In this document: in pieces, positions 1 through 64,000 of the stretch | Layout of the letters: every line of letters begins with the position of its first letter | How positions within the stretch are numbered: the stretch's first letter is position 1 | From: a virus | DNA: 64,000 nucleotides | Strand: one strand, 5' to 3' | Virus genome (UHGV): UHGV-0275551 | Position numbers and translations under genes: made by a program | Notes under the pieces: model-generated | What the model was told of the DNA's origin: nothing | Databases searched by the model: none | The model's input: only the letters and a program-made list of their open reading frames with translations

Positions 1-1333
1 AAGTGGCTGGAGAGAACCCTGATACCATTGCTACACCGTTATCCTTAACAGATACTTCGCAAGTACCATTACGGTTTGCTAAGTACCAGAATACCAGTTG
101 TGGCATCTCATATCCAGCTTTTTTGTACTTACTCTGAATTGCTTCAAAGTTTGTACGACCGTTAGCCCCATCAACCTGATTAAACTCCATATCGGAGAAG
201 ATGATAAGCTTACTTGGCATATCTTTCTGAGTCAAGTTGTTTCTTTTGCCTGTCTCAAGAATACGGTCAAAAGCTGCTTGTAAGTTAGTTGAGCCATATT
301 CAACGTGTCGCATCACCTGACGATGACGGTTTCGTAAATCACCACTCAGTTCGATGAAGTGAGGGTTTGTTGAATAAACCATCAACTCATTCTTAAAGCA
401 ACCTGTATTGCGTTCTGCTACATACAAGGCAAGTGATACACCAATATCCAGAGCAGTAATGGAGCCAAAATTCACCCAAGACATTGAACTTGATACATCA
501 GACATACACAAGATGTTTTCACCTTCTGCCATCCAGTTTGGTAGTGCTTTCCACTGCTCATTAGCAACATCTGCATTACCATGCTTGACAGATTTAATCA
601 CATCGTATGGGTAAACAGCACCAGCATTAATCTTAGCCTCACCTTTTGATAAGGACTCAATGTAAGCTTTGTAACGTTCTCCATCCTTACGGTTAAACAG
701 TTTTTGGTAACGTGCAGCAGCAAGTGAGGGAACCTTACTGTAGTCAATCTTGCCAAACTCATTAGCAGAGATTTTTTGCTCAACTGTATCAGATAGTGCA
801 GATAACAGTGTGCGGTACTCTTTCTCGCTCAAGTTGGCAAACTTGCAGAAACGTTTTACAAACTGCTTATGACGTGGTTTGACTCGTGGTAACCACTTAG
901 CCGCCAAACCTGCTGTTGCAGGGTCTAGTAATGCTGCTTCTAAATGTTTGAAGGCATCTGTCTCGAAACAAGTACCCACGAAGATTTTGAAGTCATCAAA
1001 ACGACCAAGTTCTGCAATCTTATCCATAATGCGAAGAACCTGTGTAGGCTCTAAAACTTTATCTTCAATTGCTTGAAGCAAAACAGTTCTGAAGGCTTTA
1101 CGCTCACCCATACCTTCTCGTACATCTCGCATATGAAGCAAAATACGAACTGCAACATCAACATCCTCACGCAAAGCTTTGTAGAACAAGTCTGGTAAGA
1201 TTTCTACATTGCTACGGCTTGAACCAGCAGCTTTGTAAAAGTCTACAAGAGCAGACATTGATGAAGTATGGTTTACAGCACCATTTTCAGTTCGACCTGC
1301 ATGAAGGTGCGCATGTTTAAATAATTCGCTCAT
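1..1333 (-). CDS. vWA/MIDAS-domain protein (DUF2828/TROVE-like), partial; C-terminus lies beyond the window edge
   Basis: Open minus-strand frame from ATG at 1333 to the window edge, absent from the ORF track because no stop is in window; DxSxS MIDAS-like motif (DVSSSMS); SD-like purine run upstream. Confidence 0.55.
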   Translation of the reverse strand, partial: MSELFKHAHLHAGRTENGAVNHTSSMSALVDFYKAAGSSRSNVEILPDLFYKALREDVDVAVRILLHMRDVREGMGERKAFRTVLLQAIEDKVLEPTQVLRIMDKIAELGRFDDFKIFVGTCFETDAFKHLEAALLDPATAGLAAKWLPRVKPRHKQFVKRFCKFANLSEKEYRTLLSALSDTVEQKISANEFGKIDYSKVPSLAAARYQKLFNRKDGERYKAYIESLSKGEAKINAGAVYPYDVIKSVKHGNADVANEQWKALPNWMAEGENILCMSDVSSSMSWVNFGSITALDIGVSLALYVAERNTGCFKNELMVYSTNPHFIELSGDLRNRHRQVMRHVEYGSTNLQAAFDRILETGKRNNLTQKDMPSKLIIFSDMEFNQVDGANGRTNFEAIQSKYKKAGYEMPQLVFWYLANRNGTCEVSVKDNGVAMVSGFSPAT

Positions 1334-1414
1334 ATTTTACTCTCTTCTCTCATTTGTTGTTTGATGTGACAGACTTTAGAGCAACTTTATAGAGTCTGTC
1401 AACACCTTTTAAAA

Positions 1415-1786
1415 TTATTTTTTAAGAGTCGCTACAGCAGAGAACGTTGGTTTGTTATCTGTCTGTTGTTGACCACCATTATCAGGAGTCTTCTTAGTGT
1501 CTGCTGCAAGTGCTTTCATCTCACCTGCTGAGTGAGTAAAGATAGTTTTACCTACCTCAATCATGCTCTTGATGGTTACGTCGTCTGTGTTTAACCCGAA
1601 CTCTGCAAGCTTAGCAGCATCCCTTGTAACAATCGCTTCAAATAACTTTGCAGCAAACTCAGCAGAGTTGTCAATGGTCAGTTGAGCTTTTACAAGTGAG
1701 CTTTTGTTGCGAGAGCCTTTTGGTCTTCCAGATGGGTTTCCAGATTGGCCTTTTTTAAACTGGCCTTTGTTTGTTCTGTTTTTCAT
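1415..1786 (-). CDS. hypothetical basic protein (KGQSGNPSGRPKGSRNK motif)
   Basis: 123-aa ORF from track. Confidence 0.55.
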   Translation of the reverse strand: MKNRTNKGQFKKGQSGNPSGRPKGSRNKSSLVKAQLTIDNSAEFAAKLFEAIVTRDAAKLAEFGLNTDDVTIKSMIEVGKTIFTHSAGEMKALAADTKKTPDNGGQQQTDNKPTFSAVATLKK

Positions 1787-1912
1787 TGGTATGCCTCTTA
1801 TAAGACCTCTTAAAAGGCTTTTAAGATAAAAGATAGATATCCAGAAAGATATCTGTTTAAATAGCCTTTTTAGAGGAACCTTTTAAGTTATCTTCTAAGT
1901 ATTTATAAGCCT

Positions 1913-1937
1913 ACACCTTGTCAAGTACTTTGTCAAC
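1913..1937 (+). promoter_or_regulatory. conserved 25-nt motif ACACCTTGTCAAGTACTTTGTCAAC upstream of the first plus-strand operon
   Basis: Near-identical copy at 47723-47747 upstream of the DNA polymerase operon; two TTGTCAA half-sites 11-12 bp apart. Confidence 0.45.
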
Positions 1938-2035
1938 AACTTTTTTAACTTGCAATAGTTCTTGACTTGTTGTATGGATTACTGTACCATCTTACTTAAA
2001 GCTGTAGGTCTGCCTTGTTCTACAAAGGAGACTTA

Positions 2036-2197
2036 ATGAGAAAATCAAATAAACCGAAGAAAGGTAAGAATACCAATCACTGTAAGGAATCAAAAAGGGT
2101 AGAGTCAATCTACTATTCATCCTCTGAAATTGGTCTGTACCTGTTCTTTCAAAATTACAGAAGACAAGAGGATTATCTATGTGTAGTTCCCAATTAG
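2036..2197 (+). CDS. hypothetical small basic protein
   Basis: Track ORF starts at TTG 2015; first ATG at 2036 is preceded by AAAGGAG. Confidence 0.45.
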   Translation: MRKSNKPKKGKNTNHCKESKRVESIYYSSSEIGLYLFFQNYRRQEDYLCVVPN

Positions 2198-2412
2198 AAA
2201 TCGCAGATATTATAGATTTATATCAAACTGCAAAGAGTCATGGCTATATAACCTCAATTGGAAAGAATAGTCACTATGATGCTTTGACTGGAATGTATTT
2301 CAGGGCAATGGCTCAATCTAGTGAACAACACTTAATGGTTTCTTCCAGTGAGTTTACTTCGTTTCTCTATTGCAGCAAAATTATAAATCGCAGGAGAACT
2401 GAAAAATGTTAA
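2179..2412 (+). CDS. hypothetical protein
   Basis: 77-aa ORF, ATG start, co-oriented in operon. Confidence 0.45.
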   Translation: MCSSQLEIADIIDLYQTAKSHGYITSIGKNSHYDALTGMYFRAMAQSSEQHLMVSSSEFTSFLYCSKIINRRRTEKC

Positions 2413-2996
2413 CAGTAAGTTTTAATTACAATAGTGATGGCTCTGTATCAATTAACTCACCATATGCAAATGACCTATTGAAAGAATTAGTTAATCAGTG
2501 TGATAGAGGTCTTCACTATGTTCCAAATTCTTTTAAACAGAAGACTATTGCTAATAACTTGATGCGTGTAACAGTAACGTCATCGAATCCAAATTATGAC
2601 TTTGATAGTGAAAGCCCGTACTCATTAGTTGCGCTTGGAGAGAGCAGCCAATTCAAACTTGTTTGCCACGACTCAGAAACATTCCTTAAGGTATTTTCCA
2701 ACCTTATCCATAATAATAAGTACAGCTACGTTGATGGTAGTGTAAATTTCTATCCAGCAAACTATACATGTTTGTTGGTTGATAATATGAGAAAAAGTAA
2801 GCAAGAGCCTACAGAAATTTCATTTGATGTGAACTCTAGTCCAGACGCAGAAACAAGTAAGAACTTTGATATGAGTTACGCATTGTCACTCAGTAAGAAA
2901 TCCGAGTTCATTGATTATGTCAATGGATTTGGTTTTAAGTTTGATGAGAGTATGAATCTTAAAAAACTTAAGAACCTACTTAAGACCAAAGCTTAA
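2406..2996 (+). CDS. hypothetical protein
   Basis: 196-aa ORF; hairpin AGGGGC-tgat-GCCCCT just downstream. Confidence 0.55.
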   Translation: MLTVSFNYNSDGSVSINSPYANDLLKELVNQCDRGLHYVPNSFKQKTIANNLMRVTVTSSNPNYDFDSESPYSLVALGESSQFKLVCHDSETFLKVFSNLIHNNKYSYVDGSVNFYPANYTCLLVDNMRKSKQEPTEISFDVNSSPDAETSKNFDMSYALSLSKKSEFIDYVNGFGFKFDESMNLKKLKNLLKTKA

Positions 2997-3005
2997 GTGT
3001 GAATA

Positions 3006-3030
3006 GGGGCTGATGCCCCTTTAACTATTT
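3006..3030 (+). terminator. possible intrinsic terminator or attenuator hairpin
   Basis: AGGGGCtgatGCCCCT followed by a T-rich stretch. Confidence 0.35.
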
Positions 3031-3043
3031 ATAAGGATATTTA

Positions 3044-3415
3044 ATGAAAGCTAAGAGTGCAAAAGACTTTTATTGCTTCCTACAATCCTATATCAATTCC
3101 GTGCAAAATGGTGAAAGGTACAACATTAATGATGTTATCCCAACACCTTTGACATGGAGACTCAGTAAATGGCCTGAAGAAGATATTACACCAACAAGCA
3201 AACAACGCACCTACAAACCTGAAATCAATATTCCAGATTCTGAGAATCTATTATATCCAATGTTCCATATTGTTGGTCTTGGAAGATTCCTTATGGATAT
3301 CCAGTATGTAATTGGTAAAGGTTATAAGGTTAAAGGTATTGTTGTTGGTGATGTATCTCCGCATCACAAAGGTTATTTTAGACTAAACGCACATTTAGAG
3401 GCTAAAAAGAAATGA
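3044..3415 (+). CDS. hypothetical protein, paralog of the N-terminal domain of the next gene
   Basis: 123-aa ORF; shares motifs with 3412-4296 N-terminus (W..PE.DI, YKP, FMD(I/L)QY). Confidence 0.55.
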   Translation: MKAKSAKDFYCFLQSYINSVQNGERYNINDVIPTPLTWRLSKWPEEDITPTSKQRTYKPEINIPDSENLLYPMFHIVGLGRFLMDIQYVIGKGYKVKGIVVGDVSPHHKGYFRLNAHLEAKKK

Positions 3416-4296
3416 TTAAAGCAAAGACTTACCCAGACTTCAAAGAGTTTGTGAAGGGTTTCATTGCAAATGTAAAGGCTGGTAAGAGATATGATTTTAG
3501 AACATATCAAGAGGCTATTTTACCACTTACCTATAGTTCATATTGGCCTGAAGCTGATATTGCAGAAGTTGAGAAGTTTGACTACAAACCAGACTACAAA
3601 GTTCCATTTAGTGATGAATTGCTTTACAGTGTTGGTGCACAGATGAGAACTGCTGATTTCTTCATGGACTTACAATATGCAATTATCAATGGTAAAGACG
3701 TTGATACAGTTTATTGTGAATGGCTGGCAAGAGTTAAACCATTCTCAATGCTGAATGCTAAGTTGAAGGATGCTATCAAGCCACCAGCAATCACTCAGCA
3801 ACCAACCAATCAAACAGTAAATGAAGGTGGCACACTTACTCTAAGCATTCTAGCAACTAACGCCACTGGATATCAGTGGAAGAAGGATGGTGAGGACATC
3901 CCTAGTGCCAATTCTGCAACTTACACAAAACAGTCAGTAGCACCTTCTGACGCTGGTTCATACACTTGTGTTGTATCTGGAGAGGGTGGAACAAGTATTA
4001 CCTCAGATGCGGCAACAGTTACTGTCAACGCACTTCCGGTAATCACTCAACAGCCAACCAATCAAGAAATCACTGAAGGTGAGACTTTAACACTGAATGT
4101 TGTGGCAACAGGTGCAACAGGTTACCAGTGGAAGAAAGGTGAGGAAGACATCCCCGATGCAACTACTGCAACTTACACCAAAGAAGGTGCAACCACTGCT
4201 GATGCAGGAAGCTACACCTGTGTAGTTACTGGTGCAGGTGGCTCTGTAACATCTAATGCAGCAACAGTTACAGTTAACCCAGCAGGGGAGGCATAA
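3412..4296 (+). CDS. protein with two C-terminal Ig-like (I-set-like) tandem domains
   Basis: Two ~95-aa repeats with TQQPTNQ...TLTL...GYQWKK...ATYTK...DAGSYTCVV...ATVTVN. Confidence 0.65.
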   Translation: MIKAKTYPDFKEFVKGFIANVKAGKRYDFRTYQEAILPLTYSSYWPEADIAEVEKFDYKPDYKVPFSDELLYSVGAQMRTADFFMDLQYAIINGKDVDTVYCEWLARVKPFSMLNAKLKDAIKPPAITQQPTNQTVNEGGTLTLSILATNATGYQWKKDGEDIPSANSATYTKQSVAPSDAGSYTCVVSGEGGTSITSDAATVTVNALPVITQQPTNQEITEGETLTLNVVATGATGYQWKKGEEDIPDATTATYTKEGATTADAGSYTCVVTGAGGSVTSNAATVTVNPAGEA

Positions 4297-4760
4297 TGCA
4301 ACTCTCAAGAAAAGGTTTAGAAGCTATTAAGTTCTTTGAAGGTCTTAAGCTTGAGGCTTACGAAGATTCTGCTGGAATCCCCACAATTGGGTATGGGACA
4401 ATTCGTATTGGTGGGAAGCCTGTTAAGATGGGTATGAAGATTACCGCTGAACAAGCTGAACAGTATCTTCTCGCAGATGTTGAAAAGTTCGTTGCAGCAG
4501 TGAACAAAGCCATCAAGGTTCCAACTTCTCAGAATGAGTTTGATGCACTTGTAAGTGAAACATACAACATTGGTATCACAGCTATGCAGGACTCTACATT
4601 TATCAAGCGCCACAACGCTGGTAATAAGGTAGGTTGTGCAGAAGCTATGCAGTGGTGGAACAAGGTAACGGTCAAAGGTGAGAAGGTCACTTCAAACGGT
4701 CTTAAAAACAGACGCAGAATGGAAGCTGATATTTACCTTGACAGTGTATACCCAAAGTAA
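4296..4760 (+). CDS. lysozyme / endolysin (GH24, T4-lysozyme-like)
   Basis: N-terminal EGLKLEAYEDSAGIPTIGYG matches the GH24 catalytic Glu/Asp/Thr region; SD GGGGAGG. Confidence 0.85.
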   Translation: MQLSRKGLEAIKFFEGLKLEAYEDSAGIPTIGYGTIRIGGKPVKMGMKITAEQAEQYLLADVEKFVAAVNKAIKVPTSQNEFDALVSETYNIGITAMQDSTFIKRHNAGNKVGCAEAMQWWNKVTVKGEKVTSNGLKNRRRMEADIYLDSVYPK

Positions 4761-4770
4761 TATCTTCATA

Positions 4771-4796
4771 GGCTCCTTCGGGAGCCTTTTTTATTT
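4771..4796 (+). terminator. rho-independent terminator
   Basis: GGCTCC-ttcg-GGAGCC followed by TTTTTTATTTT. Confidence 0.7.
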
Positions 4797-4811
4797 TCTA
4801 AGGAGAAAGCT

Positions 4812-5210
4812 ATGAAACTTTGGGCTAGTGACTTTGGAACTTTTAAGTACACTCGTAATGGCTCGCTTGTACGCATTGTCGGGAACAATGTAGTTTCAAG
4901 AGGTGATAAGGTGTATACACGGTTTACTGTAGAGCTTGTTGAATTGTCACCTATTGAGTCTGTGAACAATGGTCTGTTCAAGTTTGAGACTTACAATGTC
5001 AATGAGCATGGACAATTCAACCCTCTTGGCGAAAGTGGACTTGATATTATTTCAGAGCACCCATTGACAAAAGAGCAACTTGCAGGTTACTATAAAACTG
5101 TTCTGGAAAGGCAGTTAGCAACACATGAACAAGAAGCTAACTACCATCTACAGCATTGCGAAACTTTAAGAGCAAAAATCGAACAAGCAGAGAGAGGTTT
5201 TTATGAATAA
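4812..5210 (+). CDS. hypothetical protein
   Basis: 132-aa ORF, SD AAGGAG. Confidence 0.55.
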   Translation: MKLWASDFGTFKYTRNGSLVRIVGNNVVSRGDKVYTRFTVELVELSPIESVNNGLFKFETYNVNEHGQFNPLGESGLDIISEHPLTKEQLAGYYKTVLERQLATHEQEANYHLQHCETLRAKIEQAERGFYE

Positions 5211-5610
5211 AGATGTTAGAGATATTCAAGTAAAGGTTGACACATTTGGTCATGATGGTCTAGAAGACATCGGTTTTGCCGACGCAGTAATATTCAAGTG
5301 CAACGGAGATTTATTCCTTCGTTTTACAGGGTCTGGAAGCACCCTTCATCGGGTGCGAGATGATGAAGATGGCTGCCCTGTATTTGGTTGGTTTAACACA
5401 GAGTTCCCTCTCTACGTAATCCACTATCCAGATGGTGGAGAAGACTGGACAACCCAATCAATCTTTGATGAGCTTAATGGTGTTCCAGTTGAGCAAGAAG
5501 AGCAAGAAGAGCAAGAACCTGTTGAACTCACCTTCACTTTTATCAAAGAAGAGAAAGTAGGTGACTTGTCAGTAACTGAAGCAATTCAAGTCTCACAGGT
5601 TATTCGTTAA
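5203..5610 (+). CDS. hypothetical acidic protein (EQEEQEEQE tract)
   Basis: 135-aa ORF. Confidence 0.55.
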   Translation: MNKDVRDIQVKVDTFGHDGLEDIGFADAVIFKCNGDLFLRFTGSGSTLHRVRDDEDGCPVFGWFNTEFPLYVIHYPDGGEDWTTQSIFDELNGVPVEQEEQEEQEPVELTFTFIKEEKVGDLSVTEAIQVSQVIR

Positions 5611-5903
5611 TGAGTAAAGTACAGGTTGTTTTCCCTATTTGTGACTTCTCACTGGAGCGTGAACTTGACCTGTACGAAGAAATTACTGACGAAATTATCT
5701 GGTCTGTTGTAGAAGAGGCTATCAAGAAGCTGTATGGTGGCCTCTTAAATCCATCAAGTAAGAAGTTAAGCACTAAGCAAGTAGCTGACCCATATATTTC
5801 ATACGATGCCTACAACAAACCTTTTGAAAATACCTGCTTTGACCTTATGGTAGGTAATAACAAAGTCAACTATTTCTTCGTCAGAGAGTTTAACGATGAG
5901 TAA
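5610..5903 (+). CDS. hypothetical protein
   Basis: 97-aa ORF, start overlaps previous stop. Confidence 0.5.
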   Translation: MSKVQVVFPICDFSLERELDLYEEITDEIIWSVVEEAIKKLYGGLLNPSSKKLSTKQVADPYISYDAYNKPFENTCFDLMVGNNKVNYFFVREFNDE

Positions 5904-6240
5904 GCTCCATGTCACAGTGTACAAAAACTTCTCAGATATTAAAGAGTCTTTAACAAATAAGCTTGACTTACAACGTAAAAGACTCTTTTTAATGTATGAC
6001 ATAGACAACTACAACCATCCTAAAGAGTTTAACTACAAAGATGGTACAAAGGTTGTTGAGTTTGAAGATTCTGTGACGGTGTATGTAAAATATGACTTAC
6101 CAGCAAAGTATATAGGGATGTTAGAGTACTACATATTCAAACATACTGGTATGCGTGGTGAGTCTGTCAAGATATCTTCTATAGAAGTTTTTGAGAAACC
6201 TAACACACAACTTAAAAAGTATTTAATGAGGAAACTGTAA
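5896..6240 (+). CDS. hypothetical protein
   Basis: 114-aa ORF. Confidence 0.5.
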   Translation: MSKLHVTVYKNFSDIKESLTNKLDLQRKRLFLMYDIDNYNHPKEFNYKDGTKVVEFEDSVTVYVKYDLPAKYIGMLEYYIFKHTGMRGESVKISSIEVFEKPNTQLKKYLMRKL

Positions 6241-6830
6241 TGTCCGAAGAGCAACAGAATATTACCCCACAAGTAACACTAGTCCAACATTTTGGGAACA
6301 TTGAAGGTTGTGTTGCACTTTTTCAACCAAGTATCAATTCTCCTGCAAAAGTCTGTAAGTTGACTATGAATGTCAACAATATCAGTGTTTGCCTTGTTGA
6401 TGAAGTACAATACTTCAAATTCAATGACAGAGAAGTTGATGCTGCACTATTGAAGTATCGAGCAAGCCTCGAAAAAGACATTGACCATAAAGAGCTTGTC
6501 ACACTGTTTGGTGACCTACACAAGCTTCTTGAAAAGGTTATTAAGCGTACATACTACATGAACAATGGTTCAATCATCACAACTTTGATTTCTCCATGTA
6601 TCTCAGAGCCAATTCTGACTGATGAAGGTGGATACTACGTAGTGGCATCAGCAGATTCTGATTGGTGGATGAAAAATACAGCACTTAAGACGGTTATTGA
6701 GGCTATTCGTGAGCATATCCCTTCATTCAGCCCGTGGAAAGGTAAAGGTGATGACTTTATCGCACTATTGAGTGAAGAAAGTAGCAAACGCAGTGCATTA
6801 ATGCCTAAGAAGTACTCTTGCCGAGTATAA
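6240..6830 (+). CDS. hypothetical protein
   Basis: 196-aa ORF. Confidence 0.55.
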   Translation: MSEEQQNITPQVTLVQHFGNIEGCVALFQPSINSPAKVCKLTMNVNNISVCLVDEVQYFKFNDREVDAALLKYRASLEKDIDHKELVTLFGDLHKLLEKVIKRTYYMNNGSIITTLISPCISEPILTDEGGYYVVASADSDWWMKNTALKTVIEAIREHIPSFSPWKGKGDDFIALLSEESSKRSALMPKKYSCRV

Positions 6831-6902
6831 AATATTGACTATAATGGGAGCTATCGAGAGGTAGTTCCCTTTTTAGCTTCTTAAGAAGATGCGTGGTGAA
6901 AA

Positions 6903-7121
6903 ATGAAAAAACTAACTACAGTTGAAGATTACTACAAACTGTCCCTATTAGAACAATATCGTAGGAGTCAGAATATCAGAAAATGCTATGGTAAACACGC
7001 TGAAGGTGACTTTTACCGTTGCTACGATGCAGATTTAAAAGGTGTAACACCTAGAGGGAAAGTCCTGCAAAGACTTGTTGACCTTGAGTGGAACAAACGA
7101 TTGAGAGGGGTTGGGAAATGA
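6903..7121 (+). CDS. hypothetical protein
   Basis: 72-aa ORF. Confidence 0.45.
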   Translation: MKKLTTVEDYYKLSLLEQYRRSQNIRKCYGKHAEGDFYRCYDADLKGVTPRGKVLQRLVDLEWNKRLRGVGK

Positions 7122-7621
7122 TTTACGAAGAAAGATACAAGATAGATTATCAGAAGACTGGTCATCACACTTCACTAAGAGTAACCAAACCAAATGGGGA
7201 TACTGGTATCATAGCACATTTTGGTGGTGATTATTGGTACGGTACAGGTTGCTTTGAAGGCTACACTCAAGAATACTTAAAAGCTTTCTACAGAGACTTT
7301 ACAAATGACTACAACAGGGTTGTTGAAGAGAAGAATAAGTGCATTAAGCATGAATACCATGCCAGAGGTTGTCTGAATATTGTTATGATACTGGTTTTCT
7401 TCTTAGCAACATTACTAGCCGTATCAGCAATCAGCTACATAGCTCAAGACTTGACCATTACACAGATTACTGCAAAGGTACATGATGTTTGGTACTTGTA
7501 TGCTGTTCCTTTAGCTGGTATCATCATCTCACTAATAAGGTTCAGAGTTCATAAGAAACGACTTAAGGACTCTGAGGTTAAACTTGAAGAGGTAAGTAAA
7601 GAATGCAACCTACAATTATAG
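7118..7621 (+). CDS. hypothetical membrane protein (C-terminal TM segments)
   Basis: Track start is GTG 7088; ATG at 7118 overlaps previous stop (ATGA) and has a purine-rich SD; hydrophobic C-terminus. Confidence 0.5.
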   Translation: MIYEERYKIDYQKTGHHTSLRVTKPNGDTGIIAHFGGDYWYGTGCFEGYTQEYLKAFYRDFTNDYNRVVEEKNKCIKHEYHARGCLNIVMILVFFLATLLAVSAISYIAQDLTITQITAKVHDVWYLYAVPLAGIIISLIRFRVHKKRLKDSEVKLEEVSKECNLQL

Positions 7622-7697
7622 CTGTCTGTGTTCGTTTTGCAATCACTGAAATGATTAACAAGGCAATCTTAAAAGATGCCTATGGAGAGACTAAGTA

Positions 7698-7922
7698 ATG
7701 ATTAAGACACCTGTACCAATTTTTGGATTTCCTTCTATAGAAGAGTTTAAAGTTTATCTTGACAAAAACTTCTACAATGAGCAGCCTGTTACTTTGCTGA
7801 AGAGTGACTTATCAGAGCTTCTTGATATGATTATCAAGGCAACTTCTGAGAAGGAACCTGAACAGAAAGCTGAGAAGAAGACTAGTAAGAAATCCGATAA
7901 GAAGACTGAAAAGTCTGAGTAA
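7698..7922 (+). CDS. hypothetical protein (K/E-rich C-terminus)
   Basis: 74-aa ORF. Confidence 0.45.
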   Translation: MIKTPVPIFGFPSIEEFKVYLDKNFYNEQPVTLLKSDLSELLDMIIKATSEKEPEQKAEKKTSKKSDKKTEKSE

Positions 7923-7974
7923 TAACTTAGGGGTTACTTGATAGCCCCTTTGTAGAAACTTAGAAGGTAGCGAA

Positions 7975-8397
7975 ATGAAAGAGCTTATTGGTAAAAGATT
8001 GACAGTTTACTGCTCTAAAACAAAGAAACCACTCACTTCTGTGAAGGTTTTTGATGTTGACACCACTGGTGTAGAGTACCCAATCCAATGCACAATAATT
8101 ACTCCATTCAATGCAGATGATATGGATTTTAAAGAGTGTGAAGTGATATCTTTTAATGCTGATGGGTATTGGAGAGGTAAGTTAAACAAGCAATCAAAAG
8201 ATTTTGATATGCAAATCCTTATCAATGAAGGCTATATCTGTGTAAAAGATATCCTCGTAGAAGCCTATGAAGAAGGTATAATTGATATTGTGCATGATGT
8301 TGAAAAAGCTTTAAAGCTTGTTATGCCGCATTTAGAATCTGGAAAGCTGACTTTAGAGATGCTTAATAGGGTTATTCGGAGAGCTTATGAAAATTAA
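7975..8397 (+). CDS. hypothetical protein
   Basis: 140-aa ORF. Confidence 0.5.
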   Translation: MKELIGKRLTVYCSKTKKPLTSVKVFDVDTTGVEYPIQCTIITPFNADDMDFKECEVISFNADGYWRGKLNKQSKDFDMQILINEGYICVKDILVEAYEEGIIDIVHDVEKALKLVMPHLESGKLTLEMLNRVIRRAYEN

Positions 8398-8851
8398 AGA
8401 AACAGTTCGAAAAGCAATGCTTACCAATTCAACTAAAGATGAAATGTACAAAGAAATCTGTGATGAGTTGAATTGCTCAAGACATGCTGCTAAGGTTCTT
8501 GTACATTGTTTTATCTGGGAATGTTCAGAAGCTTATATGAGATTCAGAGCTTTTGAAAGTTCTAACTTACTAGGTGATGTAGAAGCTAGTGAGAAGCTAA
8601 AAGAACCTGAAGTGAAAACAGTCCCTAAAGTTGGTAATACATACCCTCTTAAAGACTTCAAGACTGGAAAGATTGTTGCAAAAGGTGTAGTAGAATCTGT
8701 TTATCATGATGGTAAATACTTACTTAAAATATTCGAGTATGACAGCCACTATACGCACTTATGTGGGATTACATTCTTAGTAACAGAAGAAGACATTATT
8801 AGGAACAATAGCAACAAGTTTGCAGTACCAGCTTACCAAGTTTTACGATAG
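8387..8851 (+). CDS. hypothetical protein
   Basis: 154-aa ORF. Confidence 0.5.
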   Translation: MKIKETVRKAMLTNSTKDEMYKEICDELNCSRHAAKVLVHCFIWECSEAYMRFRAFESSNLLGDVEASEKLKEPEVKTVPKVGNTYPLKDFKTGKIVAKGVVESVYHDGKYLLKIFEYDSHYTHLCGITFLVTEEDIIRNNSNKFAVPAYQVLR

Positions 8852-8864
8852 TGGTGTGATAGAT

Positions 8865-9413
8865 ATGGAAAAAGATAACTTAAAAGACGTTGAAGGTAAC
8901 TATCTAGTCCTTGACTGGAAGGATGTTCGGGAAGCACTCTCCGAAGAAAATCTTGACTGGTTCGAACAAATTATCTTTGCAGTACGGCATAACCGAGAAG
9001 TTGAAAATGGTAAAGAGCCACTTGAAGGAATCTTTGTAGAAAGGTCTTATCCGTTCTATGAAGACACTTTGCAGAAAGTTAAGATGTACTTTAAACAGAA
9101 GAACCGTAAAGTGGTCACTATGGTGTCTCTTGGTGGACAGAGTATGTCTGTGATGGAAGATATCAACCCTAAGAGACCGAGTAAAGGTGTTTGTATAAAA
9201 ATCACAGGACATGAAGAGTATATCTCAGTGGATGACTTTAGTGCATTCTGTAATGGGTCTTGTGTCTTTAATGGTTTTCACTATGATATCCGAGTATACC
9301 CAATCAAGGGAGATGATATCATGATGCAGATATTCGATAACAACAACGGATTCACTCATTTTTATCAGACAACTAAGTCATCCCTTAAAACAGTTCTGGA
9401 AACACTGATTTAA
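8865..9413 (+). CDS. hypothetical protein
   Basis: Track start TTG 8820; first ATG at 8865 after previous stop. Confidence 0.5.
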   Translation: MEKDNLKDVEGNYLVLDWKDVREALSEENLDWFEQIIFAVRHNREVENGKEPLEGIFVERSYPFYEDTLQKVKMYFKQKNRKVVTMVSLGGQSMSVMEDINPKRPSKGVCIKITGHEEYISVDDFSAFCNGSCVFNGFHYDIRVYPIKGDDIMMQIFDNNNGFTHFYQTTKSSLKTVLETLI

Positions 9414-9423
9414 AATATCTTAA

Positions 9424-9455
9424 GAGCCTCCTTAATCGGGGGCTTTTTAATTTTT
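9424..9455 (+). terminator. rho-independent terminator ending the plus-strand block
   Basis: AGCCUCC-uuaauc-GGGGGCU (one G-U pair) followed by UUUUUAAUUUUU. Confidence 0.6.
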
Positions 9456-10104
9456 ATAAAATTTTATCGGTTGTCCCAACCTCTGGGTCACCATCATATG
9501 TGAATAAAATATCTATCCTTCTTAACAACCTCCTTAGTCTTACTCTCTATATAGTTATATAGTACTATATAGTATCTTAGTAACTATCTAGTGGTCTTAA
9601 TAGCCCCCCTGTATAAGCCTTCTAACTAGCCCTTTAATAAGCCCTCTAAACACTCTTCTAACAAGCCTTCTTAACAACCTATACAATCACCTTAACCATC
9701 TCTCTATACCCTCTTAGAAGCTCCTATACACCTCTTAATCTCTATGTCAGCTATGATACCCTCTATAGATGTTCACTAGGTACTACTAAGCCTCTATATA
9801 GACTGTTTTAACAAACTTAACAGGAATATCTTCACAGACCTTATCTCACAAGGTCTAACACGGTACTAACAAGGTATCTTATAAGCCTGTTTCTACCTGT
9901 ATTTTTAAAAGACTGTATAGGTAATTATTCAGAATTTTAAAATTTTTATAAAATAAGACTATCAAGTCATTTTTTAGGGTCTTTGAAGGAACTCAAAAAT
10001 ATCTGTAGAAGATGTATATCTGCTTGGTAGCCCTTAACAACTCCCTTACAAGTACTTTGCAAAATTTTAAAATATCCTTAACAATCTCTTAACAGTTCTC
10101 ACAA

Positions 10105-10176
10105 GCTCTTAACAACTCTTCAAAGCTCTTAACAACTCTTCAAAGCTCTTAACAACTCTTCAAAGCTCTTAACAGA
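10105..10176. repeat. perfect 20-bp tandem repeat (GCTCTTAACAACTCTTCAAA) x3 plus a partial fourth copy
   Basis: Read directly at 10105-10124, 10125-10144, 10145-10164. Confidence 0.9.
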
Positions 10177-11058
10177 TTCTTAACAGAACTAACAAGGATG
10201 TAACAGTTTCTTAACAGTTGATACATAGGCTTTACAGAATCTTAACAGATGACTAACAAGAGCTAACAAGTTAATTTTTAAGAGTTATTTTGTAGGGATA
10301 ATTAACAAGTTCCTAACAAGTGTTTAATCTTTTTAACAAGCTATTAACATGGTCACTATCTCTTTTCTTATCGTTCCCTTTCCCTCTTAGTGATTCTCTA
10401 AATAGCCCTCTTAAAAGCTCTCTATAGCTCCTTGTAAGCTCTTTTAAGTCTCTTCCTAGTAATTACACCCCAACTATACAGACACCTCTTTATAGGGCTT
10501 TACAGAGGCTTTAAAGGCTATGCTAAAGACTCTTACAAGGCTTTTACGTGGTCTTAACAGAGATTTAACAAGGGGCTAACAAGTCTCTAACAAGTGCCTT
10601 AAAAGCATAACTATGTAGGGATTGTTAAGAAATTGTTAAGAAAATGTTAAGGGGGCTAGCATTTACGTAACTTTATAGCCTCTTTTACGTAACTTTTGAG
10701 TAACTTTATAGCCCCTATAACATACTTTAAAGGAACTACCAAGCCCTTTTTAGTAGTTCACAAGAATACTAACGAGATGATAAAGCTTACACCCTTATAA
10801 GATTCTTCTAAGGCTCTGGGAAGCTCTATAAAGGGCTTTTTAGAGTGGGTTAATATGATTGCTTAAGTTAGGTTGATAAGGCTGTTATAGAGCGTTATAG
10901 AGCGTTTAAGGGGTTGCCCTTCCCTTTCGGGTTATGGGCTTATATTTAAGTTGATTTGATAAAAGGTTATAGAGTAGACTATAGAGTTATTGCTTTTAAG
11001 GTCTGATAAGATTCTGGAAAGGGAAGGGAAAGGGTTGTATAAGGATTTGATAGACGTA

Positions 11059-11105
11059 AAAAAGCCCCATTTAAGGGGCTGTAAAGGTATCTGGGGCTAT
11101 TTAGC
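11059..11105 (-). terminator. terminator hairpins ending the minus-strand small-gene cluster
   Basis: On minus strand AGCCCC-uuaaau-GGGGCU followed by UUUUUU; second hairpin GGGGC-tattta-GCCCC adjacent. Confidence 0.6.
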
Positions 11106-11118
11106 CCCGTTGCGTCGA

Positions 11119-11367
11119 TTAGTTGTAGCCTTGTTTGCTGTAGTATAGAGAGACAATCAAGTCACCCCAATAATGGTAGTGAGATTCCTCGTTTATGGCT
11201 TCTTTTACGGCATCTTTCCAGAAGTCATCAGTAGGGTTATAATCTGGTATCACCTGCTGAATCAGCATTTTGATAAGGTCAAAGGTGTTATCTGTTCCAC
11301 CGATATCGAATTTTGCATCAAGTTTGTGGCAGCCATAAGCATTAACAGTTACGCGGATAGTTGACAT
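11119..11367 (-). CDS. hypothetical protein
   Basis: 82-aa ORF immediately downstream of a type-A cassette. Confidence 0.55.
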   Translation of the reverse strand: MSTIRVTVNAYGCHKLDAKFDIGGTDNTFDLIKMLIQQVIPDYNPTDDFWKDAVKEAINEESHYHYWGDLIVSLYYSKQGYN

Positions 11368-11434
11368 AATTTAGATTCTCCAGTTTAGGACTTTGTTTAG
11401 TGGGAAGGTCATTCCCTCCCCGTTGATTAGTAAT
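11368..11434 (-). promoter_or_regulatory. type-A promoter/leader cassette
   Basis: TTGCAA-N17-TAAATT, leader hairpin (GGGGAGGGAATGACCTTCCCC family), SD, then ATG. Confidence 0.6.
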
Positions 11435-11698
11435 TTACTGCATATTGGCGTAGGTTGCAAGCCTTTTTTCGTTGTATTTTGTCAGAATTTCACAAGATAG
11501 AACATCGTACATTGTAACCGCTTTGCTTTTGTCGAGGTCAAAAAAGCCAAATGCTTTACCATCTTTGAATCCGACAACTTCGTAAGATTCTTTAATGATT
11601 TCACCATTGAACAAATCACTTTCGATACGGTGAAACAACGCTACGTCTTCTTTGTTAGTTGCAATCTGCAATAGTGTGGTTAATTCTACGTGTTCCAT
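11435..11698 (-). CDS. hypothetical protein
   Basis: Track ORF runs in-frame through the cassette; likely start is the ATG right after the conserved SD (MEHVELTT...). Confidence 0.55.
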   Translation of the reverse strand: MEHVELTTLLQIATNKEDVALFHRIESDLFNGEIIKESYEVVGFKDGKAFGFFDLDKSKAVTMYDVLSCEILTKYNEKRLATYANMQ

Positions 11699-11800
11699 TT
11701 TTGAATCTCCTAGTTTAAGGACTTTACTTAGTGGGAAGGTTAATCCCTCCCCGTTGATTGACAATTTACAGACTTTTGATTGTCTCGTCAATATCTTTTT
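11699..11800 (-). promoter_or_regulatory. type-A promoter/leader cassette
   Basis: TTGACG-N17-TAAATT; leader hairpin; SD TAGGAG. Confidence 0.6.
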
Positions 11801-12296
11801 CAATATCTTTTAAAGTTTTTTCTAAGTTCTTGATATTGAAGGATAAGCCTTCACCGAGAGTCTTAGAATAACCGCTAGGACGTAAATCATAAAGGCAAAT
11901 TTGTTCTACATTGGAGAGGTTGACCATTTCACCGCTTACATCATAAGCTATTGATACGGTGTTTTCAGGGGCTTTATAGAACTTGTTAAGATTCTTGATA
12001 GAACGTTCATAAGCCATTTTATAACCATTTAAAAGGTCTTTAACGTGGTTGCGAACGTTTTTACACTCATCTAAGTAAATACCTAAGAATAGCGGTAACA
12101 GTTCTGCTACAGCTTGCATAAAGTGAGATACTACAACAGTAGAAACATTACGACGATGTATATAATAAGCCCCGTTTTCTGATTTAGTGATAGTTGCAAA
12201 GTGTACACCGTTGCAACGAAATTCGAAGGTATCTTTAACGGGTTTAGTCATAACGTTAGATGAGCGAATGTAGTTGATAGCTTGAAACTTGTTCAT
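11766..12296 (-). CDS. hypothetical protein
   Basis: 176-aa ORF starting right after a type-A cassette. Confidence 0.6.
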   Translation of the reverse strand: MNKFQAINYIRSSNVMTKPVKDTFEFRCNGVHFATITKSENGAYYIHRRNVSTVVVSHFMQAVAELLPLFLGIYLDECKNVRNHVKDLLNGYKMAYERSIKNLNKFYKAPENTVSIAYDVSGEMVNLSNVEQICLYDLRPSGYSKTLGEGLSFNIKNLEKTLKDIEKDIDETIKSL

Positions 12297-12400
12297 TTTG
12301 AATCTCCTAGTTTAAGGACTTTACTTAGTGGGGAAGGTCATTCCCTCCCCGTTGATTAGTACTATACTTGTTTTGATTTGCCTTTGCAAGCAATTTTTAA
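12297..12400 (-). promoter_or_regulatory. type-A promoter/leader cassette
   Basis: TTGCAA-N17-TATAGT; leader hairpin; SD. Confidence 0.55.
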
Positions 12401-12516
12401 GTTTATCTATAAAGAATCTATTAAGTGAATCCCTTTTAGATAACCCCCTCGAACAAAGTTACCAATGTCAATGGGTATTGTCAACACTTTTTTAAAAGTT
12501 TTTTGTAAGTTATTGA

Positions 12517-12858
12517 TTAACTTATGAATATTTTTTCAGGCTTTACATAGCTGATACGCTGACTTTTTAGCAGGTCATCCCAGATTAAAGCGGCAATATG
12601 TGCATAACCGGATTCACGTAAAAGCTTCATTGTTTTACTTCTCGTTTCAAAACGGCTTGCGTAGTATTCACTGTTCAAGGTCGTTTTATTCCCTTCGTTA
12701 TCTGTATGGATGATTTGCATCACTTGAAAGGGGCTTACACCCTCGCCTTTGTTCCACTGTTCAAAGTATTTTAGGCACTGCATAGGTGACATCTTATCAC
12801 TTACTTGAGTTGACCAAGATGAGCCAGCTTTATCGGTAATTACGGTTACATAAGCCAT
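12517..12858 (-). CDS. hypothetical protein
   Basis: 113-aa ORF after a type-B cassette. Confidence 0.6.
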   Translation of the reverse strand: MAYVTVITDKAGSSWSTQVSDKMSPMQCLKYFEQWNKGEGVSPFQVMQIIHTDNEGNKTTLNSEYYASRFETRSKTMKLLRESGYAHIAALIWDDLLKSQRISYVKPEKIFIS

Positions 12859-12943
12859 TTTAGAATCTCCAGTTTAGGATTTAGTGGTAAAGCTCTTTAT
12901 CTGGGGCTTACTATACAGACTAATAAGCCCCATGTAAAGTACT
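12859..12943 (-). promoter_or_regulatory. type-B promoter cassette
   Basis: TTTACA-N17-TATAGT with inverted repeat GGGGCTTA/TAAGCCCC flanking the -10; conserved leader; SD GGAG. Confidence 0.6.
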
Positions 12944-13192
12944 TTAAGCGTCTTTATATTCTATCTCTGTGCACTCACCTTTTACTAGCTCAAAGGTCCA
13001 AATAATTCGTTTATACTCAATCACTACTACAGTAACAAGGTCAGTCCTCTTCTCATTGGTTTTAAAGTCTATTGTGTGGGTATACTCATAACTAGTCTTA
13101 TCCTTAATTTCCCCGTAGCGTCTACACTCTTTATAGACTTCATCCATTAAGCCATTGCTAACCATGTTTTTTAGTTGAGTTTTAGTATACAT
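12944..13192 (-). CDS. hypothetical protein
   Basis: 82-aa ORF after a type-A cassette. Confidence 0.55.
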   Translation of the reverse strand: MYTKTQLKNMVSNGLMDEVYKECRRYGEIKDKTSYEYTHTIDFKTNEKRTDLVTVVVIEYKRIIWTFELVKGECTEIEYKDA

Positions 13193-13285
13193 TTTTTGGA
13201 ATCTCCTAGTTTAAGGACTTTACTTAGTGGGGAAGGTCATTCCCTCCCCGTTGATTGATAATTTACAGACTTTTATCAGGCTTGT
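13193..13285 (-). promoter_or_regulatory. type-A promoter/leader cassette
   Basis: TAGACA-N17-TAAATT; leader hairpin; SD. Confidence 0.55.
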
Positions 13286-13519
13286 CTAGTCTTTTTCAAT
13301 GATAATTTCATATTGACCATCGACACTGTCGAAATAGATTCCTTCGTCATCTTCTGTCTTAAAGTAACATTGTATATCATCACTGGCGGGGTAGTCTTGT
13401 CTTGCTATCTGGCAAACTTGAATAGCATTTTCTTTACTTCCTGTAAACTCTTCAAGCCCTTTAAAGTCACATGAATGGCCGTTACAAATGGAAAGGATGA
13501 GATAAATGGTTGTAAGCAT
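13286..13519 (-). CDS. hypothetical protein
   Basis: 77-aa ORF; preceded by hairpin CCCCT-gtaa-AGGGG plus U-run rather than a typed cassette. Confidence 0.5.
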   Translation of the reverse strand: MLTTIYLILSICNGHSCDFKGLEEFTGSKENAIQVCQIARQDYPASDDIQCYFKTEDDEGIYFDSVDGQYEIIIEKD

Positions 13520-13585
13520 GATTTAAGCCCTCTAAAAGCCCCTGTAAGGGGTTAATCAGTGTTTATAAGGTGAATGTATAGGTTT

Positions 13586-14128
13586 TTAGAAAAAGACCTT
13601 TAAATCACTCTCTACAATGTTTTCTGTCAGTGTATCCATGATGTCACAAAAAACCTGAATACTGTCGGATTGTTGGATACTTTTAGCAAGTAGCTCCAAT
13701 GTTTCATCAAGATAATTTAAATTTGGGTTATCCAGTGAAGGGAGACAAAAAGGTGAATACATAGCGTTGAACTCTGTTGTATAGACCTTTTTAATCCAAT
13801 TTACATCAAAGTACTCTGTAAAGCTTGCTATATTTGACACGTTATCACAAGAATAATCATCATTTAGCTCATCCTCTGGAATGTCAAGTTCTAAGATAAC
13901 AATATTTTGAGTTTTCATCTGAAAAGCTGCCGTGATAGTGGCATTTCCTAGAGCTTGCTGGATACCTTCCGATGCTATCTCTTCCTCATCATCACCATAG
14001 AGTTTATTTTCTGGGTACACGTAAAAATTGCCGTCCATATCCGAACAATTCCATACACCTGATGGTTTATCACCGTTATTAATCAGGTTGATAAAGTTTT
14101 CTTGAGTAGTACCGTGAAAGCATTTCAT
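13586..14128 (-). CDS. hypothetical protein
   Basis: 180-aa ORF after a type-B cassette. Confidence 0.6.
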   Translation of the reverse strand: MKCFHGTTQENFINLINNGDKPSGVWNCSDMDGNFYVYPENKLYGDDEEEIASEGIQQALGNATITAAFQMKTQNIVILELDIPEDELNDDYSCDNVSNIASFTEYFDVNWIKKVYTTEFNAMYSPFCLPSLDNPNLNYLDETLELLAKSIQQSDSIQVFCDIMDTLTENIVESDLKVFF

Positions 14129-14221
14129 TTTGAATCTCCTAGTTTAAGGATTTAGTGGTAAAGCTCTTTATCTGGGGCTTACTTTATCGAACTATAAGCC
14201 CCTTGTAAAGTACTTTATCAG
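14129..14221 (-). promoter_or_regulatory. type-B promoter cassette
   Basis: TTTACA-N17-TAAAGT; inverted repeat GGGGCTTA/TAAGCCCC; SD. Confidence 0.6.
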
Positions 14222-14419
14222 TTAATTTTTGACAACTTTTAAAACTGCAAGATAACCTAAGCAATAAGAATCACCGAAGAGAGTTCTACCCATGAAAGAA
14301 TCATCTTTGATATCCTTTGCAGTGACTGTTTTTTCTACGCCGTGGGAAAGAACTACATCACCAACTTTAATGTCTTTGATGTGCGTGGTTTCAATGGTTA
14401 AACCGTTGATAATAGCCAT
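14222..14419 (-). CDS. hypothetical protein
   Basis: 65-aa ORF after a type-A cassette. Confidence 0.5.
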   Translation of the reverse strand: MAIINGLTIETTHIKDIKVGDVVLSHGVEKTVTAKDIKDDSFMGRTLFGDSYCLGYLAVLKVVKN

Positions 14420-14520
14420 TTTGAATCTCCTAGTTTAAGGACTTTACTTAGTGGGGAAGGTCATTCCCTCCCCGTTGATGTGTAATTTAATCTATCTAAA
14501 AATCAGTGTCAATAAAATTT
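14420..14520 (-). promoter_or_regulatory. type-A promoter/leader cassette
   Basis: TTGACA-N17-TAAATT; leader hairpin; SD; about 95 nt near-identical to 15284-15372. Confidence 0.65.
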
Positions 14521-14925
14521 TTAGAGTTCTGCATAAATTGCGTCGCAGATGTCACGAAAGTCATGATTTGCCAAATTACGTTGTAACCAAGTGGCAAAGA
14601 AATCAGCGATTGCAAAATTAGCATCATACTCAACAGATAGCCACACTTTCACGGCAAATCTAAACATTTTCAAGTCTAACTCTTTATTCATTACCTTAGA
14701 TTTGCCTAACATGTCGACCATTTCATATTGTGCACCGTCTAGCGTGATACCTGCTGCAACGTCAGCCAATGAGTTTTTTACGTTTTCAACGTCTAAGATA
14801 ACGCTTTGAATCTTTCCGATAATGTTGTGCAATGTTTCATCCGGTGCTGATGATGTAATAACATTGATTCGATTAACGGTTAAACGTGCTTTTAAGATTG
14901 ACAACTCACGATTATTAATAGCCAT
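14521..14925 (-). CDS. hypothetical protein
   Basis: 134-aa ORF after a type-B cassette. Confidence 0.6.
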   Translation of the reverse strand: MAINNRELSILKARLTVNRINVITSSAPDETLHNIIGKIQSVILDVENVKNSLADVAAGITLDGAQYEMVDMLGKSKVMNKELDLKMFRFAVKVWLSVEYDANFAIADFFATWLQRNLANHDFRDICDAIYAEL

Positions 14926-15010
14926 TTTAGAATCTCCAATTTAGGATTGAGTGGTAAAGCTCTTTATCTGGGGCTTACTGTACAGACTTATAAGCCCCCT
15001 GTAAAGTACT
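14926..15010 (-). promoter_or_regulatory. type-B promoter cassette
   Basis: TTTACA-N17-TACAGT; inverted repeat; SD. Confidence 0.6.
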
Positions 15011-15283
15011 TTATACTAAGTGCAATTTTTTACCTTTTACTATAATGTAACTCGATGTGCTATTGCTGCAAACATCCTGATAAATTCTGCGCAAACGTCC
15101 TTCATAGTATACTTTCCAGCTAGTTGGAATCTTTTTGCCGTATCCGGTAGCAGTTTTTTGGAGTCCTGCGAATTGCCAATCTAAGATATGTTGCTCAGCC
15201 TGTAAATCCTCAAAGTGCATCACACCGTCTACATAGTGACGTAGAGTGACATTTAAAGTGAGACCGTTGTTAGTAGTATACAT
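15011..15283 (-). CDS. hypothetical protein
   Basis: 90-aa ORF after a type-A cassette. Confidence 0.55.
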   Translation of the reverse strand: MYTTNNGLTLNVTLRHYVDGVMHFEDLQAEQHILDWQFAGLQKTATGYGKKIPTSWKVYYEGRLRRIYQDVCSNSTSSYIIVKGKKLHLV

Positions 15284-15372
15284 TTTAGAATCTCCTAGTT
15301 TAAGGACTTTATTTAGTAGGGTGGTTATTGCCTCCCCGTTGATGTGTAATTTAATCTATCTAAAAACCAGTG
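15284..15372 (-). promoter_or_regulatory. type-A promoter/leader cassette
   Basis: TTGACA-N17-TAAATT; variant leader hairpin; SD. Confidence 0.65.
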
Positions 15373-15705
15373 TCAACAGTTTTGTTTTCGTTTGCTCAAC
15401 TCTTGAACAATTACAGTATGATAGTCTTTTAAGTCACTAATATTTAAAGCATTTATCAGAGAATTATAATCATCGACTAATTGAAAATCATCTTTGAAAA
15501 TGTCGCTGATTTGATAAGCTCTCGCCCTGAATCTGAAGCTCATTTCTAACCGCTTTAATTGTTCATCGCTCAACCGCTCTAGAAAGCTCATTACAAGGCT
15601 ATTGCTAACCTGTTGTGTGATTGCCTTATTTGCTAGATTATAGGCTTTATATGCCTTATAGAGCGCGAAAATGGCAATGATTGCAGTGATACCAGTCATT
15701 AACAT
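15373..15705 (-). CDS. hypothetical membrane-anchored protein
   Basis: 110-aa ORF, hydrophobic N-terminus, SD AGGAAG; overlaps upstream gene. Confidence 0.55.
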   Translation of the reverse strand: MLMTGITAIIAIFALYKAYKAYNLANKAITQQVSNSLVMSFLERLSDEQLKRLEMSFRFRARAYQISDIFKDDFQLVDDYNSLINALNISDLKDYHTVIVQELSKRKQNC

Positions 15706-15995
15706 GGTGCTTCCTCTTTACGTGACACTTTGCCATTTACAGTTATCTCATAAGAATCTAGTAAATCGCTTTTAGATTTGACAGGACTTTTAAGAGTATC
15801 ATCATAGATATTGACTTGCAATACAGGTTTTTTATACTCCCTGCAACTATTCCATAAGCAAATCACTACACGACGACCTTTTATTTTGCCGTGTAACCAT
15901 TCCATAACATCATGGCTATTTCTTGATGTTTCAATGAAATCAATTTTGTTGAGTAATTTGCTTAGATTTTCACGAACTTTATTTGATAATTTCAT
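15699..15995 (-). CDS. hypothetical protein
   Basis: 98-aa ORF after a type-B cassette. Confidence 0.55.
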   Translation of the reverse strand: MKLSNKVRENLSKLLNKIDFIETSRNSHDVMEWLHGKIKGRRVVICLWNSCREYKKPVLQVNIYDDTLKSPVKSKSDLLDSYEITVNGKVSRKEEAPC

Positions 15996-16083
15996 TTTTG
16001 AATCTCCAGTTTAGGATTGAGTGGTAAAGCTCTTTATCTGGGGCTTAAGATACCAACTTTTAAGCCCCTTGTAAAGTACTTTA
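15996..16083 (-). promoter_or_regulatory. type-B promoter cassette
   Basis: TTTACA-N17-TATCTT; inverted repeat; SD. Confidence 0.55.
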
Positions 16084-16373
16084 TCAGTTAATTTTCAGCT
16101 TTGCATAACCTCTCATTGTACGAATTGGAGATGTTAAGGCTACGCGTCTAATATATGCCTTTTTTGTGTATACATTTGTCTTTCCGATAGTGTTTACACA
16201 TGTAAAAAGATTTATTGGTGAATTTTTTAACTTCAACTGTTTATCAGCCTTCACACCCCATCTTACAGCAGATTGTTTTCCGTTGTCAACCACTTTCCCG
16301 CCTAACTTTTCGCTATGATGCGAGCGTCATCACGAGTTTTTACAGGAATTACAACGTTTTTGATAGTAGCCAT
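16084..16373 (-). pseudogene. small ORF interrupted by an apparent -1 frameshift in a 4-nt homopolymer (possible sequencing error or pseudogene)
   Basis: ATG at 16373 after the cassette SD opens a 23-codon frame ending at TAG 16302-16304; the 69-aa track ORF 16084-16293 is open in the -1 frame back to 16326; one extra A in the run at 16307-16310 would fuse them. Confidence 0.4.
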
Positions 16374-16461
16374 TTTTGAATCTCCAATTTAGGATTTAGT
16401 GGTAAAGCTCTTTATCTGGGGCTTACTTTATCGAACTATAAGCCCCTTGTAAAGTACTTTA
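16374..16461 (-). promoter_or_regulatory. type-B promoter cassette
   Basis: Identical in its core to the 14129-14221 copy. Confidence 0.6.
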
Positions 16462-16842
16462 TCAGTTAATTTTGAAGATTGTTACATAACCATCACTACC
16501 GATGATTTGAGACACTCCAGCTTTTTCTACTTGATAGCCCATATTTTCAAGATGATAAACAGCATCATCGTAACCATATGCGCCACCCTGATAACGTCTC
16601 TTATCGCATCTTATCAGGTTTTTACCACGTCCAGCAAGTGCATGTAAAATGGCTTTTTCGCTTGAAAGAGTACCATCTAGCATTGTCGCCGTGTAATGGT
16701 TGATTTTATTCCCATTGATATCATACTTAAAATTAAACGAGTGAACAACAATAACGTTACCTTTAAAATTCTCATCAAGTGACTTCTCCAGTGCGTTGCG
16801 AAAGTTGTCTTTGTTGATGAATTTAGGTGCACGGTATGCCAT
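16462..16842 (-). CDS. hypothetical protein
   Basis: 126-aa ORF after a type-A cassette. Confidence 0.6.
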   Translation of the reverse strand: MAYRAPKFINKDNFRNALEKSLDENFKGNVIVVHSFNFKYDINGNKINHYTATMLDGTLSSEKAILHALAGRGKNLIRCDKRRYQGGAYGYDDAVYHLENMGYQVEKAGVSQIIGSDGYVTIFKIN

Positions 16843-16960
16843 TTTGAATCTCCAGTTTAGGACTTTATTTAGTGGGGAAGGTCATTACCTCCCCGTTGAT
16901 GCAAATACTAGATAACCCCGTTCAAAGAGTCAAGAAAAATTTTAAAAATATTTTTGGAAA
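16843..16960 (-). promoter_or_regulatory. type-A promoter/leader cassette (first of the cluster)
   Basis: TTGACT-N17-TAGTAT; leader hairpin; SD. Confidence 0.55.
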
Positions 16961-17049
16961 AACTGTAATGAAACGTGCGCACACGACTACCACAAAACAG
17001 AACACAAATCAAGAATTATTTTTCAACCCGCTACAAATTTTTCTCTTGA

Positions 17050-17085
17050 CTTTTGGGGAGAGGTGGAGTAAGAGGGGGAGAGGGG
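17050..17085. repeat. purine-rich GA tract
   Basis: GGGGAGAGGTGGAGTAAGAGGGGGAGAGGGGTTGG. Confidence 0.8.
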
Positions 17086-17104
17086 TTGGTCTGGCTCTCT
17101 ATAA

Positions 17105-17295
17105 AAACCTACCTGCACGATTCTAAAATGATTTTTCTTGCCCGACCTGAGCGGGGTCTGCACGTTTTGAAAATGAAAAAGCTCTTTGGAGATTACCTGC
17201 ACAGTTTGAAAATGAATTTTCTCTTTGGAGTTCAAAATTCTCTCTACAGATTTCTCTACAGAACTCTACCTGCACAATCCTGAAATGAAAAAGCC
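17105..17295. repeat. array of four ~25-bp direct repeats (CCTGCAC-N5-TTTGAAAATGA family) plus duplicated CTCTTTGGAG
   Basis: Copies at about 17109, 17157, 17193 and 17267; lies upstream of the small-gene cluster on the minus strand. Confidence 0.7.
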
Positions 17296-17340
17296 CTCCT
17301 TACCTGAAAAATTTACCAGATAAGGAAGGCTTAGTCTATT
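17283..17340 (-). terminator. rho-independent terminator after the macro-domain gene
   Basis: Minus-strand imperfect hairpin GCCTTCCTTATCTGG / CAGGTAAGGAGGGC followed by CTTTTTCATTTC. Confidence 0.55.
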
Positions 17341-17361
17341 GTAAATATTATACAGAGTTTC

Positions 17362-18147
17362 TTAGTTCTTTGCGTCTAAGAAGGTAACTTCTGGTGAAGA
17401 GAAGACCGTCTCGATATCCTCATCAGTTCTTGCATAAATATATGTATCTGCATCACTGCCAAATGTTACGGCTATCCTGTGATTGCTCTTCGACAGGTGG
17501 GTAACTAGAGCGTTACTTAGAGACATCTTCTCAACCGGAGGGTTACTTTGATGTATCTTACCTTTTCTTCGTCTGAAGAGGGTAACTGTATCATCTTTGA
17601 ACGTTACTACACCTGCAAAGTATTCTGGTTCACAGTAGTTATTCCAACCTGAGCGTAACTTGTGGTACATCTCTCCTTCGTAGACATACAGATAAACATC
17701 TACACTCTTCATCACCTGATTAATGATAACTGTGACGGCTTGAGGGTCAAGTCCACCGATACCTGCACCAATCATAGGTAAACCAACCTTCTTCAACTGA
17801 TTAACTTCACAGTATCTGTTAAGCTGTTTCAAAGATGACTCTAAAGCACTGTATCGGGCATCTTTACCAGTCTTAAGCTGAGTGTAAAGGTTAGCTATAC
17901 GACCTTGTTTTAAACGTGCTACAGAGAAATTACCCAGTAAATTTTCACAAGGTTTGTGTCCTATACCACCTGCATATAGATAAACTTCTGTATCGGTCTC
18001 ATATGCTTTTGGGTAAAGTTTAGAAATCTTGTCAGCGATACCTGCACCCATTAAGTTCATACAGTTGCAACCGTGACCGATGATGTCAAACTTACCTTTA
18101 TCAAATGCGGCAAAGATATCACCATTAATTATTTTTACAATACCCAT
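17362..18147 (-). CDS. macro-domain protein (TARG1/DarG-like fold) with C-terminal extension
   Basis: N-terminus GDIF...GHGCNCMNLMGAGIA and later LPMIGAGIGGLDP match macro-domain signature positions; SD GGGAGAG. Confidence 0.55.
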   Translation of the reverse strand: MGIVKIINGDIFAAFDKGKFDIIGHGCNCMNLMGAGIADKISKLYPKAYETDTEVYLYAGGIGHKPCENLLGNFSVARLKQGRIANLYTQLKTGKDARYSALESSLKQLNRYCEVNQLKKVGLPMIGAGIGGLDPQAVTVIINQVMKSVDVYLYVYEGEMYHKLRSGWNNYCEPEYFAGVVTFKDDTVTLFRRRKGKIHQSNPPVEKMSLSNALVTHLSKSNHRIAVTFGSDADTYIYARTDEDIETVFSSPEVTFLDAKN

Positions 18148-18348
18148 TTAACATCTCTCCCAAGATTCTTTGTCTTCTGAAGGTTTTACACGTTGTCCTT
18201 CGTGGTCTACCCAGATGCACCCACAACCTTCACAGATTACTGGCATTGCATAACCAGCTTTAAAGTCATCTTCAGTGATAAGACCTTTTAAGTCACCTGT
18301 ATCACGTCCGAACATTTCAATAGAACAGTCTTTGCAGAAGTCAGCCAT
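18148..18348 (-). CDS. small Cys-rich zinc-ribbon-like protein
   Basis: 66 aa with CxxC...CxxC. Confidence 0.5.
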   Translation of the reverse strand: MADFCKDCSIEMFGRDTGDLKGLITEDDFKAGYAMPVICEGCGCIWVDHEGQRVKPSEDKESWERC

Positions 18349-18360
18349 ATAACATACACC

Positions 18361-18588
18361 TTATAGTTCAGTTTCTCGTAATTCTTTACCTTCATCATAG
18401 AAGCATTTATAGAATGTATCTATAGAAATTCTGGCAAAGGTAAGGTCTTCAAAGTATTCTTCTGGAGTTATACCTGTAAAACTAAAACCATCAAGATTGT
18501 AAAACGGTATTACTGTGTCATCGCTCATGAAAACACATGCAGATACGACTTCTCCAGTATCTTTGTCAATTATTTCTAGAGCTTTCAT
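18361..18588 (-). CDS. hypothetical protein
   Basis: 75-aa ORF. Confidence 0.5.
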   Translation of the reverse strand: MKALEIIDKDTGEVVSACVFMSDDTVIPFYNLDGFSFTGITPEEYFEDLTFARISIDTFYKCFYDEGKELRETEL

Positions 18589-18700
18589 AGTTTACCTTCT
18601 CAGTTAGCTCATATAAATCAACATGCTCAATACTATCAATGTTGATATCAATCTTTTTGAAGCGTTCTATCACTTCGTTGTCAGTCATCCATATCAGACA

Positions 18701-18889
18701 CTAATGATTCTGAATGGATTCTTCAAGAAGGTCAACACAATCTTTAAAAGTTTTTGTATCACTTCTTGTTCCTATCATTGCGATTGTTCCATATAGCCAC
18801 TTACCATTGCCATAAGATACTTGTGCTACGCCAACTTCTTTGCCTTTCTCGTAGTAAACAGCTACAAAGTCTCTTCCGTTAATCTGCAT
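18701..18889 (-). CDS. hypothetical protein
   Basis: 62-aa ORF. Confidence 0.4.
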   Translation of the reverse strand: MQINGRDFVAVYYEKGKEVGVAQVSYGNGKWLYGTIAMIGTRSDTKTFKDCVDLLEESIQNH

Positions 18890-18891
18890 AG

Positions 18892-19164
18892 TTACTTCCT
18901 CGTTTTGAGAACTGCTAAGATTTCTTTAGAGTCTGGTAAGAACCATGTGTAGTGATTCTCTTTGATTTCTGGATGAGTGTCAACCTTTATTTTGCACTCT
19001 TTACCAACATGCTTAAGCTGTGCTGTGATACCTTGCATAAAGATGTGACACATTACATTATCCATAATCGTAGGTAAGAAATCAATCCTCATGTAAGTAT
19101 CTTTCGGTCTCGGTAGAAGTAAGTAACCTTCTGTGTAGAAAGTTTCATCATTACTTTGTGTCAT
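18892..19164 (-). CDS. hypothetical protein
   Basis: 90-aa ORF. Confidence 0.5.
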   Translation of the reverse strand: MTQSNDETFYTEGYLLLPRPKDTYMRIDFLPTIMDNVMCHIFMQGITAQLKHVGKECKIKVDTHPEIKENHYTWFLPDSKEILAVLKTRK

Positions 19165-19430
19165 TACTGCTTATTCCCTAATAAAATCATATCAATAAGG
19201 TTATTAGCTTTGATTGTGCACTGGTAAAATCCATCACGATAGAACTCAAGGGCTGCTGCCACATCGCTGCCAGTATTACCTTTGACAGTGAATCTTGACT
19301 CTTCTTGAGTGTACTTGTCACCCTCACTTACTTGGGAGTTTTTGAATGTACTGTTCACTTTGTTCGTTGAACACCCTGACATAATTATCAGTAACACAAA
19401 CATTATAAAACTCTGGCTTAGTTTTTTCAT
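19164..19430 (-). CDS. putative o-spanin (outer-membrane lipoprotein)
   Basis: Signal peptide with lipobox (IIMSGC); starts inside the previous gene in another frame. Confidence 0.5.
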   Translation of the reverse strand: MKKLSQSFIMFVLLIIMSGCSTNKVNSTFKNSQVSEGDKYTQEESRFTVKGNTGSDVAAALEFYRDGFYQCTIKANNLIDMILLGNKQ

Positions 19431-19671
19431 ATGTTAGTACCTCTTTTGTATGCTTATTCTTAGCAAGCACATCTTTCAAATCATTTTTGTAATTGGTGCT
19501 GAGTGTGGCTAAACCTTCCTGATAAGCATCTTTGGCAACACTTATTAGTTTCTCGTTATTTAGCTCAGTTTCAGCAACTTGGTAGTCTCTGTAAGAGTAT
19601 CCTCCCCAGACACCTGTCCCAACTAAGAAAACAATTATGAAAGTAGCTTGACAGAACTCTTTAAATGTCAT
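19324..19671 (-). CDS. putative i-spanin (N-terminal TM, periplasmic helical domain)
   Basis: N-terminal TM segment; overlapped by the lipoprotein ORF in the manner of overlapped spanin pairs. Confidence 0.5.
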   Translation of the reverse strand: MTFKEFCQATFIIVFLVGTGVWGGYSYRDYQVAETELNNEKLISVAKDAYQEGLATLSTNYKNDLKDVLAKNKHTKEVLTYEKTKPEFYNVCVTDNYVRVFNEQSEQYIQKLPSK

Positions 19672-19685
19672 TTAACAATCTCCTG

Positions 19686-19713
19686 AAATGAAAAAGGCTC
19701 CCGAAGGAGCCTG
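19686..19713 (-). terminator. rho-independent terminator
   Basis: Minus-strand GGCTCC-uucg-GGAGCC followed by UUUUUCAUUU. Confidence 0.65.
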
Positions 19714-19723
19714 TATCTTAACC

Positions 19724-20188
19724 TTAACCGAGGACTTTAGCAAGGATATTTGCAGCCATCGAAGAAGCTTTTGCAGCAGCAACTACGCCAGCTTTGACAG
19801 TGCTATCCTTAATAGCAGATACCGTTGCAGCATCAGTAAAGAGATAAGTGATTGTTTTGGAACCACTTGTAAAGGAAAGCATAAGAGTAGTTTCCAGATT
19901 GAAAGAGCGATACGGAGCACCTTCTTTAACGATACCTTCAGCACCTAACTCTGAAGCCTTACCCATATCATAGATAGTCATCAGGTTTTCTTTGTGTGCA
20001 GTCGTTGAACCAACACCTTTTACGTGCTTCTTAACGTTCAACAATGCACGATATTCACGAATGCTACCATCAGCTTTTACATTAACAGCACGGAAAATTT
20101 TACCTTCAAAGTTACCTTGAATCATTTTACGAACTACTTCAGATTTGTTTGCCGTATCGTCCAGTGCTACCGTAATGATATTGTTCAT
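19724..20188 (-). CDS. hypothetical protein
   Basis: Track start is TTG 20203; ATG at 20188 has SD GAGAGAAG. Confidence 0.5.
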   Translation of the reverse strand: MNNIITVALDDTANKSEVVRKMIQGNFEGKIFRAVNVKADGSIREYRALLNVKKHVKGVGSTTAHKENLMTIYDMGKASELGAEGIVKEGAPYRSFNLETTLMLSFTSGSKTITYLFTDAATVSAIKDSTVKAGVVAAAKASSMAANILAKVLG

Positions 20189-20199
20189 AAGTTCTTCTC

Positions 20200-20895
20200 T
20201 CAATGTTTAACTAACATGGTTTTAATGTGTGGAAGGATTCTGTTTACCTTCTGAACATTCTTCTCTGTATCTTCTATAAAACATACTATATCAAAGTAAG
20301 GCAGAATGCAAGACTGAATCATCCTCACTTTCAAACTTTCTGCACTTATAGAGTTAGTCCCAAAACCACGCATAAAAAGCATGTAATCATGCTCTATGTA
20401 ATGCCTTAAAAACATCTCAGTAGGTATTCTCTGAGATTCACCTCTTGCTGTCAATAGTCCAATGGCAGCGTGATTAGAAATTGCATCAATAATATTGAAA
20501 ACATACGTTGGTTTTGCACTTACAGAGTCAAGCAAATTGGTGTACTGTGAAAATGACCCATCAATCAGTTCCGTTGAGCAATCTTCGTGATTAAAATTTG
20601 TCAGAACACCATCAATATCTGCTAAGATGAGGTTACCTTTTTCTACAAGGTCTTTATTGACTATGACTAAACTGTCACGTCTTACACCTATAGTTTGTCC
20701 GGTCTCTTTGTCCACAACGTTCACAATTGGTTCTGATGTGTGGAACTCTTCAAGTGAACATACAACTTCTCTTGCAGTATCTTCAAAATCCCTGCACTGT
20801 TCTGGAGTCCATACACAGGAATCAAGACCTAACTCATGAGGATGCAAGTCATAAGCGTGGCACAGGACTTCATCAGACTTTCTTAATTTTTTCAT
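20200..20895 (-). CDS. hypothetical protein with HAD-like phosphatase motif (DIDGV)
   Basis: 231-aa ORF; C-terminal half has ILADIDGVLTNF; function tentative. Confidence 0.35.
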   Translation of the reverse strand: MKKLRKSDEVLCHAYDLHPHELGLDSCVWTPEQCRDFEDTAREVVCSLEEFHTSEPIVNVVDKETGQTIGVRRDSLVIVNKDLVEKGNLILADIDGVLTNFNHEDCSTELIDGSFSQYTNLLDSVSAKPTYVFNIIDAISNHAAIGLLTARGESQRIPTEMFLRHYIEHDYMLFMRGFGTNSISAESLKVRMIQSCILPYFDIVCFIEDTEKNVQKVNRILPHIKTMLVKH

Positions 20896-21421
20896 GATTT
20901 ACCTTAGAAAGGTTTGTTGCAAATTCACATTGAGCGATAACTTTCATATTGTTATAGACATCTTGAGAGTATTTCTTAGCTTTAGGGATTTTGTACGAAT
21001 ACCCAGCATTATATGATGCTAAAACTTTTTGTAAAGTCTTCTTTGACTTTGGCTGACCATGCACCTTTGTCCAAAACTCAAGCTCTTTGTGCGTTTCCTT
21101 CGCAGCATAGTCAAAATCTTTTAAGAGTTTCTTTTTAGCCACACTAGGACTAATTTTGTTACGCTTTACAACAGTCTTCAAGTGATTCTGGAAGATACCA
21201 TAGTCATGGGTCTTTTTATTTTCTACCTTCAGACCTAACTCTGACTCTTGTAAGGCTATAGCTGCTAGAGTGATACCCCAACCTTTACCCATGTTATTCT
21301 CACCATACTGGTAAGCTTTTAACATGTTCACTTTTTGACTAATTGATAGCTCTGGGCAGTCAACTGCATAAGATAAGTGTGCTGTAAACATTAAGCACAA
21401 ACCTAGAATCAATTTCTTCAT
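20873..21421 (-). CDS. secreted lytic-transglycosylase-like protein (SLT-like motifs)
   Basis: Signal peptide; QESELG, DYGIFQNH and SYNAGYSY resemble SLT motifs; SD AGGAG. Confidence 0.45.
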   Translation of the reverse strand: MKKLILGLCLMFTAHLSYAVDCPELSISQKVNMLKAYQYGENNMGKGWGITLAAIALQESELGLKVENKKTHDYGIFQNHLKTVVKRNKISPSVAKKKLLKDFDYAAKETHKELEFWTKVHGQPKSKKTLQKVLASYNAGYSYKIPKAKKYSQDVYNNMKVIAQCEFATNLSKVNHEKIKKV

Positions 21422-21478
21422 TGGTTCTCCTGTTTAGTTTATCGTGACAACAATTATACAGCACTCTGCACAAAATAC

Positions 21479-21510
21479 AAATAAAAAAGGCCGCCGAAGC
21501 AGCCTTTTAA
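21479..21510 (-). terminator. rho-independent terminator
   Basis: Minus-strand AAGGCUGC-uucg-GCGGCCUU followed by UUUUUUAUUUG. Confidence 0.65.
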
Positions 21511-21521
21511 GAAATTACTTA

Positions 21522-22631
21522 TTAGATTTCACGTTTACGTTGAGAGATGAGTTCACCAGCAGTGCCAACGATGACATGCAAAGCTTCAGTCTTACCGTCC
21601 CATGCTTCCAGCACTTTACGTTGATTATCAACGATTGCTGCAACTTCATAACGAGAGGAACGCATCTTCATATCATTGTAATCAGTTGGAACAGATACAA
21701 CATCTCGTGGATGTACGCGAACCTTCAGGATTGTATCACCTGAGAAGCAACGAACATAATCCCAAGCACCAACATGAAGACCTTGAGAGCAAGTTACGTT
21801 ACGGTTATTATCAACCATCCAACGTGGCATTTCTACAATGTTACCCAAATCATTAGGCACTTTGTAGGTGTGAGAGTCAACCAACTTGCCTTCACGAGTA
21901 GAGACTTTCTTCCAACCAATGATGTAGCCTTCTTCATCAATTTCAACATCAAGGTGAGATACAAATCCCCAAAGTTGTTCTACAGAATCTTTAGATGGGT
22001 TTTCCATCAGTTTTTCGAAGAACATTACAAGTCGTTCAAAACCTTTATCGCCAGTTTTCATCATGTGAAGAATACGGTCAACCAGAGTAGAACGCATCTC
22101 AACAGCACCGTAGAATAGCTTGTCGCCTTTGATTGTGATAGCACCCTGAGTGAAGTTTTCGATAGACTTACGAATGTTCATCAGTTCAAATGCTTTCTTG
22201 AACTCACCTTTCACAACATGAACTACAATCTCTTGATAGTTCGGATGAGTAGACTCAACAATTTCAGATTCTGAACCATAAGTCATAATTACAGAATCAC
22301 CAGTAATCATGTACTCAATCTTGTCATCTTTCTGCATAGCTTCGTGCAGTTTATTTACTGGAGCTTTCTGTACAGTGTCTTTAACGACCTTTTCAACTGG
22401 TTTGCCAGCTTTCTTTTTAAAAGTCTTAGCAACTTGTTTCAAAGTCTTCGTAGCTGGTGTAGAAGTTGCCTTCTTCTTGCCTTTTAAGGTTGCTTCATGA
22501 CGCTCTACAGCACGACCAACTGAACGGGTTGAAGTATTGAACTTCTGTGCAATAGCTGTTTTAGTCAGCTTACCTTCTTTAACCAGTTTGTAAATTTCTG
22601 CGTCAATCTGTGCTTTAGTTTTAGTAGTCAT
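21522..22631 (-). CDS. rIIB: rIIB-like protein (N-terminal HTH, Lys-rich linker)
   Basis: Immediately downstream of the rIIA-like gene; size and adjacency fit rIIA-rIIB pairs; HTH-like segment near N-terminus. Confidence 0.35.
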   Translation of the reverse strand: MTTKTKAQIDAEIYKLVKEGKLTKTAIAQKFNTSTRSVGRAVERHEATLKGKKKATSTPATKTLKQVAKTFKKKAGKPVEKVVKDTVQKAPVNKLHEAMQKDDKIEYMITGDSVIMTYGSESEIVESTHPNYQEIVVHVVKGEFKKAFELMNIRKSIENFTQGAITIKGDKLFYGAVEMRSTLVDRILHMMKTGDKGFERLVMFFEKLMENPSKDSVEQLWGFVSHLDVEIDEEGYIIGWKKVSTREGKLVDSHTYKVPNDLGNIVEMPRWMVDNNRNVTCSQGLHVGAWDYVRCFSGDTILKVRVHPRDVVSVPTDYNDMKMRSSRYEVAAIVDNQRKVLEAWDGKTEALHVIVGTAGELISQRKREI

Positions 22632-22675
22632 CTTATTACTCTCTCTTGTTAGTTAATCAATCAATTTGTGAGGCT

Positions 22676-22705
22676 ATTCTAAGGGGCTTCAAAGCCCCTT
22701 GTCAA
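22676..22705 (-). promoter_or_regulatory. near-consensus sigma70-type promoter with a GC hairpin as spacer
   Basis: Minus strand TTGACA-N18-TAGAAT; spacer AGGGGCTTTGAAGCCCC is a perfect inverted repeat. Confidence 0.5.
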
Positions 22706-22710
22706 ACACT

Positions 22711-25077
22711 TTAATCGTAAATTGTTGTACCTTCTGGAACACATTTCACATTAAAGCCTAAAAACTTACTCACTTCGATAGGTGATACTTTATTCCAATC
22801 TAAGTGTGAAAGCAAGAAGTTTTCTTGTTTTCTTTTTGAAAGATAGTTTGTCAGCTTGATAACCATGCGGTCACCTGCTTTTTTAATCTTTTTGTACAGT
22901 TTTGTGTCATTATCAAGGCATGACTTCAAATCCTGAAGAACACTGATAGTGTAAGTGTATGCAAACGGTGCAGCCACATACTGAATCTTACCGAACATTG
23001 CCTCAACAGCATCTTCATTCCCTTCTAAGAAGATTGTCTTAATAGTATCCCTTGAATAACAATACCCGCGAGAAATCTTCCTGTTATTGAACGTAAAGTT
23101 TCTGGCAATAATCCAACTGCTTGTAAGGTCGAGGACACCATCCATGTAGATGCGTGTCATATACCTGTTATGGTTAATCCAATGAACATCAGTTAAGCTG
23201 TCGTTCAAGAGCTTCTCATCTACTTCAATCCAGTCTTCTGGTATCTTTTTCCAATTTGCTTTTCGGAAAACATAGACTGTCTTGCCTGTAACATTAGCAA
23301 CTGACTTAGCTACATCCTCTGGAGATGAGCAAAAACATCTACCATCAACTGTGTCACCTACTGCCTTAATATAAAGCTGAGGTTCTTCAATTGTGTCTAA
23401 GTCTTCTGACACCTCTTTGTATGAAGCTTTAGTTTCTGCTGGAACAGCTTTCCAGAGTTTTACAACACCCCTTACAGCTTCTTTACGCTGATAGTGGTGT
23501 TCCTTATCAGACATCTTCACAATCTTTAACAAGCTTTTATCAAGTTTGTGTAGATTGATTAAATCATCTAACTCTTTTTCAGTCGAGAATACAAACACAA
23601 TGCCATTGTATCTGTGGAACAGGCCTGACTCGTTAGCGTAGTCTCGACATGCACCACGCAAAATTTGATTGCGTCCTACAGTCTTCTCAGTACCGTTTTT
23701 ATTGCGACGGTCATTAATCACGAACAAAAACTGTTCAATTTGGCTTTTACGCATTGCACCAAAGATATTGAACATGCTTGCCTCTTGAGTGTAGGAAAGT
23801 GCTGTTGCACGAATCTTACTCTCTAAAGAGTTGAACTTGACATAAGCAACTGGGTCATAAAGATAATCTACTTTAGGGATATTGTTCCCGTTCCTATCAA
23901 CCTTAATATTGCCTTTACCGTCACGTTCATAAATGACTGAGCCGTCTTCTGCGTAGATAATTCCACGACGAATGTTTAACAATTCTTCTTCCAGAGAATC
24001 AAGCTTAATGCCTCCCCACTCTAGCTTTGGACACACAGCATTAAACATCTCTCGTGAGTTCAAACGTAGCTCTGCATAAGCCTGTGCAGCATCCATGAGT
24101 GTAGGTTGGCTATTAACTTTCTTGATAACATCCTTTGTAATTGCTTCAGTTATCTTTTTGGTAGCCTCGATGATAACATTTTTTGTCGTATCATTCATCT
24201 GCAATGCTTCACGAGAAGCTGCTATAGCAACTGAACCAATAGGCATGTAGATGTTTACAAGGTCTACGCTCCTACGGAAAAACTCTGGCAAGACTTTGAA
24301 GAAATCATCACCAAGTAATGCTTCCATGTTCACTGGATAGGCAATATTACCCATCACCACATTAAACTCTGTCCTGTTACCACTAGAACGCCAGCTTTGC
24401 TTATGAATCATGGCATCGTAAACACCTTCTTCACGGGCAATGACGTTCATATCTGCTAATACATCGTCGTACTCAATATTACTTTCTGGTTTTACAGTGA
24501 AGTATGAGTACACATTTCCAGCTTCTTCAAAGAACTTTGAGATACGGTGGTCAGCAACTGCCACACGTACAGCTAAACCATTAGGTTCTTTTGTTGGGTT
24601 AGTGGTCAGTTTAGTTACTTGAGGGATACCATTCTCAAGATAAACAGAGTACTTATTAACAACACCATCAACATAGCTAGATACTGTGAATGACTGAGCA
24701 ATTGCAAATGGGGATTTTGAGCCGACACCCATTGCACCAATGTAGTCATTAGAGTCATTCTTCGTAGAAGCCCCGTAGTTTAGGTACAAACTCATAACTT
24801 TATCATGAGTCAATCCAGTTCCAAAATCACGAACTTCAAAGTAAGGCTCAAAACGAGTAGGTAAATGCACATGGAACGGGATGTTCTCTTTTCCAGCTTC
24901 TTTCTGAGCATCTACTGCGTTACATGACAGTTCACGAATCACTGCCCTTTCTTTAAAGGTATATACACCAGAACTCAAAAGGCTGAACATCTCAGGTGTC
25001 ATTGTAATCTGTGCTTGAGACGTCTCTAAAGAAGTTGAACTCTTAATCACTTCTGCGTGGTCATTTACCATGCGCAT
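22711..25077 (-). CDS. rIIA: rIIA-like protein with N-terminal GHKL (Hsp90-like Bergerat-fold) ATPase domain
   Basis: N-box IRELSCNAVDA, G1 box RDFGTGLT, G2 box IGAMGVGSKS; 788 aa; followed by rIIB-like gene. Confidence 0.5.
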   Translation of the reverse strand: MRMVNDHAEVIKSSTSLETSQAQITMTPEMFSLLSSGVYTFKERAVIRELSCNAVDAQKEAGKENIPFHVHLPTRFEPYFEVRDFGTGLTHDKVMSLYLNYGASTKNDSNDYIGAMGVGSKSPFAIAQSFTVSSYVDGVVNKYSVYLENGIPQVTKLTTNPTKEPNGLAVRVAVADHRISKFFEEAGNVYSYFTVKPESNIEYDDVLADMNVIAREEGVYDAMIHKQSWRSSGNRTEFNVVMGNIAYPVNMEALLGDDFFKVLPEFFRRSVDLVNIYMPIGSVAIAASREALQMNDTTKNVIIEATKKITEAITKDVIKKVNSQPTLMDAAQAYAELRLNSREMFNAVCPKLEWGGIKLDSLEEELLNIRRGIIYAEDGSVIYERDGKGNIKVDRNGNNIPKVDYLYDPVAYVKFNSLESKIRATALSYTQEASMFNIFGAMRKSQIEQFLFVINDRRNKNGTEKTVGRNQILRGACRDYANESGLFHRYNGIVFVFSTEKELDDLINLHKLDKSLLKIVKMSDKEHHYQRKEAVRGVVKLWKAVPAETKASYKEVSEDLDTIEEPQLYIKAVGDTVDGRCFCSSPEDVAKSVANVTGKTVYVFRKANWKKIPEDWIEVDEKLLNDSLTDVHWINHNRYMTRIYMDGVLDLTSSWIIARNFTFNNRKISRGYCYSRDTIKTIFLEGNEDAVEAMFGKIQYVAAPFAYTYTISVLQDLKSCLDNDTKLYKKIKKAGDRMVIKLTNYLSKRKQENFLLSHLDWNKVSPIEVSKFLGFNVKCVPEGTTIYD

Positions 25078-25105
25078 AATACTTTCCTCTTAGTTTACTG
25101 TTAAA

Positions 25106-25282
25106 TTACTTATTAAACATTTTACCAGAACCACCACACATAGGGCAACAACCTGCTCTTGTATACCCTTCCCCATTGCAGTAATCACACTTCTTGTACT
25201 CTGCATAGTACTTGCAAAGAAGGTAAACAAATACTGCTACGCTGCCAAGTGACAGTAAAATTTCTATCCAATATGCTTGCAT
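25106..25282 (-). CDS. small membrane/zinc-ribbon protein (58 aa, below the track cutoff)
   Basis: N-terminal hydrophobic helix then CDYC...CCPMCGGSG. Confidence 0.35.
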   Translation of the reverse strand: MQAYWIEILLSLGSVAVFVYLLCKYYAEYKKCDYCNGEGYTRAGCCPMCGGSGKMFNK

Positions 25283-25599
25283 GACTCACCTCTCATATTT
25301 TTGTAAAGGATAAAGCTTCTGTCATGGACGATACTTGTAGATACTGCAAAGTTACTTTCAAGCATCTGTTTGTTTGGATTGTAGAAGCTTTTTTTAAACT
25401 CGTCAAGCGCAAATTGGTGGTTGTCTGGAAGACCTTTTACACAAACTTTTATTGTGACTGCTGCTGCAATCTTACCATTCAGTTCTTCTTTAGCTGCTAC
25501 TAAAATTTTGTTAAGGAACTTTTTACCATCTTCAGGTTTCTTAATATTCTCCCAACGTTCTTCTAAGACAATGTTGATGTTCATCTCTTTGATTTTCAT
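25264..25599 (-). CDS. hypothetical protein
   Basis: 111-aa ORF. Confidence 0.5.
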   Translation of the reverse strand: MKIKEMNINIVLEERWENIKKPEDGKKFLNKILVAAKEELNGKIAAAVTIKVCVKGLPDNHQFALDEFKKSFYNPNKQMLESNFAVSTSIVHDRSFILYKNMRGESCKHIG

Positions 25600-25600
25600 A

Positions 25601-25628
25601 ATCTTCTCCAGAAATTAAAAAGGCTCCC
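25601..25628 (-). terminator. rho-independent terminator after the NAMPT-like gene
   Basis: Minus-strand GGCTCC-uacg-GGAGCC followed by UUUUUAAUUUC. Confidence 0.65.
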
Positions 25629-25652
25629 GTAGGAGCCTCTTATCATATACTT

Positions 25653-27434
25653 TTAAAGCTGCTTGTCAATATTATTTCGAATATCACCAAGAGTTGTGTA
25701 ACCGTACTGCTCAGAGTCGCTAAAGACTAAACGTAAAGCACAAGCTGGATGTTCAAGTGCATCTGCAAAGCTCTGGAATCCATAGCCATCTACAGCTTTC
25801 AAATTCTCACCATCCCACATAGGTGCTACACCACCAAAGGCAGATTTCTTAACACCACTATCTGTTTTAGGGTCTTTTGCAAGCATAATCTCTTTGCCAC
25901 CAATGCTTGCAAGAGTTGCTTTGACAGCAAATGCAAAGGTGTCACGAGTCATGTACTGGTAAGTGTAAGAGCCTACACCAAACACTACGTTAGAGCTTGC
26001 AAAACCCATTTCATACAGACGCTTCAGGATTTCGTTTGCACGTTCCAACGTGATAGAGTCACCATAGATAAGTCCAATGTGCTCATCCAGTACCTTAAAA
26101 CCTTTAGAGTTGATAGTTCCTCCAAAGATGTTATACAAGGTCTTAATAGCTCCATCAATCTCTGCTACAGGGCGTGTTACAACGTTTGCAGAACCAACCA
26201 TATAAGCGTTCTTCAACATCACTGTATCAGCAACTTCAAAGTCTTCTCTGTCAACAACCATTTCGTAGCCTTCTGACAGTAGCCATCCAGCAATACCATA
26301 GCTGATGTTTTCAAGCTTCATGTTCAGAACAGCATTCAGCATTGTGTCACTGGCTTCCAGATTGCTTAGGTGCTCATAATAAGCCTTTTTAGCACACTCT
26401 AAGTGGATTGCTTTATAACCTGTGACAATGTGTACAGGGTCTCCAGAGTCAGGACGAATTACCAGTTTGCCATCACGTTCCATAATTTCTTTACGGAGTG
26501 CTGGTAAGATTTCTGACACAGTTCTCCAGAAGTTATAAGTGTCTGAAACAACACTTGCAATACCAGTTGGATAAGTTTCTGTTAAGAAGCGACGGAAGGT
26601 TTGCAACTCACCTTTAAAGCGTCTTTCTTCTTCAACCAACTCATTACCACCTTCCCAAGCAATGTTTGCACACATTACAGAGTGTTCAGTGGCTGGTACA
26701 GAACCACCAATATCAGAGACTGGGTAAGACTGTCCGTAGATGCGTTTAGCTGTATATACAGCAGGGAAGCTATCAGTCCCTTTAAAGCTGGTTAAGTGGC
26801 CTACAGCGTTAAATGCGTCATCAGTAAAGCCGGACATACCACGCATAGCAAAGTCATGGCACTGATAAGGTAAATGTAAGTCATTGTCGCAAGTAAGGTC
26901 AGCCCACTTCTTACAGATGCGTTTATAATGCAATGCAATAGTTGCAATGGTACAAGCCTTCCAAATCTCAGCAGAGAAAGCATCTTCCAGATATCCCGCT
27001 ACCCAATGGAAACCTGAAACAGTGTTCTGGAAGACAATCATTGGTACACGCATAGGAACAACTGTACCTTCTTCTACAGCGTATACTTCAACTGGTAGAT
27101 AACCTAAGTCGTGAAGTGCTTCCCAATGCTCTCGACCGATAGCATCTTTACCCAGAACACCATTCATGACTTCTAAGATTTCATCAATGGCTTCTTTTTT
27201 ATCACGTTCAAAGAAAGTGGCGTTCCAGTGGTCTATCAAGTAATCTTTAACGAAACGTTGAATACCAAAAGCTACTACACCATCAATTGCTAAGGGGCTG
27301 TTAAACCACTTATCACTACGTGGTGTCAGGTTCAACATAAGATATTGCGTAGCATCTGGATACTGATATATATGTGATGCCTTGTAAGCATCTGCATTAA
27401 GACCTGCTGGTACTGCGTAAAGTGACTTACTCAT
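25653..27434 (-). CDS. nicotinamide phosphoribosyltransferase family protein (NAMPT-like; possible Namat-type)
   Basis: N-terminal DAYKASHIYQYP (TDSYK-like) and C-terminal GDSIT...VVFGVGSYTYQY match NAMPT family motifs. Confidence 0.8.
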   Translation of the reverse strand: MSKSLYAVPAGLNADAYKASHIYQYPDATQYLMLNLTPRSDKWFNSPLAIDGVVAFGIQRFVKDYLIDHWNATFFERDKKEAIDEILEVMNGVLGKDAIGREHWEALHDLGYLPVEVYAVEEGTVVPMRVPMIVFQNTVSGFHWVAGYLEDAFSAEIWKACTIATIALHYKRICKKWADLTCDNDLHLPYQCHDFAMRGMSGFTDDAFNAVGHLTSFKGTDSFPAVYTAKRIYGQSYPVSDIGGSVPATEHSVMCANIAWEGGNELVEEERRFKGELQTFRRFLTETYPTGIASVVSDTYNFWRTVSEILPALRKEIMERDGKLVIRPDSGDPVHIVTGYKAIHLECAKKAYYEHLSNLEASDTMLNAVLNMKLENISYGIAGWLLSEGYEMVVDREDFEVADTVMLKNAYMVGSANVVTRPVAEIDGAIKTLYNIFGGTINSKGFKVLDEHIGLIYGDSITLERANEILKRLYEMGFASSNVVFGVGSYTYQYMTRDTFAFAVKATLASIGGKEIMLAKDPKTDSGVKKSAFGGVAPMWDGENLKAVDGYGFQSFADALEHPACALRLVFSDSEQYGYTTLGDIRNNIDKQL

Positions 27435-27450
27435 ATTTTATCTCTCTCTC

Positions 27451-27942
27451 TTAGTTATGTCTTGCAAACTCACCATGAAGTTCTATTCGCTTTTTAATTA
27501 CAGCTTCTTTTGCTTCTTCTACCGTTTTAAATCTTCCACAAAAGTATTCTTTATGGTAAAGCATGACTCTTGCTTTGTAAAGACCTGTTTGTTTACAAAA
27601 ACTTACACCCTTCACACCAGTTTTATTATTCTTGTATATACCCCTATTCCTCTGATTTTGTGACTTTGTGCTAAGTCTTAAATTATCCAACTTATTATTA
27701 GATTTATCAAGGTCTATGTGGTCTATCTCATATCCACTTGGTATCTCACCTCCAGACATAATCCATGCAATATTATGTGCATAGTACCTCTTCTTATTTA
27801 TCTGGACTTGGATATAACCCTTCTTAGACCTTGTGCCAGCCACATTACCAGCAATAGCGGTACTGCAAAGGGTTACTCTCCAAATTAATAAACCTGTATC
27901 TGGTTCATATATTAGGTATCTTTCAAAATAACCCTTATTCAT
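27451..27942 (-). CDS. HNH homing endonuclease with C-terminal AP2-like DNA-binding domain
   Basis: EIDHIDLDKSNNKLDNLRL...QNQRN HNH motif; C-terminal GV..RV...GK..FKTVEEA; paralog at 50517-51029. Confidence 0.7.
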   Translation of the reverse strand: MNKGYFERYLIYEPDTGLLIWRVTLCSTAIAGNVAGTRSKKGYIQVQINKKRYYAHNIAWIMSGGEIPSGYEIDHIDLDKSNNKLDNLRLSTKSQNQRNRGIYKNNKTGVKGVSFCKQTGLYKARVMLYHKEYFCGRFKTVEEAKEAVIKKRIELHGEFARHN

Positions 27943-27950
27943 ACTGTTAC

Positions 27951-28832
27951 CTAATCAATGGTTGCTACAGTAACTTGACCATAATGTGTTAAGCCACGGT
28001 CTTTAGCTTCCCCTAAAGAGTTTGTAGTGTAGATGTGGTCAATGCCATTGTCAAGAAGGTTTTCAACATCTTTAGAGAAGATACCGTGTGTTACATAGAG
28101 TTCCACACGTTTTGCACCTGCTTCACGAAGATGTTTAGCTGCTTCTATGAAGGTTCGACCACCATCACAGATATCATCCAGAATCATGACGGTTTTATCT
28201 GTCAAATCAACATCATCAAGGATTCGCATACCAGTAATTTCACCAGTCTTAAGGTTGCGTACTTTAGACATTGTGATATATGGTTTATCCACCTCTTTAG
28301 CAGTCTCTGCAATCTTCTTAGCAGCACCTGCATCTGGGGCTACTAAGTAATCAATCAGTGGGTCATTTGCATAGTGGACTGCAATTTCCTTTTGAGGAAT
28401 ACTCTGGAAGCAGTTAAACAGGTTATCTGGTACATAGCTGTGAGGGTCAACTGCACAGACTGCACCAAATCTCATTGCATTTACCTGTTTAGCAAAAACC
28501 TTTAAAGCTGCTGCGTCGCCTTTAAACATGTGACGGTCATAACGTGCATTTGGTAAGTAGTAAAAGATGACAGTCTTTAAAGCATAATCATGAGGAATTA
28601 AATCATCAATTGCTTCTTTAGCAAGTGCCACAGCAAACAATGTATCCTTATCATAACCTTTTACAATCATAATCACATTGTTGATGGATGATGCTGCATA
28701 AGCAGTGAAATCAACAAACTCTGGCGAAAAGTGTCCACCAATCTCACCAGAAGGAAATTGGATGATGTTAAACTCTTCTTCATGAGTTCCTTTAGTTGGT
28801 GAATGAACTGTAACACGGATAGATGTTTTCAT
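27951..28832 (-). CDS. ribose-phosphate pyrophosphokinase family protein (PRS-like; possible Adps-type)
   Basis: PRPP-binding loop VMILDDICDGGRTF; track start is TTG 28847, ATG 28832 has SD GAGAGAGA. Confidence 0.8.
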   Translation of the reverse strand: MKTSIRVTVHSPTKGTHEEEFNIIQFPSGEIGGHFSPEFVDFTAYAASSINNVIMIVKGYDKDTLFAVALAKEAIDDLIPHDYALKTVIFYYLPNARYDRHMFKGDAAALKVFAKQVNAMRFGAVCAVDPHSYVPDNLFNCFQSIPQKEIAVHYANDPLIDYLVAPDAGAAKKIAETAKEVDKPYITMSKVRNLKTGEITGMRILDDVDLTDKTVMILDDICDGGRTFIEAAKHLREAGAKRVELYVTHGIFSKDVENLLDNGIDHIYTTNSLGEAKDRGLTHYGQVTVATID

Positions 28833-28843
28833 AGTTTTCTCTC

Positions 28844-29122
28844 TCAATCAAAAGTTACGTTTGTTACTGCCATTGCAGATTTGCATTTTGCAGGGTCTAC
28901 AACGTGATAAAGTACACTACAGTTACCTGTACTGTCTGGTACAGGTTTAACCCATTGTTGCTTGACAGTTGGTTCGCCTAAGTCTTTGTAAGAACCATCT
29001 GTAAAATTGTTTACCATCTCAAGTGCAATTGGTTCTGGAACATGACCACGTATCATGTACATCTCACAACCATTACCACCTTCACTCACTAATGGTAAAA
29101 TTTCCCACTTCTCTTTAGCCAT
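28844..29122 (-). CDS. hypothetical protein
   Basis: 92-aa ORF. Confidence 0.5.
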   Translation of the reverse strand: MAKEKWEILPLVSEGGNGCEMYMIRGHVPEPIALEMVNNFTDGSYKDLGEPTVKQQWVKPVPDSTGNCSVLYHVVDPAKCKSAMAVTNVTFD

Positions 29123-29630
29123 TGTAAGTTGCCCTATAAACTGTCTCGAACTTCAACAGGAGAGATATTGCCAAATCTGTATAGTTGTTGTCAAGCACCT
29201 CTGGCATATTATTTTTGATATATTTCTCTTGCTCTTCATAGGTCATCTTAGGTGTGCTTAGAAGGTTATCCCCTTGCTTCTGGTTATCAGCTTTAGTTTG
29301 GATAAACCAGTTCGCACAGTGATGTTCACCACCTTTTGTAACAGGTTTGTGGTGGCCTAGTGTAAATGTTTGCTTACCCGTATACCTGCAAAGATTGTTC
29401 AGTGTTGCAATGGTGTTCTTCACAACACACCATTCATACAGGTTATCTATTGTGTAGTGTGGGTAATAACGGACAAGTGCTCTTTCACGGAAGTTATCAC
29501 GATTCCAAAGAACCATGTGATTCGAGTTAGAAGGGTCGTATTGGTGGGAGTCAATGAACTCTTGACGTTCCTCAAAGCTGAGTCTTAGAACTGACATTGC
29601 AGCAGAACGTTTCAGATTTGACAGGTACAT
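29115..29630 (-). CDS. putative HNH-family nuclease
   Basis: LGHHKPVTKGGEHHCANWFIQTKADNQ resembles an HNH core. Confidence 0.4.
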   Translation of the reverse strand: MYLSNLKRSAAMSVLRLSFEERQEFIDSHQYDPSNSNHMVLWNRDNFRERALVRYYPHYTIDNLYEWCVVKNTIATLNNLCRYTGKQTFTLGHHKPVTKGGEHHCANWFIQTKADNQKQGDNLLSTPKMTYEEQEKYIKNNMPEVLDNNYTDLAISLLLKFETVYRATYNG

Positions 29631-29640
29631 ACTATCTCCA

Positions 29641-29670
29641 AAATAAAAAGGGAACCTTTACAGTTCCCTT
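29641..29670 (-). terminator. rho-independent terminator
   Basis: Minus-strand AGGGAAC-uguaaag-GUUCCCU followed by UUUUUAUUUU. Confidence 0.65.
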
Positions 29671-29681
29671 ATAGTATCTGC

Positions 29682-30002
29682 TTACTGAGCTACTTTCAAG
29701 ATTCTTGTGAATGGAATTTCACTTTCTTCCATTAACTCTTTAGTTTCTTTGGTAACTTTCACAAAGTTATCTAGGCAGATAATCTTCTTATCTTTCTTAC
29801 TATAGGTTAATTTAACCTTTTCAATATCTTTCTCAGAGCTTTTCTCTTCATTGAAGAGTTTTACAGCCTCTTTGAATGGGAGATATGAGCCATCATTATC
29901 ACTAATGAATCCTGTACCACAATAGTAGGAGTTATGCTATCTAGCCATAAACTGGCACAGTAAGAAAATCTGTAATTTACGAGTGTTATAAACTTTGCTC
30001 AT
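29682..30002 (-). pseudogene. small ORF (about 106 codons) interrupted by an in-frame TAG at 29937-29939
   Basis: ATG at 30002, 2 nt after the upstream stop, SD AGAAGG; 21 codons, TAG, then 85 stop-free codons in the same frame ending at 29682 just before a terminator. Confidence 0.3.
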
Positions 30003-30004
30003 GA

Positions 30005-30271
30005 CTATTTAGCCTTCTTATTACGTTTACGGTTACGAGCTTTCTTAGCTGCTCGTTTAATAGCTGCTGCACCAGACGGACGGTGGGCTTGTTTCTTACC
30101 ACCTTTGCCACGGCCTACATAGATGTAAGGCTGCTGTTCAATTTGGCTTGTAAGAACCTGTGCAACCGCTGAAGCATCTACACCGACCTGCTTTCCAGTC
30201 ATAGAAACAATTGCTGCTGCTTTTGCCAGTGCCTTCAAGAATCCAGCTTTCATATTACCTAAAATTCCCAT
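30005..30271 (-). CDS. small basic protein (Lys/Arg-rich C-terminus)
   Basis: 88-aa ORF, SD GAGAGAGA. Confidence 0.45.
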   Translation of the reverse strand: MGILGNMKAGFLKALAKAAAIVSMTGKQVGVDASAVAQVLTSQIEQQPYIYVGRGKGGKKQAHRPSGAAAIKRAAKKARNRKRNKKAK

Positions 30272-30367
30272 TTTTAGTCTCTCTCATTAAAGTTTAATAC
30301 AGAACTTATGAAGTTCTTCTTCAGTGATACCAATTGGAGTTATACCTTAGTCCATTTGCCAGAATAA

Positions 30368-30853
30368 TCACTCTGCTCTCCACTGACAATCACCTTGCCA
30401 CCCATACTCTTTTCTCCAGAGGTTTTGGTTATCAGAACCACGATATGGTTTAACTGTTGGTTTAGATGAATCATACTTACCATCAATCACCACGTCAACA
30501 TATTTCATCACATCAAGGTGAATTTTTTCATGTAACTGAAAACCTGTCCAGAGCCAGATAGATTTTTCTGGGTAAACGGTTTTAATACGTTTGCATATGT
30601 TGGTAACCTCTTGAATGTTTCTATCATCCAGAGGTTCTCCACCAAGTATTGACAGCCCACTGATGGCATTATCATCCATTAACTTAATGATGCCATAAAG
30701 GTTTGCATAAGTGAACTCTTTACCAGCATTAAACTTCCAAGATTCCTTATTAAAGCAACCTTCACAGTGATGCTTACAACCAGCTACGAAGAGGCTTACA
30801 CGAACCCCTTCACCATTAGCTGTGTCAAATGGTCGAATCTCCATGTAATTCAT
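30368..30853 (-). CDS. nrdG: anaerobic ribonucleotide reductase activating protein (radical SAM)
   Basis: CKHHCEGC (CxxxCxxC) radical-SAM motif; size about 160 aa; near nrdD. Confidence 0.85.
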   Translation of the reverse strand: MNYMEIRPFDTANGEGVRVSLFVAGCKHHCEGCFNKESWKFNAGKEFTYANLYGIIKLMDDNAISGLSILGGEPLDDRNIQEVTNICKRIKTVYPEKSIWLWTGFQLHEKIHLDVMKYVDVVIDGKYDSSKPTVKPYRGSDNQNLWRKEYGWQGDCQWRAE

Positions 30854-30862
30854 CTAGTTACC

Positions 30863-31162
30863 TCACCAATACATATAAGTGTTCTTAGCGGCTTTCTTTG
30901 GAGACTTGCTATCAATATCAAAATCTTCATCTAAGAAGGATGTCTTAGAAAGCTGCCTTATTTGTGTTCTTGTAAGACGTTTAGTGGCCTTCTTAATCTC
31001 TCTACAAGGCTGGCTTGTGAAGTCGTAAGAGCCACCTTTTCTGGACATCATATCAGAATGGAAGTAGACATCTGAAGCATTTTCTCTGTTACGTACCTCA
31101 TTTCTCCACTCATAGAGTCCATGAACGTTCTTTAAACCTTTTCTTCGAATTGTTTTACTCAT
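30863..31162 (-). CDS. hypothetical protein
   Basis: 99-aa ORF. Confidence 0.5.
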   Translation of the reverse strand: MSKTIRRKGLKNVHGLYEWRNEVRNRENASDVYFHSDMMSRKGGSYDFTSQPCREIKKATKRLTRTQIRQLSKTSFLDEDFDIDSKSPKKAAKNTYMYW

Positions 31163-31554
31163 TCAAACACCACCTGACAAGGAACCTGTTTAGTAATAAA
31201 TTCTTCACAGTGTTCTTTAATGAAGTTTTGTAATGGCACACAGTCTTGTGCGCAAGTCATTAGCATAATGTACTCTGGATTCATGATATTTTCAAGACTG
31301 TAGAAGACAACATCACCAGATAGTTCGTGACCATCTTCTTCAGACCAAGTTCCAGTGACTACAGCTAATTTGTCAAGCAATTCATTAGGCAATGCTACAC
31401 CATCTTCTACAGAATCACTTAGAACATTGTCGCCGATATACAATGTGAAGACCGTGTGGAATGTTGAGTATCTTACATGATTCTTTTCACAAGAGCCACA
31501 CTCTGAGGCATAATCTTTAATCCACTCTAACTGTTTTTGGCTCAACTTAATCAT
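31159..31554 (-). CDS. hypothetical protein
   Basis: 131-aa ORF. Confidence 0.5.
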   Translation of the reverse strand: MIKLSQKQLEWIKDYASECGSCEKNHVRYSTFHTVFTLYIGDNVLSDSVEDGVALPNELLDKLAVVTGTWSEEDGHELSGDVVFYSLENIMNPEYIMLMTCAQDCVPLQNFIKEHCEEFITKQVPCQVVFE

Positions 31555-31751
31555 AATTTCACCTTAGTTGGTAATGCACTGAATGCTATGACTAAACCTA
31601 AAAATGGTTTGAAGCATGACCATAAATCCATCTGACCATGATATGAGAAACTCCATTGTGGGTCTGAAAAACCCCATACCATAACACTAACCCCAAAGAA
31701 GAAGACTAGAATATGGAGTATGTATATCAACGCTTTTGATATCTTAAACAT
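31551..31751 (-). CDS. small membrane protein
   Basis: 66 aa, hydrophobic. Confidence 0.4.
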   Translation of the reverse strand: MFKISKALIYILHILVFFFGVSVMVWGFSDPQWSFSYHGQMDLWSCFKPFLGLVIAFSALPTKVKL

Positions 31752-31915
31752 TTTAACTTACCTTTCAATTCACAATAAGAAAGTCCTAAAAAGAACCCTA
31801 GTAAGACAGAACCTATGAACAACCCAATAATACTCTCTGCCATATCTAACATCCAAATAAAAAGGTGATGTAAGTCTATCAAGACTCACACCACCATGTC
31901 AAGTTTTACATAAGG

Positions 31916-32473
31916 TTATTTTTTCTTACAATTGTCAAAATGATATCGAGTCATGTTACCAGCACCACCAGTCATACCACAATGAGGGCAAGTTTTCTTT
32001 TTCTTTGGCTTTTTTCCGGCTTCTGACATCTTCTTCCTTGTTTCTATAGACCTTTTACAACCTTTTGATTTTGTATTGCCTATTTGAGATTCTCCTAATC
32101 GTCTTCGATGTTCTTCAGTGAAAACCCTACCTTTATTCACAATAGATAAAGCTTTCGAGTTCAAAGCTCTTACCTTTTCATAGTCTCTGGATGATATTTT
32201 CCTATCTAGGCCATCATGAGCTAACCTGTTCCATGCAAACCATAACTTATGATTGTTTGGATACATCTTAACCAGTAATTTATGAGCTATATAATGCTCT
32301 CTAGGTGTAAGCAAAGCAATATTATCTCCACTAATTTTATCGCCACCTAGACATACCGGTATGATATGGTGTCTTTCATAACCCTTACCTTGACATTTGT
32401 AGTATGTAAGAGGCACACCCCTTTCAGAATGTGCCTTCTTAATAATTGCATTATATATTAGTTCGTAATTCAT
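31916..32473 (-). CDS. HNH homing endonuclease with NUMOD-like basic repeats
   Basis: HHIIPVCLGGDKISGDNIALLTPREH HNH core; track start 32524 overlaps nrdD, ATG at 32473 lies just after the nrdD stop. Confidence 0.7.
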   Translation of the reverse strand: MNYELIYNAIIKKAHSERGVPLTYYKCQGKGYERHHIIPVCLGGDKISGDNIALLTPREHYIAHKLLVKMYPNNHKLWFAWNRLAHDGLDRKISSRDYEKVRALNSKALSIVNKGRVFTEEHRRRLGESQIGNTKSKGCKRSIETRKKMSEAGKKPKKKKTCPHCGMTGGAGNMTRYHFDNCKKK

Positions 32474-32480
32474 TTGTATG

Positions 32481-34625
32481 CTACATAGAAACCCTATCCT
32501 TAATTTCTGCCATCTTAGCGTCATTCATTCGAGACTGACCTTTAATTTTTGTGAATGACAAGTACCCGCACACCCTGTTAATCACAGAGATATCATGTGA
32601 GTGACAAACTTCACATTCTTCAACATCAGCCTTTGGCCTGTTACCACAATGTTCACAGATTGCTAAGTCAAAGTTAAGTCCCTGATAGAAACCTTTCAAC
32701 ATACCTCTTGTAATACAACTTTTAAGTGCTGTTAAGTTTTCTGGGTTAGCTACTCTTACATACTGGATTCTACCGCCTCTACAGATATGGAAGAATGGCT
32801 CTTCTAAGTCCTGCTTCTCAAATGGTGAGATGTCTGCTGCAACATTCATATGGAAACTATTTGTAAAGTATTCCTTATCGGAAACACCTTTGATAACCCC
32901 AAACATATCTCTGAACTGTTTTAGCTGAGTCCCACATAGTGATTCTGCTGGAGTACCATAGACGGCATATAAGAAGCCATCTTCATTTTTAAACTCTTCG
33001 GTTTTCATGTTAATGTATGCCAGAACATCATATGCAAAACTATAGCTTCCAACTTCATGAAGTCGTTTACCTTCAGCAAGAACAGACAACTCATCAAGCG
33101 CAGTAACACCAAAAGAAGCTGTGAAGGACTTCACAATATCCCAACCAACCTTGTCAGTAGGTTTCTTAGTTCCTTTGTACAGACCACCTTGTGTGAACGC
33201 AAGAGGGTTAGAACTTGCTGGCATATTAGCAATCATTTCGTAGCGTTTCTTGTGGAAGCTGCGAATCATCTCTAGGTACTTATCAAGCTCTTTCCAGAAA
33301 TCTAAACCATTCTCTTTAGAATACTGGTAAATCATTGGTAAGTTCAAAGATACAGCACCAATGTTAGCACGACCAACGTAGAACTCTTCCCCATCCTCGT
33401 TAAGATATGGAGATAAGAAGGCTCTACAACCCATCGGCGAGATTACCTTGCCAGAACGCTCAAAAGCTTCTGCTACAGCACCATGACCAGATACACTTAA
33501 GAAATCTGGATACATCGCTTTAGAGCAACACTCTATAGCTTTACTGTACAGGTGGCCTTGACAGATATTCTCATTATGTCTCTTCTGGTCATAAATATAA
33601 ACCAGTTTAGGAAATACAACAGGTTTCTTGCTCTTACCTTGTCCATTCATACGAACATCTAGGAGAGTACTTGCAATCATATATTGCAGTCGGTTATCTT
33701 CATTAGACATATCTGAGTCAAGTAACCCGAATGTCAAAGTTGTAAATGCAAAATCCCCACGGCTACAAGGTACGGTATTTAGTTTCATTTCAAGTGACTG
33801 GAAACCTTGAGTTAGTTCAATCTGTAGCTGCTCCATGACATAATTATGGTAATGTTCTTTAGGAATACCATAAGATGCTGCTTTCTCAGCATGATAGCGT
33901 AGAGACTTCTTAGCATACGGTACAAGTACCTTATCAATCTCTGCTAAAGTAAAGCCACCAAATTGCTGTGCAGTTGCTGAAAGAACTACGTCACCAATAA
34001 CCTGTAAGGCCGACAGCACAGACTTTGGTTCACAATATTCGATGCCAGACATTTCAAAGCCACCTTTCAGGACTTTACCAATGTCAAACAGGCAACAGTT
34101 GATACCACCAAAGATTAGGTCTCTTAAATCATGGATATAGATAAACCCTTTTTCAATGGCTTCAAGTTCCTCTGGTGTTAAATGGTACTGTTTAAAGATT
34201 TCTTTAGTCAGATAACCACGAATAATTGAACCTTTTGTAGAAATTAAACTGCTGTCAAAGTTAGCATTCTCTCTGTCACCTAAGAAGAGTGTATCTTTGG
34301 TCTTCTGGTAGAGTTCATCCCAATTTTGAGCAACTTCTTTACGGTAATTTCTATATGTTGAGTAAGACTCATAAATCTCGTGATTAACTTCTGCCAAAGC
34401 ACCTTCAACAATACTGTGAATATCATTTACCGAGATAAGCAAATTATTCTGCTTAGCGGACTTTACCAGAATCCTCATAAATGCTGACTCAAGAGCTTGA
34501 GTAACATCTGGTGGAAGCTCTTTATAACCAACCCTATTAGCTGACTTTGTGACTGCTGCTAAAACTTTTTTGATATCAGGTTCTTCGAGTGAGCCATTCT
34601 TTTTAATAATCTGTACTTTGTTCAT
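32481..34625 (-). CDS. nrdD: anaerobic ribonucleoside-triphosphate reductase
   Basis: 714 aa; C-terminal Cys cluster and glycyl-radical motif RVCGYL; adjacent nrdG. Confidence 0.85.
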   Translation of the reverse strand: MNKVQIIKKNGSLEEPDIKKVLAAVTKSANRVGYKELPPDVTQALESAFMRILVKSAKQNNLLISVNDIHSIVEGALAEVNHEIYESYSTYRNYRKEVAQNWDELYQKTKDTLFLGDRENANFDSSLISTKGSIIRGYLTKEIFKQYHLTPEELEAIEKGFIYIHDLRDLIFGGINCCLFDIGKVLKGGFEMSGIEYCEPKSVLSALQVIGDVVLSATAQQFGGFTLAEIDKVLVPYAKKSLRYHAEKAASYGIPKEHYHNYVMEQLQIELTQGFQSLEMKLNTVPCSRGDFAFTTLTFGLLDSDMSNEDNRLQYMIASTLLDVRMNGQGKSKKPVVFPKLVYIYDQKRHNENICQGHLYSKAIECCSKAMYPDFLSVSGHGAVAEAFERSGKVISPMGCRAFLSPYLNEDGEEFYVGRANIGAVSLNLPMIYQYSKENGLDFWKELDKYLEMIRSFHKKRYEMIANMPASSNPLAFTQGGLYKGTKKPTDKVGWDIVKSFTASFGVTALDELSVLAEGKRLHEVGSYSFAYDVLAYINMKTEEFKNEDGFLYAVYGTPAESLCGTQLKQFRDMFGVIKGVSDKEYFTNSFHMNVAADISPFEKQDLEEPFFHICRGGRIQYVRVANPENLTALKSCITRGMLKGFYQGLNFDLAICEHCGNRPKADVEECEVCHSHDISVINRVCGYLSFTKIKGQSRMNDAKMAEIKDRVSM

Positions 34626-34641
34626 TATTGCCCCTTTACAT

Positions 34642-34672
34642 GCTAAAAAGGTCTCCGAAGAGACCCTTTCAT
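34642..34672. terminator. bidirectional-type intrinsic terminator hairpin
   Basis: AAAGGTCTC-cgaa-GAGACCCTTT, T-run on the minus side. Confidence 0.6.
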
Positions 34673-34673
34673 T

Positions 34674-34880
34674 TTAAATCTTTTTAGAAAACTTAGAAAC
34701 GAGTTTTCTCAGTTTTTCAGTGATGCCTAACTGTATCTCTAATATTTCAAAGATAACCCATAGTAACATGGCTCCAAACAATGAACCTTGTTCAAAATCA
34801 GTAAATAGGTTAACAACAAGCATACCAATCACAATGGCTGGTGCATCAACAACCAGACCTTCCCAAAGGCGTTTAAGCAT
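34674..34880 (-). CDS. small two-TM membrane protein
   Basis: 68 aa, two hydrophobic helices. Confidence 0.45.
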   Translation of the reverse strand: MLKRLWEGLVVDAPAIVIGMLVVNLFTDFEQGSLFGAMLLWVIFEILEIQLGITEKLRKLVSKFSKKI

Positions 34881-35115
34881 TATTCACCTCTGCCATAAAA
34901 TTCTGTAGCGTTCCAACAGGTTTTGGGTTTTGTCCATCAGTTTTCATGATGAATGGCATCTGACGAACTGGCATCTGTGCAATATCCATCAGGTCTGATA
35001 GTTCATAGTCCTGCCCTAACATTCTCACAACATGGTCAATACCACGAGCTTTTGCAAAATTCTTTGCAGTCTCACACTGAGGGCATCCAGTTTTGGAGTA
35101 AATTACATAAGTCAT
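34873..35115 (-). CDS. glutaredoxin / NrdH-like redoxin
   Basis: CPQC active-site motif near N-terminus; about 80 aa; adjacent to nrdB. Confidence 0.7.
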   Translation of the reverse strand: MTYVIYSKTGCPQCETAKNFAKARGIDHVVRMLGQDYELSDLMDIAQMPVRQMPFIMKTDGQNPKPVGTLQNFMAEVNNA

Positions 35116-36188
35116 TAAGGAACCTCTAAAAATCCACTATTCAAATCATCTACAACAGTATTCAACAGGTACGCACCGTTCTGTTGCTCCTGATTAGCAT
35201 TCTGCTCTTTATCAATTTCCATCTTCTTAATCATGTACTTCAAAGGTGGTTCTTTAGGAGCTACAAAATCTCTGGGAATGCCAAACATATCATACAGTGG
35301 GGCAGCATTATAGTAAACCCACTCATGAAGAAGCTTTGTATTTAAGCCAACTACAGCACGTCCTTCGGAGAAGATATAATACGACCATTTCTCTTCACTT
35401 TCAACTACTTCATCTAAGATTACTTTAATCTCTGGAAGAATTTGTTGAAAAGCTTTCTGCCACTCATCATCTCTTAAAGTTTCTTTTAAAACTTCAATAT
35501 CAATTTTAGTGTGAAGGATTTCATCAAGCATAATCTTCTGCACAGCTTGAGCAATACCCTGAAATTTATCTTGAGCATCAAGTGCAAAAGTACATGCAAA
35601 GGATGCCATAAAAGATATACCTTCCAGTGCAGTCACTGCAAATAGACCTTTTAGAATCACTTTATGGAAGTGTAAAGGGTCTTTGTCCAGAAGCGAATCA
35701 CGCACATAACTCAGGCGATAGTTTATACCTTCATCCAGTAATTCTTCAAGAACACGATTCACAGTTTTTAATCGGTCTTGCACAGCAACATTCTGGTTAA
35801 TCTCATCTAAGATTGTTTCAGGGTTTTTAATACATTGCCTTACAATCTCTGAGTAAGTAAGAGCATGTAGGTTTTCAATCTCAGACTGCTTCATAATTGC
35901 AGTTGCATAGATGTCATCAGAGATAAAGGGTGCAAAGGCAAATGCCAAGCTCTTAGCAACTTGAGTGTCTGCTTCCCATTGCCACTTAAGAATCTCAAGC
36001 ATTACACCTGACATTGATGCTGGAACACTCTCAAAATCAAGACGTGATTGTTCAAAAGGGAACTCATCTTCTGACCAGTCTTGTGCTTTTTGTTGTTTAT
36101 AAAGTTCAAAGATTTTTGGGTAGTGCTTATTAAGTGAGTCAAAAGTTTTTCTCTCACCACCTAAAAAGATTGGGTGCTGGTTAATCAT
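35115..36188 (-). CDS. nrdB: ribonucleotide reductase class Ia small subunit
   Basis: About 357 aa; ATG at 36188 has SD AAGGAG; adjacent nrdA. Confidence 0.8.
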   Translation of the reverse strand: MINQHPIFLGGERKTFDSLNKHYPKIFELYKQQKAQDWSEDEFPFEQSRLDFESVPASMSGVMLEILKWQWEADTQVAKSLAFAFAPFISDDIYATAIMKQSEIENLHALTYSEIVRQCIKNPETILDEINQNVAVQDRLKTVNRVLEELLDEGINYRLSYVRDSLLDKDPLHFHKVILKGLFAVTALEGISFMASFACTFALDAQDKFQGIAQAVQKIMLDEILHTKIDIEVLKETLRDDEWQKAFQQILPEIKVILDEVVESEEKWSYYIFSEGRAVVGLNTKLLHEWVYYNAAPLYDMFGIPRDFVAPKEPPLKYMIKKMEIDKEQNANQEQQNGAYLLNTVVDDLNSGFLEVP

Positions 36189-36526
36189 AGTGTGATTTCT
36201 CCTTTCTTTATCATTTCTAAGGCTTGTTTTCTGTCTAAAACTTCCCAATTTTCTTTGTTAAACATCTCATAAGGTCTTGCGTAGATTTTACCATCTGCTG
36301 TAGAGATATAAGAGGCTCCAGTGACCCATAAGTCATCATTCTGCTTTATCATGATACCTGTACTGCTCACATAGTACAATGTTTTGCGGGGTTTGTAGAG
36401 CAAGTATATTGGTCGCTCATGTTTTTCTATTAAATCTTTCACGGTCTCTCCAAAGTTATTTTTAGAGGGTCTTTTACGACCCTCATAATTGTTAAAACTA
36501 AACACCACAACCCTCGCAATAAGCAT
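36185..36526 (-). CDS. hypothetical protein between nrdA and nrdB
   Basis: 113-aa ORF overlapping both neighbours. Confidence 0.4.
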   Translation of the reverse strand: MLIARVVVFSFNNYEGRKRPSKNNFGETVKDLIEKHERPIYLLYKPRKTLYYVSSTGIMIKQNDDLWVTGASYISTADGKIYARPYEMFNKENWEVLDRKQALEMIKKGEITL

Positions 36527-38732
36527 CTTGCAGTGCAGATTTACCTACACCAATGCGACTGTTAAGGTAGTACATGGTTTTCATACCTACCGAGTTGGCA
36601 TAAATCATGTACTTCAAAGCTTGAGCCAATGATACCTTCTTAGCTTTTGCGTAGTCAACATAGAAATCTGAAGAGATAGCTTGACCAGTGAACTTTTGAA
36701 CAATTGCATAACAATCAATCAGGTCAAAGGTGTCAATACCCCAAGCAATTTCATATACATACTTCAACTCTTCATAATCTGGAACAATAAACAGTACGTT
36801 ACCAGTTGCAGACTTTTTAGTTAAAATAAAGTCACGAATTGGATACAAGCCATTTGTCGTATTGGTTGCCAGTGAAGAACTCTCATTAGGCATGTAAGCT
36901 TCTAATACAGAGTTTCGGATTCCACCATTTTCTTTGATACGTTGTGCTAAGTCATCCCAATCATATCGTAGTTTTGCATCATGCTTTTCATCAATCTTCT
37001 TGTTAGCTGTCTTTGGAGGAACCCAGCCTTCAGGATACTTAGTGAACTTCATGTACTCTGGCACGCCACGTTCTTTAGCAAGTCTCAGAGAGGCTTCATG
37101 CAGATAGTAAGAGTGCATCTCTGCCAGTTCATGAAGTTTCGTTTTACCTGCTCGTGAAGAGTAGTTCACGTAGTTCTTCGCAAGGTAATGAGCCACATTT
37201 GTAAGGCCAATCCCAACAGAACGACGCTTCTGAACGTGGTTACGCATCGACGGATACGGATAATCCATAAGGTCAATAATGGAGTCAACCATTGCAAGAG
37301 CATAATAAGCAACGTCAGCGTATTCATCTTCTGAAATTCTCCCTGCAACCAAACTAGCTAGGAAGCAAAGAGCCACCTCACCATCCTCTTTCACAGCATC
37401 GTCTCTGTAAAGGTCTGTCTCTTTCTCAAAACCATACACTGGCAACACAATTTCCATACAAAGATTTGACATCTTCAATGGTTCTTTAAATGGTGTATGT
37501 GTGTTCGCATTGTTAGTGAAGAATGGATACACACGACCTGTAGCATAACGCTGTTGAATAAACAGCTTAGCAATTTCACGAGCCTTTACTCGTCTGTGCT
37601 TAACTCCTGAATGTACTGCGTGACCAACTGCCATAGCAAACTCGTCAGCAGATGCTGTGTAGAACATGTCATAGAGTTTTGGTGCATCTTTGTAAGAGAA
37701 TAGCAACCAATCCGTATCATACTGAACACACTGCCAGAAATAATCGTTTGTGCCGAATGAGTAGTCCATCTCATTAATACGTTTAGAAGGAACCGTTGTA
37801 GGGTGCTTCAAACGCAGTAAGTCCTCAATCTGTGGGTCTAGAGCAGTGTAGAAGTTATTAGCTGAACCACCACGGCTCTTCTGTTTATTTGCCTCTACAG
37901 ATGAACGTACAAGCTTGTAATAAGGTAGCTTACCCATGTGCTCAATCGTGTTTTGACGGATACCATCGCCAATAGTGCGAGTCTCCATCAGCATCCCGAT
38001 ACCAGCTTGCTTTGTAGTCATGTCATAAGCAACCTTTGCAGCAATACCGAGAGATTCGGCAGTATCATTTGCCTTAATCAAACAGCATGACGCATAGCCC
38101 GATTTAGTTGCTCTTAACCCGTTTAAATAGGGCGTAGGAGCGTTAATCTTCAGGTCAGATAGGTAAGTGTACAGCTTGATAACATCTTGCAGTCTACGGT
38201 GCTTTGGTTGCTTCTCAAAGGCTTTCATAGCCATACCCATGAACATAAATTGTGGTGACTCAAACAGTCTTCCCGTTTTAATATCACGGATACCGTACTT
38301 GTCTCTGAACTGTTTCAAGACTGCATAACCGTAAGAGATATCTTTTGAGTGCACGATGTAACCTTGCAGGTATTCAAGCTCTTCCTGTGAATAATCCATC
38401 TTCTCCCAAAGTCCTGCTCTCTCCATATTTTTAACGAAGGTAATCAGCGTAGGAACCTTAGTAAAGCCTCCAAAGGCTTCTTTGTAGATAATACCCAAAA
38501 GCAGTCGTCCAGCCATATCTGAGTACTCTTGAGTTTGTTTATCAACACAAACATCAATCATGGCTTGGTGCATCTCTTTTGTAGTGCAACCCTCATAGAC
38601 ACGTTTCATAGCTTCCATAGTGACTTCTGACCAGATAATTCCACGTTTATCTGCCCATGATGCCCACTTATTCAGTCTTTCTGGGTCAAAGCTTACTACT
38701 GTACCATTTGATTTTTTAATTGTCTTAATCAT
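36498..38732 (-). CDS. nrdA: ribonucleotide reductase class Ia large subunit
   Basis: 744 aa; N-terminal ATP-cone-like start; C-terminal CEGCGV tail. Confidence 0.85.
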   Translation of the reverse strand: MIKTIKKSNGTVVSFDPERLNKWASWADKRGIIWSEVTMEAMKRVYEGCTTKEMHQAMIDVCVDKQTQEYSDMAGRLLLGIIYKEAFGGFTKVPTLITFVKNMERAGLWEKMDYSQEELEYLQGYIVHSKDISYGYAVLKQFRDKYGIRDIKTGRLFESPQFMFMGMAMKAFEKQPKHRRLQDVIKLYTYLSDLKINAPTPYLNGLRATKSGYASCCLIKANDTAESLGIAAKVAYDMTTKQAGIGMLMETRTIGDGIRQNTIEHMGKLPYYKLVRSSVEANKQKSRGGSANNFYTALDPQIEDLLRLKHPTTVPSKRINEMDYSFGTNDYFWQCVQYDTDWLLFSYKDAPKLYDMFYTASADEFAMAVGHAVHSGVKHRRVKAREIAKLFIQQRYATGRVYPFFTNNANTHTPFKEPLKMSNLCMEIVLPVYGFEKETDLYRDDAVKEDGEVALCFLASLVAGRISEDEYADVAYYALAMVDSIIDLMDYPYPSMRNHVQKRRSVGIGLTNVAHYLAKNYVNYSSRAGKTKLHELAEMHSYYLHEASLRLAKERGVPEYMKFTKYPEGWVPPKTANKKIDEKHDAKLRYDWDDLAQRIKENGGIRNSVLEAYMPNESSSLATNTTNGLYPIRDFILTKKSATGNVLFIVPDYEELKYVYEIAWGIDTFDLIDCYAIVQKFTGQAISSDFYVDYAKAKKVSLAQALKYMIYANSVGMKTMYYLNSRIGVGKSALQDAYCEGCGV

Positions 38733-38750
38733 TTTCGAATCCTACAGATG

Positions 38751-38775
38751 AAAAGAGCCTCCGAAGAGGCTCCCT
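38751..38775 (-). terminator. rho-independent terminator
   Basis: Minus-strand GAGCCUC-uucg-GAGGCUC followed by UUUUCAUCUG. Confidence 0.6.
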
Positions 38776-38778
38776 AGT

Positions 38779-39114
38779 TTAAATCTTGAAAATTTGCTCA
38801 TTCTGCCACATATCGTAAAACTTATCACTTACTTTTGTGATAGACGAAGCGTGCATACAATTTAAGAGCCATGATGGAGTCTTGCTATCCATGATTATTT
38901 TGAGCTTTTGTGCGACGTTGCCATCCATATCTGAAACAACATAATTACCGCGTATTTTACATACAACTTTTCCAAACAAGATTGCACTTCTTCCTCTTCG
39001 GTCATCACAGTACATAACTGTGTCTCCGTGTTTAACGTCCCGTCCGAGACTGTCAACACCTAATTTAGCACCAGAGATAATGGCATCGTAATCTAACTTC
39101 TTTGCTTTAAACAC
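38779..39114 (-). CDS. hypothetical protein (apparent GTG start)
   Basis: 111-aa ORF; GTG with SD GGAG 8 nt upstream; no in-frame ATG near. Confidence 0.45.
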   Translation of the reverse strand: MFKAKKLDYDAIISGAKLGVDSLGRDVKHGDTVMYCDDRRGRSAILFGKVVCKIRGNYVVSDMDGNVAQKLKIIMDSKTPSWLLNCMHASSITKVSDKFYDMWQNEQIFKI

Positions 39115-39430
39115 GGTATTTCTCCAAGTTTCTTTTTAGATATAACCAACCGTAGTCAGTCCTTTCTACACCCATAAAAAGTGGAGCCATCACAACTTTA
39201 CCAAAAGTATTCCTGTGTTGGCAGATTTCAAAAGAATACTCTTTCTCAATGTCAATCCCGTATTTGTACAGGACTGCTTTTAAAACTTGTTCGTTATCCA
39301 GAAGTGTATCTGGAGTCTCACCATACTTTTCAAGTAACGGGTCATTCATAAACACCGTCATAGAAATATTGTAGTTTGAGAAGTGGCTCTTCTGAGCCAC
39401 ACCCTCTTTATTAATGTTCTGTGAATCCAT
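39107..39430 (-). CDS. hypothetical protein
   Basis: Track start TTG 39439; ATG at 39430. Confidence 0.5.
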   Translation of the reverse strand: MDSQNINKEGVAQKSHFSNYNISMTVFMNDPLLEKYGETPDTLLDNEQVLKAVLYKYGIDIEKEYSFEICQHRNTFGKVVMAPLFMGVERTDYGWLYLKRNLEKYRV

Positions 39431-40166
39431 TATAACCAACCCCTTTTAACCAGCACTTCAGGTTATTAGCATCATAATTCAGTTTCGGGTATGAGGTTAC
39501 ATGGAACTGCTCACCATCATAGTAGACAATATCTGCAATCCATAGTCCATTCTCTTTACAGAAGTCTTTATCTGCTTTAGAGGTAATTGGATTAACTTCT
39601 ACAAAACCATCTACACCCAAATCCTTTAAGCTACATACAATACCTTTGCAGATAACGCATGTCTCAGATACTACCACAAAAAGTTCTTGGCTTTCAAGCT
39701 CTACAATGTATTCACCAAGCTGTACTTTAGGGAGATTTGATTGCTTCATAATCTTCCCATCGGCTGCACGGACAATCGCATACCACTCTTTACCATCAAC
39801 CACTGACATTCGAATAATACACTCTTGACCAGTACGCTTTTCAATGTCTGCAAGACGTTTTAAAGCTTCTTCATAGTCATCTGTGTACTTCAGGTCATTA
39901 TTATGGCAAACAGCTTCCATAGCACCGTTGTGGTCATGTTGTGACAGGTAAATCAAACCGTCAAGAACATATTGCAAATCTGCCTGAGCATCCAATGTCT
40001 CAATGGGGTCTTTCTCTTCAATTGCTTTTACAAGCTCTTTTGCTTCTTCAAGCATACACAGAGATTGAGGTTTTAAAGATTCCCAATACTCATTACTGTA
40101 AGGTTGCTTTTGAGTGTTTCCACAACGAAGGTTCCAGTTTTTTACTGATTCTCTTGAGTTAAACAT
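39411..40166 (-). CDS. hypothetical protein; N-terminal region resembles MazG-type NTP pyrophosphohydrolase
   Basis: 251-aa ORF; LEEAKELVKAIEEKD...ADLQYVLDGL pattern; function tentative. Confidence 0.45.
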   Translation of the reverse strand: MFNSRESVKNWNLRCGNTQKQPYSNEYWESLKPQSLCMLEEAKELVKAIEEKDPIETLDAQADLQYVLDGLIYLSQHDHNGAMEAVCHNNDLKYTDDYEEALKRLADIEKRTGQECIIRMSVVDGKEWYAIVRAADGKIMKQSNLPKVQLGEYIVELESQELFVVVSETCVICKGIVCSLKDLGVDGFVEVNPITSKADKDFCKENGLWIADIVYYDGEQFHVTSYPKLNYDANNLKCWLKGVGYNGFTEH

Positions 40167-40390
40167 TCGGACTCCTTAAAATATCTGTTAACTTTTAGCT
40201 CTCGTGTTTCAATATATTCTAGATGCTCACGTAGCTCTTGGCGTTTAAGCATTAGGTGCTGCATTTGTGATTCAACAGCTTCAACTTCTTTAATTATTGA
40301 TTCTCTAGCATTTGCAAGAATGCGCTCAAGTTCTTCAATCTTACTGTCAACTTTTGCTACATGATTCACAGCTTTGCTTTTGTTAAACAT
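40142..40390 (-). CDS. hypothetical coiled-coil protein
   Basis: Track start TTG 40405; ATG 40390 with SD GAGAGGG. Confidence 0.45.
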   Translation of the reverse strand: MFNKSKAVNHVAKVDSKIEELERILANARESIIKEVEAVESQMQHLMLKRQELREHLEYIETRELKVNRYFKESECLTQENQ

Positions 40391-40411
40391 TTTATTCCCT
40401 CTCAATAGTTA

Positions 40412-40909
40412 TCAAGCACAATTTGCTTTCATTACCTTATGGATTCTTTTTTCAGCATCTTCATAAGTTTCTTTAGTAATAAACTTAATTGCTGCAATAT
40501 TGGCATTGTAGAAGAGTCTGAGCTTCGAGTCAATCCTTTTTGTCATTACATCGAATTTATGTTGAAGGTTTGCTTCACCATAGACTAGGCCACCTTTTGT
40601 GTAGTAGGTCTGAATGATGTAAAAGTCAAAAAATTCTTTTCCAAAGCTCTCAATATCTTTTTTAATATACTCAGAAGAAGTCTCGTAAGTCATCCAATCA
40701 CTCTCCTTAGTGACTACCTTCTTCCGAGTCTTCCCAGCAACTTTTCTTTTTGTCACACTGTTAAGCTGTTTCTTTCCGATATAATATTGTCCAGTCTTCT
40801 TACAGTGCACTAAATAGACAAAGCCAAAATGTTTAGTGGGGTCAACTTCCCCACATAAAGATACCCAATGACCGTAGGTGGGGCAATTGCCAAATCCTTT
40901 AATCTTCAT
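40412..40909 (-). CDS. GIY-YIG domain endonuclease-like protein
   Basis: GFVYLVHCKKTGQYYIGKK matches GIY-(10 aa)-YIG. Confidence 0.55.
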   Translation of the reverse strand: MKIKGFGNCPTYGHWVSLCGEVDPTKHFGFVYLVHCKKTGQYYIGKKQLNSVTKRKVAGKTRKKVVTKESDWMTYETSSEYIKKDIESFGKEFFDFYIIQTYYTKGGLVYGEANLQHKFDVMTKRIDSKLRLFYNANIAAIKFITKETYEDAEKRIHKVMKANCA

Positions 40910-41939
40910 TCATACACGGCTCCCAATTATATTTCTTGAAAGAGAAATTGTCTTTTGGATTTCTCTCTTGATATGCTATCCAGAAATGCTGTTCCATTAA
41001 CTCTAATGGTGTTTTGGTAACAGTCTGTCCATCCCATGATACATAGGTATAAGAATCTTTTTTAGCATAAAGTTCATAGATAGCGTCAAGACACTCTTTG
41101 TAGGTCTCTTTACCCTCTAAAGCATTCATCACAGCTACTTTACCAGCACCTTTTAGGCCGAAGTAGTTGTCTGCATTATCTCCAGCAACAGCCTGATAAC
41201 ACAAGAATTTAAAACCTACGCCAACTGTTTTTGCAGCTTTTGGTTTTGATTTGATAGGGCAATCCCAGATATCACCAACATTATTGTCAGCAATAAAAAT
41301 TAGTGGTGACTTTTCATAAGTCATATCAATACAATAAGTTCCTTCAGCTTGTCGAAGGTCTTTGTCAATACTCATAAGAGCAGCTTTCTTACCCATCTTT
41401 TCAGCTTTAGCGATTACGATTGAATCGGCTTCGAAGCCCCCCTTTAAGAGCTTAAACTCTGGTCTTGACAGAAGGTATTCACGACAAGCAACTAAGTGTG
41501 TTGGTGTGACAGCATCTTTACGGTTGCCTTGATATTGGTGCTCAAGACCTTTAACGTCTTTATGTTTATGCACACCTTTCTCTGTTAAATAGCCTACCCA
41601 AGTTCTCTCTTTCCCAACAACCTTAAGCCATTCCTGAAGCACCTGTTGAGTAGCCATGATAGCTTCTTTTTCACTCTTAGCTTCTTTCCAAGTCTGTCTT
41701 TCCCATTCATCTTCATCAAATGTCAGGCCAAGCTCTTCCACAAGGATTCTCTGGTCTGCTAACCATCTTGCAGCATCTTTCGCATTATCAAATGGTTCAG
41801 ATTCTTCTGCTGTGAGTTTATTAACGTATTTATACTTTGCTTTCTCAACTACACAAGCACCTTTATAGGCAATGCTGTCAGAGTCAATAAAGACATGTGT
41901 AACTGAATCGGGAAGCTTTGTTAATGTGTACTTCTCCAT
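40899..41939 (-). CDS. 5'-3' exonuclease / flap endonuclease
   Basis: N-terminal FIDSDSIAYKGA and H3TH-like GVGFKF...AGDNADNYFGLKGAG. Confidence 0.7.
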   Translation of the reverse strand: MEKYTLTKLPDSVTHVFIDSDSIAYKGACVVEKAKYKYVNKLTAEESEPFDNAKDAARWLADQRILVEELGLTFDEDEWERQTWKEAKSEKEAIMATQQVLQEWLKVVGKERTWVGYLTEKGVHKHKDVKGLEHQYQGNRKDAVTPTHLVACREYLLSRPEFKLLKGGFEADSIVIAKAEKMGKKAALMSIDKDLRQAEGTYCIDMTYEKSPLIFIADNNVGDIWDCPIKSKPKAAKTVGVGFKFLCYQAVAGDNADNYFGLKGAGKVAVMNALEGKETYKECLDAIYELYAKKDSYTYVSWDGQTVTKTPLELMEQHFWIAYQERNPKDNFSFKKYNWEPCMNED

Positions 41940-41944
41940 TATGG

Positions 41945-41990
41945 CTCTCCATATGAAAAAGCCCCATACTAAGTACAGGGCTTTAAAGTA
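41945..41990 (-). terminator. intrinsic terminator after the SSB-like gene
   Basis: Minus-strand AGCCC-uguacuuaguaug-GGGCU followed by UUUUCAUAUGG. Confidence 0.5.
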
Positions 41991-42001
41991 ACTTTTAGAG
42001 A

Positions 42002-42859
42002 TTAGTCTTCTGTATCGAAGTCTTCATCTTCTTCGTCATCTGGGTCTGGCAAGTCTTCATCGTCACCATCATCAGAATCATTCGAAGATTTATGGTCTGT
42101 TGCGTCTTCTTCAGTGATTTCACCGTTATCTTCGACACCATCAAGACCAAGCATAGCCAGTTCATCTTCATCCAGTTCAGGTTCACCGTTAGCACCGTTA
42201 CCACCAGTGTAAGGTACAAGAGTATCAATGATAAACTGTTCCTGAATAGGCTTTGTCAAGACATTGTTCTCAAAAGTGTAGAAGTGAGTAGAAAGAATCA
42301 CACTACCAAAAGAACCGTTACCAACTGCAATATCTGGATGAATTACATCATAGTTCTTATCATCTTCATGTTTGTCAGATGCTTGAGCTTTGATTTTCTT
42401 CATCGGCTGCTTAACAGCTACACGCTTACCATTTACTTCTTCAATCAGCATTACAGGGAATGACTGTTTAGCTGTCCATACAGCACCATCTTTATAAGCT
42501 GCTGCACGACTTACTTTCAAGATGTAGTAAGTGTCTGCTTCAAATGGTGGTTTACAACCAAACTTCTCTTCGAAGTCGTCTGCATCAACCGCTTCAGTAG
42601 TAACTTTATCCCAACCTTCTGGGTTTTTCTTAGACTTAGTAAACTCTTTAAACAGCTTGTTACCATCTTCTGCCAGAATTGATACGCTATAGTTACAGTC
42701 TTTTCCTGGGAATTTCTTATCAATAGATTTACCTTTTCCCGGACGTGGTGAAGTGTTCAGGTAATAAAACCAGACATCTTTCAGCAGGTAACGCAGAGTT
42801 TGGCGTTCAGTACCGTTGTACTTCTCTACCGGAGCTTTCATTTTAACAACTTTAGACAT
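42002..42859 (-). CDS. putative single-stranded DNA-binding protein with acidic C-terminal tail
   Basis: 285 aa; long Asp/Glu-rich C-terminus ending DFDTED; sits in the replication module. Confidence 0.55.
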   Translation of the reverse strand: MSKVVKMKAPVEKYNGTERQTLRYLLKDVWFYYLNTSPRPGKGKSIDKKFPGKDCNYSVSILAEDGNKLFKEFTKSKKNPEGWDKVTTEAVDADDFEEKFGCKPPFEADTYYILKVSRAAAYKDGAVWTAKQSFPVMLIEEVNGKRVAVKQPMKKIKAQASDKHEDDKNYDVIHPDIAVGNGSFGSVILSTHFYTFENNVLTKPIQEQFIIDTLVPYTGGNGANGEPELDEDELAMLGLDGVEDNGEITEEDATDHKSSNDSDDGDDEDLPDPDDEEDEDFDTED

Positions 42860-42931
42860 TATTTAAACCTCTATCTCAATTTATGAAGAGTACCAATTCT
42901 AGTTTGTTGATACTCTATTGTCAAATACTAA

Positions 42932-43081
42932 TTACTGGAAGTTGTGCTTATCTTTAGAAGCTGCTTTACGTGCAGTTTTTCCAGTTCTTACACGTTTTTC
43001 TTCATAGTATTTTGCTGGTTTTCCAGCAGTGGCTTTTAAGGAATCCCCAAAAACTTTTTCAAATGCTTTAGAGTGTTTCAT
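42932..43081 (-). CDS. small Lys-rich protein (49 aa, below the track cutoff)
   Basis: ATG overlaps the upstream stop (ATGA); SD GGAG. Confidence 0.3.
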   Translation of the reverse strand: MKHSKAFEKVFGDSLKATAGKPAKYYEEKRVRTGKTARKAASKDKHNFQ

Positions 43082-43371
43082 GATATTCTCCGATATACTT
43101 GATATTCAAACACATTTTCTTTCATTATAAACAGCCAACCAATATTATGCTGAGGTATAGTAATAGTGACTGTAATAATACTGTGATGGAAGTTTTCTTC
43201 TACCTCAACGCCTCCATCACATTTCATGTAGAGCATTCTATAGAACCTATCAATCTTTGTCAAACACTCTTCCTGAAATTTATTTAAACTTTTTTCTTCA
43301 AAGAAGGGTGTGAACCCCTCTCTTTTATAACTATCACTCAGTTTCGAACGGGCAGTCATCTGCATCCTCAC
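43078..43371 (-). CDS. hypothetical protein
   Basis: 97-aa ORF overlapping the 3' end of the primase-helicase gene. Confidence 0.35.
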   Translation of the reverse strand: MRMQMTARSKLSDSYKREGFTPFFEEKSLNKFQEECLTKIDRFYRMLYMKCDGGVEVEENFHHSIITVTITIPQHNIGWLFIMKENVFEYQVYRRIS

Positions 43372-45319
43372 TTAATACAGGTGGAATCGTTGAGCTTTGA
43401 CGCTGCTCTTCAGTATAGACTTCACCAGTCTCACGGTCAAACACTTCATCCTCATAATGTGGCAAAGAGTCATCGTAATGGTCTTCAGCTTCACCAATAC
43501 CAAACTGCTGGCGAATGTTTTCTGCTGCACCATCAATGTCAACTCCACAACCAGATGCTTTGATGAGACGTCCTGTATCTGGATTGTACCAAGTATGACC
43601 AGCAATACCAGTTGACTTACCATGCCGACGGCACTTAGTTAACTTGATTTTTGTCAAGTTTTTCTTAACAGGGTCTGGGTCAACCTTGTTACGCATTAAC
43701 AGAATGTTGTTCATAGAAATCTGGAAATACGCACCAGAGCCTTTGATATCCTCTTCAGAGATATCTCCACCTTCAGAGTTGGCTTTCTGACCCCCTGCGC
43801 TCTTACGAACGTGACAGACGTTCACCTGTGCATACTGGTAGCGTTTGCAACGGCGCAATAGTTCAGACAAAACTTCCTCTTCATCCGTATCTGAACGTGA
43901 CAGAGCCAACGTAATAGGGTCAAGAATAATAATCTTACAGTCTAAACTGTTAACAAGATAGTCAACAAATTCCAGCAGGTTGTCTTGGTCAATCGCCCCT
44001 TGATGGTCTACGATGTGGATACGACGACCTTTAGATAGTTCTGCGTGTGCTTCCTTTAATTCATCCCAATCACGTTCGTCATAAGGAATCTCAGAAATCT
44101 GTTTGCTCAGGTGAATTGCACAGAGCATCTCCATCAACTCTTCATAGGTATCTTCTACCGGAATTACACCAATATTGTAATCGGTTTCCTTCCAAGCTGA
44201 ATAAATCATCTCACGAGTGTAAGCTGATTTACCTACTGAAGATGGTGCTGCCAGAGTTGTAATCTCTCCTAAACCATAACCACCGTAAGTTAGTCTGTTC
44301 AAATCCCCGAAAGATTCTGGGAAAGGAATCAAAGGAATCTGACCACGATTCTTCATTGCCTCAAAACCATCTGCAAAGTTCTTGATACCAGCAGGGCAAT
44401 AACGAGGTGCGTTGTAGATACGCTGCTTAAATCCTTCCAGAACTGTATCTTTCTCTTTATAGAACTTTGTCCACCATTCGTTAAGGTCTTTTACACCTTC
44501 TGGATACTGGAATAAACGAACCTTCTCAATAGGTAGGATACCAGCAGCCTCTTTGGTAGCTTTAGCACCTGCTTCATCGTTATCAAAGCACAAGTAAATT
44601 TCATCAAATGATGTAATGTACTGATAGTTATCTTTGATAGACTTAATGTTTGCACCTGACGGAACAGATACGTGACAGTAATTCTTACGACGAGACTTAT
44701 CTTTAATCGCCAAAGAAGTCATGTAGATTGCTGTCGCACATTCCATCTCACCTTCCCAGATGAATAGACGGTTACCACCTTCTGGAGCAATCCATGAGCC
44801 GAACATTGCCAGTTCACCTTTAATGTCTCCAACACCACCAGAAAAGTCTTTTAGCTTACCACGTAGGTGCTCTTTTGGATGGTCTTCTGGGTAACGGTGA
44901 CGAACACGGTAGCCAACATGTTCTAGCTTACCATCTTCATTACGTTTGTAAGTTGGATAGAAGTGCGCATCAATTTCACCGTCACTGTCAATGTCAACCT
45001 TGATACCTAAGCGTTCAAGGACTTTTGCAGGAATCTTCCTGTCTTTCAAGTCCATTGCTTCTAGGTTTTCTTTTACATCGTCTAAATCCATTCCACGGAA
45101 AGTACGGTTTTTATTGTCTGAACCAGTAGAATAAGTGCTCACGATTTGTCCTTTATCAAAATCCCACTCTGGGAAACCTTTGTTACAACTAAAGCAAGTC
45201 ATCGAATAAGAATCATCGTCATGATGATAGATTGAACCAGCATCTGATGAACCACAACGTGGACATGCACAATGACCAATAAACTGACCAACCTCTTTCA
45301 ATTTACGACCTTTAGACAT
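43334..45319 (-). CDS. DNA primase/helicase (T7 gp4-like)
   Basis: N-terminal zinc ribbon CPRCGSSDAG...CFSCNKGF; C-terminal Walker A PSSVGKS; ATG 45319 with SD AAGAGG. Confidence 0.85.
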   Translation of the reverse strand: MSKGRKLKEVGQFIGHCACPRCGSSDAGSIYHHDDDSYSMTCFSCNKGFPEWDFDKGQIVSTYSTGSDNKNRTFRGMDLDDVKENLEAMDLKDRKIPAKVLERLGIKVDIDSDGEIDAHFYPTYKRNEDGKLEHVGYRVRHRYPEDHPKEHLRGKLKDFSGGVGDIKGELAMFGSWIAPEGGNRLFIWEGEMECATAIYMTSLAIKDKSRRKNYCHVSVPSGANIKSIKDNYQYITSFDEIYLCFDNDEAGAKATKEAAGILPIEKVRLFQYPEGVKDLNEWWTKFYKEKDTVLEGFKQRIYNAPRYCPAGIKNFADGFEAMKNRGQIPLIPFPESFGDLNRLTYGGYGLGEITTLAAPSSVGKSAYTREMIYSAWKETDYNIGVIPVEDTYEELMEMLCAIHLSKQISEIPYDERDWDELKEAHAELSKGRRIHIVDHQGAIDQDNLLEFVDYLVNSLDCKIIILDPITLALSRSDTDEEEVLSELLRRCKRYQYAQVNVCHVRKSAGGQKANSEGGDISEEDIKGSGAYFQISMNNILLMRNKVDPDPVKKNLTKIKLTKCRRHGKSTGIAGHTWYNPDTGRLIKASGCGVDIDGAAENIRQQFGIGEAEDHYDDSLPHYEDEVFDRETGEVYTEEQRQSSTIPPVLSEDADDCPFETE

Positions 45320-45512
45320 TAGCACCTCTTCGTTGTAGTTCTGCCTTCAATCCATTTTCAATCTTGTCCAGTTCATGAATTTCATCTGCAATCTCTTTCC
45401 TTCGTGATTCAACTCTCTTAAGACGTTCAATCATTACCTCATTGGAAAGAGATGAGAGTTCCACTAAACGATGGTCAATAACTTTAAAATTGTCTTTTAC
45501 TCTCATCTTCAT
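45312..45512 (-). CDS. hypothetical coiled-coil protein
   Basis: 66-aa ORF. Confidence 0.45.
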   Translation of the reverse strand: MKMRVKDNFKVIDHRLVELSSLSNEVMIERLKRVESRRKEIADEIHELDKIENGLKAELQRRGANV

Positions 45513-45520
45513 TCTCTCTT

Positions 45521-46264
45521 TTAAACTTTAATGATAGCTCTTAGCTTGTTCTCAAGGTCTGCAAGAGTACCATTATTATGAATAATGTCACGCTCATATT
45601 TTGTAGAAATCCCATTTTCTGAAACATGTGATGAAACTTTGTCCACATTGTCTCTTTTTACTTCAATAGTTTGGTGTGCAAATCTACTCAGCCATTCAGC
45701 TTCAGAGTCAAATCTTAAATCACTGATTAAGACAAAACCATATTGATTTCTAAGTGAGCACATTTCATGGAATCTAACCATTCTTTTTTCAAGGTCTTTA
45801 GACCAGAACTTGTCGCCCATTACTTTACGGACAACTTCAGTACCCCAAATCTGTTGAATTTGTCTTGATGAGAATTTATACTTTTTACTAAATCCCAGAC
45901 GTGTTAATAGGGTAGGTTTAGCAACCTTCTTAAGCTCCATGATTAATCGTCCGGTTAACTCTGACATAAGCTTGAAGTCCATATGGTAACGTTCATCTCT
46001 GAAGGTGAACTCCATAGCTTCCGTAACTTTAAACATCAGTTCAGGATATGATAAGTCAAAAACCTGTGGAGTCTCTTTAGTTTCACCGTACAGGTCATTC
46101 CAAGTCAAGTCAAATATCTTTGATGCAGATAGTTTAAGGTTGTCTGCAAAGGCCATTACTTCAACATTGTAGCCATACTCATCCTCTAAAATGTTCTTCA
46201 CAATAGAACATGAGGTGTCTTTTCCAGAACGTGCCTTTCCAGTAAAGGCGATAATATTACTCAT
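45521..46264 (-). CDS. deoxynucleoside monophosphate kinase-like P-loop protein
   Basis: N-terminal IIAFTGKARSGKDT resembles the T4 gp1 dNMP kinase P-loop. Confidence 0.6.
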   Translation of the reverse strand: MSNIIAFTGKARSGKDTSCSIVKNILEDEYGYNVEVMAFADNLKLSASKIFDLTWNDLYGETKETPQVFDLSYPELMFKVTEAMEFTFRDERYHMDFKLMSELTGRLIMELKKVAKPTLLTRLGFSKKYKFSSRQIQQIWGTEVVRKVMGDKFWSKDLEKRMVRFHEMCSLRNQYGFVLISDLRFDSEAEWLSRFAHQTIEVKRDNVDKVSSHVSENGISTKYERDIIHNNGTLADLENKLRAIIKV

Positions 46265-46281
46265 TTTATCTCCATTAATTA

Positions 46282-46310
46282 CTAAAAAGCCCCCAACTAA
46301 GGAGGCTTGT
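46282..46310 (-). terminator. rho-independent terminator
   Basis: Minus-strand AAGCCUCC-uuaguu-GGGGGCUU followed by UUUUAG. Confidence 0.5.
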
Positions 46311-46325
46311 AAGATTTATAAAGAC

Positions 46326-47126
46326 TTAGTGTAGTTGCTCAGCAGACTCTTTTTCAGCCATAGCTGAAAGTTGCTTCACAAAAGCATCACCGAAGTTAAT
46401 GCGTAGTTTCTCTTCAATGATGGAAGCACCAATGTTCACCAAAACATCATTGATTGCTTGCATACTGACTCCGCCAGTCATCTCTTCAATGAACTCAATA
46501 CTCACACCCATCATCTGTGAAAGTTGGATTAGTGCAACGATATTCATCATCGTAGATATAGCTGGAATCATCAGTGCAACTTTCACCTGAAGTGGTTCTA
46601 TATCAGCTACAGAGTCATTTTCAACAGCTTCTTCCAAAGAATCTTTAGTTTGCTGGATAATCTCTTTGATTCGTGGGTTTAATTCTTCGACGCCCCAATC
46701 AAGTTTTTCATATCGTGAAAGTTTCTCTTCCATGCGCTTCTCAAGAACAGCCATAACAGCACTCGTTGATGAGATAAGCGTATCAATAATGAAATCAGTG
46801 TCCTTAGTCAGCAACAGTTCCTTATCTTCATCTGACATTCTGATATAGTCATTCTTTTGCATTTCATAAAAAATGAACTCAGCAAGTGCATCAACACCAA
46901 CTGCAATAGATGCCAGAGCAAGTGTAGTGTCTGTCAACATCATATTAACCTGTTCTGCAAAAGCACCGTTATCAGACTTGTCTTTAGGTAGGTTATAGCT
47001 TGCAGGCATAAACTGTTCTGTGTAGTTATTACCACGAAGAATCATAGCCATGCTTTCTACGGCATTGATTAAAAATGCTTCGTCAATACCTTTTTCTTCA
47101 AGCATCTTTTCTACATCGATATTCAT
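46326..47126 (-). CDS. hypothetical protein
   Basis: 266-aa ORF. Confidence 0.6.
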   Translation of the reverse strand: MNIDVEKMLEEKGIDEAFLINAVESMAMILRGNNYTEQFMPASYNLPKDKSDNGAFAEQVNMMLTDTTLALASIAVGVDALAEFIFYEMQKNDYIRMSDEDKELLLTKDTDFIIDTLISSTSAVMAVLEKRMEEKLSRYEKLDWGVEELNPRIKEIIQQTKDSLEEAVENDSVADIEPLQVKVALMIPAISTMMNIVALIQLSQMMGVSIEFIEEMTGGVSMQAINDVLVNIGASIIEEKLRINFGDAFVKQLSAMAEKESAEQLH

Positions 47127-47127
47127 A

Positions 47128-47550
47128 TTATTTCTCTCTCAGTTGGTTAAGTTTCTTTCTAGAACATTTTAAGTTTTCGGATGAAGAAAAGTCAAGTGTC
47201 TTTTCAGAACGTGGATAATAGTGCCTATCCCAAGAAGTTTCAACATCGTTAATCAGTGACGCTAGATTACACAGGTCTGTACCACTTTGCAACCTCTTTT
47301 TAAGAGAATCTAGTAAAGCAACTGTGTCTTTAGCTTTACGTCTAGCTATAGCAACGTCTTTCATATGCTCGAACACAGAGCATTTTAAGTCATCTTCATA
47401 GTCTTCTGATAACTCTATTTCATGTTGTATATCAACCATTCTCCTGTGATGGTGAGCATATTCCCGTTGAGCAGCAATGTCAAGTTCTTCCAACTTCTGC
47501 AAAGCTCTAACAAAGTCAGCTATGTCTGGGTGAACAAACATTTTCTGCAT
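47128..47550 (-). CDS. hypothetical protein (first gene of the minus-strand block)
   Basis: 140-aa ORF. Confidence 0.55.
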   Translation of the reverse strand: MQKMFVHPDIADFVRALQKLEELDIAAQREYAHHHRRMVDIQHEIELSEDYEDDLKCSVFEHMKDVAIARRKAKDTVALLDSLKKRLQSGTDLCNLASLINDVETSWDRHYYPRSEKTLDFSSSENLKCSRKKLNQLREK

Positions 47551-47722
47551 GTAAGCCTCTTTTAAGTAACTATTAAGTTTTAATCTTTTATCTTAACGTA
47601 TTCTATACGTTATACTTTAAAGCTTTTTAAAAGCTATTAAATAATCTTTTAAGAGTTTTAAAGTATCTGTATAGTTAAACTGTTAAGTAACCTTTTAAGT
47701 AAAACCCACTTCGCAAAGATTA

Positions 47723-47747
47723 ACACCTTGTCAAGTACATTGTCAAC
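47723..47747 (+). promoter_or_regulatory. conserved motif ACACCTTGTCAAGTACATTGTCAAC in the divergent promoter region; TATAAT at 47756-47761
   Basis: 24/25 identical to 1913-1937; precedes the first plus-strand gene by about 60 nt. Confidence 0.45.
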
Positions 47748-47806
47748 TTGCTTTTTATAATTTTTTGCAGTAATGTATGAGGTTAATGATTTTAGAGGGA
47801 GTAAAA

Positions 47807-50506
47807 ATGGAAAACGTAGATTTTAAAAACTTACATTTAGTTGGTGATACAGAAACTGATGGTTTACTCCTTGAGTTCACTAAAGTTCACGTAATGGCTT
47901 TCGCAGATTATAAATCTGACGATGAAGAGCCACCTGTATGGGTCTTTACAGATGAGCCTATCCTCGGTCACAAGTACACTAAGTACATTAAGGGTGGTTT
48001 ACGTGAAGGTGTTGAGTTTGCGTTAAAGGCAAAACGACTTTGTATCCATAACGGCCTCGGTTATGACTGGTGGGTCTTCAATCACATTGCACCGGATTTA
48101 TGGAACTTTGATAATCCAAAATGTAAGCCGTGGAGTAATTTCTTTCAGGATTCTCTTATCCAGTCTCGTGTTCAGTGGATGGATAGACCAACTCCAAAGG
48201 GTTATAAAGGTGCTCATGGTTTGGCTGCATGGGGTGCTCGTGTCGGTGTTCGTAAGCCAGAGATTGAGCATTGGGGTGTGTGGAATGCAGAAATCTTCAC
48301 TCGTGTTGTGGAAGATATCCGTATTAACGCCAAAACTAAACGCGCACTGGATAATGAGTATCTCAAGCTAAAGAAGTGTGGCATAGACACTTATGAAACC
48401 TATATGCGAGCTAAAGAAACATCTTTCTGGATGAGTCAACAAGCTATCAATGGTTGGAAAGCTGATAAAGAGCTTATGGAGTTCCATGTAAAGGAACTTG
48501 ACAAGTTGACTAATGAGCTTGCTTCAGAAGTTGAACCACATCTTCCTCCAACTATTAAGACCAAAGGTAAAGTCACTGGAGAAGAGTTTGCAAAAGCTTG
48601 GAATGAGTATGTTGAAGCATTTGGTCACGCAGATGGACTGAAGAGAATTACCAAGTACCCTAAGACAAAGTATCGTCAGCAGGTACGTAACGGTGAGATG
48701 CAGACATATGAAATCAAGCCATTTGGTAAGCCAACTACAAAGATTTTTAACATTGAAAAGAGAAATTGCTATACACCAACCAACTCTGTAACTGGTGAAG
48801 AGTACAAGGAGGGTTTTGTAGCAATGAAGGATGCTCGTGCAATTTGCAATGAGTTGAATGCAAAGATTGGTAAGAAATGCAAAGACTGGAAGCCAGTAAA
48901 AACAGTTAAAACTGTGAAGTACTATAACAGTCATGTTGTTAACCACTTTGAGCTTGAGTCAAGTCGCTACACAGGATTGATTGATGCACCATATACACCA
49001 ATTGAGTTTGAAGTTTCTCGTATGACTCAGGTAGCAGTTGTTAAAGACTACTTGAAATCAGTTGGTTGGATTCCAGATGACTGGAACTACAAGAAAGATT
49101 CAGACGGTCGCCCTGTCAAAGTTTGTCGTTTCAAAGACAACAAAAAGATGATTACAAAGCATCCTAAGTGGCAGGAGATGGTTGAACGGTGTGGGTTGAG
49201 TTATGTTGAACACGAAGGTGTCCAGTACATCGAACATAACTGGTCTGTGAAGAAGTACACGGATTTGCTTGAACCTTGCTTAATCCGTACTTCACCAAAA
49301 CTTACTGAATCTTCTTATGATACGATTGAAGGTGAGCTTGGACAGAAGATTGCTAAGTACTACACTTTGATGCACAGACGAAGAACTATTGAGAATTCAA
49401 AGGATGATGAAAAAGGTTGGTTGAACCAGATTCGTCCAGATGGTCGCCTTAGTGCTGGTGCAATGGTATTTGGTACTTCAACTGGACGTATGACACAATA
49501 TGGTATTGTAAACGTACCGTCTGGTGCTGCTGTCTATGGGGAACCAATGAGGGCAGTGTGGATTTGTGAAGAAGGTACTAATGTTGTCTCTGTAGACATG
49601 AACTCAGCCCAGCTAGTTCTCCTTTGTAACTTTATGGGTGACAAAGACTTCACCAAAGCGGTAACGCAAGGTAAAGAAGAGATTGAGTTTATTCGTCAAG
49701 AAGATGGACGCTATTACTGCAAACATTTTGATGAGTACCTAAACCCAGAGATTGATAAGTACCTTCGCTATGACTCTGAGAATGACCTGTACGTTGTCTA
49801 TTCAGGGACTGATGCACATACACTGAACAGTATTTACTTTAGCTTGAATGATGAGCAGGATATCTTGACTTGTCGAGCTACTCAGGATGAGAATCTTCTT
49901 CATGAGATTAGCAAAGGTCGTAAGAAAGCTAAGAATGGTATCTATGCACTGCTGTTCGGTGCAGGTGATGAGAAGTTTGCTAAGACAATTAAAGCTGCAA
50001 CTACTCAGGAAGGTGCACTGACTAAACAGACTTACTTTATTCGTTTGCCTAAAATTAAGAAGTTGCTAGATGACTTGGAAGCTGACTACAAAGCGACTAA
50101 AAAGGCACTTGAAGAGGTTTTTGGTAAGACCGCTGCAATCTCTAAAGGGGGATTTGTAAAGGTTGCTGGAGCTTGGTTGTGGTGTAAATCTCCACATAAG
50201 TTATTGAATTATTTGCTTATGGGTTCGGAGGCTCAGATTCAAAATGAGGCAATTAACCTTGCTTGTAGAAGAGCATGTGAAGAAGGGTTGACAAAATTAA
50301 ATGGACGAAAACCAGCAATCGGTGCTAGGCTTTTGCTGGCATACCACGATGAAAACAGTTGGGAATGCCCAGAGAGTATGACTCAAGAAGTTAAAACCAT
50401 AACTGACTGGATGTATGGTCAGGCATCTAAGAATTTAGGTTTGAAGAGTGAGACGCTTGTAACTGGCACAGGTAAGGTTGGTAAGAGCTGGTTGGAAGTG
50501 CATTGA
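47807..50506 (+). CDS. DNA polymerase, family A, with 3'-5' exonuclease domain
   Basis: Exo I motif VGDTETDGL; polymerase motifs KNGIYALLFGAG and LAYHDENSWECP; ATG 47807 with SD GAGGGAG. Confidence 0.9.
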   Translation: MENVDFKNLHLVGDTETDGLLLEFTKVHVMAFADYKSDDEEPPVWVFTDEPILGHKYTKYIKGGLREGVEFALKAKRLCIHNGLGYDWWVFNHIAPDLWNFDNPKCKPWSNFFQDSLIQSRVQWMDRPTPKGYKGAHGLAAWGARVGVRKPEIEHWGVWNAEIFTRVVEDIRINAKTKRALDNEYLKLKKCGIDTYETYMRAKETSFWMSQQAINGWKADKELMEFHVKELDKLTNELASEVEPHLPPTIKTKGKVTGEEFAKAWNEYVEAFGHADGLKRITKYPKTKYRQQVRNGEMQTYEIKPFGKPTTKIFNIEKRNCYTPTNSVTGEEYKEGFVAMKDARAICNELNAKIGKKCKDWKPVKTVKTVKYYNSHVVNHFELESSRYTGLIDAPYTPIEFEVSRMTQVAVVKDYLKSVGWIPDDWNYKKDSDGRPVKVCRFKDNKKMITKHPKWQEMVERCGLSYVEHEGVQYIEHNWSVKKYTDLLEPCLIRTSPKLTESSYDTIEGELGQKIAKYYTLMHRRRTIENSKDDEKGWLNQIRPDGRLSAGAMVFGTSTGRMTQYGIVNVPSGAAVYGEPMRAVWICEEGTNVVSVDMNSAQLVLLCNFMGDKDFTKAVTQGKEEIEFIRQEDGRYYCKHFDEYLNPEIDKYLRYDSENDLYVVYSGTDAHTLNSIYFSLNDEQDILTCRATQDENLLHEISKGRKKAKNGIYALLFGAGDEKFAKTIKAATTQEGALTKQTYFIRLPKIKKLLDDLEADYKATKKALEEVFGKTAAISKGGFVKVAGAWLWCKSPHKLLNYLLMGSEAQIQNEAINLACRRACEEGLTKLNGRKPAIGARLLLAYHDENSWECPESMTQEVKTITDWMYGQASKNLGLKSETLVTGTGKVGKSWLEVH

Positions 50507-50516
50507 TGGTATTGAA

Positions 50517-51029
50517 ATGATTACAGAAATTCGCTTAAAGGAGCTTTTAGAGTATGACCCCGATGCAGGGGTCTTTACTTGGAAGTTTAGAGAAGGTAAT
50601 GCAAACTTTAACTCTAGATTTGGAGGTAAGAGGGCTGGAAACTACAGAACAAATACTGATGGACACAAGTCAGTTCAGTTGTTGATTGATGGAAGGAGTT
50701 ACCAAGCAAATCGTTTAGTTATCTTGTATGTGGATGGATATCTGCCTGATAAAACCTTACAGGTTGACCATAAGAATGGGGACGGTTGGGACAATAGGTA
50801 CTTGAATTTAAGGGTTTGTACAGCTTCACAAAACGCTTGCAATCGGTCAAGAAAGTCCCCATCTGGGTTGCCAAAAGGTGTACAGAAGATAAATAAAAGG
50901 TTTCGAGCAATGATACGTTTACAAGGCAAAAACTATCATCTTGGTATGTTTGACACGCCTGAAGAAGCCCATAAAGCTTACTGTGAAGCTGCTGTGAAAC
51001 TCCACGGAGAGTTTGCAAAACTAAGTTGA
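50517..51029 (+). CDS. HNH homing endonuclease with AP2-like domain
   Basis: VDHKNGDGWDNRYLNLR...SQN HNH core; C-terminus parallels 27451-27942. Confidence 0.65.
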   Translation: MITEIRLKELLEYDPDAGVFTWKFREGNANFNSRFGGKRAGNYRTNTDGHKSVQLLIDGRSYQANRLVILYVDGYLPDKTLQVDHKNGDGWDNRYLNLRVCTASQNACNRSRKSPSGLPKGVQKINKRFRAMIRLQGKNYHLGMFDTPEEAHKAYCEAAVKLHGEFAKLS

Positions 51030-51074
51030 CAAGGTGCTCATGGAAGAGTACCTTATACAATATCTTATATAGGA

Positions 51075-51290
51075 GTGATTATGAGTCACCGTGGAAGAAC
51101 CCATGCAGCAATGATGAAAGGTGCTTCAAAGGAAACTATCAAGAACCGTAAGCAGAAGTTGTTTGAGAAAATGAATAGACTCATTGATAACACTTCCCTG
51201 TCTGGTGGTGAGAAAGTTTTCCTTAAAAGTAACCTTAAAAGCATTGCACAAGAACTTGTAGATATTGAATATTGGAGACATCAAAAATGA
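51075..51290 (+). CDS. hypothetical protein
   Basis: 71-aa ORF. Confidence 0.5.
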   Translation: MIMSHRGRTHAAMMKGASKETIKNRKQKLFEKMNRLIDNTSLSGGEKVFLKSNLKSIAQELVDIEYWRHQK

Positions 51291-51499
51291 CACTTGCAGA
51301 CGTTATTCAGCAACTTCATGATAACTGCTATACTCCAGAGTTGATTCAGGAGATGCTTATTGTGGTAATGCCTAGTAAGTTCGTAAAAGGTTTTAATAGT
51401 GAATCTTTAAGGTCTGCACATATCCTTATTGTTGACGGTAAGATTGCAAGGGACCGTACAGGAGTCCTTAAGGGTGAACGTATTAGCATTGACCTCTGA
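51287..51499 (+). CDS. hypothetical protein
   Basis: Track start TTG 51272; ATG 51287 overlaps the previous stop. Confidence 0.45.
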   Translation: MTLADVIQQLHDNCYTPELIQEMLIVVMPSKFVKGFNSESLRSAHILIVDGKIARDRTGVLKGERISIDL

Positions 51500-51516
51500 G
51501 TATTGGGGATACCAAA

Positions 51517-51672
51517 ATGAAACGCAAAGTAAAATTATTTAGTTTATATGGAAGAGTCGGTAAAGGTTTTGATTGGCAACTGCTACGTTCAGATGTTAAA
51601 AGCAACGAGTTAGCACAGCTTATCATAAACTACCGACGCACATACAGAGAAGTAGAACATCGTGAACAGTAA
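51517..51672 (+). CDS. small hypothetical protein (51 aa, below the track cutoff)
   Basis: ATG with upstream GGGGA. Confidence 0.3.
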   Translation: MKRKVKLFSLYGRVGKGFDWQLLRSDVKSNELAQLIINYRRTYREVEHREQ

Positions 51673-51685
51673 TAGGAGAAGTGTT

Positions 51686-51922
51686 ATGTGGAAAGCAGTA
51701 ATTGCGCTTGGTGTTATTTTTCTATCTGGCTGCAACCCTTCTTATGAAGATAAAAATGCTTCTTACAGCCTCCCACCAGAGATGCAAGATTGTAGAGTAT
51801 ACAAGTTACATGGTGATGCTATAAGTAGGGATATTGTTGTTGTCAGATGTCCAAACTCTCAAACAACAACATCTTATAGCTATGGCAAAAATGGTCAATC
51901 ACATACCACGGTTATTGAGTGA
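51686..51922 (+). CDS. putative lipoprotein
   Basis: Signal peptide with lipobox (FLSGC); ATG 51686 with SD AGGAGAAG. Confidence 0.45.
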   Translation: MWKAVIALGVIFLSGCNPSYEDKNASYSLPPEMQDCRVYKLHGDAISRDIVVVRCPNSQTTTSYSYGKNGQSHTTVIE

Positions 51923-51932
51923 GGTTTTCACG

Positions 51933-52139
51933 ATGGAAGTATTAGTAAACTATATCTATCGTTATGATGTTGTTCACTCCACTACAACCGTAGCTCAACG
52001 TAATCCAATCGTCCCACGAGAAGGTGAGTTGGTTCGCATTGAGGGTTGGACTTACACTGTGGAAAGCATCATTCATAAGTTTGATGTTGCTGGCGATGTT
52101 CAAGTTATCGACGTAGAGATTGGTGGTAAGAGAAAATGA
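51933..52139 (+). CDS. hypothetical protein
   Basis: Track ORF starts earlier in overlap; ATG 51933 follows the lipoprotein stop. Confidence 0.4.
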   Translation: MEVLVNYIYRYDVVHSTTTVAQRNPIVPREGELVRIEGWTYTVESIIHKFDVAGDVQVIDVEIGGKRK

Positions 52140-52354
52140 CTGTAGAAGATAAATTTAAGAACGCCGTCCTTACAGAAGAGGGCGAGCTTGAAACATTCAT
52201 TCTTCGTGTTGATGGTAAGTTATTCCGGTGTCGTTGTGGGTCAAACTGTTTCCATAAACCAGATAAAAACGACTTAGAGCTTTACGCATGTAATGCTTGT
52301 GACACTTGGTATCACTCAGAGGTTAAAAATGACAATTCTGTACAAACAAAATAA
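52136..52354 (+). CDS. small zinc-ribbon protein
   Basis: CRCGSNC...CNACDTWYH. Confidence 0.5.
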   Translation: MTVEDKFKNAVLTEEGELETFILRVDGKLFRCRCGSNCFHKPDKNDLELYACNACDTWYHSEVKNDNSVQTK

Positions 52355-53432
52355 AGATGGTTCCTTCAACGTCTGGTCATGTGTTGCTGTAGGTGACAAA
52401 GTTATCACAACCTATGGTAAAGAAAATGGCAAGATGATGTTTGAAGAGTACACAGCAGAGCCTAAGAACATCGGTAAAAAGAATGAGCGTAACGCTGAAC
52501 AGCAAGCTCTCTTTGAAGTTTCTGCTAAGTATAAGAAACAAGTAGACCGTAAAGGTTACGCTTACACAAAAGAGTCTGCACAGAATACTGAGAAGGTAGG
52601 TGTACAGCTTGCTCATGATGCTGCAAAGGTTAGTCATGCAAAGTATCTGAAGTTCCCTGCTGATGCTCAACCGAAACTGGATGGTGTACGTTGTAGAATT
52701 TCAAGACACTTAAGTATTGGCAGTGTATTTACAGCATATTCTCGTGAGAACACTATTTATAAAATTCCTACTGAGCTAATACCTGACATTATGGCAATGT
52801 TGAGGCTCCATAAAGATGTTGATGAATTTGATGGTGAAATCTATGCTCATGGGTTGGACTTAGAGGATATTGTCTCCATGATTAAAAATGAAGACAATCC
52901 TGACCGACATCTACTCAAGTTTTACTGGTATGATATCTGTGACAGTACTAAGACGTGGCCTGAGCGTAGAGATATTATTGAGACTTCACCATTGAATGAC
53001 TTTAGAGACGGCTGTAAAGTTGTTCCTGTTAAGTCTCGTCGTGTGAACTCTTGGGAAGAGTTTGATGAAGCTCATGATAAGTGGGTTGAAGCTAAGTTTG
53101 AAGGTGCAATGTACCGTTCAATCTCTGAAGAATCTTTCTATGAGTGTGGTCACCGTTCATACTTCTTGATTAAGCACAAGAAGATGCACACTGAAGAGTT
53201 TAAAGTGACTGGTGTAAAGACTGATAAACGTGGTCATGGTAAGTTCGTTGTAGAGACTCTTCCTAACGTCTTTGTAGATGTTTCATGGAAAACTACACAC
53301 GAGAAGAAACAGTATCTTGCTGAGCATCCTGATGAGTTTATCGGGAAACCTTTAACGGTTCAGTTCCAGAAGATGACTCGTAAGGGGTCTTTACAGTTCC
53401 CTGTTGGGCTAGTTATTAGGGATTATGAGTAA
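52329..53432 (+). CDS. ATP-dependent DNA ligase
   Basis: Motif I KLDGVR (KxDGxR); later EGAMYRS and LIKHKK motifs. Confidence 0.7.
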   Translation: MTILYKQNKDGSFNVWSCVAVGDKVITTYGKENGKMMFEEYTAEPKNIGKKNERNAEQQALFEVSAKYKKQVDRKGYAYTKESAQNTEKVGVQLAHDAAKVSHAKYLKFPADAQPKLDGVRCRISRHLSIGSVFTAYSRENTIYKIPTELIPDIMAMLRLHKDVDEFDGEIYAHGLDLEDIVSMIKNEDNPDRHLLKFYWYDICDSTKTWPERRDIIETSPLNDFRDGCKVVPVKSRRVNSWEEFDEAHDKWVEAKFEGAMYRSISEESFYECGHRSYFLIKHKKMHTEEFKVTGVKTDKRGHGKFVVETLPNVFVDVSWKTTHEKKQYLAEHPDEFIGKPLTVQFQKMTRKGSLQFPVGLVIRDYE

Positions 53433-53435
53433 ACT

Positions 53436-53582
53436 ATGTTCAGTACAGTCATTTTGTTTATACTGGTTGTCTTTGTATTGTCATACGTTGCAAGTAAGCT
53501 TTTGGACACATCTTTTGCAATGGGTGTCTTGTTTACAATCTTTTGTTTCGTGACGCATATAGCTATCAGAACTTTTTTATAA
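53436..53582 (+). CDS. small hydrophobic membrane protein (48 aa, below the track cutoff)
   Basis: ATG 4 nt after the ligase stop; two hydrophobic stretches. Confidence 0.3.
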   Translation: MFSTVILFILVVFVLSYVASKLLDTSFAMGVLFTIFCFVTHIAIRTFL

Positions 53583-53588
53583 AAGTTG

Positions 53589-53616
53589 TTGACATAGAAA
53601 ATTTGGTGAGTATACT
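53589..53616 (+). promoter_or_regulatory. sigma70-type promoter (TTGACA-N16-TATACT)
   Basis: Read directly; overlapped by inverted repeat GGTGAGTA...TACTCACC. Confidence 0.6.
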
Positions 53617-53646
53617 GAGCATCATAAACCAACAGGTACTCACCAG

Positions 53647-53952
53647 CATCACTTAAGAGTCTTCTAAGAGGGTTTTTAAGTGATGTCCGGTAGGGTAAGG
53701 TCGGGTTAAGTATTGTTCGGTACGGTAGGGTAAAGTACGGTACGGTAAGGTAAAGCAGGGTATGGGTAGTTAGTCTCAGCTACATTAAAATGAGACTTAC
53801 ATCACTTAAGAGTCTTTAAATTACACTCGATAAAGTATCTCATAGGGTTTTTAAGTGATGTTTGGCAAGGCAAGGTGCGGCCCGGTCGGGTAAGGTGCGG
53901 TGATGTATGGTAAAGTATGGGTGGATGGTAGTAGCCACGTTAAAAATCTACC
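53647..53952 (+). other. composite structured G/T-rich repeat element, copy 1 (two sub-units)
   Basis: 10-bp inverted repeats CATCACTTAA/TTAAGTGATG, GGT-rich tracts, terminal hairpins AGTCTCA...TGAGACT and GGTAG...CTACC. Confidence 0.7.
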
Positions 53953-54010
53953 AAGTTTCTAAAGAGTCTTCTGTTGAGGGTTCTTTACAAACAACTTAAC
54001 AATCAACTAA

Positions 54011-54616
<606 letters not shown>

Positions 54617-54618
54617 TT

Positions 54619-55059
54619 ATGAATACAAAAGCATTAGCAGCAAAGTTTAGTTACGGTGACACTGTATCACACTCTGAGATGGATACCTTCTTAGGTATTG
54701 TGAAGCCAACTTATCAAGGTGACATTGTTAAGTACGAAGATGAAATGAAGGCTTATGCACTTACACGTCTAAACCGACTTGAGAAGTTTATTGAGAAGCT
54801 TCTTAAAGAAGAGAAGATTTATCTGGTTGCTTCAATGGGTGTTGGTTATCGTGTGGTTGAACCTAAGCATCAAGCAACTATTGCAAAACGCAAAATGTCT
54901 GGTAAGATTGGTCGAGCTTTAAAGCAAGCCACTCAAGCAATTGAGAATGTGAATACTATGGCACTTAGCCACCAAGAACGTTCACGACTAATTGAACAGC
55001 AAAACCATTTAGCTGCTATGAAAGCTAACATTAACAAGCAACGCAGAAAACCTTTCTAA
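54619..55059 (+). CDS. hypothetical protein
   Basis: 146-aa ORF. Confidence 0.55.
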   Translation: MNTKALAAKFSYGDTVSHSEMDTFLGIVKPTYQGDIVKYEDEMKAYALTRLNRLEKFIEKLLKEEKIYLVASMGVGYRVVEPKHQATIAKRKMSGKIGRALKQATQAIENVNTMALSHQERSRLIEQQNHLAAMKANINKQRRKPF

Positions 55060-55070
55060 GTTGACTAGGT

Positions 55071-55086
55071 AGCCTCTTCGGAGGCT
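55071..55086 (+). other. stem-loop AGCCTC-ttcg-GAGGCT without a U-tract
   Basis: Perfect 6-bp stem with UUCG loop immediately after the 54619-55059 stop. Confidence 0.5.
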
Positions 55087-55087
55087 C

Positions 55088-55354
55088 CTCATTAAAAGGT
55101 CTTTAAACAAGGTCTTTTAATGAGGTAGTATACGGTATGGTGGGGTAGGGTGAGGTCTGGTTTGGTAAGGTAGGGTCTGGTATGGGTAGTTAGTCTCAGC
55201 TACATTAAAATGAGACTTACCTTTTTAAAAGGTCTTTAAGAGGGTCTTTTAATGAGGTAGGGTAGAGTTCTGTTGAGTACAGCGATGTGTGGTTGGGTCT
55301 TGTAAGGTTTGGTTTGGTATGGAAGGATGGCAGTAGCCTTATAAAAAATCTGCC
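55088..55354 (+). other. composite structured G/T-rich repeat element, copy 2 (two sub-units)
   Basis: Inverted repeat CTCATTAAAAG/CTTTTAATGAG, GGT-rich tracts, identical 37-mer with copy 1, terminal hairpin GGCAG...CTGCC. Confidence 0.7.
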
Positions 55355-55373
55355 AAATAAGCTATAAAATCTG

Positions 55374-55402
55374 TTGACAAGTCAGGTGTTATAGCTTATT
55401 TT
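55374..55402 (+). promoter_or_regulatory. possible sigma70-type promoter (TTGACA-N17-TATTTT)
   Basis: Consensus -35, weak -10, about 45 nt upstream of 55447. Confidence 0.35.
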
Positions 55403-55446
55403 TATACTCAATATAATACAAAATTTAATATAACTTTGAGGTCATT

Positions 55447-55830
55447 ATGAAAAAGATTTTATTAACTGCTGCAATGGTTATGGCAATAAATTTACCAGTC
55501 AATGCAACAGAACTTCCCAATGTGGACTTATCAGGTGTTCCAGAAGACACTTGTCAGATTGTTAAAGGTGTTGCTTTGACTAATGGTGAGTTACTTAAAC
55601 CAATCTCTGAAGAGTCTTTAACAGAGATGACTGATAAGGTAACTGACTATCAGTATCGTGTTCTTGCAGAGTATTTCCTGCAATCTGCAAACATTAAAGA
55701 GAAGCACCCTGATGATATTGATGTACAGGCTATGCTCAATCATCGTATTCAGTTTAAAGAAGATTTGATGCAAAAAGCCATGTATGGTGTTGAGTATTTC
55801 TTAGAAAACAGAAGCTGCACAGGTATTTGA
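55447..55830 (+). CDS. secreted/periplasmic hypothetical protein
   Basis: N-terminal signal peptide; SD GAGG. Confidence 0.55.
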   Translation: MKKILLTAAMVMAINLPVNATELPNVDLSGVPEDTCQIVKGVALTNGELLKPISEESLTEMTDKVTDYQYRVLAEYFLQSANIKEKHPDDIDVQAMLNHRIQFKEDLMQKAMYGVEYFLENRSCTGI

Positions 55831-55831
55831 T

Positions 55832-56044
55832 ATGGCTCTTAAAAAGTTACATCCCAGAAGCGGTTATGGTAAGATAATTGATGATACAGACGGCTTTACA
55901 GTCTTTACAGTTATCTGTCAAGATGATTCACAGATTGAAAAGATTCTTGACGATTATCTTAACGATGAACGTGAAAAGGTTAGGGCTACAAACATAGATT
56001 CATTGATTGACACTTCACGAAAACGGAAGAAGAAAGATGAATGA
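55832..56044 (+). CDS. hypothetical protein
   Basis: 70-aa ORF. Confidence 0.45.
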   Translation: MALKKLHPRSGYGKIIDDTDGFTVFTVICQDDSQIEKILDDYLNDEREKVRATNIDSLIDTSRKRKKKDE

Positions 56045-56336
56045 GGTTTTTGACCCTTATGCTCCACAAGATGATTGGGAGGCTGACAGAGAGGCTGAAA
56101 TGGAGAGTTATATTTGTCCAATGGATGTAGACGAAATGAGAGACTTCGTTGCACATCGTTTTAAGAGAGAGATTAAGTCCAGAGGTCTTTCTCAAGAGCA
56201 AGTTGCTAAAATTTGTGGTATCTCTCAGGCTCGTGTATCCAACATAATCCACCTCACTGGTAATGTCTCCCTTGAGTATATGTTGGAAGTATGCGAAAAA
56301 TTCGGTGTTAATTTTAATTTAAGGATGGCAGATTAA
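56037..56336 (+). CDS. XRE-family helix-turn-helix DNA-binding protein
   Basis: C-terminal LSQEQVAKICGISQARVSNI HTH; ATG 56037 overlaps the previous stop. Confidence 0.5.
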   Translation: MNEVFDPYAPQDDWEADREAEMESYICPMDVDEMRDFVAHRFKREIKSRGLSQEQVAKICGISQARVSNIIHLTGNVSLEYMLEVCEKFGVNFNLRMAD

Positions 56337-56337
56337 T

Positions 56338-56697
56338 ATGAAACGTGAAAACATTATCCACTCTGAAAACTTCGCATTAGGCTTTTATGGTGTACCGACT
56401 CACCTTGAAAAGTATTATGGTGTGAAGATTCTTTCCAATCTCATTATGGCTTACAAAGATGGTAAGATTAAGCATACTGAGAAGAAACGTGTCATGGGTT
56501 ATATGGCTGTAGGTTCAGCAATCTCAAACATTAAGCTGGAAACAACTAGCAGCCAGATTGTGAAAGACCACTTCATCAAAGAGCTTTACCACAATCTTGA
56601 TGGTGTAGATGTTCAGGCAGTTTGGCTGGATGTTGATGGTCACAACTACACAAGTTTCGTTTTCAAAAATGATGACATTAAGTGTCTATTCCCATAA
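56338..56697 (+). CDS. hypothetical protein
   Basis: 119-aa ORF. Confidence 0.5.
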   Translation: MKRENIIHSENFALGFYGVPTHLEKYYGVKILSNLIMAYKDGKIKHTEKKRVMGYMAVGSAISNIKLETTSSQIVKDHFIKELYHNLDGVDVQAVWLDVDGHNYTSFVFKNDDIKCLFP

Positions 56698-56710
56698 TAG
56701 GTGATTAGCT

Positions 56711-57226
56711 ATGATTGATATCTACTTACAAGATGCTCATGCAGATTTCCTTAAGGAAATGCTTAAAAAGTTTATGGCTTCACAGTATGAGAATGAAGCA
56801 TCTTTTAAAATAGTTACATGTGGCGACGAAGCTGGTTTTGTTGAGATTGAGCATGAAGGTACTGGAAAGACTGTTTGTAAGTTACCTGATAGCATGTTCT
56901 CTAGCACGTTCTTAACAAAGACCAGTATAAATGTTAAGCTTGTACCTCAGATTGAAACATACTCTGGTACAGATTACCCTAAAGGCTTTAAGTCACTGAT
57001 GAAGTACTTCTTAGATGACTTTGTGAGTAATCTTCTGAGAGAGGTAAAAGAAAGCCGTACAGTGTTGACTGTAGAGAATATGGGAGGCACTATTAGGGTT
57101 ACTTCTGACTGCTTTGTTATGAGCCTCTTCGACTTCGTTCCTAAGAACTTTGATGGTATTCTGGATGAAGAAGATGACTGTGTAGACTTTATATTGGTTC
57201 TTGAGCCAGTTTTTGAGGTTAAATAA
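56711..57226 (+). CDS. hypothetical protein
   Basis: 171-aa ORF. Confidence 0.5.
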   Translation: MIDIYLQDAHADFLKEMLKKFMASQYENEASFKIVTCGDEAGFVEIEHEGTGKTVCKLPDSMFSSTFLTKTSINVKLVPQIETYSGTDYPKGFKSLMKYFLDDFVSNLLREVKESRTVLTVENMGGTIRVTSDCFVMSLFDFVPKNFDGILDEEDDCVDFILVLEPVFEVK

Positions 57227-57487
57227 ATGAAAATTGAACACTGCTATGAGTCTGACGGAACACCTATACGTTGTCCACATTGTGGGTGTACAGACTTGCA
57301 AGGTGAAGTTCATGTGATTGTTAATGGTCATATAGCTGAAGAAAGTACTACATGTGTTGGTTGCGGTGAGCATCTATCATTCTGGGGCTATGGTTCATAC
57401 CAGCCTGCACCACACTTAATCTATCATAGCAATAAAGTTGTGAAGAATGTTATCAACTGGTTCATTAAGAAAGGATTTACAAAATGA
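57227..57487 (+). CDS. small zinc-ribbon protein
   Basis: CPHCGC...CVGCG. Confidence 0.5.
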   Translation: MKIEHCYESDGTPIRCPHCGCTDLQGEVHVIVNGHIAEESTTCVGCGEHLSFWGYGSYQPAPHLIYHSNKVVKNVINWFIKKGFTK

Positions 57488-58029
57488 TTAAATTAATCTT
57501 CGCAAGTGGTGAAAATGGTGAGTTTGGTACTCCAACTGGTATGCCGTGGCCTCGACATAAACAGGATATGCAAGAGTTTAAGAGACTCACTAAAAACAAC
57601 TTAGTAGTGATGGGTAACGAGACTTTCAAGACTCTGGGGAGTAAACCTTTACCAGAACGTGCAAACCTAATCTTAACAAATTCTGTACCATACTTAGGCA
57701 TAGACTTTGGCAAAGATGAGGTAATGTATGCTAAGGCCAGCAAAGAATCCTTTGGAGCATTTTTGAAGTATCTTGATAACTCTATTGATGAAGATGTCTT
57801 TGTAATTGGTGGTGCAGGTGTCCTTGTCAATGCTTTACCATATGCTAGTGTAGTTTTCCATACAGTTTTCCATAAAGTTACTGAAGAGGCCACTGTGCAT
57901 TTACCTTTTGAAAACTTTTTTGAGAAGCTGTATGATAACCGTGTATTTACAAAGGTACAGTCAAAACCATCAGAGGATGGTAAAGCAACCTTTGAAATTT
58001 ATGTTCCACAAGTAAAAGGACACTTTTGA
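57484..58029 (+). CDS. frd: dihydrofolate reductase
   Basis: GMPWP...VVMGNETFKTLG...PLPER.NLILT matches DHFR signature positions. Confidence 0.85.
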   Translation: MIKLIFASGENGEFGTPTGMPWPRHKQDMQEFKRLTKNNLVVMGNETFKTLGSKPLPERANLILTNSVPYLGIDFGKDEVMYAKASKESFGAFLKYLDNSIDEDVFVIGGAGVLVNALPYASVVFHTVFHKVTEEATVHLPFENFFEKLYDNRVFTKVQSKPSEDGKATFEIYVPQVKGHF

Positions 58030-58030
58030 T

Positions 58031-58930
58031 ATGTCACAAGCAGATACAAGTTACAAAAATATCCTGAACCATGTTTTATCCGTTGGTGAACTGCGTACTA
58101 CACGAACTGGGGATGTTATCTCTGCATTTGCTCCACCTCAGTTTCGTTTTGATATGCGAACTGGTTTCCCGCTCTTAACATCTAAACAGGTGTTTACACG
58201 GCAAGTTATTGGGGAAGCTCTATGGTTCCTGAACGGTGAGAATAAGCTGGGTGAACTTCGTTACCGTACTTGGGGTGAAAATGATGGAGAACGCTGGACT
58301 ATCTGGTCAGATGATTTTAAACGCTGGTTAAGCTCTAATTATTCCTCTGAACAAGATTGGTTAGAGGATGCAGGTGGAAGAATCTATGGGGTTCAGTGGA
58401 GAAACTTTGAAGGTCATAACGGTTGTGTTGTAGACCAATTAGAGACCTTAGTAACGAAGATGAAGGGCGATATCACAGACCGTTACATGCTTGTTAATGC
58501 TTGGAATGCAGCAGATATTGCAGCAAACTCAATGGCTTTAGCACCTTGTCATGTTCTGTTTCAGATTTATATCACTAATGAGGGTGAAGTTGACTTACAA
58601 TGGTATCAGCGTTCAGTAGACACCTTTTTAGGACTTCCGTTTAATATTGCATCTTACGGTTTTATTCTGGAAGTTCTTTGTAAGATGACTGGATACACTC
58701 CACGGTACTTGATAGGTGTCTTTGGAGATACTCAGATTTATCAGAACCATATGAAGCAGGTTTATGAACTGATGAACAATGAAGAGTTCCATGCACCAAC
58801 TTTTGAGATTGGTATCCCACTTAACACTTTAAGTGACTTAAAACATCTTACAGCAAGTGATTTTATTGGTGGGATTAATAACTACCAACATGCAGGTAAG
58901 ATTGAAGCACCTCTGTCAGTAGGCAAGTAA
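58031..58930 (+). CDS. thyA: thymidylate synthase
   Basis: Catalytic-Cys region LAPCH and LQWYQRSVDTFLGLPFNIASY..GDTQIYQNH. Confidence 0.9.
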   Translation: MSQADTSYKNILNHVLSVGELRTTRTGDVISAFAPPQFRFDMRTGFPLLTSKQVFTRQVIGEALWFLNGENKLGELRYRTWGENDGERWTIWSDDFKRWLSSNYSSEQDWLEDAGGRIYGVQWRNFEGHNGCVVDQLETLVTKMKGDITDRYMLVNAWNAADIAANSMALAPCHVLFQIYITNEGEVDLQWYQRSVDTFLGLPFNIASYGFILEVLCKMTGYTPRYLIGVFGDTQIYQNHMKQVYELMNNEEFHAPTFEIGIPLNTLSDLKHLTASDFIGGINNYQHAGKIEAPLSVGK

Positions 58931-58935
58931 AACAA

Positions 58936-58975
58936 AAAAGGCTCCCGTAAAAAGGAGCCTTAAATTTTATTTTTC
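58936..58975. terminator. bidirectional intrinsic terminator between convergent units
   Basis: GGCTCC-cgtaaaaa-GGAGCC flanked by A-run upstream and T-run downstream. Confidence 0.65.
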
Positions 58976-59338
58976 AGTATTCTTTGTGTTCTTTTCAGTA
59001 ATAGCTTGCAAGGCTGATACTGATTGAGCCAGATTGTTCACACTGTCAGAGAATTTATCAAGAGTCTTAGTAAGTTTTGCATTCTCACCCTTAACATTCT
59101 CTAACTGAACTTTCTGGTTCTCCATCCCTAGCTGAACCAGTCTCATGTCAGACTGTAAATCACGAATAGCTGAGTAATTAGATTTGCTATAATTATCTAG
59201 CTGCTGTAACTTTGTTGTGACAGACACTTCTTGCTTACCATCCGAGACTTGCATGGTGGTATACATCCCAATAACACTAAAAATACCAACTACAATTGCA
59301 CCAATATTATTTTTAAAAGCTTCCTCTAGCCACTTCAT
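58967..59338 (-). CDS. membrane-anchored coiled-coil protein
   Basis: 123 aa, N-terminal TM then heptad-like region; SD GGGGGAG. Confidence 0.5.
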   Translation of the reverse strand: MKWLEEAFKNNIGAIVVGIFSVIGMYTTMQVSDGKQEVSVTTKLQQLDNYSKSNYSAIRDLQSDMRLVQLGMENQKVQLENVKGENAKLTKTLDKFSDSVNNLAQSVSALQAITEKNTKNTEK

Positions 59339-59532
59339 TTATTCTCCCCCTTAAAAGCTTTTTCTAAGTTATCTACGAACTCATCATCAATAGGTGTGTC
59401 TGTTTTACTCGCAAGATATCTTGCAAGCTTAAAGAACACTTTCTCAATCATGTATTCACTTAGAAGGGATAAAATGAGTTTCCAGAAGAAGCTACCTAGA
59501 TTTTTTAGAAGAATTGCTAGGATTGTAGGCAT
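59335..59532 (-). CDS. small membrane protein
   Basis: 65 aa, hydrophobic N-terminal half. Confidence 0.45.
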   Translation of the reverse strand: MPTILAILLKNLGSFFWKLILSLLSEYMIEKVFFKLARYLASKTDTPIDDEFVDNLEKAFKGENK

Positions 59533-59611
59533 TTAATCACCTCATCAGCCAAGATGGTGAGAATACCCATAAAGAATATTAACACCATCTTAACAATCAG
59601 TCAACAAGGGA

Positions 59612-62152
59612 TTAAGCAGTTCTTACCCAAGCCATTAACTTGTAGAACTGGTTAGTAACACTAAATGCTGAACCAGAACCAGTACCACCTGTGTTACCAC
59701 TAACTGTGTGACTGTGAGCACCAATATCAACAGTGTGGCTGTGGTCACCAGTTGTGTTAGTTACACCAGACCAATTTCTTGATGCGTTGAAGTTGACAGG
59801 GATACCATTAGTAAAGTTATCACCAGTATACCCTTTAGAACCTACACTACTGCCGAGGTGGAATGCACCACTTGCTGTGTAGAAGCTGCTAGAGTCACTT
59901 CTAAAGTAACCAAACGAACCAGTAATCTCCATAGTACCTCTGTCATGGTTATGGTTACCAGTTGTGCTAGAAGTCTTAGTACCATAATCAAATGATGAAG
60001 TGGTAGCAGAGAAACTATGCGTGTGTGAAGGTAAGTTACCAACAGATAACGTTACAGAGTCTGAACCACCAGTTGTAGCAACATCTGAGCCATTTGCTGC
60101 TGCAATTCTAATAGTTCTGCCAACACCATTATTCAGGTACGTCCAAGTTAGACCAGGAAGTGCTGTATTAGGGTTAACATTACTGTTAAACCATGTCACA
60201 ATACCCACTGGGTAGATTTTATTCAGGTCTGTAGAGTCACTAATTGCTTCTGCAATTTTCTGGTCAGTTTCTGCTTTAGTGTATGCACCAATATCTGAAG
60301 GGGTTGGTTTTTGCAAACTTGTGTAGTATTTTGCAATTGTACCCTTCACAATACCTTGTGGAGCATCATCAAATGTTTGCGGGACTTCAAACAACTGTAC
60401 ACTTGCATTACTAGAAGATTGAACCCTAGATACCGTAGAATTTTGGTAGCCACCAACCTTACAGTAAATATCATAAGTGTCACCAGAAGTGTTAATGTAA
60501 CCAATATCAGTGATGAGAGCATTATCTGCTGTTCTCCAAGCTACAGCATTTAAATCCTTTGGATTATTATTTGATGTTCGTAAAACAATTTCACACTTAC
60601 CTGCTTGGTATGGGTTATTCGCATTAAAACCCGCACCCCCAAAAACCTCAATAACTGCCGTAGATGTTGATTGTGGCATTACAACAGTCGCAATTTTAGC
60701 CCACTTTTCATCGTTTCCTAAATTAAAGCTAGTACTTCTGATTCTCAGGTATCTACTATCACTAGCACTTTGAGTAAAATATCTAGCATCTAAGTTAGAG
60801 AAATCCGAAGGTTGAACTTGACCAGTGATTGCTAAAGTTGCATTCATTTCAAATACTGAACCAATGTTAAGCCCTTTACCTGTCTTGTAGTTATACAGGT
60901 TTAAGATATCACTGGCATCACCATTACCGATATACCACTTGCTGGTTCCATCAACAGCCTTCCCTCTAATAAATAATGACGATGCAGTTTTTGCTTTTAA
61001 CGCAAGAGCTTCACCATCAGAGTTGATAACCTGTTGTGCAGAGAATGTGTTAGCAGCATTGGTTCTTGCAATTGTACTTAATGTGGCTGCCGGAATATAT
61101 CTAGAATCAATATTAGTCCAATCCGAAGGTTGAACCTGACCAGTGATTCTGAAGTTCTGGTTGACTGAGATATAGCCATTATCAAGCCTGATATTTGAAC
61201 CGTGTACATAGTTGTGTAGCAGCACAGAGGCTGTGTTATCCCCGTTCCCTACATACCACCTGTTAGTGTTCTGAGAGTCAACACCCTGAATGAATAGTGA
61301 GCTAGCTGTTGCATTTTTCAACCTTAAAGCAGCACTGTCACTAATGATGGTTAGATTTCTACTAAACGTGTTAGTGCCCGTGAAATTATTATTAGCAGCT
61401 AACTGTGCAAATCTCTGATTAGCAACTGTCTGAGTAAAATATCTAGCATCTAAGTTAGAGAAATCTGAAGGTTGAACTTGACCAGTAATTGCTAAAGACT
61501 TATTAACAGAGACATTACTTGCAACAGTCAAGGCTGAGTTGTATTTGTTATTGTACAGCTTTACTTCGTCAGAGTCATTACTACCAATACCAACCCACCA
61601 TCTAGCCGAACCATCTAGGTTTACACCTTCGATATATTGTGCATTATTTGCATTTTGGTTTCTAAGGCGAAGTAAGTTAGCATCACCTTGAATATTTTGA
61701 GTTCCAGAGAATGTGTTTGTGATAGCAAGTCTTGCGTATCTTGCATCATTCTCTTCATTAGTTCTCATACCAAGCTCATTAGGACTTGGCTTATTCAGAG
61801 TATGATAAACAGTTGCTGACCTTGAAGCATCTGCAATAGTTAGTTTAAGACCATTTGCGTTAATTTTAAAAGTCTTTAAAATATCCCCAATAGTAATCTC
61901 AGAAGAGCCTGTAGGGTCAAATACAGCCTTACCACCATAAAGTAACTTGACAATACCTAAATCCCCCGTCATAGTGCTCCCAGCAATCTGAACAAACCTT
62001 TCTAGTTTGAAGGAAGCTAAGAAGTCTTGATAGGTCATTCTGCGGTCTTCATCACCCAACATTTCAGGTCTTTTCTTAACTCTGATGTGCAATAGGTCTT
62101 CTGAACGAATTGTGTCGATTGAGTTTAATTGACTCAATTTGTAATCTGCCAT
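59612..62152 (-). CDS. tail fibre protein with three tandem ~115-aa modules and His-rich (HxH) distal domain
   Basis: Repeated ITGQVQPSD(F/W)(S/T)N(L/I)D(A/S)RY; C-terminal HTHSF, GNHNH, GDHSHTVDIGAHSHTV; ATG 62152 with SD AAGAGG. Confidence 0.8.
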   Translation of the reverse strand: MADYKLSQLNSIDTIRSEDLLHIRVKKRPEMLGDEDRRMTYQDFLASFKLERFVQIAGSTMTGDLGIVKLLYGGKAVFDPTGSSEITIGDILKTFKINANGLKLTIADASRSATVYHTLNKPSPNELGMRTNEENDARYARLAITNTFSGTQNIQGDANLLRLRNQNANNAQYIEGVNLDGSARWWVGIGSNDSDEVKLYNNKYNSALTVASNVSVNKSLAITGQVQPSDFSNLDARYFTQTVANQRFAQLAANNNFTGTNTFSRNLTIISDSAALRLKNATASSLFIQGVDSQNTNRWYVGNGDNTASVLLHNYVHGSNIRLDNGYISVNQNFRITGQVQPSDWTNIDSRYIPAATLSTIARTNAANTFSAQQVINSDGEALALKAKTASSLFIRGKAVDGTSKWYIGNGDASDILNLYNYKTGKGLNIGSVFEMNATLAITGQVQPSDFSNLDARYFTQSASDSRYLRIRSTSFNLGNDEKWAKIATVVMPQSTSTAVIEVFGGAGFNANNPYQAGKCEIVLRTSNNNPKDLNAVAWRTADNALITDIGYINTSGDTYDIYCKVGGYQNSTVSRVQSSSNASVQLFEVPQTFDDAPQGIVKGTIAKYYTSLQKPTPSDIGAYTKAETDQKIAEAISDSTDLNKIYPVGIVTWFNSNVNPNTALPGLTWTYLNNGVGRTIRIAAANGSDVATTGGSDSVTLSVGNLPSHTHSFSATTSSFDYGTKTSSTTGNHNHDRGTMEITGSFGYFRSDSSSFYTASGAFHLGSSVGSKGYTGDNFTNGIPVNFNASRNWSGVTNTTGDHSHTVDIGAHSHTVSGNTGGTGSGSAFSVTNQFYKLMAWVRTA
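60771..60837. repeat. 67-bp intragenic direct repeat in the tail-fibre gene
   Basis: Identical to 61431-61497 except 2 mismatches. Confidence 0.85.
61431..61497. repeat. 67-bp intragenic direct repeat in the tail-fibre gene (second copy)
   Basis: Pairs with 60771-60837. Confidence 0.85.
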
Positions 62153-62161
62153 TATAAATTT

Positions 62162-62190
62162 TCCTCTTAAAAGGGGCTTTATAGCCCCTG
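62162..62190 (-). other. intergenic hairpin AGGGGCT-ataa-AGCCCCT between the two tail-fibre genes
   Basis: Perfect 7-bp stem; only a short U-run follows on the minus strand. Confidence 0.5.
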
Positions 62191-62198
62191 TAAAGAAA

Positions 62199-63374
62199 TT
62201 AAGCTGTTCTCTGCCATACATATACTACAAAAGATGGCTGCTCAACACTGAAAGCTTGACCACCACCAACAGAACCAGTTGTCCCTGAGTGTGTATGCTC
62301 AGAGCTAGAAACAGTAACAGTGCCTGTATGACTGTGCGAACCAATATTAACAGTGTGGCTGTGAGCACCAATTGCGACAGTATGGCTATGAGCACCAGAT
62401 GATGCAGTTGTACCTGAGAAGTTATGGGTGTGAGCACCAGCTAAATCAGTATACATAGCATTACCAACACCAGCATCAGCAGATGCAGTAATAGCATTTG
62501 TGCCACCCCTATCATTACCCCTCATAGGAACTCTATGGTTGTGGTTACCATCATTACTTGTTGTGCCGCTAAACGTGTGAGTGTGAGCATCAGCACTATT
62601 AGTCGTTTTTGTACCGTAATCAAAAGTTGATGTACTTTTTGAACCATAATCAAAACTAGAGATAGATACACTTGCAGAGTGTGTATGACCACCACCTGTT
62701 AGATAGATAGAGTGAGTATGTGCTGGTAAGTTATTATTTGTTAATGCTACAGTCTGAGAACCAAACGTTGAACCAACAGGTCTAGAATCTGTATCATAAC
62801 CAACTAGTGCTCTACCTTTAGAAACTAACTCCCAAGTACCTCCACAAAGCAAGTAAGTGGATGGGTTAGCAGAGTTAACAGATAAATGAATAGTCCCTAC
62901 TGGATATGACGCTTGGATAGCTTTGTATAAATTATTAACTGCTTTCGCGGTAGCATATTTATCAGCATCTTCATTGTACAGATTGGATGTTGTCCAGTTC
63001 TGGACATTACTTAAACCGACCTGTGCTTTCGTTGTGTTATGTGGGTTACTTTTGTCGTCAATATGTTGCTGAATTAAGTTATTCACTTCCTCTGACGACA
63101 TAATTTGTAGATTTGCTCTTGCCTCAGCAACACTTACAACATCTGACAAGTTATTAGCTGCAACTAATTGAAGAGAGTTAATAACATTATCAAGACCTAC
63201 TTGCGATTTAGTTACACCATGAGGGTTATTCCTCAAAGATGCGTGAGGTGCTAACAACTGTTCAAGCGTACATCTTTTATCCTCAACACCTTGCTTAAGA
63301 TGGAAGATATCACTCAAATCAATTGGTAAGGCCGCTTGTGGCAAGGCACTAATTTGAATTTCACCTACTGCCAT
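62199..63374 (-). CDS. tail fibre protein with NPH.(V/T)TK.QVGL repeats and His-rich (HxH) C-terminal domain
   Basis: Two NPHGVTKSQVGLDNV-type repeats; C-terminus AHTHS, GNHNH, GAHSHTVAIGAHSHTV, ending VWQRTA, paralogous to the larger fibre. Confidence 0.8.
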   Translation of the reverse strand: MAVGEIQISALPQAALPIDLSDIFHLKQGVEDKRCTLEQLLAPHASLRNNPHGVTKSQVGLDNVINSLQLVAANNLSDVVSVAEARANLQIMSSEEVNNLIQQHIDDKSNPHNTTKAQVGLSNVQNWTTSNLYNEDADKYATAKAVNNLYKAIQASYPVGTIHLSVNSANPSTYLLCGGTWELVSKGRALVGYDTDSRPVGSTFGSQTVALTNNNLPAHTHSIYLTGGGHTHSASVSISSFDYGSKSTSTFDYGTKTTNSADAHTHTFSGTTSNDGNHNHRVPMRGNDRGGTNAITASADAGVGNAMYTDLAGAHTHNFSGTTASSGAHSHTVAIGAHSHTVNIGSHSHTGTVTVSSSEHTHSGTTGSVGGGQAFSVEQPSFVVYVWQRTA

Positions 63375-63376
63375 TA

Positions 63377-63679
63377 TTAAGCTCCTACATATTCATATGT
63401 GTAAAGGTTTCTTGTGCTTGTTGATGCAGTCCCTGTCTCAGACTTAATGAGGTTCCAGCCATTAGCCACTAAATCTGGTTGCTCAGTTGCATATGAACGA
63501 ACTTCACCAACAGTGCCATTTACTTTATTCAGCAGGTAGTTGATAATATAGTTGAACCACTGTCTACCCATAGGCTCACCCTTTAAAAGACCTGTCTCTT
63601 GAACTTCCGGTGGTGGTAAAACTTTTAACTGATTACCATCAGTATCCACTTCATTTGTAGACCAATTTAGAACTGCCAT
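63377..63679 (-). CDS. hypothetical tail-fibre-associated protein
   Basis: 100-aa ORF immediately upstream of the fibre genes. Confidence 0.5.
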
Positions 63680-64000
63680 TAAGAATTTCCTTCTTGTTGT
63701 GATTTATCTTTTCTGCCTTTGACAATTTGTGCAACCTCAGCCATGATTCCGTATGCACCACCTGCAATAGCTTCTTTACCAACGATGAAATAACCACTCT
63801 TATTAGACCTATCTACAGTCATATAATCATCGCTCTGTGAGTTTGCTGTTCTGTCAACCTTAAAGTAACCATCAATAACACTAGCATCTGCAAGACTCCC
63901 TACTAGGTTGGACTCCAGAGAGCCACCAGTGTTATTTGTGACCAGACCTCTGTTAGCATCAGTTACAAACCAGTTCTCTTTATCATCAACAATAGCAAGT
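63679..64000 (-). CDS. hypothetical structural protein, partial; N-terminus lies beyond the window edge
   Basis: Open minus-strand frame from the window edge to a stop at 63679-63681 that overlaps the next ATG by 1 nt. Confidence 0.5.

Follow-up and report, generated by a model that had tools for sequence, protein, structure and literature searches.

NAD+ reconstitution pathway 1 (NARP1), by which phages rebuild NAD+ from the debris of NAD-depleting immunity, is an important recent discovery. The phage of its discovery is Bas63 (JohannRWettstein), in which the pathway was tested by deletion. Loss of gp79-80 resulted in ~20-fold fewer plaques on SIR2-HerA, while NAD+ was partly restored by wild-type Bas63. 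ADPR-PP was observed only when infection with the wild-type phage was combined with this defence system, and the effect of gp79-80 needs neither host pncC nor nadR (Osterman et al., bioRxiv 10.1101/2024.02.11.579819). As the Bas63 enzymes did not purify, the biochemistry comes from the ~37–38% identical homologues of the Bacillus phage SpbetaL1, for which crystal structures of Namat (9w5w/9w5x) are also available (NAR 2026, PMC12774641). SpbetaL1 Adps uses ADPR and ATP, and SpbetaL1 Namat prefers ADPR-PP over PRPP. Both steps, ADPR + ATP to ADPR-PP and ADPR-PP + nicotinamide to NAD+, have been demonstrated with the SpbetaL1, DyoEdafos and P. foliorum enzymes, and Namat can also form NMN from PRPP in vitro.

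Two further systems are relevant here. In the Vibrio phage Gary the operon is Adps-Adpp-Namat, an extended form called NARP1-AP (NARP1 with associated Adpp phosphatase), with a Macro phosphatase between the two enzymes (bioRxiv 10.64898/2026.01.28.702374). NARP2 of the Vibrio phage KVP40 (Nampt + Nmnat) likewise employs a Nampt-family enzyme against NAD+ depletion; it differs in needing an NMN adenylyltransferase and in having no Adps. We compare with these systems a locus in the window, that is, the whole 64-kb stretch (64,000 nucleotides) of the virus genome UHGV-0275551 that was analysed.

The operon and its surroundings

The window derives from a Felixounavirus (Felix O1-like phage); 256–258 phage records are related to it, with identities of up to 96%. 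As the original prediction had it, a Prs-like, an HNH and a Nampt-like gene lie on the minus strand, and all three reading frames are intact: adps at 27951–28832 (293 aa), the HNH gene at 27451–27942 (163 aa) and namat at 25653–27434 (593 aa). They follow each other in this order with spacers of 8 and 16 nt, the 163-aa ORF being the only one in between, so that adps and namat are close together (within 10 genes) on one strand, the arrangement by which NARP1 is recognised. Both are preceded by a GAGAGAGA ribosome-binding site. The ORF listing extends adps to a TTG at 28847; the ATG at 28832, which sits behind the purine-rich GAGAGAGA site, agrees with the Bas63 and Felix O1 annotations.

The unit holding the three genes has terminator-like hairpins at both ends, each on the minus strand. 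The downstream one (25618–25641), 12 nt past the namat stop, has a 10-bp stem with 5 GC pairs followed by TTTTTAATTT. The one at the upstream edge (29648–29670) has a 9-bp stem and then a T-run; it counts as positional evidence only, because chance alone would give 3.8 such sites in the scan, in which 4 were found. Within the unit and upstream of adps lie two conserved minus-strand ORFs (28844–29630), equal to Bas63 gp77 and gp78: one of 171 aa (29115–29630) with a GHHKP..GGEHH..NW motif and one of 92 aa (28844–29122). They fall in PHROGs 3500 and 4726, neither of which carries a functional annotation. The 171-aa protein is found at 38–45% identity in distant relatives, there also upstream of adps.

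The flanking genes of the locus are the same in the window and in Bas63, and so are the genus and the protein lengths. There are also differences: Bas63 is devoid of the HNH gene and has a 45-nt spacer with a hairpin instead, it carries another allele of Adps codons 1–160 and the HNH-minus 5′ tract of namat, and an extra 114-aa ORF (gp81), missing from the window, follows its namat. The module had been put forward as a candidate for NAD+ reconstitution. The assignment to NARP1 stands; the status of a candidate does not, as the founding NARP1 example came from the same genus and the module is therefore already known. The locus represents a described pathway and no new principle.

Two enzymes and the probable route to NAD+

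The product of adps is the orthologue of Bas63 gp79 (79% identity, ungapped, equal length) and is 38% identical to Gary Adps, which is functional. It matches PHROG 619 (3e-96) and, in Pfam, Pribosyltran (1e-11) and Pribosyl_synth (4.5e-10), while Pribosyltran_N was absent from it in the Pfam profile search. Similarity to cellular Prs structures reaches E values of 1e-9 to 5e-17 at best. The NCBIfam Prs equivalog models all failed, with 40–103 bits against cut-offs of 296–536 (e.g. 85 versus 297), and the broad subfamily model TIGR01251 was passed narrowly (114.6 versus 113 bits). Judged by sequence, the protein belongs to the phage Adps clade, of which Bas63 Adps is a seed, and is remote from cellular Prs. 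Its predicted catalytic Lys190 (codon at 28263–28265) is invariant in a seven-sequence alignment (A8) and aligns, in the context LKIRDVLTG, with K192 of Gary, the target of the K192A mutation (bioRxiv 10.64898/2026.01.28.702374). Further counterparts would be K197 of B. subtilis Prs and K162 of SpbetaL1, the latter equivalence being drawn from the paper. Over its 5′ ~480 nt (~160 codons), adps is an allele that diverges from those of Bas63 and Felix O1, with 47–78% nucleotide identity to the Bas63 allele per 60-nt bin.

Namat is the orthologue of Bas63 gp80 (97% identity, ungapped, equal length), and 7 of its first 35 residues differ from the Bas63 protein. The family matches, like those of the other two proteins far beyond chance, are NCBIfam NF006629 (4e-141) and PHROG 448 (1e-202). 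Among solved structures, the best matches are those of SpbetaL1 Namat (9w5w/9w5x, E 5e-128), before HdNadV, Xcc and human Nampt. Superposition of the AF2 model (pLDDT 93.3) on SpbetaL1 Namat gives a TM score of 0.95 (normalised to the crystal chain). The solved Namat structure has 20 residues in contact with NAD; the window protein shares 16 of them and has similar residues in the four other places. The catalytic core is kept: the catalytic R327 (= R306), D221, F195, R198, D329 and the catalytic H251, which aligns with H243, mutated in the Gary study.

The published signatures of Namat include the two elements of the selectivity clamp. The clamp helix GSYTYQYMTRD (codons 488–498; 25941–25973, minus strand) agrees with the consensus published for Namat (GSX-phi-X-phi-X-phi-TRD), positions 3 and 7 being aromatic; the counterpart of the helix is GSFTYQYNTRD in SpbetaL1 Namat, compared with GAQTYQRNTRD (HdNadV) and GGALLQKVDRD (Xcc) in Nampts. 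In the clamp loop, adenine is stacked either by Arg at position 3 or by the residue after Lys/Tyr, and Lys at the position of SpbetaL1 R40 leaves the stacking to the following residue, as in Bas63 (PMC12774641). The loop in the window is PRSDKWFNSP (codons 38–47; 27294–27323, minus strand), where K42 aligns with SpbetaL1 R40 and is followed by W43. In SpbetaL1 it is Arg40 itself that stacks on adenine; the window has Lys42-Trp43 in its place. Both loop and helix are identical to those of Bas63. With SpbetaL1 Namat the protein shares the fold, the catalytic core and the logic of the adenine clamp at ~37–38% identity, and with Gary Namat 37% identity.

The unusual length of the Nampt homologue, already remarked on in the original prediction, is real, 593 aa being ~100 aa above typical homologues (491–497 aa). 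Nevertheless, it is not a hallmark of Namat, because the SpbetaL1 enzyme is a 491-aa chain with neither insertion and the extra residues come from Ounavirinae insertions. The larger one, of ~80–90 aa (codons ~340–427; 26154–26417, minus strand), follows RPDSGDPV...GY and was modelled as a compact alpha/beta subdomain of four helices and four strands (pLDDT 93–97). It is absent from SpbetaL1 Namat and from Nampts but common to Bas63 and to Ounavirinae-like phages down to 46% identity; other Namats, that of Gary included, bear different insertions at this site. A second, smaller insertion spans codons ~259–277 (26604–26660, minus strand). Going by the alignments, the 593-aa length is due to these two insertions of the Ounavirinae lineage, in Bas63 as well.

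An NMN adenylyltransferase, which had not been recognised earlier, was again not found in the window: none of the 89 further ORFs contains a CTP_transf_like, NadR-type or NUDIX domain. For the ~22 kb of genome beyond the window, the counterpart in the Bas63 annotation, as a proxy only, consists of structural and tRNA genes. NARP2 is defined by the presence of Nmnat and the absence of Adps; the window has Adps, a Nampt homologue with the Namat clamp motif and no detected Nmnat domain. The Namat signatures and the lack of an NMNAT in the window therefore support the route from ADPR through ADPR-PP to NAD+, and the lean of the original prediction towards this route is borne out further by the orthology to Bas63 gp79-80. 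Taken together, these comparisons make it very probable that the locus is the NARP1 operon of a Felixounavirus. The activities and the anti-defence phenotype are those published for the orthologues, and we infer that the Adps and Namat activities hold for the allele of the window. Accepting this, SIR2-HerA, type I Thoeris, DSR or SEFIR defence would cleave NAD+ to ADP-ribose and nicotinamide; Adps would pyrophosphorylate ADP-ribose with ATP to ADPR-PP; and Namat would join ADPR-PP and nicotinamide directly to NAD+, with neither an NMN intermediate nor an NMN adenylyltransferase.

Two metabolic readings have to be weighed against NARP1. In the first, the module would act mainly as NARP1, and a residual conversion of PRPP to NMN by Namat would raise NAD+ by way of host enzymes in the absence of an active defence, making it in part a general metabolic booster. 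The NMN-forming activity of SpbetaL1 Namat, about half that of human Nampt, and the retention of NMN formation by clamp mutants are in line with such a dual use, and so is the presence of the module in essentially all ~256 related phages, whatever the host. Against it, ADPR-PP out-competes PRPP in vitro and, according to the aRES preprint, NARP1, unlike NARP2, acts only once depletion has happened; we regard the dual use as rather unlikely. The second, classical salvage, in which PRPP, formed from ribose-5-phosphate by the Prs-like enzyme, would react with nicotinamide on the Nampt-like enzyme to NMN, leaving host NadR or PncC to complete NAD+, would agree with the Prs and Nampt/NadV names in Pfam, NCBIfam and GenBank, with the bare pass of TIGR01251 and with the PRPP-dependent NMN synthesis that Namat keeps in vitro, but it is very hard to reconcile with the persistence of protection in a pncC nadR double-deletion host and the accumulation of ADPR-PP in the orthologous Bas63 system, with the SpbetaL1 Adps homologue, which converted ADPR and ATP and yielded nothing in the control that is reported to show it not to be a Prs, with NAD+ as the only product of Namat offered both donors, with the Prs equivalog scores far under cut-off, and with the adenine clamp in the window Namat. 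Hundreds of GenBank records list the operon with the older names, Prs and NadV; reading it as NARP1 replaces a misleading annotation as Prs/Nampt salvage.

A distal Macro-domain gene

Elsewhere in the genome, the window encodes an Adpp homologue with a putative catalytic His. This Macro-domain protein of 261 aa (17362–18147, minus strand; Pfam Macro 1e-7, residues 25–141) belongs to PHROG 335, the family of Gary Adpp, to which it is 27% identical (E 2e-13). Gary Adpp His24, mutated to H24A (bioRxiv 10.64898/2026.01.28.702374), aligns with His25 of the window protein in an HxCNC motif. In both phages the Lys of Adps and the His of Namat that were mutated in Gary are also conserved. The arrangement is not the same: the place between adps and namat that the Macro phosphatase occupies in Gary is taken by the HNH endonuclease in the window. 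There is no Macro gene in or beside the operon of the window, the only one being 7.5 kb off and extended by a C-terminal region of ~100 aa.

The Macro protein may nevertheless serve as an Adpp-like ADPR-1′′-phosphate phosphatase in trans, and we note this as a lead. In such an unlinked NARP1-AP, it would dephosphorylate the product of the RES-type (aRES) NADase, ADPR-1′′-phosphate, to ADPR, which would then be passed to Adps and Namat. This is rather unlikely at present. The supplementary files of the preprint on NARP1-AP have no entry matching 'Felix' or 'JohannRWettstein'. If true, Felix O1-like phages would resist a defence that beats plain NARP1, surveys limited to operon neighbours would overlook the arrangement, and the distal gene could matter for predicting the escape of phages from aRES-type defences.

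The HNH gene and its linked namat tract

The 163-aa ORF at 27451–27942 (minus strand) was correctly recognised from the outset as an HNH gene between the pair; it is a predicted free-standing homing-endonuclease gene inserted in the adps-namat spacer and takes no part in the pathway, being absent in Bas63 and most relatives. It matches Pfam HNH_3 over the full profile (2e-19) and PHROG 99 (5e-68). The AP2 match is weak, with 20.9 bits against the Pfam cut-off of 33.3 (E 4.6e-4), the full profile being covered. The catalytic D74-H75 motif lies at 27718–27723, and D74, H75, N87, N96 and N99 are invariant (alignment A7). With Felix O1 ORF128, located at the same site, the protein shares 90% identity, and the dN/dS of 0.14 versus Felix O1 indicates purifying selection.

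The distribution is patchy. Of 256 related phage records, 62 contain the gene, never in more than one copy, and ~76% of close relatives are without it. It occupies the same site in Felix O1, pinkbiff, D1-2, ECML-1 and SME50, while SP22, like Bas63, has the 45-nt spacer with a hairpin instead. The HNH gene has replaced this small hairpin and travels with a variant tract of ~120 nt at the 5′ end of namat (27315–27434, minus strand). Within this tract, genomes with (n = 6) and without (n = 5) the gene diverge by 18–22% and show 16 fixed differences, compared with a divergence of 2–7% within either group and no fixed difference between the groups in the remaining ~2.5 kb.

The HNH_3 catalytic motif, the placement in an intergenic gap flanked by conserved genes, the presence/absence polymorphism and the linked flanking tract are all shared with the free-standing HNH(-AP2) homing endonucleases of PHROG 99. 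The gene is an optional and dispensable selfish insertion, a mobile passenger outside the NARP1 chemistry to which a defined tract in namat is linked. That it has been domesticated instead, as a regulator or a nuclease cooperating with NARP1, would suit the purifying selection and the 53–56% identical homologue found in the adps-namat gap of distant phages, despite no more than 38–50% identity in Adps and Namat, but is most improbable given the many close relatives without the gene, among them Bas63 with its working NARP1, a paralogue after the DNA polymerase gene, and the sharply bounded linked tract and presence/absence polymorphism that are the classic pattern of a homing endonuclease.

For the mobile endonuclease, the ~120 nt are presumed to be a target-site or an immunity/co-conversion tract. 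They probably hold the cleavage-resistant form of its target site, and the HNH-less namat alleles would be the ones cleaved. The phage tootiki lacks the HNH gene yet has the tract of the HNH-bearing genomes, and tract A was found at an identity of at least 95% in 82 records, versus the 62 with the gene.

Identity of the operon and its orthology with Bas63

Three minus-strand ORFs were confirmed by their positions and profile matches where the original prediction had placed them: namat, for a Nampt-like protein of 593 aa (25653-27434); the HNH gene, in the middle, with 163 aa (27451-27942); and adps, for a Prs-like protein of 293 aa counted from the ATG (27951-28832). The adps ORF is also open to a TTG five codons 5' of this ATG; the ATG is preceded by a purine-rich GAGAGAGA site, and related phages are annotated with the same start. 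Judged by profile searches, family membership of all three proteins is left in no doubt: the Nampt-like protein matches NF006629 (4e-141, exceeding the model cut-off) and PHROG 448 (1e-202), the 293-aa protein matches PHROG 619 'ribose-phosphate pyrophosphokinase' (3e-96) as well as Pfam Pribosyltran and Pribosyl_synth, and the middle protein matches HNH_3 (2e-19), with a sub-threshold match to the AP2 domain. A scan for sigma-70-like promoters gave 23 weak matches against 13.7 expected, none of which was taken as evidence.

The region is matched by 256-258 records of the phage collection, nearly all Felixounavirus (Felix O1-like) from Escherichia, Salmonella and Shigella, with 96% identity at best. 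In Felix O1 the same three-gene order is found as ORF127, ORF128 and nadV. NAD+ reconstitution pathway 1 (NARP1) was itself defined from a two-gene operon, genes 79-80, of the BASEL phage Bas63 (JohannRWettstein), a Felixounavirus, deletion of which led to a ~20-fold drop in plaquing on SIR2-HerA (bioRxiv 10.1101/2024.02.11.579819). The same study reported that wild-type Bas63 partly restored NAD+, that ADPR-pyrophosphate was seen only with wild-type Bas63 and the defence system together, and that the effect was retained in a pncC nadR double-deletion host. Enzymology was performed on the SpbetaL1 homologues: Adps turned ADPR and ATP into ADPR-PP and gave no product in the control reaction reported as showing that it is not a Prs, and Namat favoured ADPR-PP over PRPP and formed NAD+ directly (bioRxiv 10.1101/2024.02.11.579819).

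Bas63 gp80 and the window Nampt-like protein are 97% identical, both 593 aa, and gp79 and the Prs-like protein are 79% identical, both 293 aa and ungapped. NrdG, two small ORFs, rIIA and rIIB flank the operon in both phages. Bas63 differs in having an additional 114-aa ORF (gp81) between namat and the next gene (window 25599-25653; Bas63 locus 17509-17853). For some relatives the match to the 25599-25653 region is split in two and covers ~350 nt more than the query does. The reading preferred in the original prediction, that NAD+ is rebuilt from ADP-ribose and nicotinamide, is thus supported by the orthology with gp79 and gp80, together with the Namat signatures described below. The module is already known, within Felixounavirus itself; what this work adds is minor, namely the HNH-linked tract, the two alleles of adps and a distal Adpp-like gene.

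Namat and Adps signatures

Namats are defined by a Nampt-like catalytic core and an adenine 'selectivity clamp', composed of a helix with the motif GSX-phi-X-phi-X-phi-TRD, in which positions 3 and 7 are aromatic, and of a variable loop giving a stacking residue (PMC12774641). The clamp helix of the window protein reads GSYTYQYMTRD, unlike the corresponding stretch of the Nampts HdNadV (GAQTYQRNTRD) and Xcc (GGALLQKVDRD), and its clamp loop carries K42-W43, the arrangement given for Bas63 in PMC12774641. Catalytic His251 and Arg327 are kept. When 20 NAD-contacting residues were mapped with SpbetaL1 Namat as reference, 16 were identical and the other four similar (R40K, S190A, A362S, F392Y). 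In the PDB, the Namat crystal structures 9w5w and 9w5x come first, both in sequence (5e-128) and, with an AF2 model (pLDDT 93.3) as query, in fold (TM 0.95); the chains of HdNadV and of human and mouse NAMPT rank under them.

The 593-aa length had been pointed out as unusual. As a Namat diagnostic it was ruled out, the biochemically characterised SpbetaL1 chain being of 491 aa. Relative to the latter, the window protein has two insertions, ~15-20 aa past the catalytic His and ~80-90 aa past RPDSGDPV...GY (residues ~340-427), the larger of which is predicted as a compact alpha/beta subdomain in the AF2 model (pLDDT 93-97). The whole-model fold search returned Namat and Nampt structures only and is uninformative on this subdomain by itself. 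Both insertions are common to Bas63 and Ounavirinae-like phages, down to 46% identity, and other Namats, including that of Vibrio phage Gary, have differing insertions at the same point; from these alignments, the length is best read as a lineage feature, which is no evidence for or against Namat function.

Fused or interrupted forms were also encountered. In the 547-position profile of PHROG 12872, the N-terminal part aligns with Adps (E 1.6e-24) and the C-terminal part with Namat (E 3.5e-65), a possible sign of Adps-Namat fusions in some phages or of a mixed cluster. The 843-aa metagenome protein P0064 was ruled out as such a fusion, its Adps similarity (E 0.017) not being meaningful. It is homologous to Namat but interrupted at the conserved RPDSGD motif by ~350 aa, which begin with 'RPDC' and look like an intein.

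For Adps, there is no solved structure, and the structure search gave distant cellular Prs chains only (E 5e-17 to 1e-9). All NCBIfam Prs equivalog models score the window protein far under their cut-offs. The Adps of Gary, which works in E. coli, is 38% identical to it, and the invariant K190 corresponds to the lysine mutated in Gary (K192A) and SpbetaL1 (K162A). Two alleles of the first ~480 nt of adps (~160 codons; 28353-28832, minus strand) occur in the genus, one in the window and SP22 and the other in Bas63 and Felix O1. Identity between the alleles is 47-78% per 60-nt bin in this 5' part, where synonymous sites are saturated, and 85-100% in the 3' part.

The competing NARP2-type route, in which a Nampt is paired with an Nmnat, calls for an NMN adenylyltransferase. 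The statement that none was recognised in the window was borne out by a Pfam scan of its 89 further ORFs, in which domains of the cytidylyltransferase-like, NadR and NUDIX types were all missing. Sequence beyond the window was judged through Bas63 (positions 1 to ~18 kb, with structural genes, and the tRNA block). The NARP2-type route can be excluded within the limits of these sequence data.

The HNH gene and the linked namat tract

The HNH gene is no component of the pathway, because Bas63 works without it. It is absent also from SP22, which is otherwise 98% identical across the adps-namat region, and it occurs in 62 of 256 related records, in single copy every time. Its reading frame is intact, and purifying selection acts on it (dN/dS against Felix O1 0.14; adps 0.19, namat 0.045). 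The 45-nt adps-namat spacer of HNH-less phages (2358-2402 in the related locus L005; 15629-15673 in that of Bas63) holds a GC-rich hairpin, GGGGCTT/AAGCCCC followed by AUUUUG (-12.6 kcal/mol, z = -2.9), which may act between the two genes as an attenuator or in RNA stability. The HNH cassette takes the place of this hairpin and retains the GAGAGAGA ribosome-binding site of namat.

In an alignment that covered six genomes with the HNH gene and six without, differentiation between the groups is limited to the 5' ~120 nt of namat (27315-27434, minus strand). Once the recombinant tootiki is left aside, the groups diverge there by 18-22%, with 16 fixed differences, against 2-7% within them; the other ~2.5 kb of the alignment hold zero fixed differences. 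No adps bin is differentiated between these groups, and linkage of the adps N-terminal allele to the HNH gene was ruled out, both alleles being found with and without it. Tootiki has no HNH gene, yet its tract is of the HNH type from about nt 20 on. At ≥95% identity this tract is present in 82 records against 62 with the gene; therefore, some phages have the tract without the endonuclease. Such a pattern would be expected of a free-standing homing endonuclease with its target in the adjacent gene, the carriers having a resistant variant, and we infer cleavage by the HNH protein.

In two distant phages, Salmonella phage record MK759884 and Pectobacterium phage Arno162, this gap is likewise filled by an HNH_3 gene, of 164-165 aa (L010 5493-5990; L011 5497-5991). 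Their products are 53-56% identical to the window HNH protein, and the flanking proteins are less conserved (Adps 38-42%, Namat 46-50%). Since the homologues hold this gap in phages whose Adps and Namat share no more than 38-50% identity with those of the window, the association of the endonuclease lineage with it is old or recurrent. A second HNH_3 and AP2 paralogue, 31% identical to the first, lies directly 3' of the DNA polymerase gene (50517-51029, plus strand), where Bas63 has a 'putative homing endonuclease'. A SegE-type GIY-YIG ORF is present somewhere in the 30-47 kb group of the window.

A distal Macro-domain gene and neighbouring ORFs

ADPR-1''-phosphate, made by RES-type NADases, is not usable by Adps, and some phages overcome it via a Macro phosphatase (Adpp) inserted in the NARP1 operon (bioRxiv 10.64898/2026.01.28.702374). 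A Macro or RyR accessory gene within the present operon, as in NARP1-AP and RyDEP, was ruled out, the inserted gene being HNH_3. A 261-aa Macro-domain protein is encoded 7.5 kb downstream on the same strand (17362-18147, minus). Like Gary Adpp, it belongs to PHROG 335 'phosphatase'; the two are 27% identical across the Macro domain (E 2e-13), and Gary H24, mutated in the Adpp study, aligns with H25, so that the catalytic His is kept. The window protein carries an additional ~100-aa C-terminal region. A search of the supplementary files of bioRxiv 10.64898/2026.01.28.702374 gave no entry matching 'Felix' or 'JohannRWettstein'. A tie of this gene to NARP1 can be put forward only as a hypothesis, because the Macro family is also frequent among T4-like phage records.

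In Bacillus phage FADO, also a NARP1 phage, the 5-kb flanks examined around the Macro gene hold no NARP1 gene. Two further minus-strand ORFs belong to the transcription unit of adps, one at 28844-29122 and one of 171 aa with an HNH-like GHHKP..GGEHH..NW motif (29115-29630). Nothing ties the 171-aa ORF to NARP1; it is kept 5' of adps in distant relatives at 38-45% identity.

Follow-up and report, generated by a model that had tools for sequence, protein, structure and literature searches.

A 64,000-nucleotide stretch of a virus genome (UHGV-0275551; hereafter the window) carries five endonuclease-like open reading frames (ORFs) among its metabolic and replication genes, and it raises the question of which of these genes are mobile and which simply belong to the phage. 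An earlier note had read all five as free-standing homing endonucleases placed at gene boundaries. The window derives from a Felixounavirus (Felix O1-like myovirus) with ~265 related public genomes at 90-96% identity, and these genomes, together with 28 IMG/VR loci (31 at the polymerase site), are the denominators of the frequencies given here. All five ORFs exist as described, and each lies between genes, none within another gene. An NCBIfam model was found for none of the five proteins, and no additional HNH or GIY-YIG gene emerged when all window ORFs were scanned by blastp and with a crude motif search. We consider it likely that three HNH homing endonuclease genes (HEGs) have recently homed with co-conversion of adjoining sequence, and that the other two, a GIY-YIG gene and a gene for a 171-aa protein, are non-mobile core genes (Table 1). 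The earlier reading is supported for the three genes that are sporadic and flanked by substitution patches, and is not supported for the two that are present in all 28 loci.

Table 1. Features of the window discussed in the text (positions of the whole stretch; function and mobility are predicted).
Feature	Position	Strand	Description
namat patch	27309-27435	-	First ~125 nt of namat; HEG1-linked substitutions
HEG1	27451-27942	-	Predicted free-standing HNH_3 + AP2-like HEG, between adps and namat, NARP1 operon
Core 171-aa gene	29115-29630	-	Remote HNH-like beta-beta-alpha motif (TLGHHKPVTKGGEHHCANWFIQTKADNQKQ); Bas63 gp77 ortholog
HEG3	31916-32473	-	Predicted free-standing MobE-like HNH + NUMOD3 HEG; starts 7 nt past nrdD stop
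nrdD patch	32493-32568	-	Last ~85 nt of nrdD, just past RVCGY glycyl-radical motif
Intron-less nrdD homing site	33428	-	Group I intron here in relatives
SegE-type GIY-YIG gene	40412-40909	-	165 aa, catalytic domain only; exonuclease stop overlapped by 11 nt
Empty HEG site	40914-40939	.	Between exonuclease and GIY-YIG gene; ~500-bp HNH gene in relatives
Intron-less DNA polymerase homing site	49947-49953	+	Group I intron here in relatives
Polymerase patch	50203-50515	+	Last ~310 nt of DNA polymerase gene, divergent
HEG5	50517-51029	+	Predicted free-standing HNH_3 + AP2-like HEG; starts 10 nt past DNA polymerase stop
HEG5 3' tail	50961-51029	+	TPEEAHKAYCEAAVKLHGEFAKLS; ~97% nt identity across otherwise divergent HEG alleles

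The three sporadic genes, HEG1, HEG3 and HEG5, behave alike. Each is found in 10-25% of relatives, where it forms an indel with precise boundaries, and the gene adjoining each carries a dense, one-sided patch of substitutions, 75-310 nt long. Their copies are full length, free of internal stops and intact in their catalytic motifs, with dN/dS values of 0.10-0.30, which are below neutral. Near-isogenic contigs that lack the HEGs are otherwise up to 100% identical to the window around the HEG sites; one of them, L002, lacks both HEG1 and HEG3 and was used as the empty-site reference. From these sequence patterns, we predict that HEG1, HEG3 and HEG5 are free-standing homing endonuclease genes of the HNH type that are active or were so until recently, and the one-sided patches would be the classic signature of co-conversion.

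HEG1 separates two genes of the NARP1 operon, the PRPP-synthetase-like adps and the NAMPT-like namat. Its product matches the Pfam HNH_3 family well above threshold (PF13392; 69.4 bits, cut-off 24.8, 2e-19) and aligns over its full length with phrog_99 (5e-68), while a PDB sequence search returned nothing useful. The gene is present in 6 of 28 loci as a precise indel of ~505 bp (27448 to 27953) and, at full length, in 62 of the ~265 related genomes. In 22 of these genomes HEG1 is 99-100% identical to the window copy, and the flanks are 93-96% identical; HEG1 and its patch are likewise 99-100% identical to those of L010 and L011, where the flanks range from 88 to 98%. At the empty site of L002, a 30-nt terminator-like hairpin stands in place of the gene. 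The namat patch has 30 mismatches to L002, compared with none from 26200 to 27299 and four from 27953 to 28900, and it changes the protein at seven positions (S2T, A19S, S20G, I22V, D27S, Q30E and L34F). When namat haplotypes were compared across the HEG1 junction with coding-only queries, all HEG1-bearing loci shared the patch haplotype and 14 of 17 HEG1-less loci had a different one (Fisher p = 0.002, a test that ignores phylogenetic non-independence). Patch and HEG are nevertheless separable, as L006, L008 and L015 lack HEG1 yet carry the HEG-type patch. We propose that the namat patch is a co-conversion tract and may be the target or immunity region of HEG1.

A similar picture emerges at nrdD, the stop codon of which adjoins HEG3; four small ORFs lie between HEG3 and nrdG. 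The earlier description of this protein as an HNH endonuclease with NUMOD-like repeats agrees with a NUMOD3 match (23.2 bits, Pfam cut-off 20.4), and there is also a weak match to the colicin/pyocin HNH DNases. Its motif, ERHHIIPVCLGG...DN...REH, aligns weakly (E = 0.003-0.005) to those of pyocin AP41 and colicin E9, and the protein matches phrog_655, 'homing endonuclease', at 3.5e-57. HEG3 is found in 6 of 28 loci, as a precise ~570-bp indel (31912 to 32482), and at full length in 52 of the ~265 related genomes; relative to L006 the gene is 99-100% identical and its flanks 91-95%. The adjacent nrdD patch differs from L002 at 22 positions, after which there is not one mismatch as far as 33600. 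Alleles with the HEG encode GYLSF where those without it encode GYLGW. The patch is common to all six HEG3-bearing sequences, and the other allele is present in 14 of 16 HEG3-less loci (Fisher p = 0.0004, again ignoring phylogenetic non-independence); the two remaining loci, L016 and L021, are HEG3-less yet have the HEG-type patch.

Downstream of the DNA polymerase gene, one insertion site hosts alternative HEGs in different relatives. The HEG5 product has an HNH_3 domain (45.4 bits, cut-off 24.8, 6e-12) and a full-length match to phrog_99 (7e-59). This allele is present in 4 of 31 loci and at full length in 28 public records among the ~265 related genomes. Across the in-clade loci, some HNH-AP2 allele occupies the site in 17 of 29 and the site is empty in 12 of 29; the alleles share 40-52% aa identity among themselves and represent at least four HEG lineages, and the HNH catalytic residues (DH...N...N) are retained in all HEG alleles compared. 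The polymerase patch differs from L059 at 18-29 positions in every 100 nt, compared with 0-7 upstream, and its haplotypes follow the occupancy state of the downstream site. The alternative HEGs end in an identical C-terminal tail of 23 aa, and the corresponding 3' segment of HEG5 is probably a downstream homology arm for allele replacement. Because even the best database match to HEG5 reaches only ~96% identity, this HEG may not have arrived recently.

The earlier note had grouped HEG1 and HEG5 as HNH-AP2 paralogs, and took the pair as a sign of recent spread. Both do belong to one family with HNH_3 above the cut-off; their AP2 (PF00847) scores, 20.9 bits for HEG1 (E = 4.6e-4) and 23.9 bits for HEG5 (E = 5e-5), fall under the cut-off of 33.3. 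However, the two proteins are only 30.9% identical over 162 aa, and they are distant members of the family, not recent copies of each other. Recent spread itself is well supported, by the near-identity of HEG1 in the 22 genomes with more divergent flanks and not by the pair.

How might these genes have moved? During co-infection, each HEG would cut the conserved gene of a HEG-less relative beside its own insertion site, with proposed cut regions at the 5' end of namat and at the 3' ends of nrdD and the DNA polymerase gene. Repair templated by the HEG-bearing genome would copy in the HEG with a short flanking stretch, and substitutions in that stretch would leave the HEG-bearing allele uncuttable. 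Here T4 MobE and the Seg endonucleases serve as the models from which we infer nuclease activity, cut position and immunity of the HEG-bearing allele. The gene conversion between co-infecting relatives that the earlier note envisaged would thus apply to the three sporadic HEGs, which have adjacent patches, and not to the two core genes. Alternatively, the sporadic HNH genes could be inactive remnants, with their pattern produced by ordinary recombination and deletion in place of homing. On this view the patches could represent long-standing allelic lineages that such recombination has reshuffled; patch and HEG are occasionally uncoupled, and mosaicism in the region extends beyond the HEGs, with cassettes of small ORFs that differ between relatives at 30124-30370, 30871-31153 and 51075-52326. 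In PHROG scans, the small ORFs of variable occurrence around the HEGs matched only families of unknown function. This explanation has difficulty with copies that are all full length, catalytically intact in their motifs and under constraint, with a like one-sided patch recurring at three independent HEGs amid otherwise identical flanks, and with HEG identity that exceeds flank identity. We therefore regard it as improbable and favor recent homing with co-conversion.

The GIY-YIG gene presents a different case. Its assignment as a GIY-YIG protein is secure (SegE_GIY-YIG, PF19835; 97.4 bits vs a cut-off of 25, 9.4e-28; residues 21-138). The match covers the catalytic core; a separate C-terminal DNA-binding domain was not found, with no other Pfam domain at E <= 10, and the structure model has a single terminal helix past the core, residues 107-147 being unreliable. 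The top Foldseek match of the model is the I-TevI catalytic domain, which is not significant (E = 1.2), and a PDB sequence search found nothing useful. The gene occupies the same site in 28 of 28 loci, spanning at least three genera and 75-98% nt identity, and 261 public records contain it at full length, compared with ~265 related genomes (~98%). Its dN/dS is 0.04, compared with 0.05 for the exonuclease, and 126 of 166 columns of the protein alignment are invariant. T4-like cyanophages widely carry homologs with 30-39% identity. Relatives label the gene 'GIY-YIG homing endonuclease' and also, mistakenly, 'NAD synthetase'. Its distribution and constraint suggest a fixed core gene, most likely serving the phage itself.

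The 171-aa protein was noted earlier as a putative HNH. The ORF is real, and its putative HNH character comes from remote similarity: there is no Pfam nuclease match even at E <= 10, the protein belongs to phrog_3500 (unknown function) and matches phrog_2214, 'HNH endonuclease', at 1.4e-6, a profile of its family, run against a library of 1.84 billion proteins, reaches a true HNH_5 protein (E = 6e-5), and hhalign gives a probability of only 37%. The AF2 model places strands at residues 89-93 and 108-112 and a helix at 113-121, and the HNH-like motif is invariant in the alignment. A PDB sequence search gave nothing useful, as its protein A matches reflect low-complexity helical repeats. The gene lies at the same site in 28 of 28 loci across at least three genera, over the same 75-98% range of nt identity, and in 241-251 of ~265 public genomes (91-95%), with a dN/dS of 0.12. 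Here too the evidence points to a fixed core gene, not a mobile HEG, that most likely serves the phage.

An ortholog in phage Bas63 (JohannRWettstein), bas63_0077, bears on that role. The two products are 92% identical at the aa level, and the genes occupy the same place, two genes upstream of adps/namat. Bas63 gp77 was reported in a preprint to counter retron Ec67, and gene 77 was described there as carrying a GIY-YIG domain (PMC11482910). Unlike that description, the window protein has no GIY-YIG signal and remote HNH-like similarity only. The GIY-YIG gene of the window was considered as the 'GIY-YIG gp77' of the preprint (PhageMaP) and rejected on numbering, because g79, g80, g84 and g85 fit the locus tags, under which bas63_0057 is the GIY-YIG gene. 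The actual GIY-YIG gene of Felix O1-like phages is gp57, to which the window protein is 100% identical.

One could instead envision that all five genes are selfish homing endonucleases, two of which have swept to fixation. Fixation alone is compatible with a selfish nuclease at 100% frequency, and both universal genes sit at gene boundaries in a nucleotide-metabolism and replication cluster. The annotation of the GIY-YIG relatives, a Pfam family named after T4 SegE and the invariance of the HNH-like motif in the 171-aa protein lean the same way. However, a fixed HEG that lacks empty targets should decay, and these two genes, found in every locus and diverging in step with the genome, have dN/dS values as low as or below those of the exonuclease and NrdG; purifying selection on them is as strong as on their neighbors. 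The GIY-YIG protein lacks a DNA-binding domain beyond its catalytic core, and the ortholog of the 171-aa protein has a host-defense phenotype in Bas63. The comparison of insertion sites that the earlier note had suggested separates the genes in the same way: HEG1, HEG3 and HEG5 are sporadic, and the other two stand at identical sites in all 28 loci, which is one half of what the note itself had set against homing. We give little credence to selfishness of all five, and retain the division into three mobile genes and two core genes. A further possibility, to which we give somewhat less than even odds, is that the two universal genes are domesticated HEG relatives and the three HEGs are drivers of allele shuffling. 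The universal genes may have counter-defense, host-DNA or recombination functions; an example of counter-defense may be the destruction of retron msDNA that has been proposed for Bas63 gp77. The alleles shuffled by HEGs may include the anti-defense gene namat, the glycyl-radical region of NrdD and the polymerase C-terminus.

Free-standing HEGs in Felix O1-like phages are already known, and the genes described here are annotated in public relatives. Six HNH HEG homologs were described in Felix O1 (PMC3185647), and orthologs of HEG1 and HEG5 carry HNH (homing) endonuclease annotations in phages that include Felix O1, VpaE1 and Mushroom; the finding of HEGs itself therefore adds little. HNH+AP2 proteins are a known HEG family of phages, cyanobacteria and ciliates that includes the ICP1 'IPA-HNH' (PMC10448857, citing earlier work). 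HEG1 and HEG5 fit this family in their N-terminal HNH_3 domain and C-terminal AP2-like tail, the latter below the Pfam gathering score, and in being free-standing and adjoining DNA polymerase or other important genes. The T4 gene mobC is located between nrdG and nrdD, and marker exclusion has been explained by co-conversion (PMC2988022). HEG3 resembles T4 MobE (nrdA/nrdB) and mobC as an HNH endonuclease placed intergenically beside a ribonucleotide reductase gene; it has the HNH + NUMOD3 composition, a 'MobE-like' annotation in relatives and a start a few nt past the upstream stop, and it shares with them a sporadic distribution and, in the neighboring nrd gene, a patch that resembles co-conversion. 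Unlike MobE, HEG3 belongs to an Ounavirinae lineage and would target the 3' end of nrdD, where T4's target is nrdB; its similarity to T4-like HEGs is confined to short stretches.

In T4-like phages, SegH and Hef replace mobC and mobE at the same site (cited in PMC2988022). The site downstream of the polymerase is comparable, being empty or filled by divergent HNH-AP2 alleles, and differs in that the alternatives are all of one family and share the identical tail. Like T4 SegE, the GIY-YIG protein has the SegE_GIY-YIG domain and the motifs GFVY...YYIGKK. In contrast to the T4 Seg HEGs, it is short, has no recognizable DNA-binding domain and is universal and constrained in Ounavirinae; its short form resembles one conserved in T4-like cyanophages, and it behaves as a housekeeping gene. 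Two 'homing endonuclease' labels in the genus, those of the GIY-YIG gene and the 171-aa gene, are probably wrong. The public near-isogenic pairs with and without each HEG bound candidate cleavage or immunity sites to ~100 nt, and HEG tracts should be masked in whole-genome phylogenies of Felixounavirus. HEG1 lies inside the NARP1 NAD+-reconstitution anti-defense operon with the start of namat apparently co-converted, and HEG traffic may for this reason spread anti-defense variants.

The window also contains homing sites that are unoccupied. The empty site beside the GIY-YIG gene holds an HNH gene in 13 of 28 relatives, and ORF105 of VpaE1, at this position, is annotated 'HNH endonuclease'. In relatives, nrdD introns come in two sizes, 316 bp with no ORF and ~742 bp when they contain a HEG; that of L008 matches Rfam RF00028 at 53.6 bits, and the annotation of Bas63 nrdD joins two pieces around the HEG bas63_0068. 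DNA polymerase introns measure 274 bp or, where they contain an ORF, ~790-810 bp (RF00028 at 62.1 bits in L087), and in the intron-bearing genomes the polymerase gene 3' of the intron site is only 76-82% identical.

The window matches 265 phage records across 27000-47000 (20 kb) at 80-97% identity. Nearly all are Felixounavirus, the Felix O1-like myoviruses of Escherichia, Salmonella, Shigella and Citrobacter, and the gene order is that of the RefSeq VpaE1 annotation: NAMPT-like gene, HNH, PRPP-synthetase-like gene, small ORFs, nrdG, small ORFs, MobE-like homing endonuclease gene (HEG), nrdD, nrdB, nrdA, 'NAD synthetase', exonuclease, primase/helicase, DNA polymerase and ligase. The earlier note described five homing-type endonucleases in this phage. 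All five open reading frames are present as located there, and the observation is real yet ordinary for three (HEG1, HEG3 and HEG5) and mis-assigned for the other two. We searched the DNA of each gene against a phage collection, counting full-length matches, and compared 28-31 IMG/VR loci taken around three flanking genes.

The five candidate endonuclease genes, their domains and their matches in the phage collection
Gene	Coordinates (strand)	Domains	Full-length matches
HEG1	27451-27942 (-)	Pfam HNH_3 well over threshold; AP2 match under threshold	62; 22 records at ≥99% identity
Putative HNH gene	29115-29630 (-)		241; core gene
HEG3	31916-32473 (-)	NUMOD3 over threshold; colicin/pyocin-type HNH motif	52; sporadic
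GIY-YIG gene	40412-40909 (-)	Strong SegE_GIY-YIG domain	261; core gene
HEG5	50517-51029 (+)	Pfam HNH_3 well over threshold; AP2 match under threshold	28; ends alone matched in ~130 more records

Insertion sites differ among relatives for three of the genes. HEG1 and HEG3 are clean indels of ~505 bp and ~570 bp, the latter immediately past the nrdD stop codon, and each is present in 6/28 IMG/VR loci; the HEG5 allele of the window occurs in 4/31. The putative HNH and GIY-YIG genes are not mobile; they are found in 28/28 loci, even in genomes only 75-80% identical. The sporadic genes are also bordered by patches, dense substitution clusters in the adjoining conserved gene. One related locus (L002) lacks HEG1 and HEG3 and is near-isogenic with the window, with 0 mismatches over 26200-27299 and 32600-33500. 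Next to its empty HEG1 site, 30 positions differ within 27309-27435, which covers the opening ~125 nt of namat, the NAMPT-like gene; next to its empty HEG3 site, 22 differ within the final ~85 nt of nrdD (32493-32568). Identity resumes beyond both patches. HEG1 and its patch are 99-100% identical in L010 and VpaE1, where flanks are 88-98% identical, and HEG3 is 99-100% identical in L006, where flanks are 91-95%. Beside HEG5, the polymerase gene differs from L059 at 18-29 positions per 100 nt over its final ~310 nt, against 0-7 upstream.

All HEG-bearing genomes have a common patch haplotype, and most HEG-less genomes have an alternative one (Fisher p = 0.002 for HEG1/namat and 0.0004 for HEG3/nrdD, with loci treated as independent of phylogeny). 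The haplotypes differ in the NAMPT-like protein by S2T, A19S, S20G, I22V, D27S, Q30E and L34F, and in NrdD, directly past the glycyl-radical motif, by GYLSF with HEG3 versus GYLGW without it. In T4, one-sided patches arise by co-conversion from a nearby cleavage site (PMC2988022); by analogy, we infer that those beside HEG1, HEG3 and HEG5 reflect co-conversion from nearby nuclease cut sites. A few HEG-less loci carry the HEG-associated patch, which fits HEG loss or resistant alleles. Immediately downstream of HEG3, at 31890-31915, the window reads ...CCTTATGTAAAACTTGAC, repeating TATGTAA, the nrdD terminus of HEG-less genomes (ATGTAAAACTTGAC). This repeat may be what is left of the nrdD terminus that existed before the insertion.

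Such genes are familiar in this group. Felix O1 was described with six HNH homing endonuclease copies (PMC3185647), comparative papers give two to three per genome for relatives, HNH+AP2 is a recognised HEG family (PMC10448857), and annotated database genes match HEG1, HEG3 and HEG5 at 96-100% identity. The earlier note read recent spread from an HNH-AP2 paralog pair, but the HEG1 and HEG5 proteins are only 31% identical and are therefore old family members rather than products of recent duplication.

HEG1 lies between the orthologs of Bas63 genes 80 (Namat; 25653-27434) and 79 (Adps; 27951-28847) in about a quarter of genomes. Adps and Namat form the NARP1 operon, which rebuilds NAD+ against NAD+-depleting defences, so HEG1 splits an anti-defence operon, and its linked patch alters the Namat N-terminus. 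Public records label the Namat gene nicotinamide phosphoribosyltransferase and the Adps gene ribose-phosphate pyrophosphokinase.

The site downstream of the DNA polymerase holds an HNH-AP2 gene in 17/29 in-clade loci and is empty in 12/29. Its occupants represent at least four lineages (40-52% protein identity), yet all end in a common 23-residue C-terminus, TPEEAHKAYCEAA[I/V]KLHGEFAKLS, whose ~70 coding nt are ~97% identical. The polymerase 3' end and this conserved tail probably serve as homology arms for mutual allele replacement, much as SegH/Hef replace mobC/mobE in T4-like phages.

The GIY-YIG gene encodes a 165-aa protein, a bare catalytic domain, 100% identical to Bas63 gp57. Its dN/dS is 0.04 (exonuclease, 0.05; nrdG, 0.07), 126/166 alignment columns are invariant, and disrupted copies number 0. 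We think this nuclease more likely to serve housekeeping or counter-defence than to be selfish. Homologs of 30-39% identity occur in T4-like cyanophages, in hundreds of genomes, and mostly bear the label 'NAD synthetase'. The short GIY-YIG family to which the gene belongs (phrog_447) is so labelled across hundreds of phage records, T4-like cyanophages included, apparently through a mis-annotation that has propagated. Between this gene and the exonuclease gene, at 40914-40939, 13/28 relatives have an additional HNH gene of ~500 bp (VpaE1 ORF105) that is absent from the window, whose exonuclease has 346 aa versus 344 aa.

The putative HNH protein gave no Pfam nuclease match, even at E ≤ 10. Its top PHROG is an unknown-function family, with a secondary 'HNH endonuclease' match at 1.4e-6. 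The family is tiny (18 clusters among 1.84 billion representatives), and dN/dS, at 0.12, is similar to that of neighbouring genes. Its invariant motif, TLGHHKPVTKGGEHHCxNWFIQTxxDNQKQ, has a predicted strand-strand-helix fold and aligns with an HNH_5 protein across its HNH core; the motif has Gln at the final metal-ligand position of this putative HNH-like core. The protein is 92% identical to bas63_0077 (L089 21949-22464). In a preprint (PMC11482910), Bas63 lacking gene 77 is reported to plate 10-fold less well on retron Ec67 cells, a defect relieved by complementation; the gene is described there as an Ec67 countermeasure with a GIY-YIG domain. We found no GIY-YIG signal in the window ortholog. 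The preprint's gene numbers otherwise agree with Bas63 locus tags, by which gene 77 is the HNH-like ortholog and the real GIY-YIG gene is bas63_0057; the domain call or gene label needs checking.

Group I introns interrupt nrdD and the DNA polymerase gene in many relatives, at window positions 33428 and 49947-49953, respectively; the window has no intron at either site. Short forms (316 and 274 bp, respectively) reach the Rfam RF00028 threshold (L008 1734-2058; L087 7111-7394), and a HEG ORF lies within the long forms (~742 and ~790-810 bp). In intron-bearing genomes, polymerase sequence 3' of 49947-49953 has only 76-82% identity to that of the window. For Felix O1 itself, no introns were reported in 2010 (PMC3185647). 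Small-ORF cassettes of 'unknown function' PHROG families vary among relatives, by exchange or by presence and absence, at 25604-25610, 30124-30370, 30871-31153, 51075-51287, 51493-51930 and 52140-52326, independently of HEGs.

A 1.6-kb region (9413-10990) has no ORF of ≥45 aa and no tRNA, and is bordered by terminator-like hairpins. It is dense in CTTAACA(A/G)-type repeats spaced 10-11 bp apart (e.g. 10083-10182), with inverted copies at 10610-10650, and coincides with the cumulative GC skew peak and a switch in gene orientation; the corresponding position in Bas63 is a gap in the annotation. This region may be a replication origin or regulatory array.

Follow-up and report, generated by a model that had tools for sequence, protein, structure and literature searches.

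In the classical amber mutants of coliphages T4 and lambda (the am alleles), a one-base change converts a sense codon to TAG in an otherwise intact gene, and a truncated product is made in cells that lack a suppressor tRNA. In-frame TAG codons in conserved genes are also found in the TAG-recoded crAss-like and Lak phages, where TAG is read as glutamine by a suppressor tRNA. In these phages the late genes contain many in-frame TAGs, TAG is avoided as a stop, and a CUA tRNA is encoded. The gene described below belongs to DUF7390/PHROG 4462, a family found in Felix O1-like, Pseudomonas PAK_P1-like and Pectobacterium phages, none of whose members has a known function. The same gene has been inactivated in two other isolates. 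In Escherichia phage HY02 (NC_028872.1, 1193..1356) a 210-nt in-frame deletion leaves 36 codons, and no CDS is annotated at the deleted gene. In ST11 (MF370225.1, 801..1117) the gene carries a 1-nt deletion; ST11 also has a split nrdG and may simply be a lower-quality sequence.

The window analysed here is a stretch of 64,000 nt from virus genome UHGV-0275551, which is a Felixounavirus. The closest relative is Escherichia phage fjerdesal, with ∼95% identity over the whole window and 99% locally. In total, 226 phage records match the region, and nearly all are from Felixounavirus, the Felix O1-like myoviruses that infect Escherichia, Salmonella and Shigella. Look-ups of five window proteins gave either relatives at 92–95% identity or no record; exact copies of window proteins occur in Logan contigs of 37,345 and 37,537 nt, and E. 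coli genomes and plasmids gave no match. The locus has nrdD, nrdG, PRPP synthetase and NAMPT as neighbour genes and comprises the following features:

30005..30271, minus strand: the 88-codon upstream gene (phrog_4425), ending with TAG at 30007..30005
30013..30019, minus strand: Shine-Dalgarno-like AAGAAGG inside the end of the upstream gene, read from the sequence
29682..30002, minus strand: the DUF7390/phrog_4462 gene, 106 codons plus TAA, with TAG at codon 22
29940..30002, minus strand: the 21 codons that would still be translatable, MSKVYNTRKLQIFLLCQFMAR (sequence and AlphaFold model)
29937..29939, minus strand: in-frame amber TAG at codon 22 (ortholog comparison)
29685..29936, minus strand: 84 sense codons stranded 3′ of the TAG, with the frame open (sequence reading)
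29638..29670, minus strand: intrinsic-terminator-like hairpin with a 9-bp stem and a 5-nt loop, plus a T tract (pattern)

The original prediction described a 106-codon frame interrupted by a TAG at codon 22, and direct reading of the minus strand confirmed this. The frame runs from an ATG (30002..30000) to a TAA (29684..29682), and the TAG (29939..29937) is its sole interruption. The ATG was also correctly placed 2 nt after the upstream stop, as the junction reads TAG-TC-ATG with only the bases TC in between. The Shine-Dalgarno sequence that had been proposed is present as AAGAAGG, but it lies 10 nt 5′ of the ATG, which is at the long end of normal spacing. With stop and start this close and a Shine-Dalgarno-like element within the upstream gene, the predicted layout is that of a coupled gene pair, and all relatives compared share this layout. 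The terminator reported just past the stop was likewise found. Its stem (29670..29648), followed by TTTATTTT, lies directly 3′ of the TAA; the hairpin is kept in relatives and, judged by its pattern, is real. The stretch after the TAG is indeed open, but it measures 84 codons and not the 85 first given. From the base composition we computed a chance of ∼0.003 for 84 open codons, which is unlikely, although with an ortholog comparison at hand such an estimate is unnecessary.

The window and 15 orthologs were compared base by base. Among the orthologs, four are intact 321-nt CDSs in GenBank records and ten are called genes on contigs; these ten contigs all carry an identical upstream protein, and each has an intact 106-residue DUF7390 gene. 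Named orthologs are fjerdesal_65, EcoM2_00033, SP010_00100 and JLBYU32_144. In all 15 orthologs the 106 codons are uninterrupted, and codon 22 is GAG or GAA. At base 29939 all 15 relatives have G on the coding strand, and the window has T, which converts GAG (Glu) to TAG. No other base of the gene is private to the window, and the fjerdesal gene is identical at every other position. The 81 nt around the TAG had no exact match in any of 235 related phage records. A search for the exact TAG pattern in viral, metagenome and genome contig collections did not find it, and a degenerate control pattern recovered a viral contig carrying GAG. As the orthologs all have a sense codon at this position, base 29939 is the sole private base and no record matches, the TAG is, by this comparison, a single lineage-private nonsense substitution. 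It had been considered that orthologs might lack the downstream frame entirely. The alignment shows the frame in every ortholog, in support of a real gene of the translationally coupled type that is broken by one TAG.

Its distribution and substitution pattern in relatives indicate a genuine protein-coding gene that is kept by purifying selection. A tblastn search found it in 264 of 266 matching Ounavirinae records, down to 41–52% identity. Orthologs identical to the window except at codon 22 score 57.6–61.9 bits against Pfam DUF7390 (gathering cut-off 28.4), and the PHROG assignment is phrog_4462. The match of the repaired or orthologous sequence to the family extends over the whole length. 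We obtained dN/dS values of 0.08–0.11 against the SP-010 and JLBYU32 orthologs, and of ∼0.07–0.10 across orthologs for the part 3′ of the TAG site. The viable HY02, with its 210-nt in-frame deletion, demonstrates that the gene is dispensable. Thus, it is selected in nature, yet can be lost without killing the phage.

An AlphaFold model built from an alignment of 25 family members was confident (pLDDT 86, pTM 0.79). The predicted fold has an N-terminal helix (residues 8–23), a small beta-sheet and three further helices, and the 21-residue stub covers only the first helix. Codon 22 is not invariant across the family, where it encodes E or K. Matches to the predicted fold in BFVD were solely other uncharacterised DUF7390 proteins, a profile search against PDB sequences gave no significant match (sole hit E=0.14), and we found no papers on DUF7390. 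Several records carry the legacy annotation HNH endonuclease for this gene. We could not support this label, finding neither an HNH motif nor an HNH profile match; there is no invariant histidine in the alignment of 25 family members. The gene just downstream (phrog_3500, 171 residues, window 29115..29630, minus strand) weakly matches an HNH-endonuclease PHROG (E=1.4e-6) and includes the stretch GHHKP...GGEHH...N. Some records of the DUF7390 gene may have taken over their HNH label from this neighbouring gene.

When ∼100 fjerdesal ORFs were mapped onto the window, no frameshifts were seen and two genes had in-frame stops. In addition to the DUF7390 gene, the following gene is interrupted:

18566..18889, minus strand: second interrupted small gene (phrog_4453), with TAG at codon 63, 18703..18701

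It is the ortholog of fjerdesal_49 and of wV8 gene 9 and had no Pfam match. At 18703..18701, a private change at base 18702 has replaced a conserved TGG (Trp) by TAG, and none of 232 phage records matches the surrounding 61 nt exactly. Five codons past this TAG lies an in-frame ATG that could give a 40-residue C-terminal fragment. A further private change, at base 30005, affects the stop of the gene upstream of DUF7390, which is TAG here and TAA in all 15 relatives. It is the third private change that creates a TAG and lies 66 nt from the codon-22 amber; if this TAG (30005..30007, minus strand) were read through, just two residues would be added before a TGA.

Some other differences from fjerdesal were seen in the window. 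Orthologs of fjerdesal_50 (34191..34499) and fjerdesal_60 (41212..41556) are absent, the former at the 18904/18881 junction and the latter at about 25604. Small accessory genes thus vary in presence and absence. Two homing-endonuclease-like ORFs (27451..27942 and 31916..32524, minus strand) are inserted here relative to fjerdesal, which lacks them. HNH_3 and AP2 domains are present in one; the other combines a NUMOD3 motif with weak similarity to a colicin/pyocin DNase domain. The second of these ORFs shares 44 nt with the 3′ end of nrdD, and a collection of 15 billion proteins held no exact copy of its product. Between the small early genes at ∼11600..16900 there are many short repeated intergenic elements (∼70–120 nt, 84–97% identity) with multiple cross-matches to fjerdesal 27.0–31.8 kb. 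They are probably promoter or terminator modules.

Three causes had been offered for the in-frame TAG: an amber mutation, a sequencing error and stop-codon readthrough. The amber mutation fits best, as a single G to T change from GAG to TAG is found in this genome only, and we consider it likely that the TAG is a recent, genuine nonsense allele, produced by a G to T transversion in a conserved but dispensable accessory gene. If the TAG came from an error in sequencing or assembly, or from a minority variant that entered the consensus, the phage would really have GAG and an intact gene. We regard this as possible but rather unlikely. The codon-22 TAG is a one-base difference from otherwise identical relatives and was found in no other sequence searched, just as an error would be, but the rest of the window is clean, with ∼100 genes free of frameshifts. 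Within 5178 nt around the locus, the part covered by at least 10 relatives, we counted 17 private window substitutions, 14 of them coding. These comprise seven synonymous changes, one stop-to-stop change (TAA to TAG, 30005), five missense changes and one nonsense change, where random expectation is 21% synonymous and 4.8% nonsense. This enrichment for synonymous changes looks like natural divergence and unlike a noisy assembly. Extrapolating roughly from the synonymous private substitutions, a few hundred mutational events would have occurred in the window, ∼20 of them nonsense, so that two nonsense survivors in dispensable genes are unremarkable. The second amber also argues against an error. 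The recorded source of its truncated 62-residue product is a Logan contig of 37,345 nt, and 37,345 nt is also the length listed for a Logan contig with the window's exact NrdD and NrdA. We infer that all three proteins lie on one Logan contig, and the record suggests that public reads, assembled a second time, gave the same base at the 18702 site. Chemical mutagenesis was rejected as a source because the spectrum of private substitutions is mixed, and a basecalling artefact at methylation motifs because the changed sites contain no GATC or CCWGG.

The amber codons could also be real but read through, in a suppressing host (e.g., supE or supF), in a host lacking RF1, or by a phage tRNA mutated to CUA. 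supE is carried by many laboratory hosts. One base separates the anticodons of the Felixounavirus tRNAs Gln(CUG), Lys(CUU), Leu(CAA) and Tyr(GUA) from CUA. Both private in-frame stops in the window are TAG, and the second of them, together with the private TAA to TAG change 66 nt upstream, hints at amber tolerance. As codon 22 varies in the family, another residue there might be accepted. The phages known to grow on the RF1-deleted strain Syn61-delta-3 include Felixounaviruses (PMC12269064). We still judge readthrough of this kind to be quite unlikely. That both stops are TAG is not significant (p ∼0.13), as TAG accounts for 34–38% of the one-step nonsense paths with this codon usage. There are no tRNA genes in the 64-kb window, and the phage's tRNA cluster lies just left of position 1, at the counterpart of fjerdesal 10340–15247; none of 21 related Felixounavirus tRNA clusters, with 23–26 tRNAs each, has a CUA, UUA or UCA anticodon. 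Both TAGs are followed by a pyrimidine (TAG-C and TAG-T), which is a poor context for tRNA suppression. Bossi and Miller reportedly described such context effects at amber codons, with a 3′ pyrimidine being poor for suppression. TAG is also not depleted as a stop, and in one gene it has even replaced TAA. It terminates 10 of the 102 predicted ORFs in the window, compared with 12 of 130 in fjerdesal; one of the ten is the truncated second amber gene, and nine are ordinary, including nrdD, nrdA and PRPP synthetase. As TAG ends nine other ORFs, in the same proportion as in fjerdesal, the genome is, by its stop codon usage, not recoded for TAG. We consider it very unlikely that the lineage propagates under amber suppression, be it with one of its own roughly 26 tRNAs changed to CUA or in a suppressor or RF1-deficient host. 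If it did, both TAGs (29939..29937 and 18703..18701) would be read through and both genes would be partly functional. Host-dependent suppression is possible, but nothing that we found supports suppression. A programmed readthrough or recoding signal, by which one gene would have evolved to give a short and a long product, has the open downstream frame and the +4 base C as its only support and is hardly credible. The stop is absent in every ortholog examined, so selection has not maintained it, and other genes in the window end normally with TAG; we therefore rejected this form of the readthrough that had been proposed. The frame is intact past the TAG, and the downstream 84 codons could be imagined to have an internal or non-canonical start of their own and to yield a shortened functional protein. 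This is highly improbable. The sequence scan found no in-frame ATG, GTG or TTG 3′ of the codon-22 TAG before a GTG at 29762, and this first canonical start would give just 26 residues. Moreover, a product without residues 1–22 loses eight of the 19 invariant positions (the initiator M1, N6, T7, R8, Q11, I12, L15 and M19), along with the nearly invariant F18 and the first helix.

Taken together, we favour a genuine nonsense allele. One G to T transversion in the phage lineage would have turned codon 22 from GAG (Glu) into TAG. In an ordinary host, ribosomes should still initiate at the coupled ATG, as the start context is unchanged, and release factor 1 would terminate translation after 21 residues. 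As the stub retains no more of the alpha/beta domain than its first helix, the protein is presumably lost and the allele null. Genes downstream would be unaffected by the TAG, since the gene is the last before the intrinsic terminator, and the phage would tolerate the loss under its growth conditions because the gene is dispensable. As the gene is complete apart from one base, the event appears to be very recent and reversible.

This event is an ordinary knock-out without a recoding signal, and as such a kind of feature that is already known. It resembles the am alleles of T4 and lambda in that an otherwise intact gene has a one-base sense to TAG change, with truncation of the product unless a suppressor tRNA is present. 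Unlike those alleles, the TAG in the window arose spontaneously in a non-essential accessory gene, and there is no sign of selection in a suppressor host. The losses in HY02 and ST11 are deletions, whereas the copy in the window is complete save one base. An in-frame TAG in a conserved gene is all that the locus shares with the recoded crAss-like and Lak phages, as there are two private TAGs here, TAG is used as a stop in the normal way, and neither the window nor any of 21 relatives has a suppressor tRNA.

An annotation of the locus should name a DUF7390 gene that an amber codon disrupts, as a pseudogene or null allele, and should avoid the labels 21-codon peptide, recoding site and "HNH endonuclease". 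The finding would give new insight into how phage genes are decoded only if amber suppression were shown. Together, the TAG allele and the HY02 deletion are natural evidence that a widely conserved Ounavirinae gene is dispensable, which is of use in choosing neutral engineering sites in Felix O1-like phages and in assigning a function to DUF7390.

Follow-up and report, generated by a model that had tools for sequence, protein, structure and literature searches.

Two tail fibre genes of a Felix O1-like Escherichia coli phage, with gp37-type tips and shaft modules probably exchanged as cassettes

The window studied here, a 64,000-nucleotide stretch of the virus genome UHGV-0275551, contains two adjacent fibre ORFs on the minus strand (62199-63374, 391 aa, and 59612-62221, 869 aa) that combine tandem modules with arrays of HxH motifs. 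These fibre repeats and HxH arrays are not chance patterns, which raises the question of how the modules came to be there and what the histidine-rich ends may do. Judged from its homologies, the locus belongs to a Felix O1-like phage of E. coli and comprises its two host-adsorption fibre genes. The window shares 94-96% nucleotide identity with E. coli O157 Felixounavirus genomes; it belongs to Felixounavirus, is nearest to E. coli O157 phages and is kin of wV8 and the O157 typing phages. Its gene order is identical to those of typing phage 1, D4 and Bas63. Our full reading, to which we assign a probability of about 0.88, is that of a Felixounavirus adsorption fibre pair with gp37-type tips, in which ancient modules have been swapped as cassettes.

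That both genes encode tail fibres, as a sequence-only reading had proposed, is confirmed by Pfam and phrog matches and by orthology to the Bas63 and Sf14 fibres. The short tail fibre (STF, 391 aa, 62199..63374, on the minus strand like every feature below unless stated) is the orthologue of Bas63 gp26 and Sf14 gp52 and matches PF21939 Gp10_C (E = 1.7e-18) and the tail fibre family phrog_2097 (E = 5e-137). The long tail fibre (LTF), orthologue of Bas63 gp27 and Sf14 gp53, matches the tail fibre family phrog_4277 (1333 bits), and its aa 1-469 are 63% identical to Bas63 gp27. The start of the longest ORF, at 62221, is probably wrong, since it would overlap the upstream STF gene; the real start is probably M24 of the 869-aa ORF. 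The corresponding ATG at 62152 is preceded by the ribosome-binding site AAGAGGA (62162-62168), and the annotations of typing phage 1 and Bas63 use the same start, giving a protein of 846 aa (59612..62152). Between the STF stop codon and this ribosome-binding site lies a GC-rich hairpin, GGGGCT-loop-AGCCCC (62173..62188; fold energy -16.1 kcal/mol, z = -2.6), whose stem is kept in 16 distinct versions of the region (two variants have one base pair changed) with around ten different loops. A bidirectional terminator-like hairpin (58938..58961, no strand assigned) would close the fibre operon off from thyA, which is transcribed toward it.

Just upstream of STF, a 100-aa ORF (63377..63679) is homologous to Bas63 gp25: phrog_4141 covers its full length (E = 1.5e-60), and its position and length are those of bas63_0025 and FDI04_gp025. 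Bas63 gp25 is the T4 gp9-like platform that holds the long fibre (PMC12609058). By homology with Bas63 and Sf14, STF and LTF would both be homotrimers with their N-termini fixed to the baseplate, STF being attached to a wedge protein and LTF to the platform of the 100-aa protein.

The first 140 residues of STF (62955..63374), conserved at 71-95% mean identity to 24 relatives, would correspond to the N-terminal baseplate-binding part, a role taken from Bas63, and to a helical shaft; the AF2 model places helices at aa 37-46, 67-105 and 143-156. They are followed by a collar with a predicted T4 gp10 C-terminal fold (aa 141-215, 62730..62954), to which point a Pfam Gp10_C match at aa 154-276 and PDB 2FKK, recovered both with E = 2.6e-6 and by Foldseek (probability 0.98; pLDDT 85-92). 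The remainder (aa 216-391, 62202..62729) would form the needle, then a variable head (around aa 282-312) and lastly the returning C-terminal part. It holds nine HxH motifs, with H at 219, 230, 264 and 278 on the ascending part and at 315, 329, 338, 347 and 360 on the returning one, and long beta strands are predicted by AF2 at 222-241, 255-274, 315-334 and 347-365. Comparison with relatives places the variable region at aa 256-330. The GAHSHTV-type HxH units of this needle are encoded by a 27-nt (9-aa) tandem repeat detected by TRF (62326..62397; period 27, 2.7 copies, 77% matches), and the repeat families D2-D5 connect this array to the LTF needle at 59701-59770.

The corresponding end of LTF starts with a conserved collar (aa 616-705, 60038..60307; 91-95% mean identity over aa 621-700), to which a PF21939 match at aa 667-760, under the Pfam cut-off, also points. 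The needle and head follow (aa 706-846, 59612..60037), with HxH motifs at 710 and 734 ascending and at 804 and 813 returning; between them lies a variable head of 63 aa (aa 738-800, 59753-59941), flanked by HxH motifs. Near the C-termini there are thus nine HxH motifs in STF and four in LTF, and the motif GAHSHTV occurs twice in STF (GAHSHTVAIGAHSHTVNIGSHSHTG) and once in LTF (GDHSHTVDIGAHSHTVSG). The proposal that both fibres end in paralogous HxH domains holds, as the two tips align over 234 columns with 32% identity (E = 3e-16).

Whether these tips are of a metal-coordinating type can be approached through T4 gp37, the HxH motifs of whose tip bind iron according to the 2025 cryo-EM papers on the fibres of Bas63 (PMC12609058) and Sf14 (PMC11821841), which themselves have T4 gp37-like tips with HxH motifs. 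STF matches the T4 gp37 tip structure 2XGF with E = 5e-26, all seven T4 HxH motifs being aligned. The LTF-tip profile reaches E = 2.7e-44 and covers 2XGF residues 19-242, while the LTF tip as a single sequence gives a weak match (E = 3e-6 to 6e-3). In both family alignments the histidines fall in columns that vary little or not at all, including H710/712, H734/736, H804/806 and H813/815 of LTF (alignment A1). The 2XGF matches and the invariant histidines thus favor the earlier suggestion of metal-coordinating tips. Foldseek searches with the monomer AF2 models of the two fibres did not recover 2XGF; as these models are monomers of moderate confidence (pLDDT 65 and 71), His-metal sites are not directly visible in the predicted structures. 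We infer metal binding by both tips. Each fibre would end in a T4 gp37-type tip, made of a collar and then a needle along which each chain extends and doubles back. HxH motifs from all three chains would form stacked octahedral metal sites, up to nine in STF and four in LTF, occupied by iron in T4. The small head at the turn of the needle would contact the receptor, presumably LPS in the case of Felixounavirus.

Five units, each a domain with its linker, would make up the LTF shaft: a conserved repeat, three PF20744 domains of about 80 aa and a larger beta-sandwich. The first 140 residues (61733..62152; 88-96% mean identity among 23 relatives) comprise the putative baseplate-binding domain, the first shaft repeat and linker 0 (KPSPNELGMRTNEENDARY), with a linker-like motif at aa 122. 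The body of module 1 (aa 141-218, 61499..61732), the slot 1 cassette, belongs to the first PF20744 stretch, best-scoring at aa 182-270, and is followed by linker 1 (aa 219-241, 61430..61498; SLAITGQVQPSDFSNLDARYFTQ). The body of module 2 (aa 255-332, 61157..61390), in slot 2, is a homologue of the T7 gp17 pyramid domain (PDB 4A0T, E = 1.1e-6, aligned to gp17 residues 368-442) and precedes linker 2 (aa 333-355, 61088..61156; NFRITGQVQPSDWTNIDSRYIPA). The body of module 3 (aa 362-438, 60839..61069), the slot 3 cassette, is followed by linker 3 (aa 439-461, 60770..60838; TLAITGQVQPSDFSNLDARYFTQ). The fifth shaft domain (aa 462-615, 60308..60769) is a predicted, exchangeable beta-sandwich related to T-even gp37 segments; tblastn finds it in gp37 of T2, JSE and RB49 and in P1/P2-like fibres. 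AF2 gives LTF aa ~472-611 pLDDT values mostly between 64 and 93, and it is presumably through this confidently modelled part that the LTF model matches 6TGF (Foldseek, E = 4e-8).

Two elements of the sequence-only reading are borne out in this shaft. The three tandem LTF modules of about 115 aa correspond to three PF20744 stretches (Pfam, E = 1.7e-69, 230 bits in total) whose starts are spaced by 342 and 318 nt (114 and 106 aa), and the 67-bp stretch with two mismatches is present in linker 3 (60771-60837) and linker 1 (61431-61497), with 65/67 matching positions (97%). The middle copy in linker 2 (61089-61155) has 73% identity to the reference copy. Tandem modules with a repeat of this kind are what a recent tandem duplication would leave, and in that case copy number should differ among isolates, the repeats being a hotspot of expansion and contraction. 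Yet near-identity between modules is confined to the inter-module linker, which is conserved genus-wide, Bas63 included; outside it the modules have reached saturation-level divergence, at 41-47% amino acid and 50-57% nucleotide identity to each other. The modules are moreover constant in number, position and body length (77-80 aa), with three slots in 134/134 distinct relatives, where LTF length classes vary through the fifth domain and the tip only, and the Bas63 paper likewise finds no variation in repeat number (PMC12609058). Invariant copy number was one of the two observations that the sequence-only reading had jointly named as refuting it. Recent duplication of the modules is thus largely refuted and now appears highly improbable. 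The three modules would rather be ancient paralogues, and the 67-nt near-identity a conserved linker of about 70 nt, present as one and the same allele at linkers 1 and 3 of the window phage.

The likeness of these two linkers could also stem from a short intragenic gene conversion, by which linker 1 was copied onto linker 3 in the window lineage. Over 69 codon-aligned nt, linkers 1 and 3 are 0.94 identical in the window and 0.55-0.90 identical in 23 relatives. D4 shares the module 3 body (97% nt) but reads WANIDARYFTQ at linker 3 where the window has FSNLDARYFTQ, and linkers 1 and 3 of the window share the rarer synonymous codons TAT-TTT, where linker 1 has TAC-TTT or TAC-TTC in D4, TP1, L002, HY02, L003 and Bas63. 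Nevertheless, FSNLDARYFTQ is also found at linker 3 of TP1, L002, L003 and L021, so that acquisition from another phage accounts for the data almost equally well, the two scenarios differing by only 2 nt. With a next value of 0.90 the window is no strong outlier, and the comparison relies on a handful of sites. Conversion is therefore a tentative proposal, somewhat short of an even chance. It would add to an exchange of cassettes and not exclude it.

What separates the LTF genes of related phages is a series of sharply bounded divergent tracts (aa 144-221, 258-338, 365-443, 356-614 and 716-806), with nucleotide identities of ~22-52% inside and 86-100% in the flanks. Module 1 is 48% identical to that of HY02 in flanking DNA of 86-97%; module 2 is 52% identical to that of phage D4, with flanks of 86-95%; module 3 is 51% identical to that of typing phage 1 and 97% to that of D4; and L003 has a different sequence in place of the head tract (aa 716-806). 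Among 134 distinct N-terminal halves, slots 1, 2 and 3 hold 10, 16 and 14 allele types, as defined by a 75% single-linkage cut-off, in 53 combinations. For the three slot pairings, there are 14, 43 and 15 cases in which two allele pairs are found in all four possible arrangements. Three allele types are common to slots 1 and 3 (85-91% aa identity). These figures come from 24 genomic loci and metagenome protein clusters, a survey skewed toward relatives of the query. The cassette boundaries and the reassortment of alleles are shown by these comparisons, and the mosaic patterns suggest homologous recombination as the mechanism of exchange. The linkers, together with the conserved HxH stretches around the head, would serve as homology arms, and co-infecting relatives would swap module bodies, fifth domains and heads, each as a cassette of its own, the same types being able to occupy slots 1 and 3. 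The recombination hotspot that had been proposed is thus retained as inter-phage cassette exchange at the linkers and abandoned as a source of copy-number change.

No part of LTF is less conserved than the module bodies (28-48% mean identity), and their variability might instead reflect relaxed constraint and missense drift with no exchange of cassettes, the first of three hypotheses offered in the Bas63 paper, in which recombination is not mentioned (PMC12609058). Drift should give graded identities, but those of the module 2 allele are bimodal, with 18 database records at ≥90% and 198 below 60%; the tracts end sharply at linkers, and the same alleles occur, reassorted, in otherwise different backbones. 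Synonymous conservation in the linkers also equals that of the remaining gene backbone, which indicates a young backbone carrying old cassettes. Drift alone is accordingly very unlikely, and cassette exchange is the reading that we favor. The novelty is a modest evolutionary detail, the swapping of cassettes at linkers, in a locus otherwise ordinary and of known kind.

Isolation hosts, a crude proxy for host range, make it plausible that this locus is a host-range determinant, as had been suggested: phages carrying the LTF head allele of the window at ≥85% identity were nearly all isolated on STEC O157/O111/O103. A main role in host range for the shaft modules instead of the tip heads seems unlikely. 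These modules are very diverse, with many maintained alleles, and the window module 3 allele, which no more than six database records contain at ≥87%, Shigella phage Silverhawkium (87%) among them, is mostly present in STEC phages. However, of three shaft cassettes tested, two occur across host genera: Felix O1 (Salmonella) has the module 2 allele in common with E. coli O157, O103, O145, O121 and LF82 phages at 93-100% identity, and the fifth-domain allele is common to E. coli, Salmonella Paratyphi and Citrobacter phages. It is the head allele that tracks STEC hosts, and the T4 head is the receptor contact (PMC12609058).

The closest characterized system is Bas63 (JohannRWettstein), of the same genus, whose gp26 and gp27 were studied by cryo-EM (Sci Adv 2025, PMC12609058). 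Both loci share the order wedge protein, 100-aa platform, STF, LTF, two small ORFs and convergent thyA/dfrA, two fibres with gp37-like collar, needle and head tips bearing HxH motifs, and an LTF shaft of five domain-plus-linker units. The window LTF is longer (846 versus 784 aa), with a larger fifth domain of a different, T-even gp37-related type; it has four HxH motifs in the LTF tip with a 63-aa head, against six in Bas63, and nine in STF against seven, and all three module alleles differ. Shigella phage Sf14, a Mooglevirus and thus of a different genus, has a 391-aa fibre (gp52) and a ~790-aa fibre (gp53) folded back along the sheath, in which T7 gp17 pyramid-like domains and a gp37-like distal tip were noted (Commun Biol 2025, PMC11821841). 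Its relative Silverhawkium has the window module 3 allele at 87% identity. The tip alleles differ, the window head being 61-62% identical to those of the Sf13 to Sf19 phages.

The T4 gp37 tip (2XGF) has the same layout of collar, needle and head with seven HxH motifs, compared to nine and four in the window, but is borne on a four-protein long fibre, whereas the window tips are on two single-protein fibres. T4 fibre assembly also requires the chaperones gp57A and gp38; a gp38-like gene was not seen adjoining the window fibre genes. Each LTF module matches PF20744 and is akin to the T7 gp17 pyramid domain (4A0T) and the T4 gp34 rod repeats; in the window, three such domains follow one another in tandem, exchangeable and separated by conserved linkers of ~35 aa. 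Finally, T-even gp37 adhesins reportedly recombine at conserved 'His box' motifs, and work by Tetart, Desplats and Krisch in 1998 is said to have described conserved GxHxH stretches flanking the variable receptor-binding segments, with mosaic junctions there. The LTF head tract of the window (aa 716-806), bounded by HTH710 and HSH804, is similar in this respect. Unlike T-even gp37, the window extends this swapping logic into the shaft, with three PF20744 slots joined by linkers without His boxes and with alleles common to slots 1 and 3.

Two adjacent ORFs lie on the minus strand of the window, at 62199-63374 (391 aa, the short tail fibre or STF) and at 59612-62221 (869 aa, the long tail fibre or LTF). 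The start of the second, taken as the longest ORF, falls inside the short-fibre gene, 69 nt upstream of an ATG at 62152 which is preceded by the ribosome-binding sequence AAGAGGA and is the start annotated in typing phage 1 and Bas63. Because of this preceding motif and the agreement with the annotated starts, the LTF is considered here to be a protein of 846 aa (59612-62152), and the annotation of its start codon should be corrected to 62152; an overlong version of the protein is annotated in at least one GenBank record (vB_EcoM_D4). The nucleotide identity of the window reaches 94-96% with Felixounavirus genomes from E. coli O157:H7 (among them vB_EcoM_D4, the O157 typing phages 1, 12 and 15, and MET-P1-301) and 81-86% with the Felix O1-like Salmonella phages among the matches listed. 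The gene order is that of typing phage 1, D4 and Bas63: baseplate wedge, a 100-aa platform ORF, a fibre of ~390 aa, a fibre of ~780-850 aa, two small ORFs and the convergent thyA and dfrA. The LTF is 63% identical to that of Bas63 over aa 1-469, its N-terminus and collar have mean identities to relatives of ~88-96%, and the relatives of the STF are 75-96% identical. Judging from this gene order and from homology over the N-terminal, linker and collar regions, the locus is an Ounavirinae STF/LTF pair of the kind of Bas63 gp26/gp27 and Sf14 gp52/gp53. In Bas63 and Sf14, cryo-EM has shown these trimeric fibres to sit on the wedge and platform and to be folded back along the sheath (PMC12609058, PMC11821841); the 100-aa upstream ORF is a homologue of Bas63 gp25, the LTF platform (PMC12609058). 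The three genes can confidently be annotated as short fibre, long fibre and LTF platform. The closest N-terminal half (99% identical) and the closest C-terminal half (83%) are located in different proteins, and the locus combines alleles of a well-described fibre pair in a new way; tail-fibre specialists will find nothing surprising here.

A hairpin (GGGGCT-NNNN-AGCCCC, 62173-62188, minus strand) separates the STF stop codon (62199-62201) from the LTF ribosome-binding site (62162-62168). It is kept in all 16 distinct versions of the region, with about ten loop sequences and one base pair altered in two L003-type variants. A consensus scan did not call it as a terminator, and in some relatives no T-run follows, which makes a simple terminator improbable. 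The hairpin may control the ratio of STF to LTF expression, or make the upstream mRNA more stable. Two small minus-strand ORFs conserved across the genus lie just downstream of the LTF (65 aa, 59335-59532; 123 aa, 58967-59338). Both have a hydrophobic N-terminal stretch, the longer one also has a coiled-coil-like tail, and the PHROGs families of both are listed as of unknown function. Pfam searches gave no family for the 65-aa ORF, nor for the fifth shaft domain of the LTF (aa 462-615), and gives only sub-threshold coiled-coil matches for the 123-aa ORF. At the homologous position in Sf14, gp55 is tabulated as "holin or lysozyme" and was found in virions (PMC11821841); the small ORFs may function in lysis or fibre assembly. 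Where the fibre operon meets the convergent thyA and dfrA genes there is a strong hairpin (58938-58961, 8-9 pairs, with a T-run on each strand) resembling a bidirectional terminator. Scans of the whole window with Rfam and for tRNAs were negative. Elsewhere in it, a 20-nt unit (CTCTTAACAACTCTTCAAAG) is repeated 4.4 times with 94% matches at 10077-10195, near a switch of coding strand and GC skew, and could be an iteron-like or regulatory repeat; a weaker tandem array lies at 53688-53762. In the databases, Felixounavirus LTF sequences are also filed under Staphylococcus phage SA1 (UNVERIFIED_ORG), Staphylococcus hyicus, Pseudomonas aeruginosa and Campylobacter phage A132, records which look contaminated or mislabelled.

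The C-terminal regions of the two fibres are paralogous (32% identity, E = 3e-16) and rich in HxH motifs, nine in the STF and four in the LTF, GAHSHTV occurring twice in the former and once in the latter; the 9-aa HxH units are encoded by a 27-nt tandem array. For the STF, the match to the crystallised receptor-binding tip of T4 gp37 (2XGF) has E = 5e-26, all seven T4 HxH motifs being aligned to HxH motifs of the STF, which has two extra; the STF collar matches the C-terminal domain of T4 gp10. As a single sequence the LTF tip matches 2XGF only weakly; a profile of 62 homologues matches it over the whole tip (E = 2.7e-44, chain residues 19-242). The LTF tip has two outgoing and two returning HxH motifs, three of which align with T4 motifs. 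In the alignments of both families, the His and Gly of GxHxH account for most of the columns that are invariant or nearly so. Homology to gp37 extends across collar, needle and head (the variable part at the turn of the needle), with HxH motifs on outgoing and returning strands alike, at positions equivalent to the T4 iron sites, and the HxH rings are putative T4-like sites of octahedral metal coordination. Among 128 near-full-length relatives, the LTF tips fall into two main classes with four (64 sequences) or six HxH motifs (60 sequences); short fibres mostly have nine, and those of Bas63 length (382 aa) have seven (STF-family alignment A2). The needle seems to gain or lose length by whole HxH units.

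These assignments were based on sequence and profile matches because monomer models of intertwined trimers suit the question poorly. AlphaFold2 (AF2) monomers built with the family alignments reached a pLDDT of 71 for the short fibre and 65 for the C-terminal half of the LTF. In the STF model the collar is confident, and a head of low confidence lies between long beta strands that pair with each other, as would be expected for one chain of an intertwined, six-stranded needle whose three chains turn back at the head; in the LTF model the fifth shaft domain is a confident beta-sandwich and the needle region has low confidence. Foldseek searches of the PDB did not recover 2XGF from either model: the STF model gave hits only to the collar at the C-terminus of gp10 (2FKK, probability 0.98) and to pore toxins with long beta-hairpins, and the hits of the LTF C-terminal model were to tailspike-like proteins (6TGF, E = 4e-8), presumably because of the fifth shaft domain, which is well modelled. 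Since no match to 2XGF was obtained from the monomers, the metal sites rest on homology to T4 and not on a modelled site. Structure prediction of the C-terminal domains was the check that the sequence-only reading had proposed. The claim that both genes encode tail fibres with HxH tips is upheld by the 2XGF matches and by the published pairs: the 2025 cryo-EM study of Bas63 described gp37-like collar/needle/head tips with conserved HxH motifs in its STF (gp26) and LTF (gp27) (PMC12609058), and T7 gp17-like domains and a gp37-like tip were noted in Sf14 (PMC11821841). The tip and shaft homologies are therefore already published for this family.

The shaft of the Bas63 LTF is composed of five beta-helix repeat domains with helical linkers between them (PMC12609058). 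In the window phage, three stretches of the LTF match PF20744 ("gp37 trimerization region"; E = 1.7e-69, 230.3 bits against a curated cut-off of 21.7), and module 2 aligns with the pyramid domain of T7 gp17 (PDB 4A0T; 4A0T and 7BOZ at E ~1e-6). A repeat finder recovered three copies spaced by 342 and 318 nt, two of which (60771-60837 and 61431-61497) are equal at 65 of 67 positions, the middle copy being 73% identical. The three tandem modules, the 67-nt repeat with two mismatches and the HxH-rich paralogous tips of the sequence-only reading are thus all present. Nevertheless, the recent duplication that it had deduced from them does not hold: aligned codon by codon, the modules are only 41-47% identical in protein and 50-57% in DNA, and the near-identity of modules 1 and 3 is limited to their last ~23 codons (~67 nt, 97%). 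These codons make up the linker between modules (consensus ITGQVQPSDFSNLDARYFTQ), which stands out in every relative as an island of conservation (mean amino acid identity of 78-87% versus 28-48% for the module bodies) and whose DNA is nearly unchanged in phages as distant as Bas63. The linkers keep their positions (~aa 222, 336 and 445) in 24 loci and the module bodies measure 77-80 aa in 134 distinct N-terminal halves, hence the copy number is constant, with three slots, contrary to the variation anticipated in the sequence-only reading; the Bas63 paper likewise reports no variation in repeat number (PMC12609058). A recent tandem array of variable copy number was rejected in view of the low identity of the whole units and the lack of copy-number differences among close relatives. 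Old module bodies are set in a young LTF backbone.

The linkers were also examined for excess synonymous conservation, which could reflect selection on the DNA itself, and none was found relative to the gene backbone: identical codons make up a fraction of 0.63-0.70 in linkers 1-3, of 0.64-0.78 in the short segments after them and of 0.75-0.79 in the N-terminus, collar and returning needle. The identity between linkers 1 and 3 is 0.94 in the window phage and 0.55-0.90 elsewhere; both of the window's linkers have the rarer TAT-TTT codons, and D4 has the same module 3 body with a different linker 3. The slightly raised identity in the window may perhaps correspond to a short conversion tract.

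Differences between the window and its relatives are arranged in blocks. Sliding identity against D4 shows module 2 alone to be divergent (aa 258-338, 52% nucleotide identity, with flanks at 86-95%). Modules 2 and 3 differ from typing phage 1; module 1 and the tract from module 3 through the fifth domain differ from HY02, module 2 being 94% identical; and the divergence from L003 affects modules 2 and 3, some of the fifth domain and the head (aa 716-806), the head tract being bounded by HxH stretches. When the module bodies of 134 distinct fibres were typed at 75% identity, slots 1, 2 and 3 (the positions of the three bodies) contained 10, 16 and 14 alleles in 53 combinations, and many allele pairs occurred in all four combinations. 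Three allele types are common to slots 1 and 3 (85-91% amino acid identity), each having the upstream linker of the slot in which it sits. Slot 2 shares no allele type with slots 1 or 3 among these fibres, which fits with linkers 1 and 3 being one sequence variant and linker 2 another. The matches of the window's module 2 allele are bimodal, 18 database records being at least 90% identical and 198 less than 60%. Junctions of near-identical with unrelated sequence are sharp and lie at conserved motifs, and the segments assort independently, as judged from the mosaic pattern. Cassette exchange as the mode of recombination in the LTF is supported by these comparisons. The recombination hotspot proposed from the repeat survives in that form, as exchange of sharply bounded, reassorting blocks at the linkers, and not as a change in copy number. 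The module 3 cassette (60839-61069) is also 87% identical in Shigella phage Silverhawkium (MK562505), which is grouped with the relatives of Sf14 (PMC11821841), and the cassette pool appears to extend beyond Felixounavirus.

The segments differ in their host associations, as far as the isolation host, a crude proxy for host range, can tell. The LTF head allele is found at ≥85% identity almost only in phages isolated on STEC O157, O111 and O103 (two of these records give the host as just "Escherichia coli") and at 61-67% in Shigella phages related to Sf14. The module 2 allele occurs at 93-100% in Felix O1 and in E. coli phages of several serogroups, the fifth-domain allele is common to E. coli, Salmonella and Citrobacter phages, and the rarer module 3 allele is mostly from STEC phages and also from Silverhawkium. 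In the STF, the variable part is the distal needle and head (aa 256-330). From this distribution, the STEC-associated specificity seems to reside in the tip head and not in the shaft. The pattern agrees with the T4 model of a head that makes the receptor contact, LPS being the receptor for the genus. It also sustains the earlier proposal of a host-recognition locus, isolation host again serving as the proxy. The PhageMaP preprint and a 2026 receptor-prediction preprint contain no fibre-specific data for Felixounavirus. The head (59732-60007) is also 72-75% identical to a tail-fibre segment of two 170-kb T4-like phages (vB_EcoM-ZQ3 and CJY920; MW630116, PQ349265), a similarity indicating that the receptor-binding head has passed between phage families.

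A tentative interpretation, to which we give a probability of roughly 0.3, is that the LTF shaft is a three-slot combinatorial system: 10-16 ancient alleles per slot, ~50% identical in nucleotides, would be kept in a Felixounavirus/Mooglevirus pool and reshuffled by homologous recombination at the ~70-nt linkers, slots 1 and 3 being able to hold the same alleles and slot 2, which has a different linker after it, having none in common with them. For the evolution of the locus, the cassette map puts old alleles that move between phages in the place of recent duplication, and this view also offers a testable answer to the variability of the shaft repeats. Variation in repeats 2-5 was unexpected to the authors of the Bas63 paper, who considered drift, host recognition or defence escape as its cause without mentioning recombination (PMC12609058). 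If the polymorphism is kept by selection, the candidates are lateral contacts between the shaft and variable surface glycans, or evasion of a fibre-sensing host defence, and either of them, if true, would answer the question left open there of why these beta-helix repeats vary so much. In the literature searched for cassette reshuffling in Felixounavirus fibres and for His-box recombination, no paper describing this pattern was found; what is added to previous knowledge is only the map of the cassettes, together with their exchange between slots 1 and 3. For phage engineering and host-range prediction, this map offers junctions already tried in nature for recombining Felix O1-like fibres: at each of the three linkers, at the collar and in the HxH stretches flanking the head. 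The pattern in the LTF conforms to that of the mosaic His-box fibres of the T-even phages, in which segments are likewise exchanged at conserved motifs.
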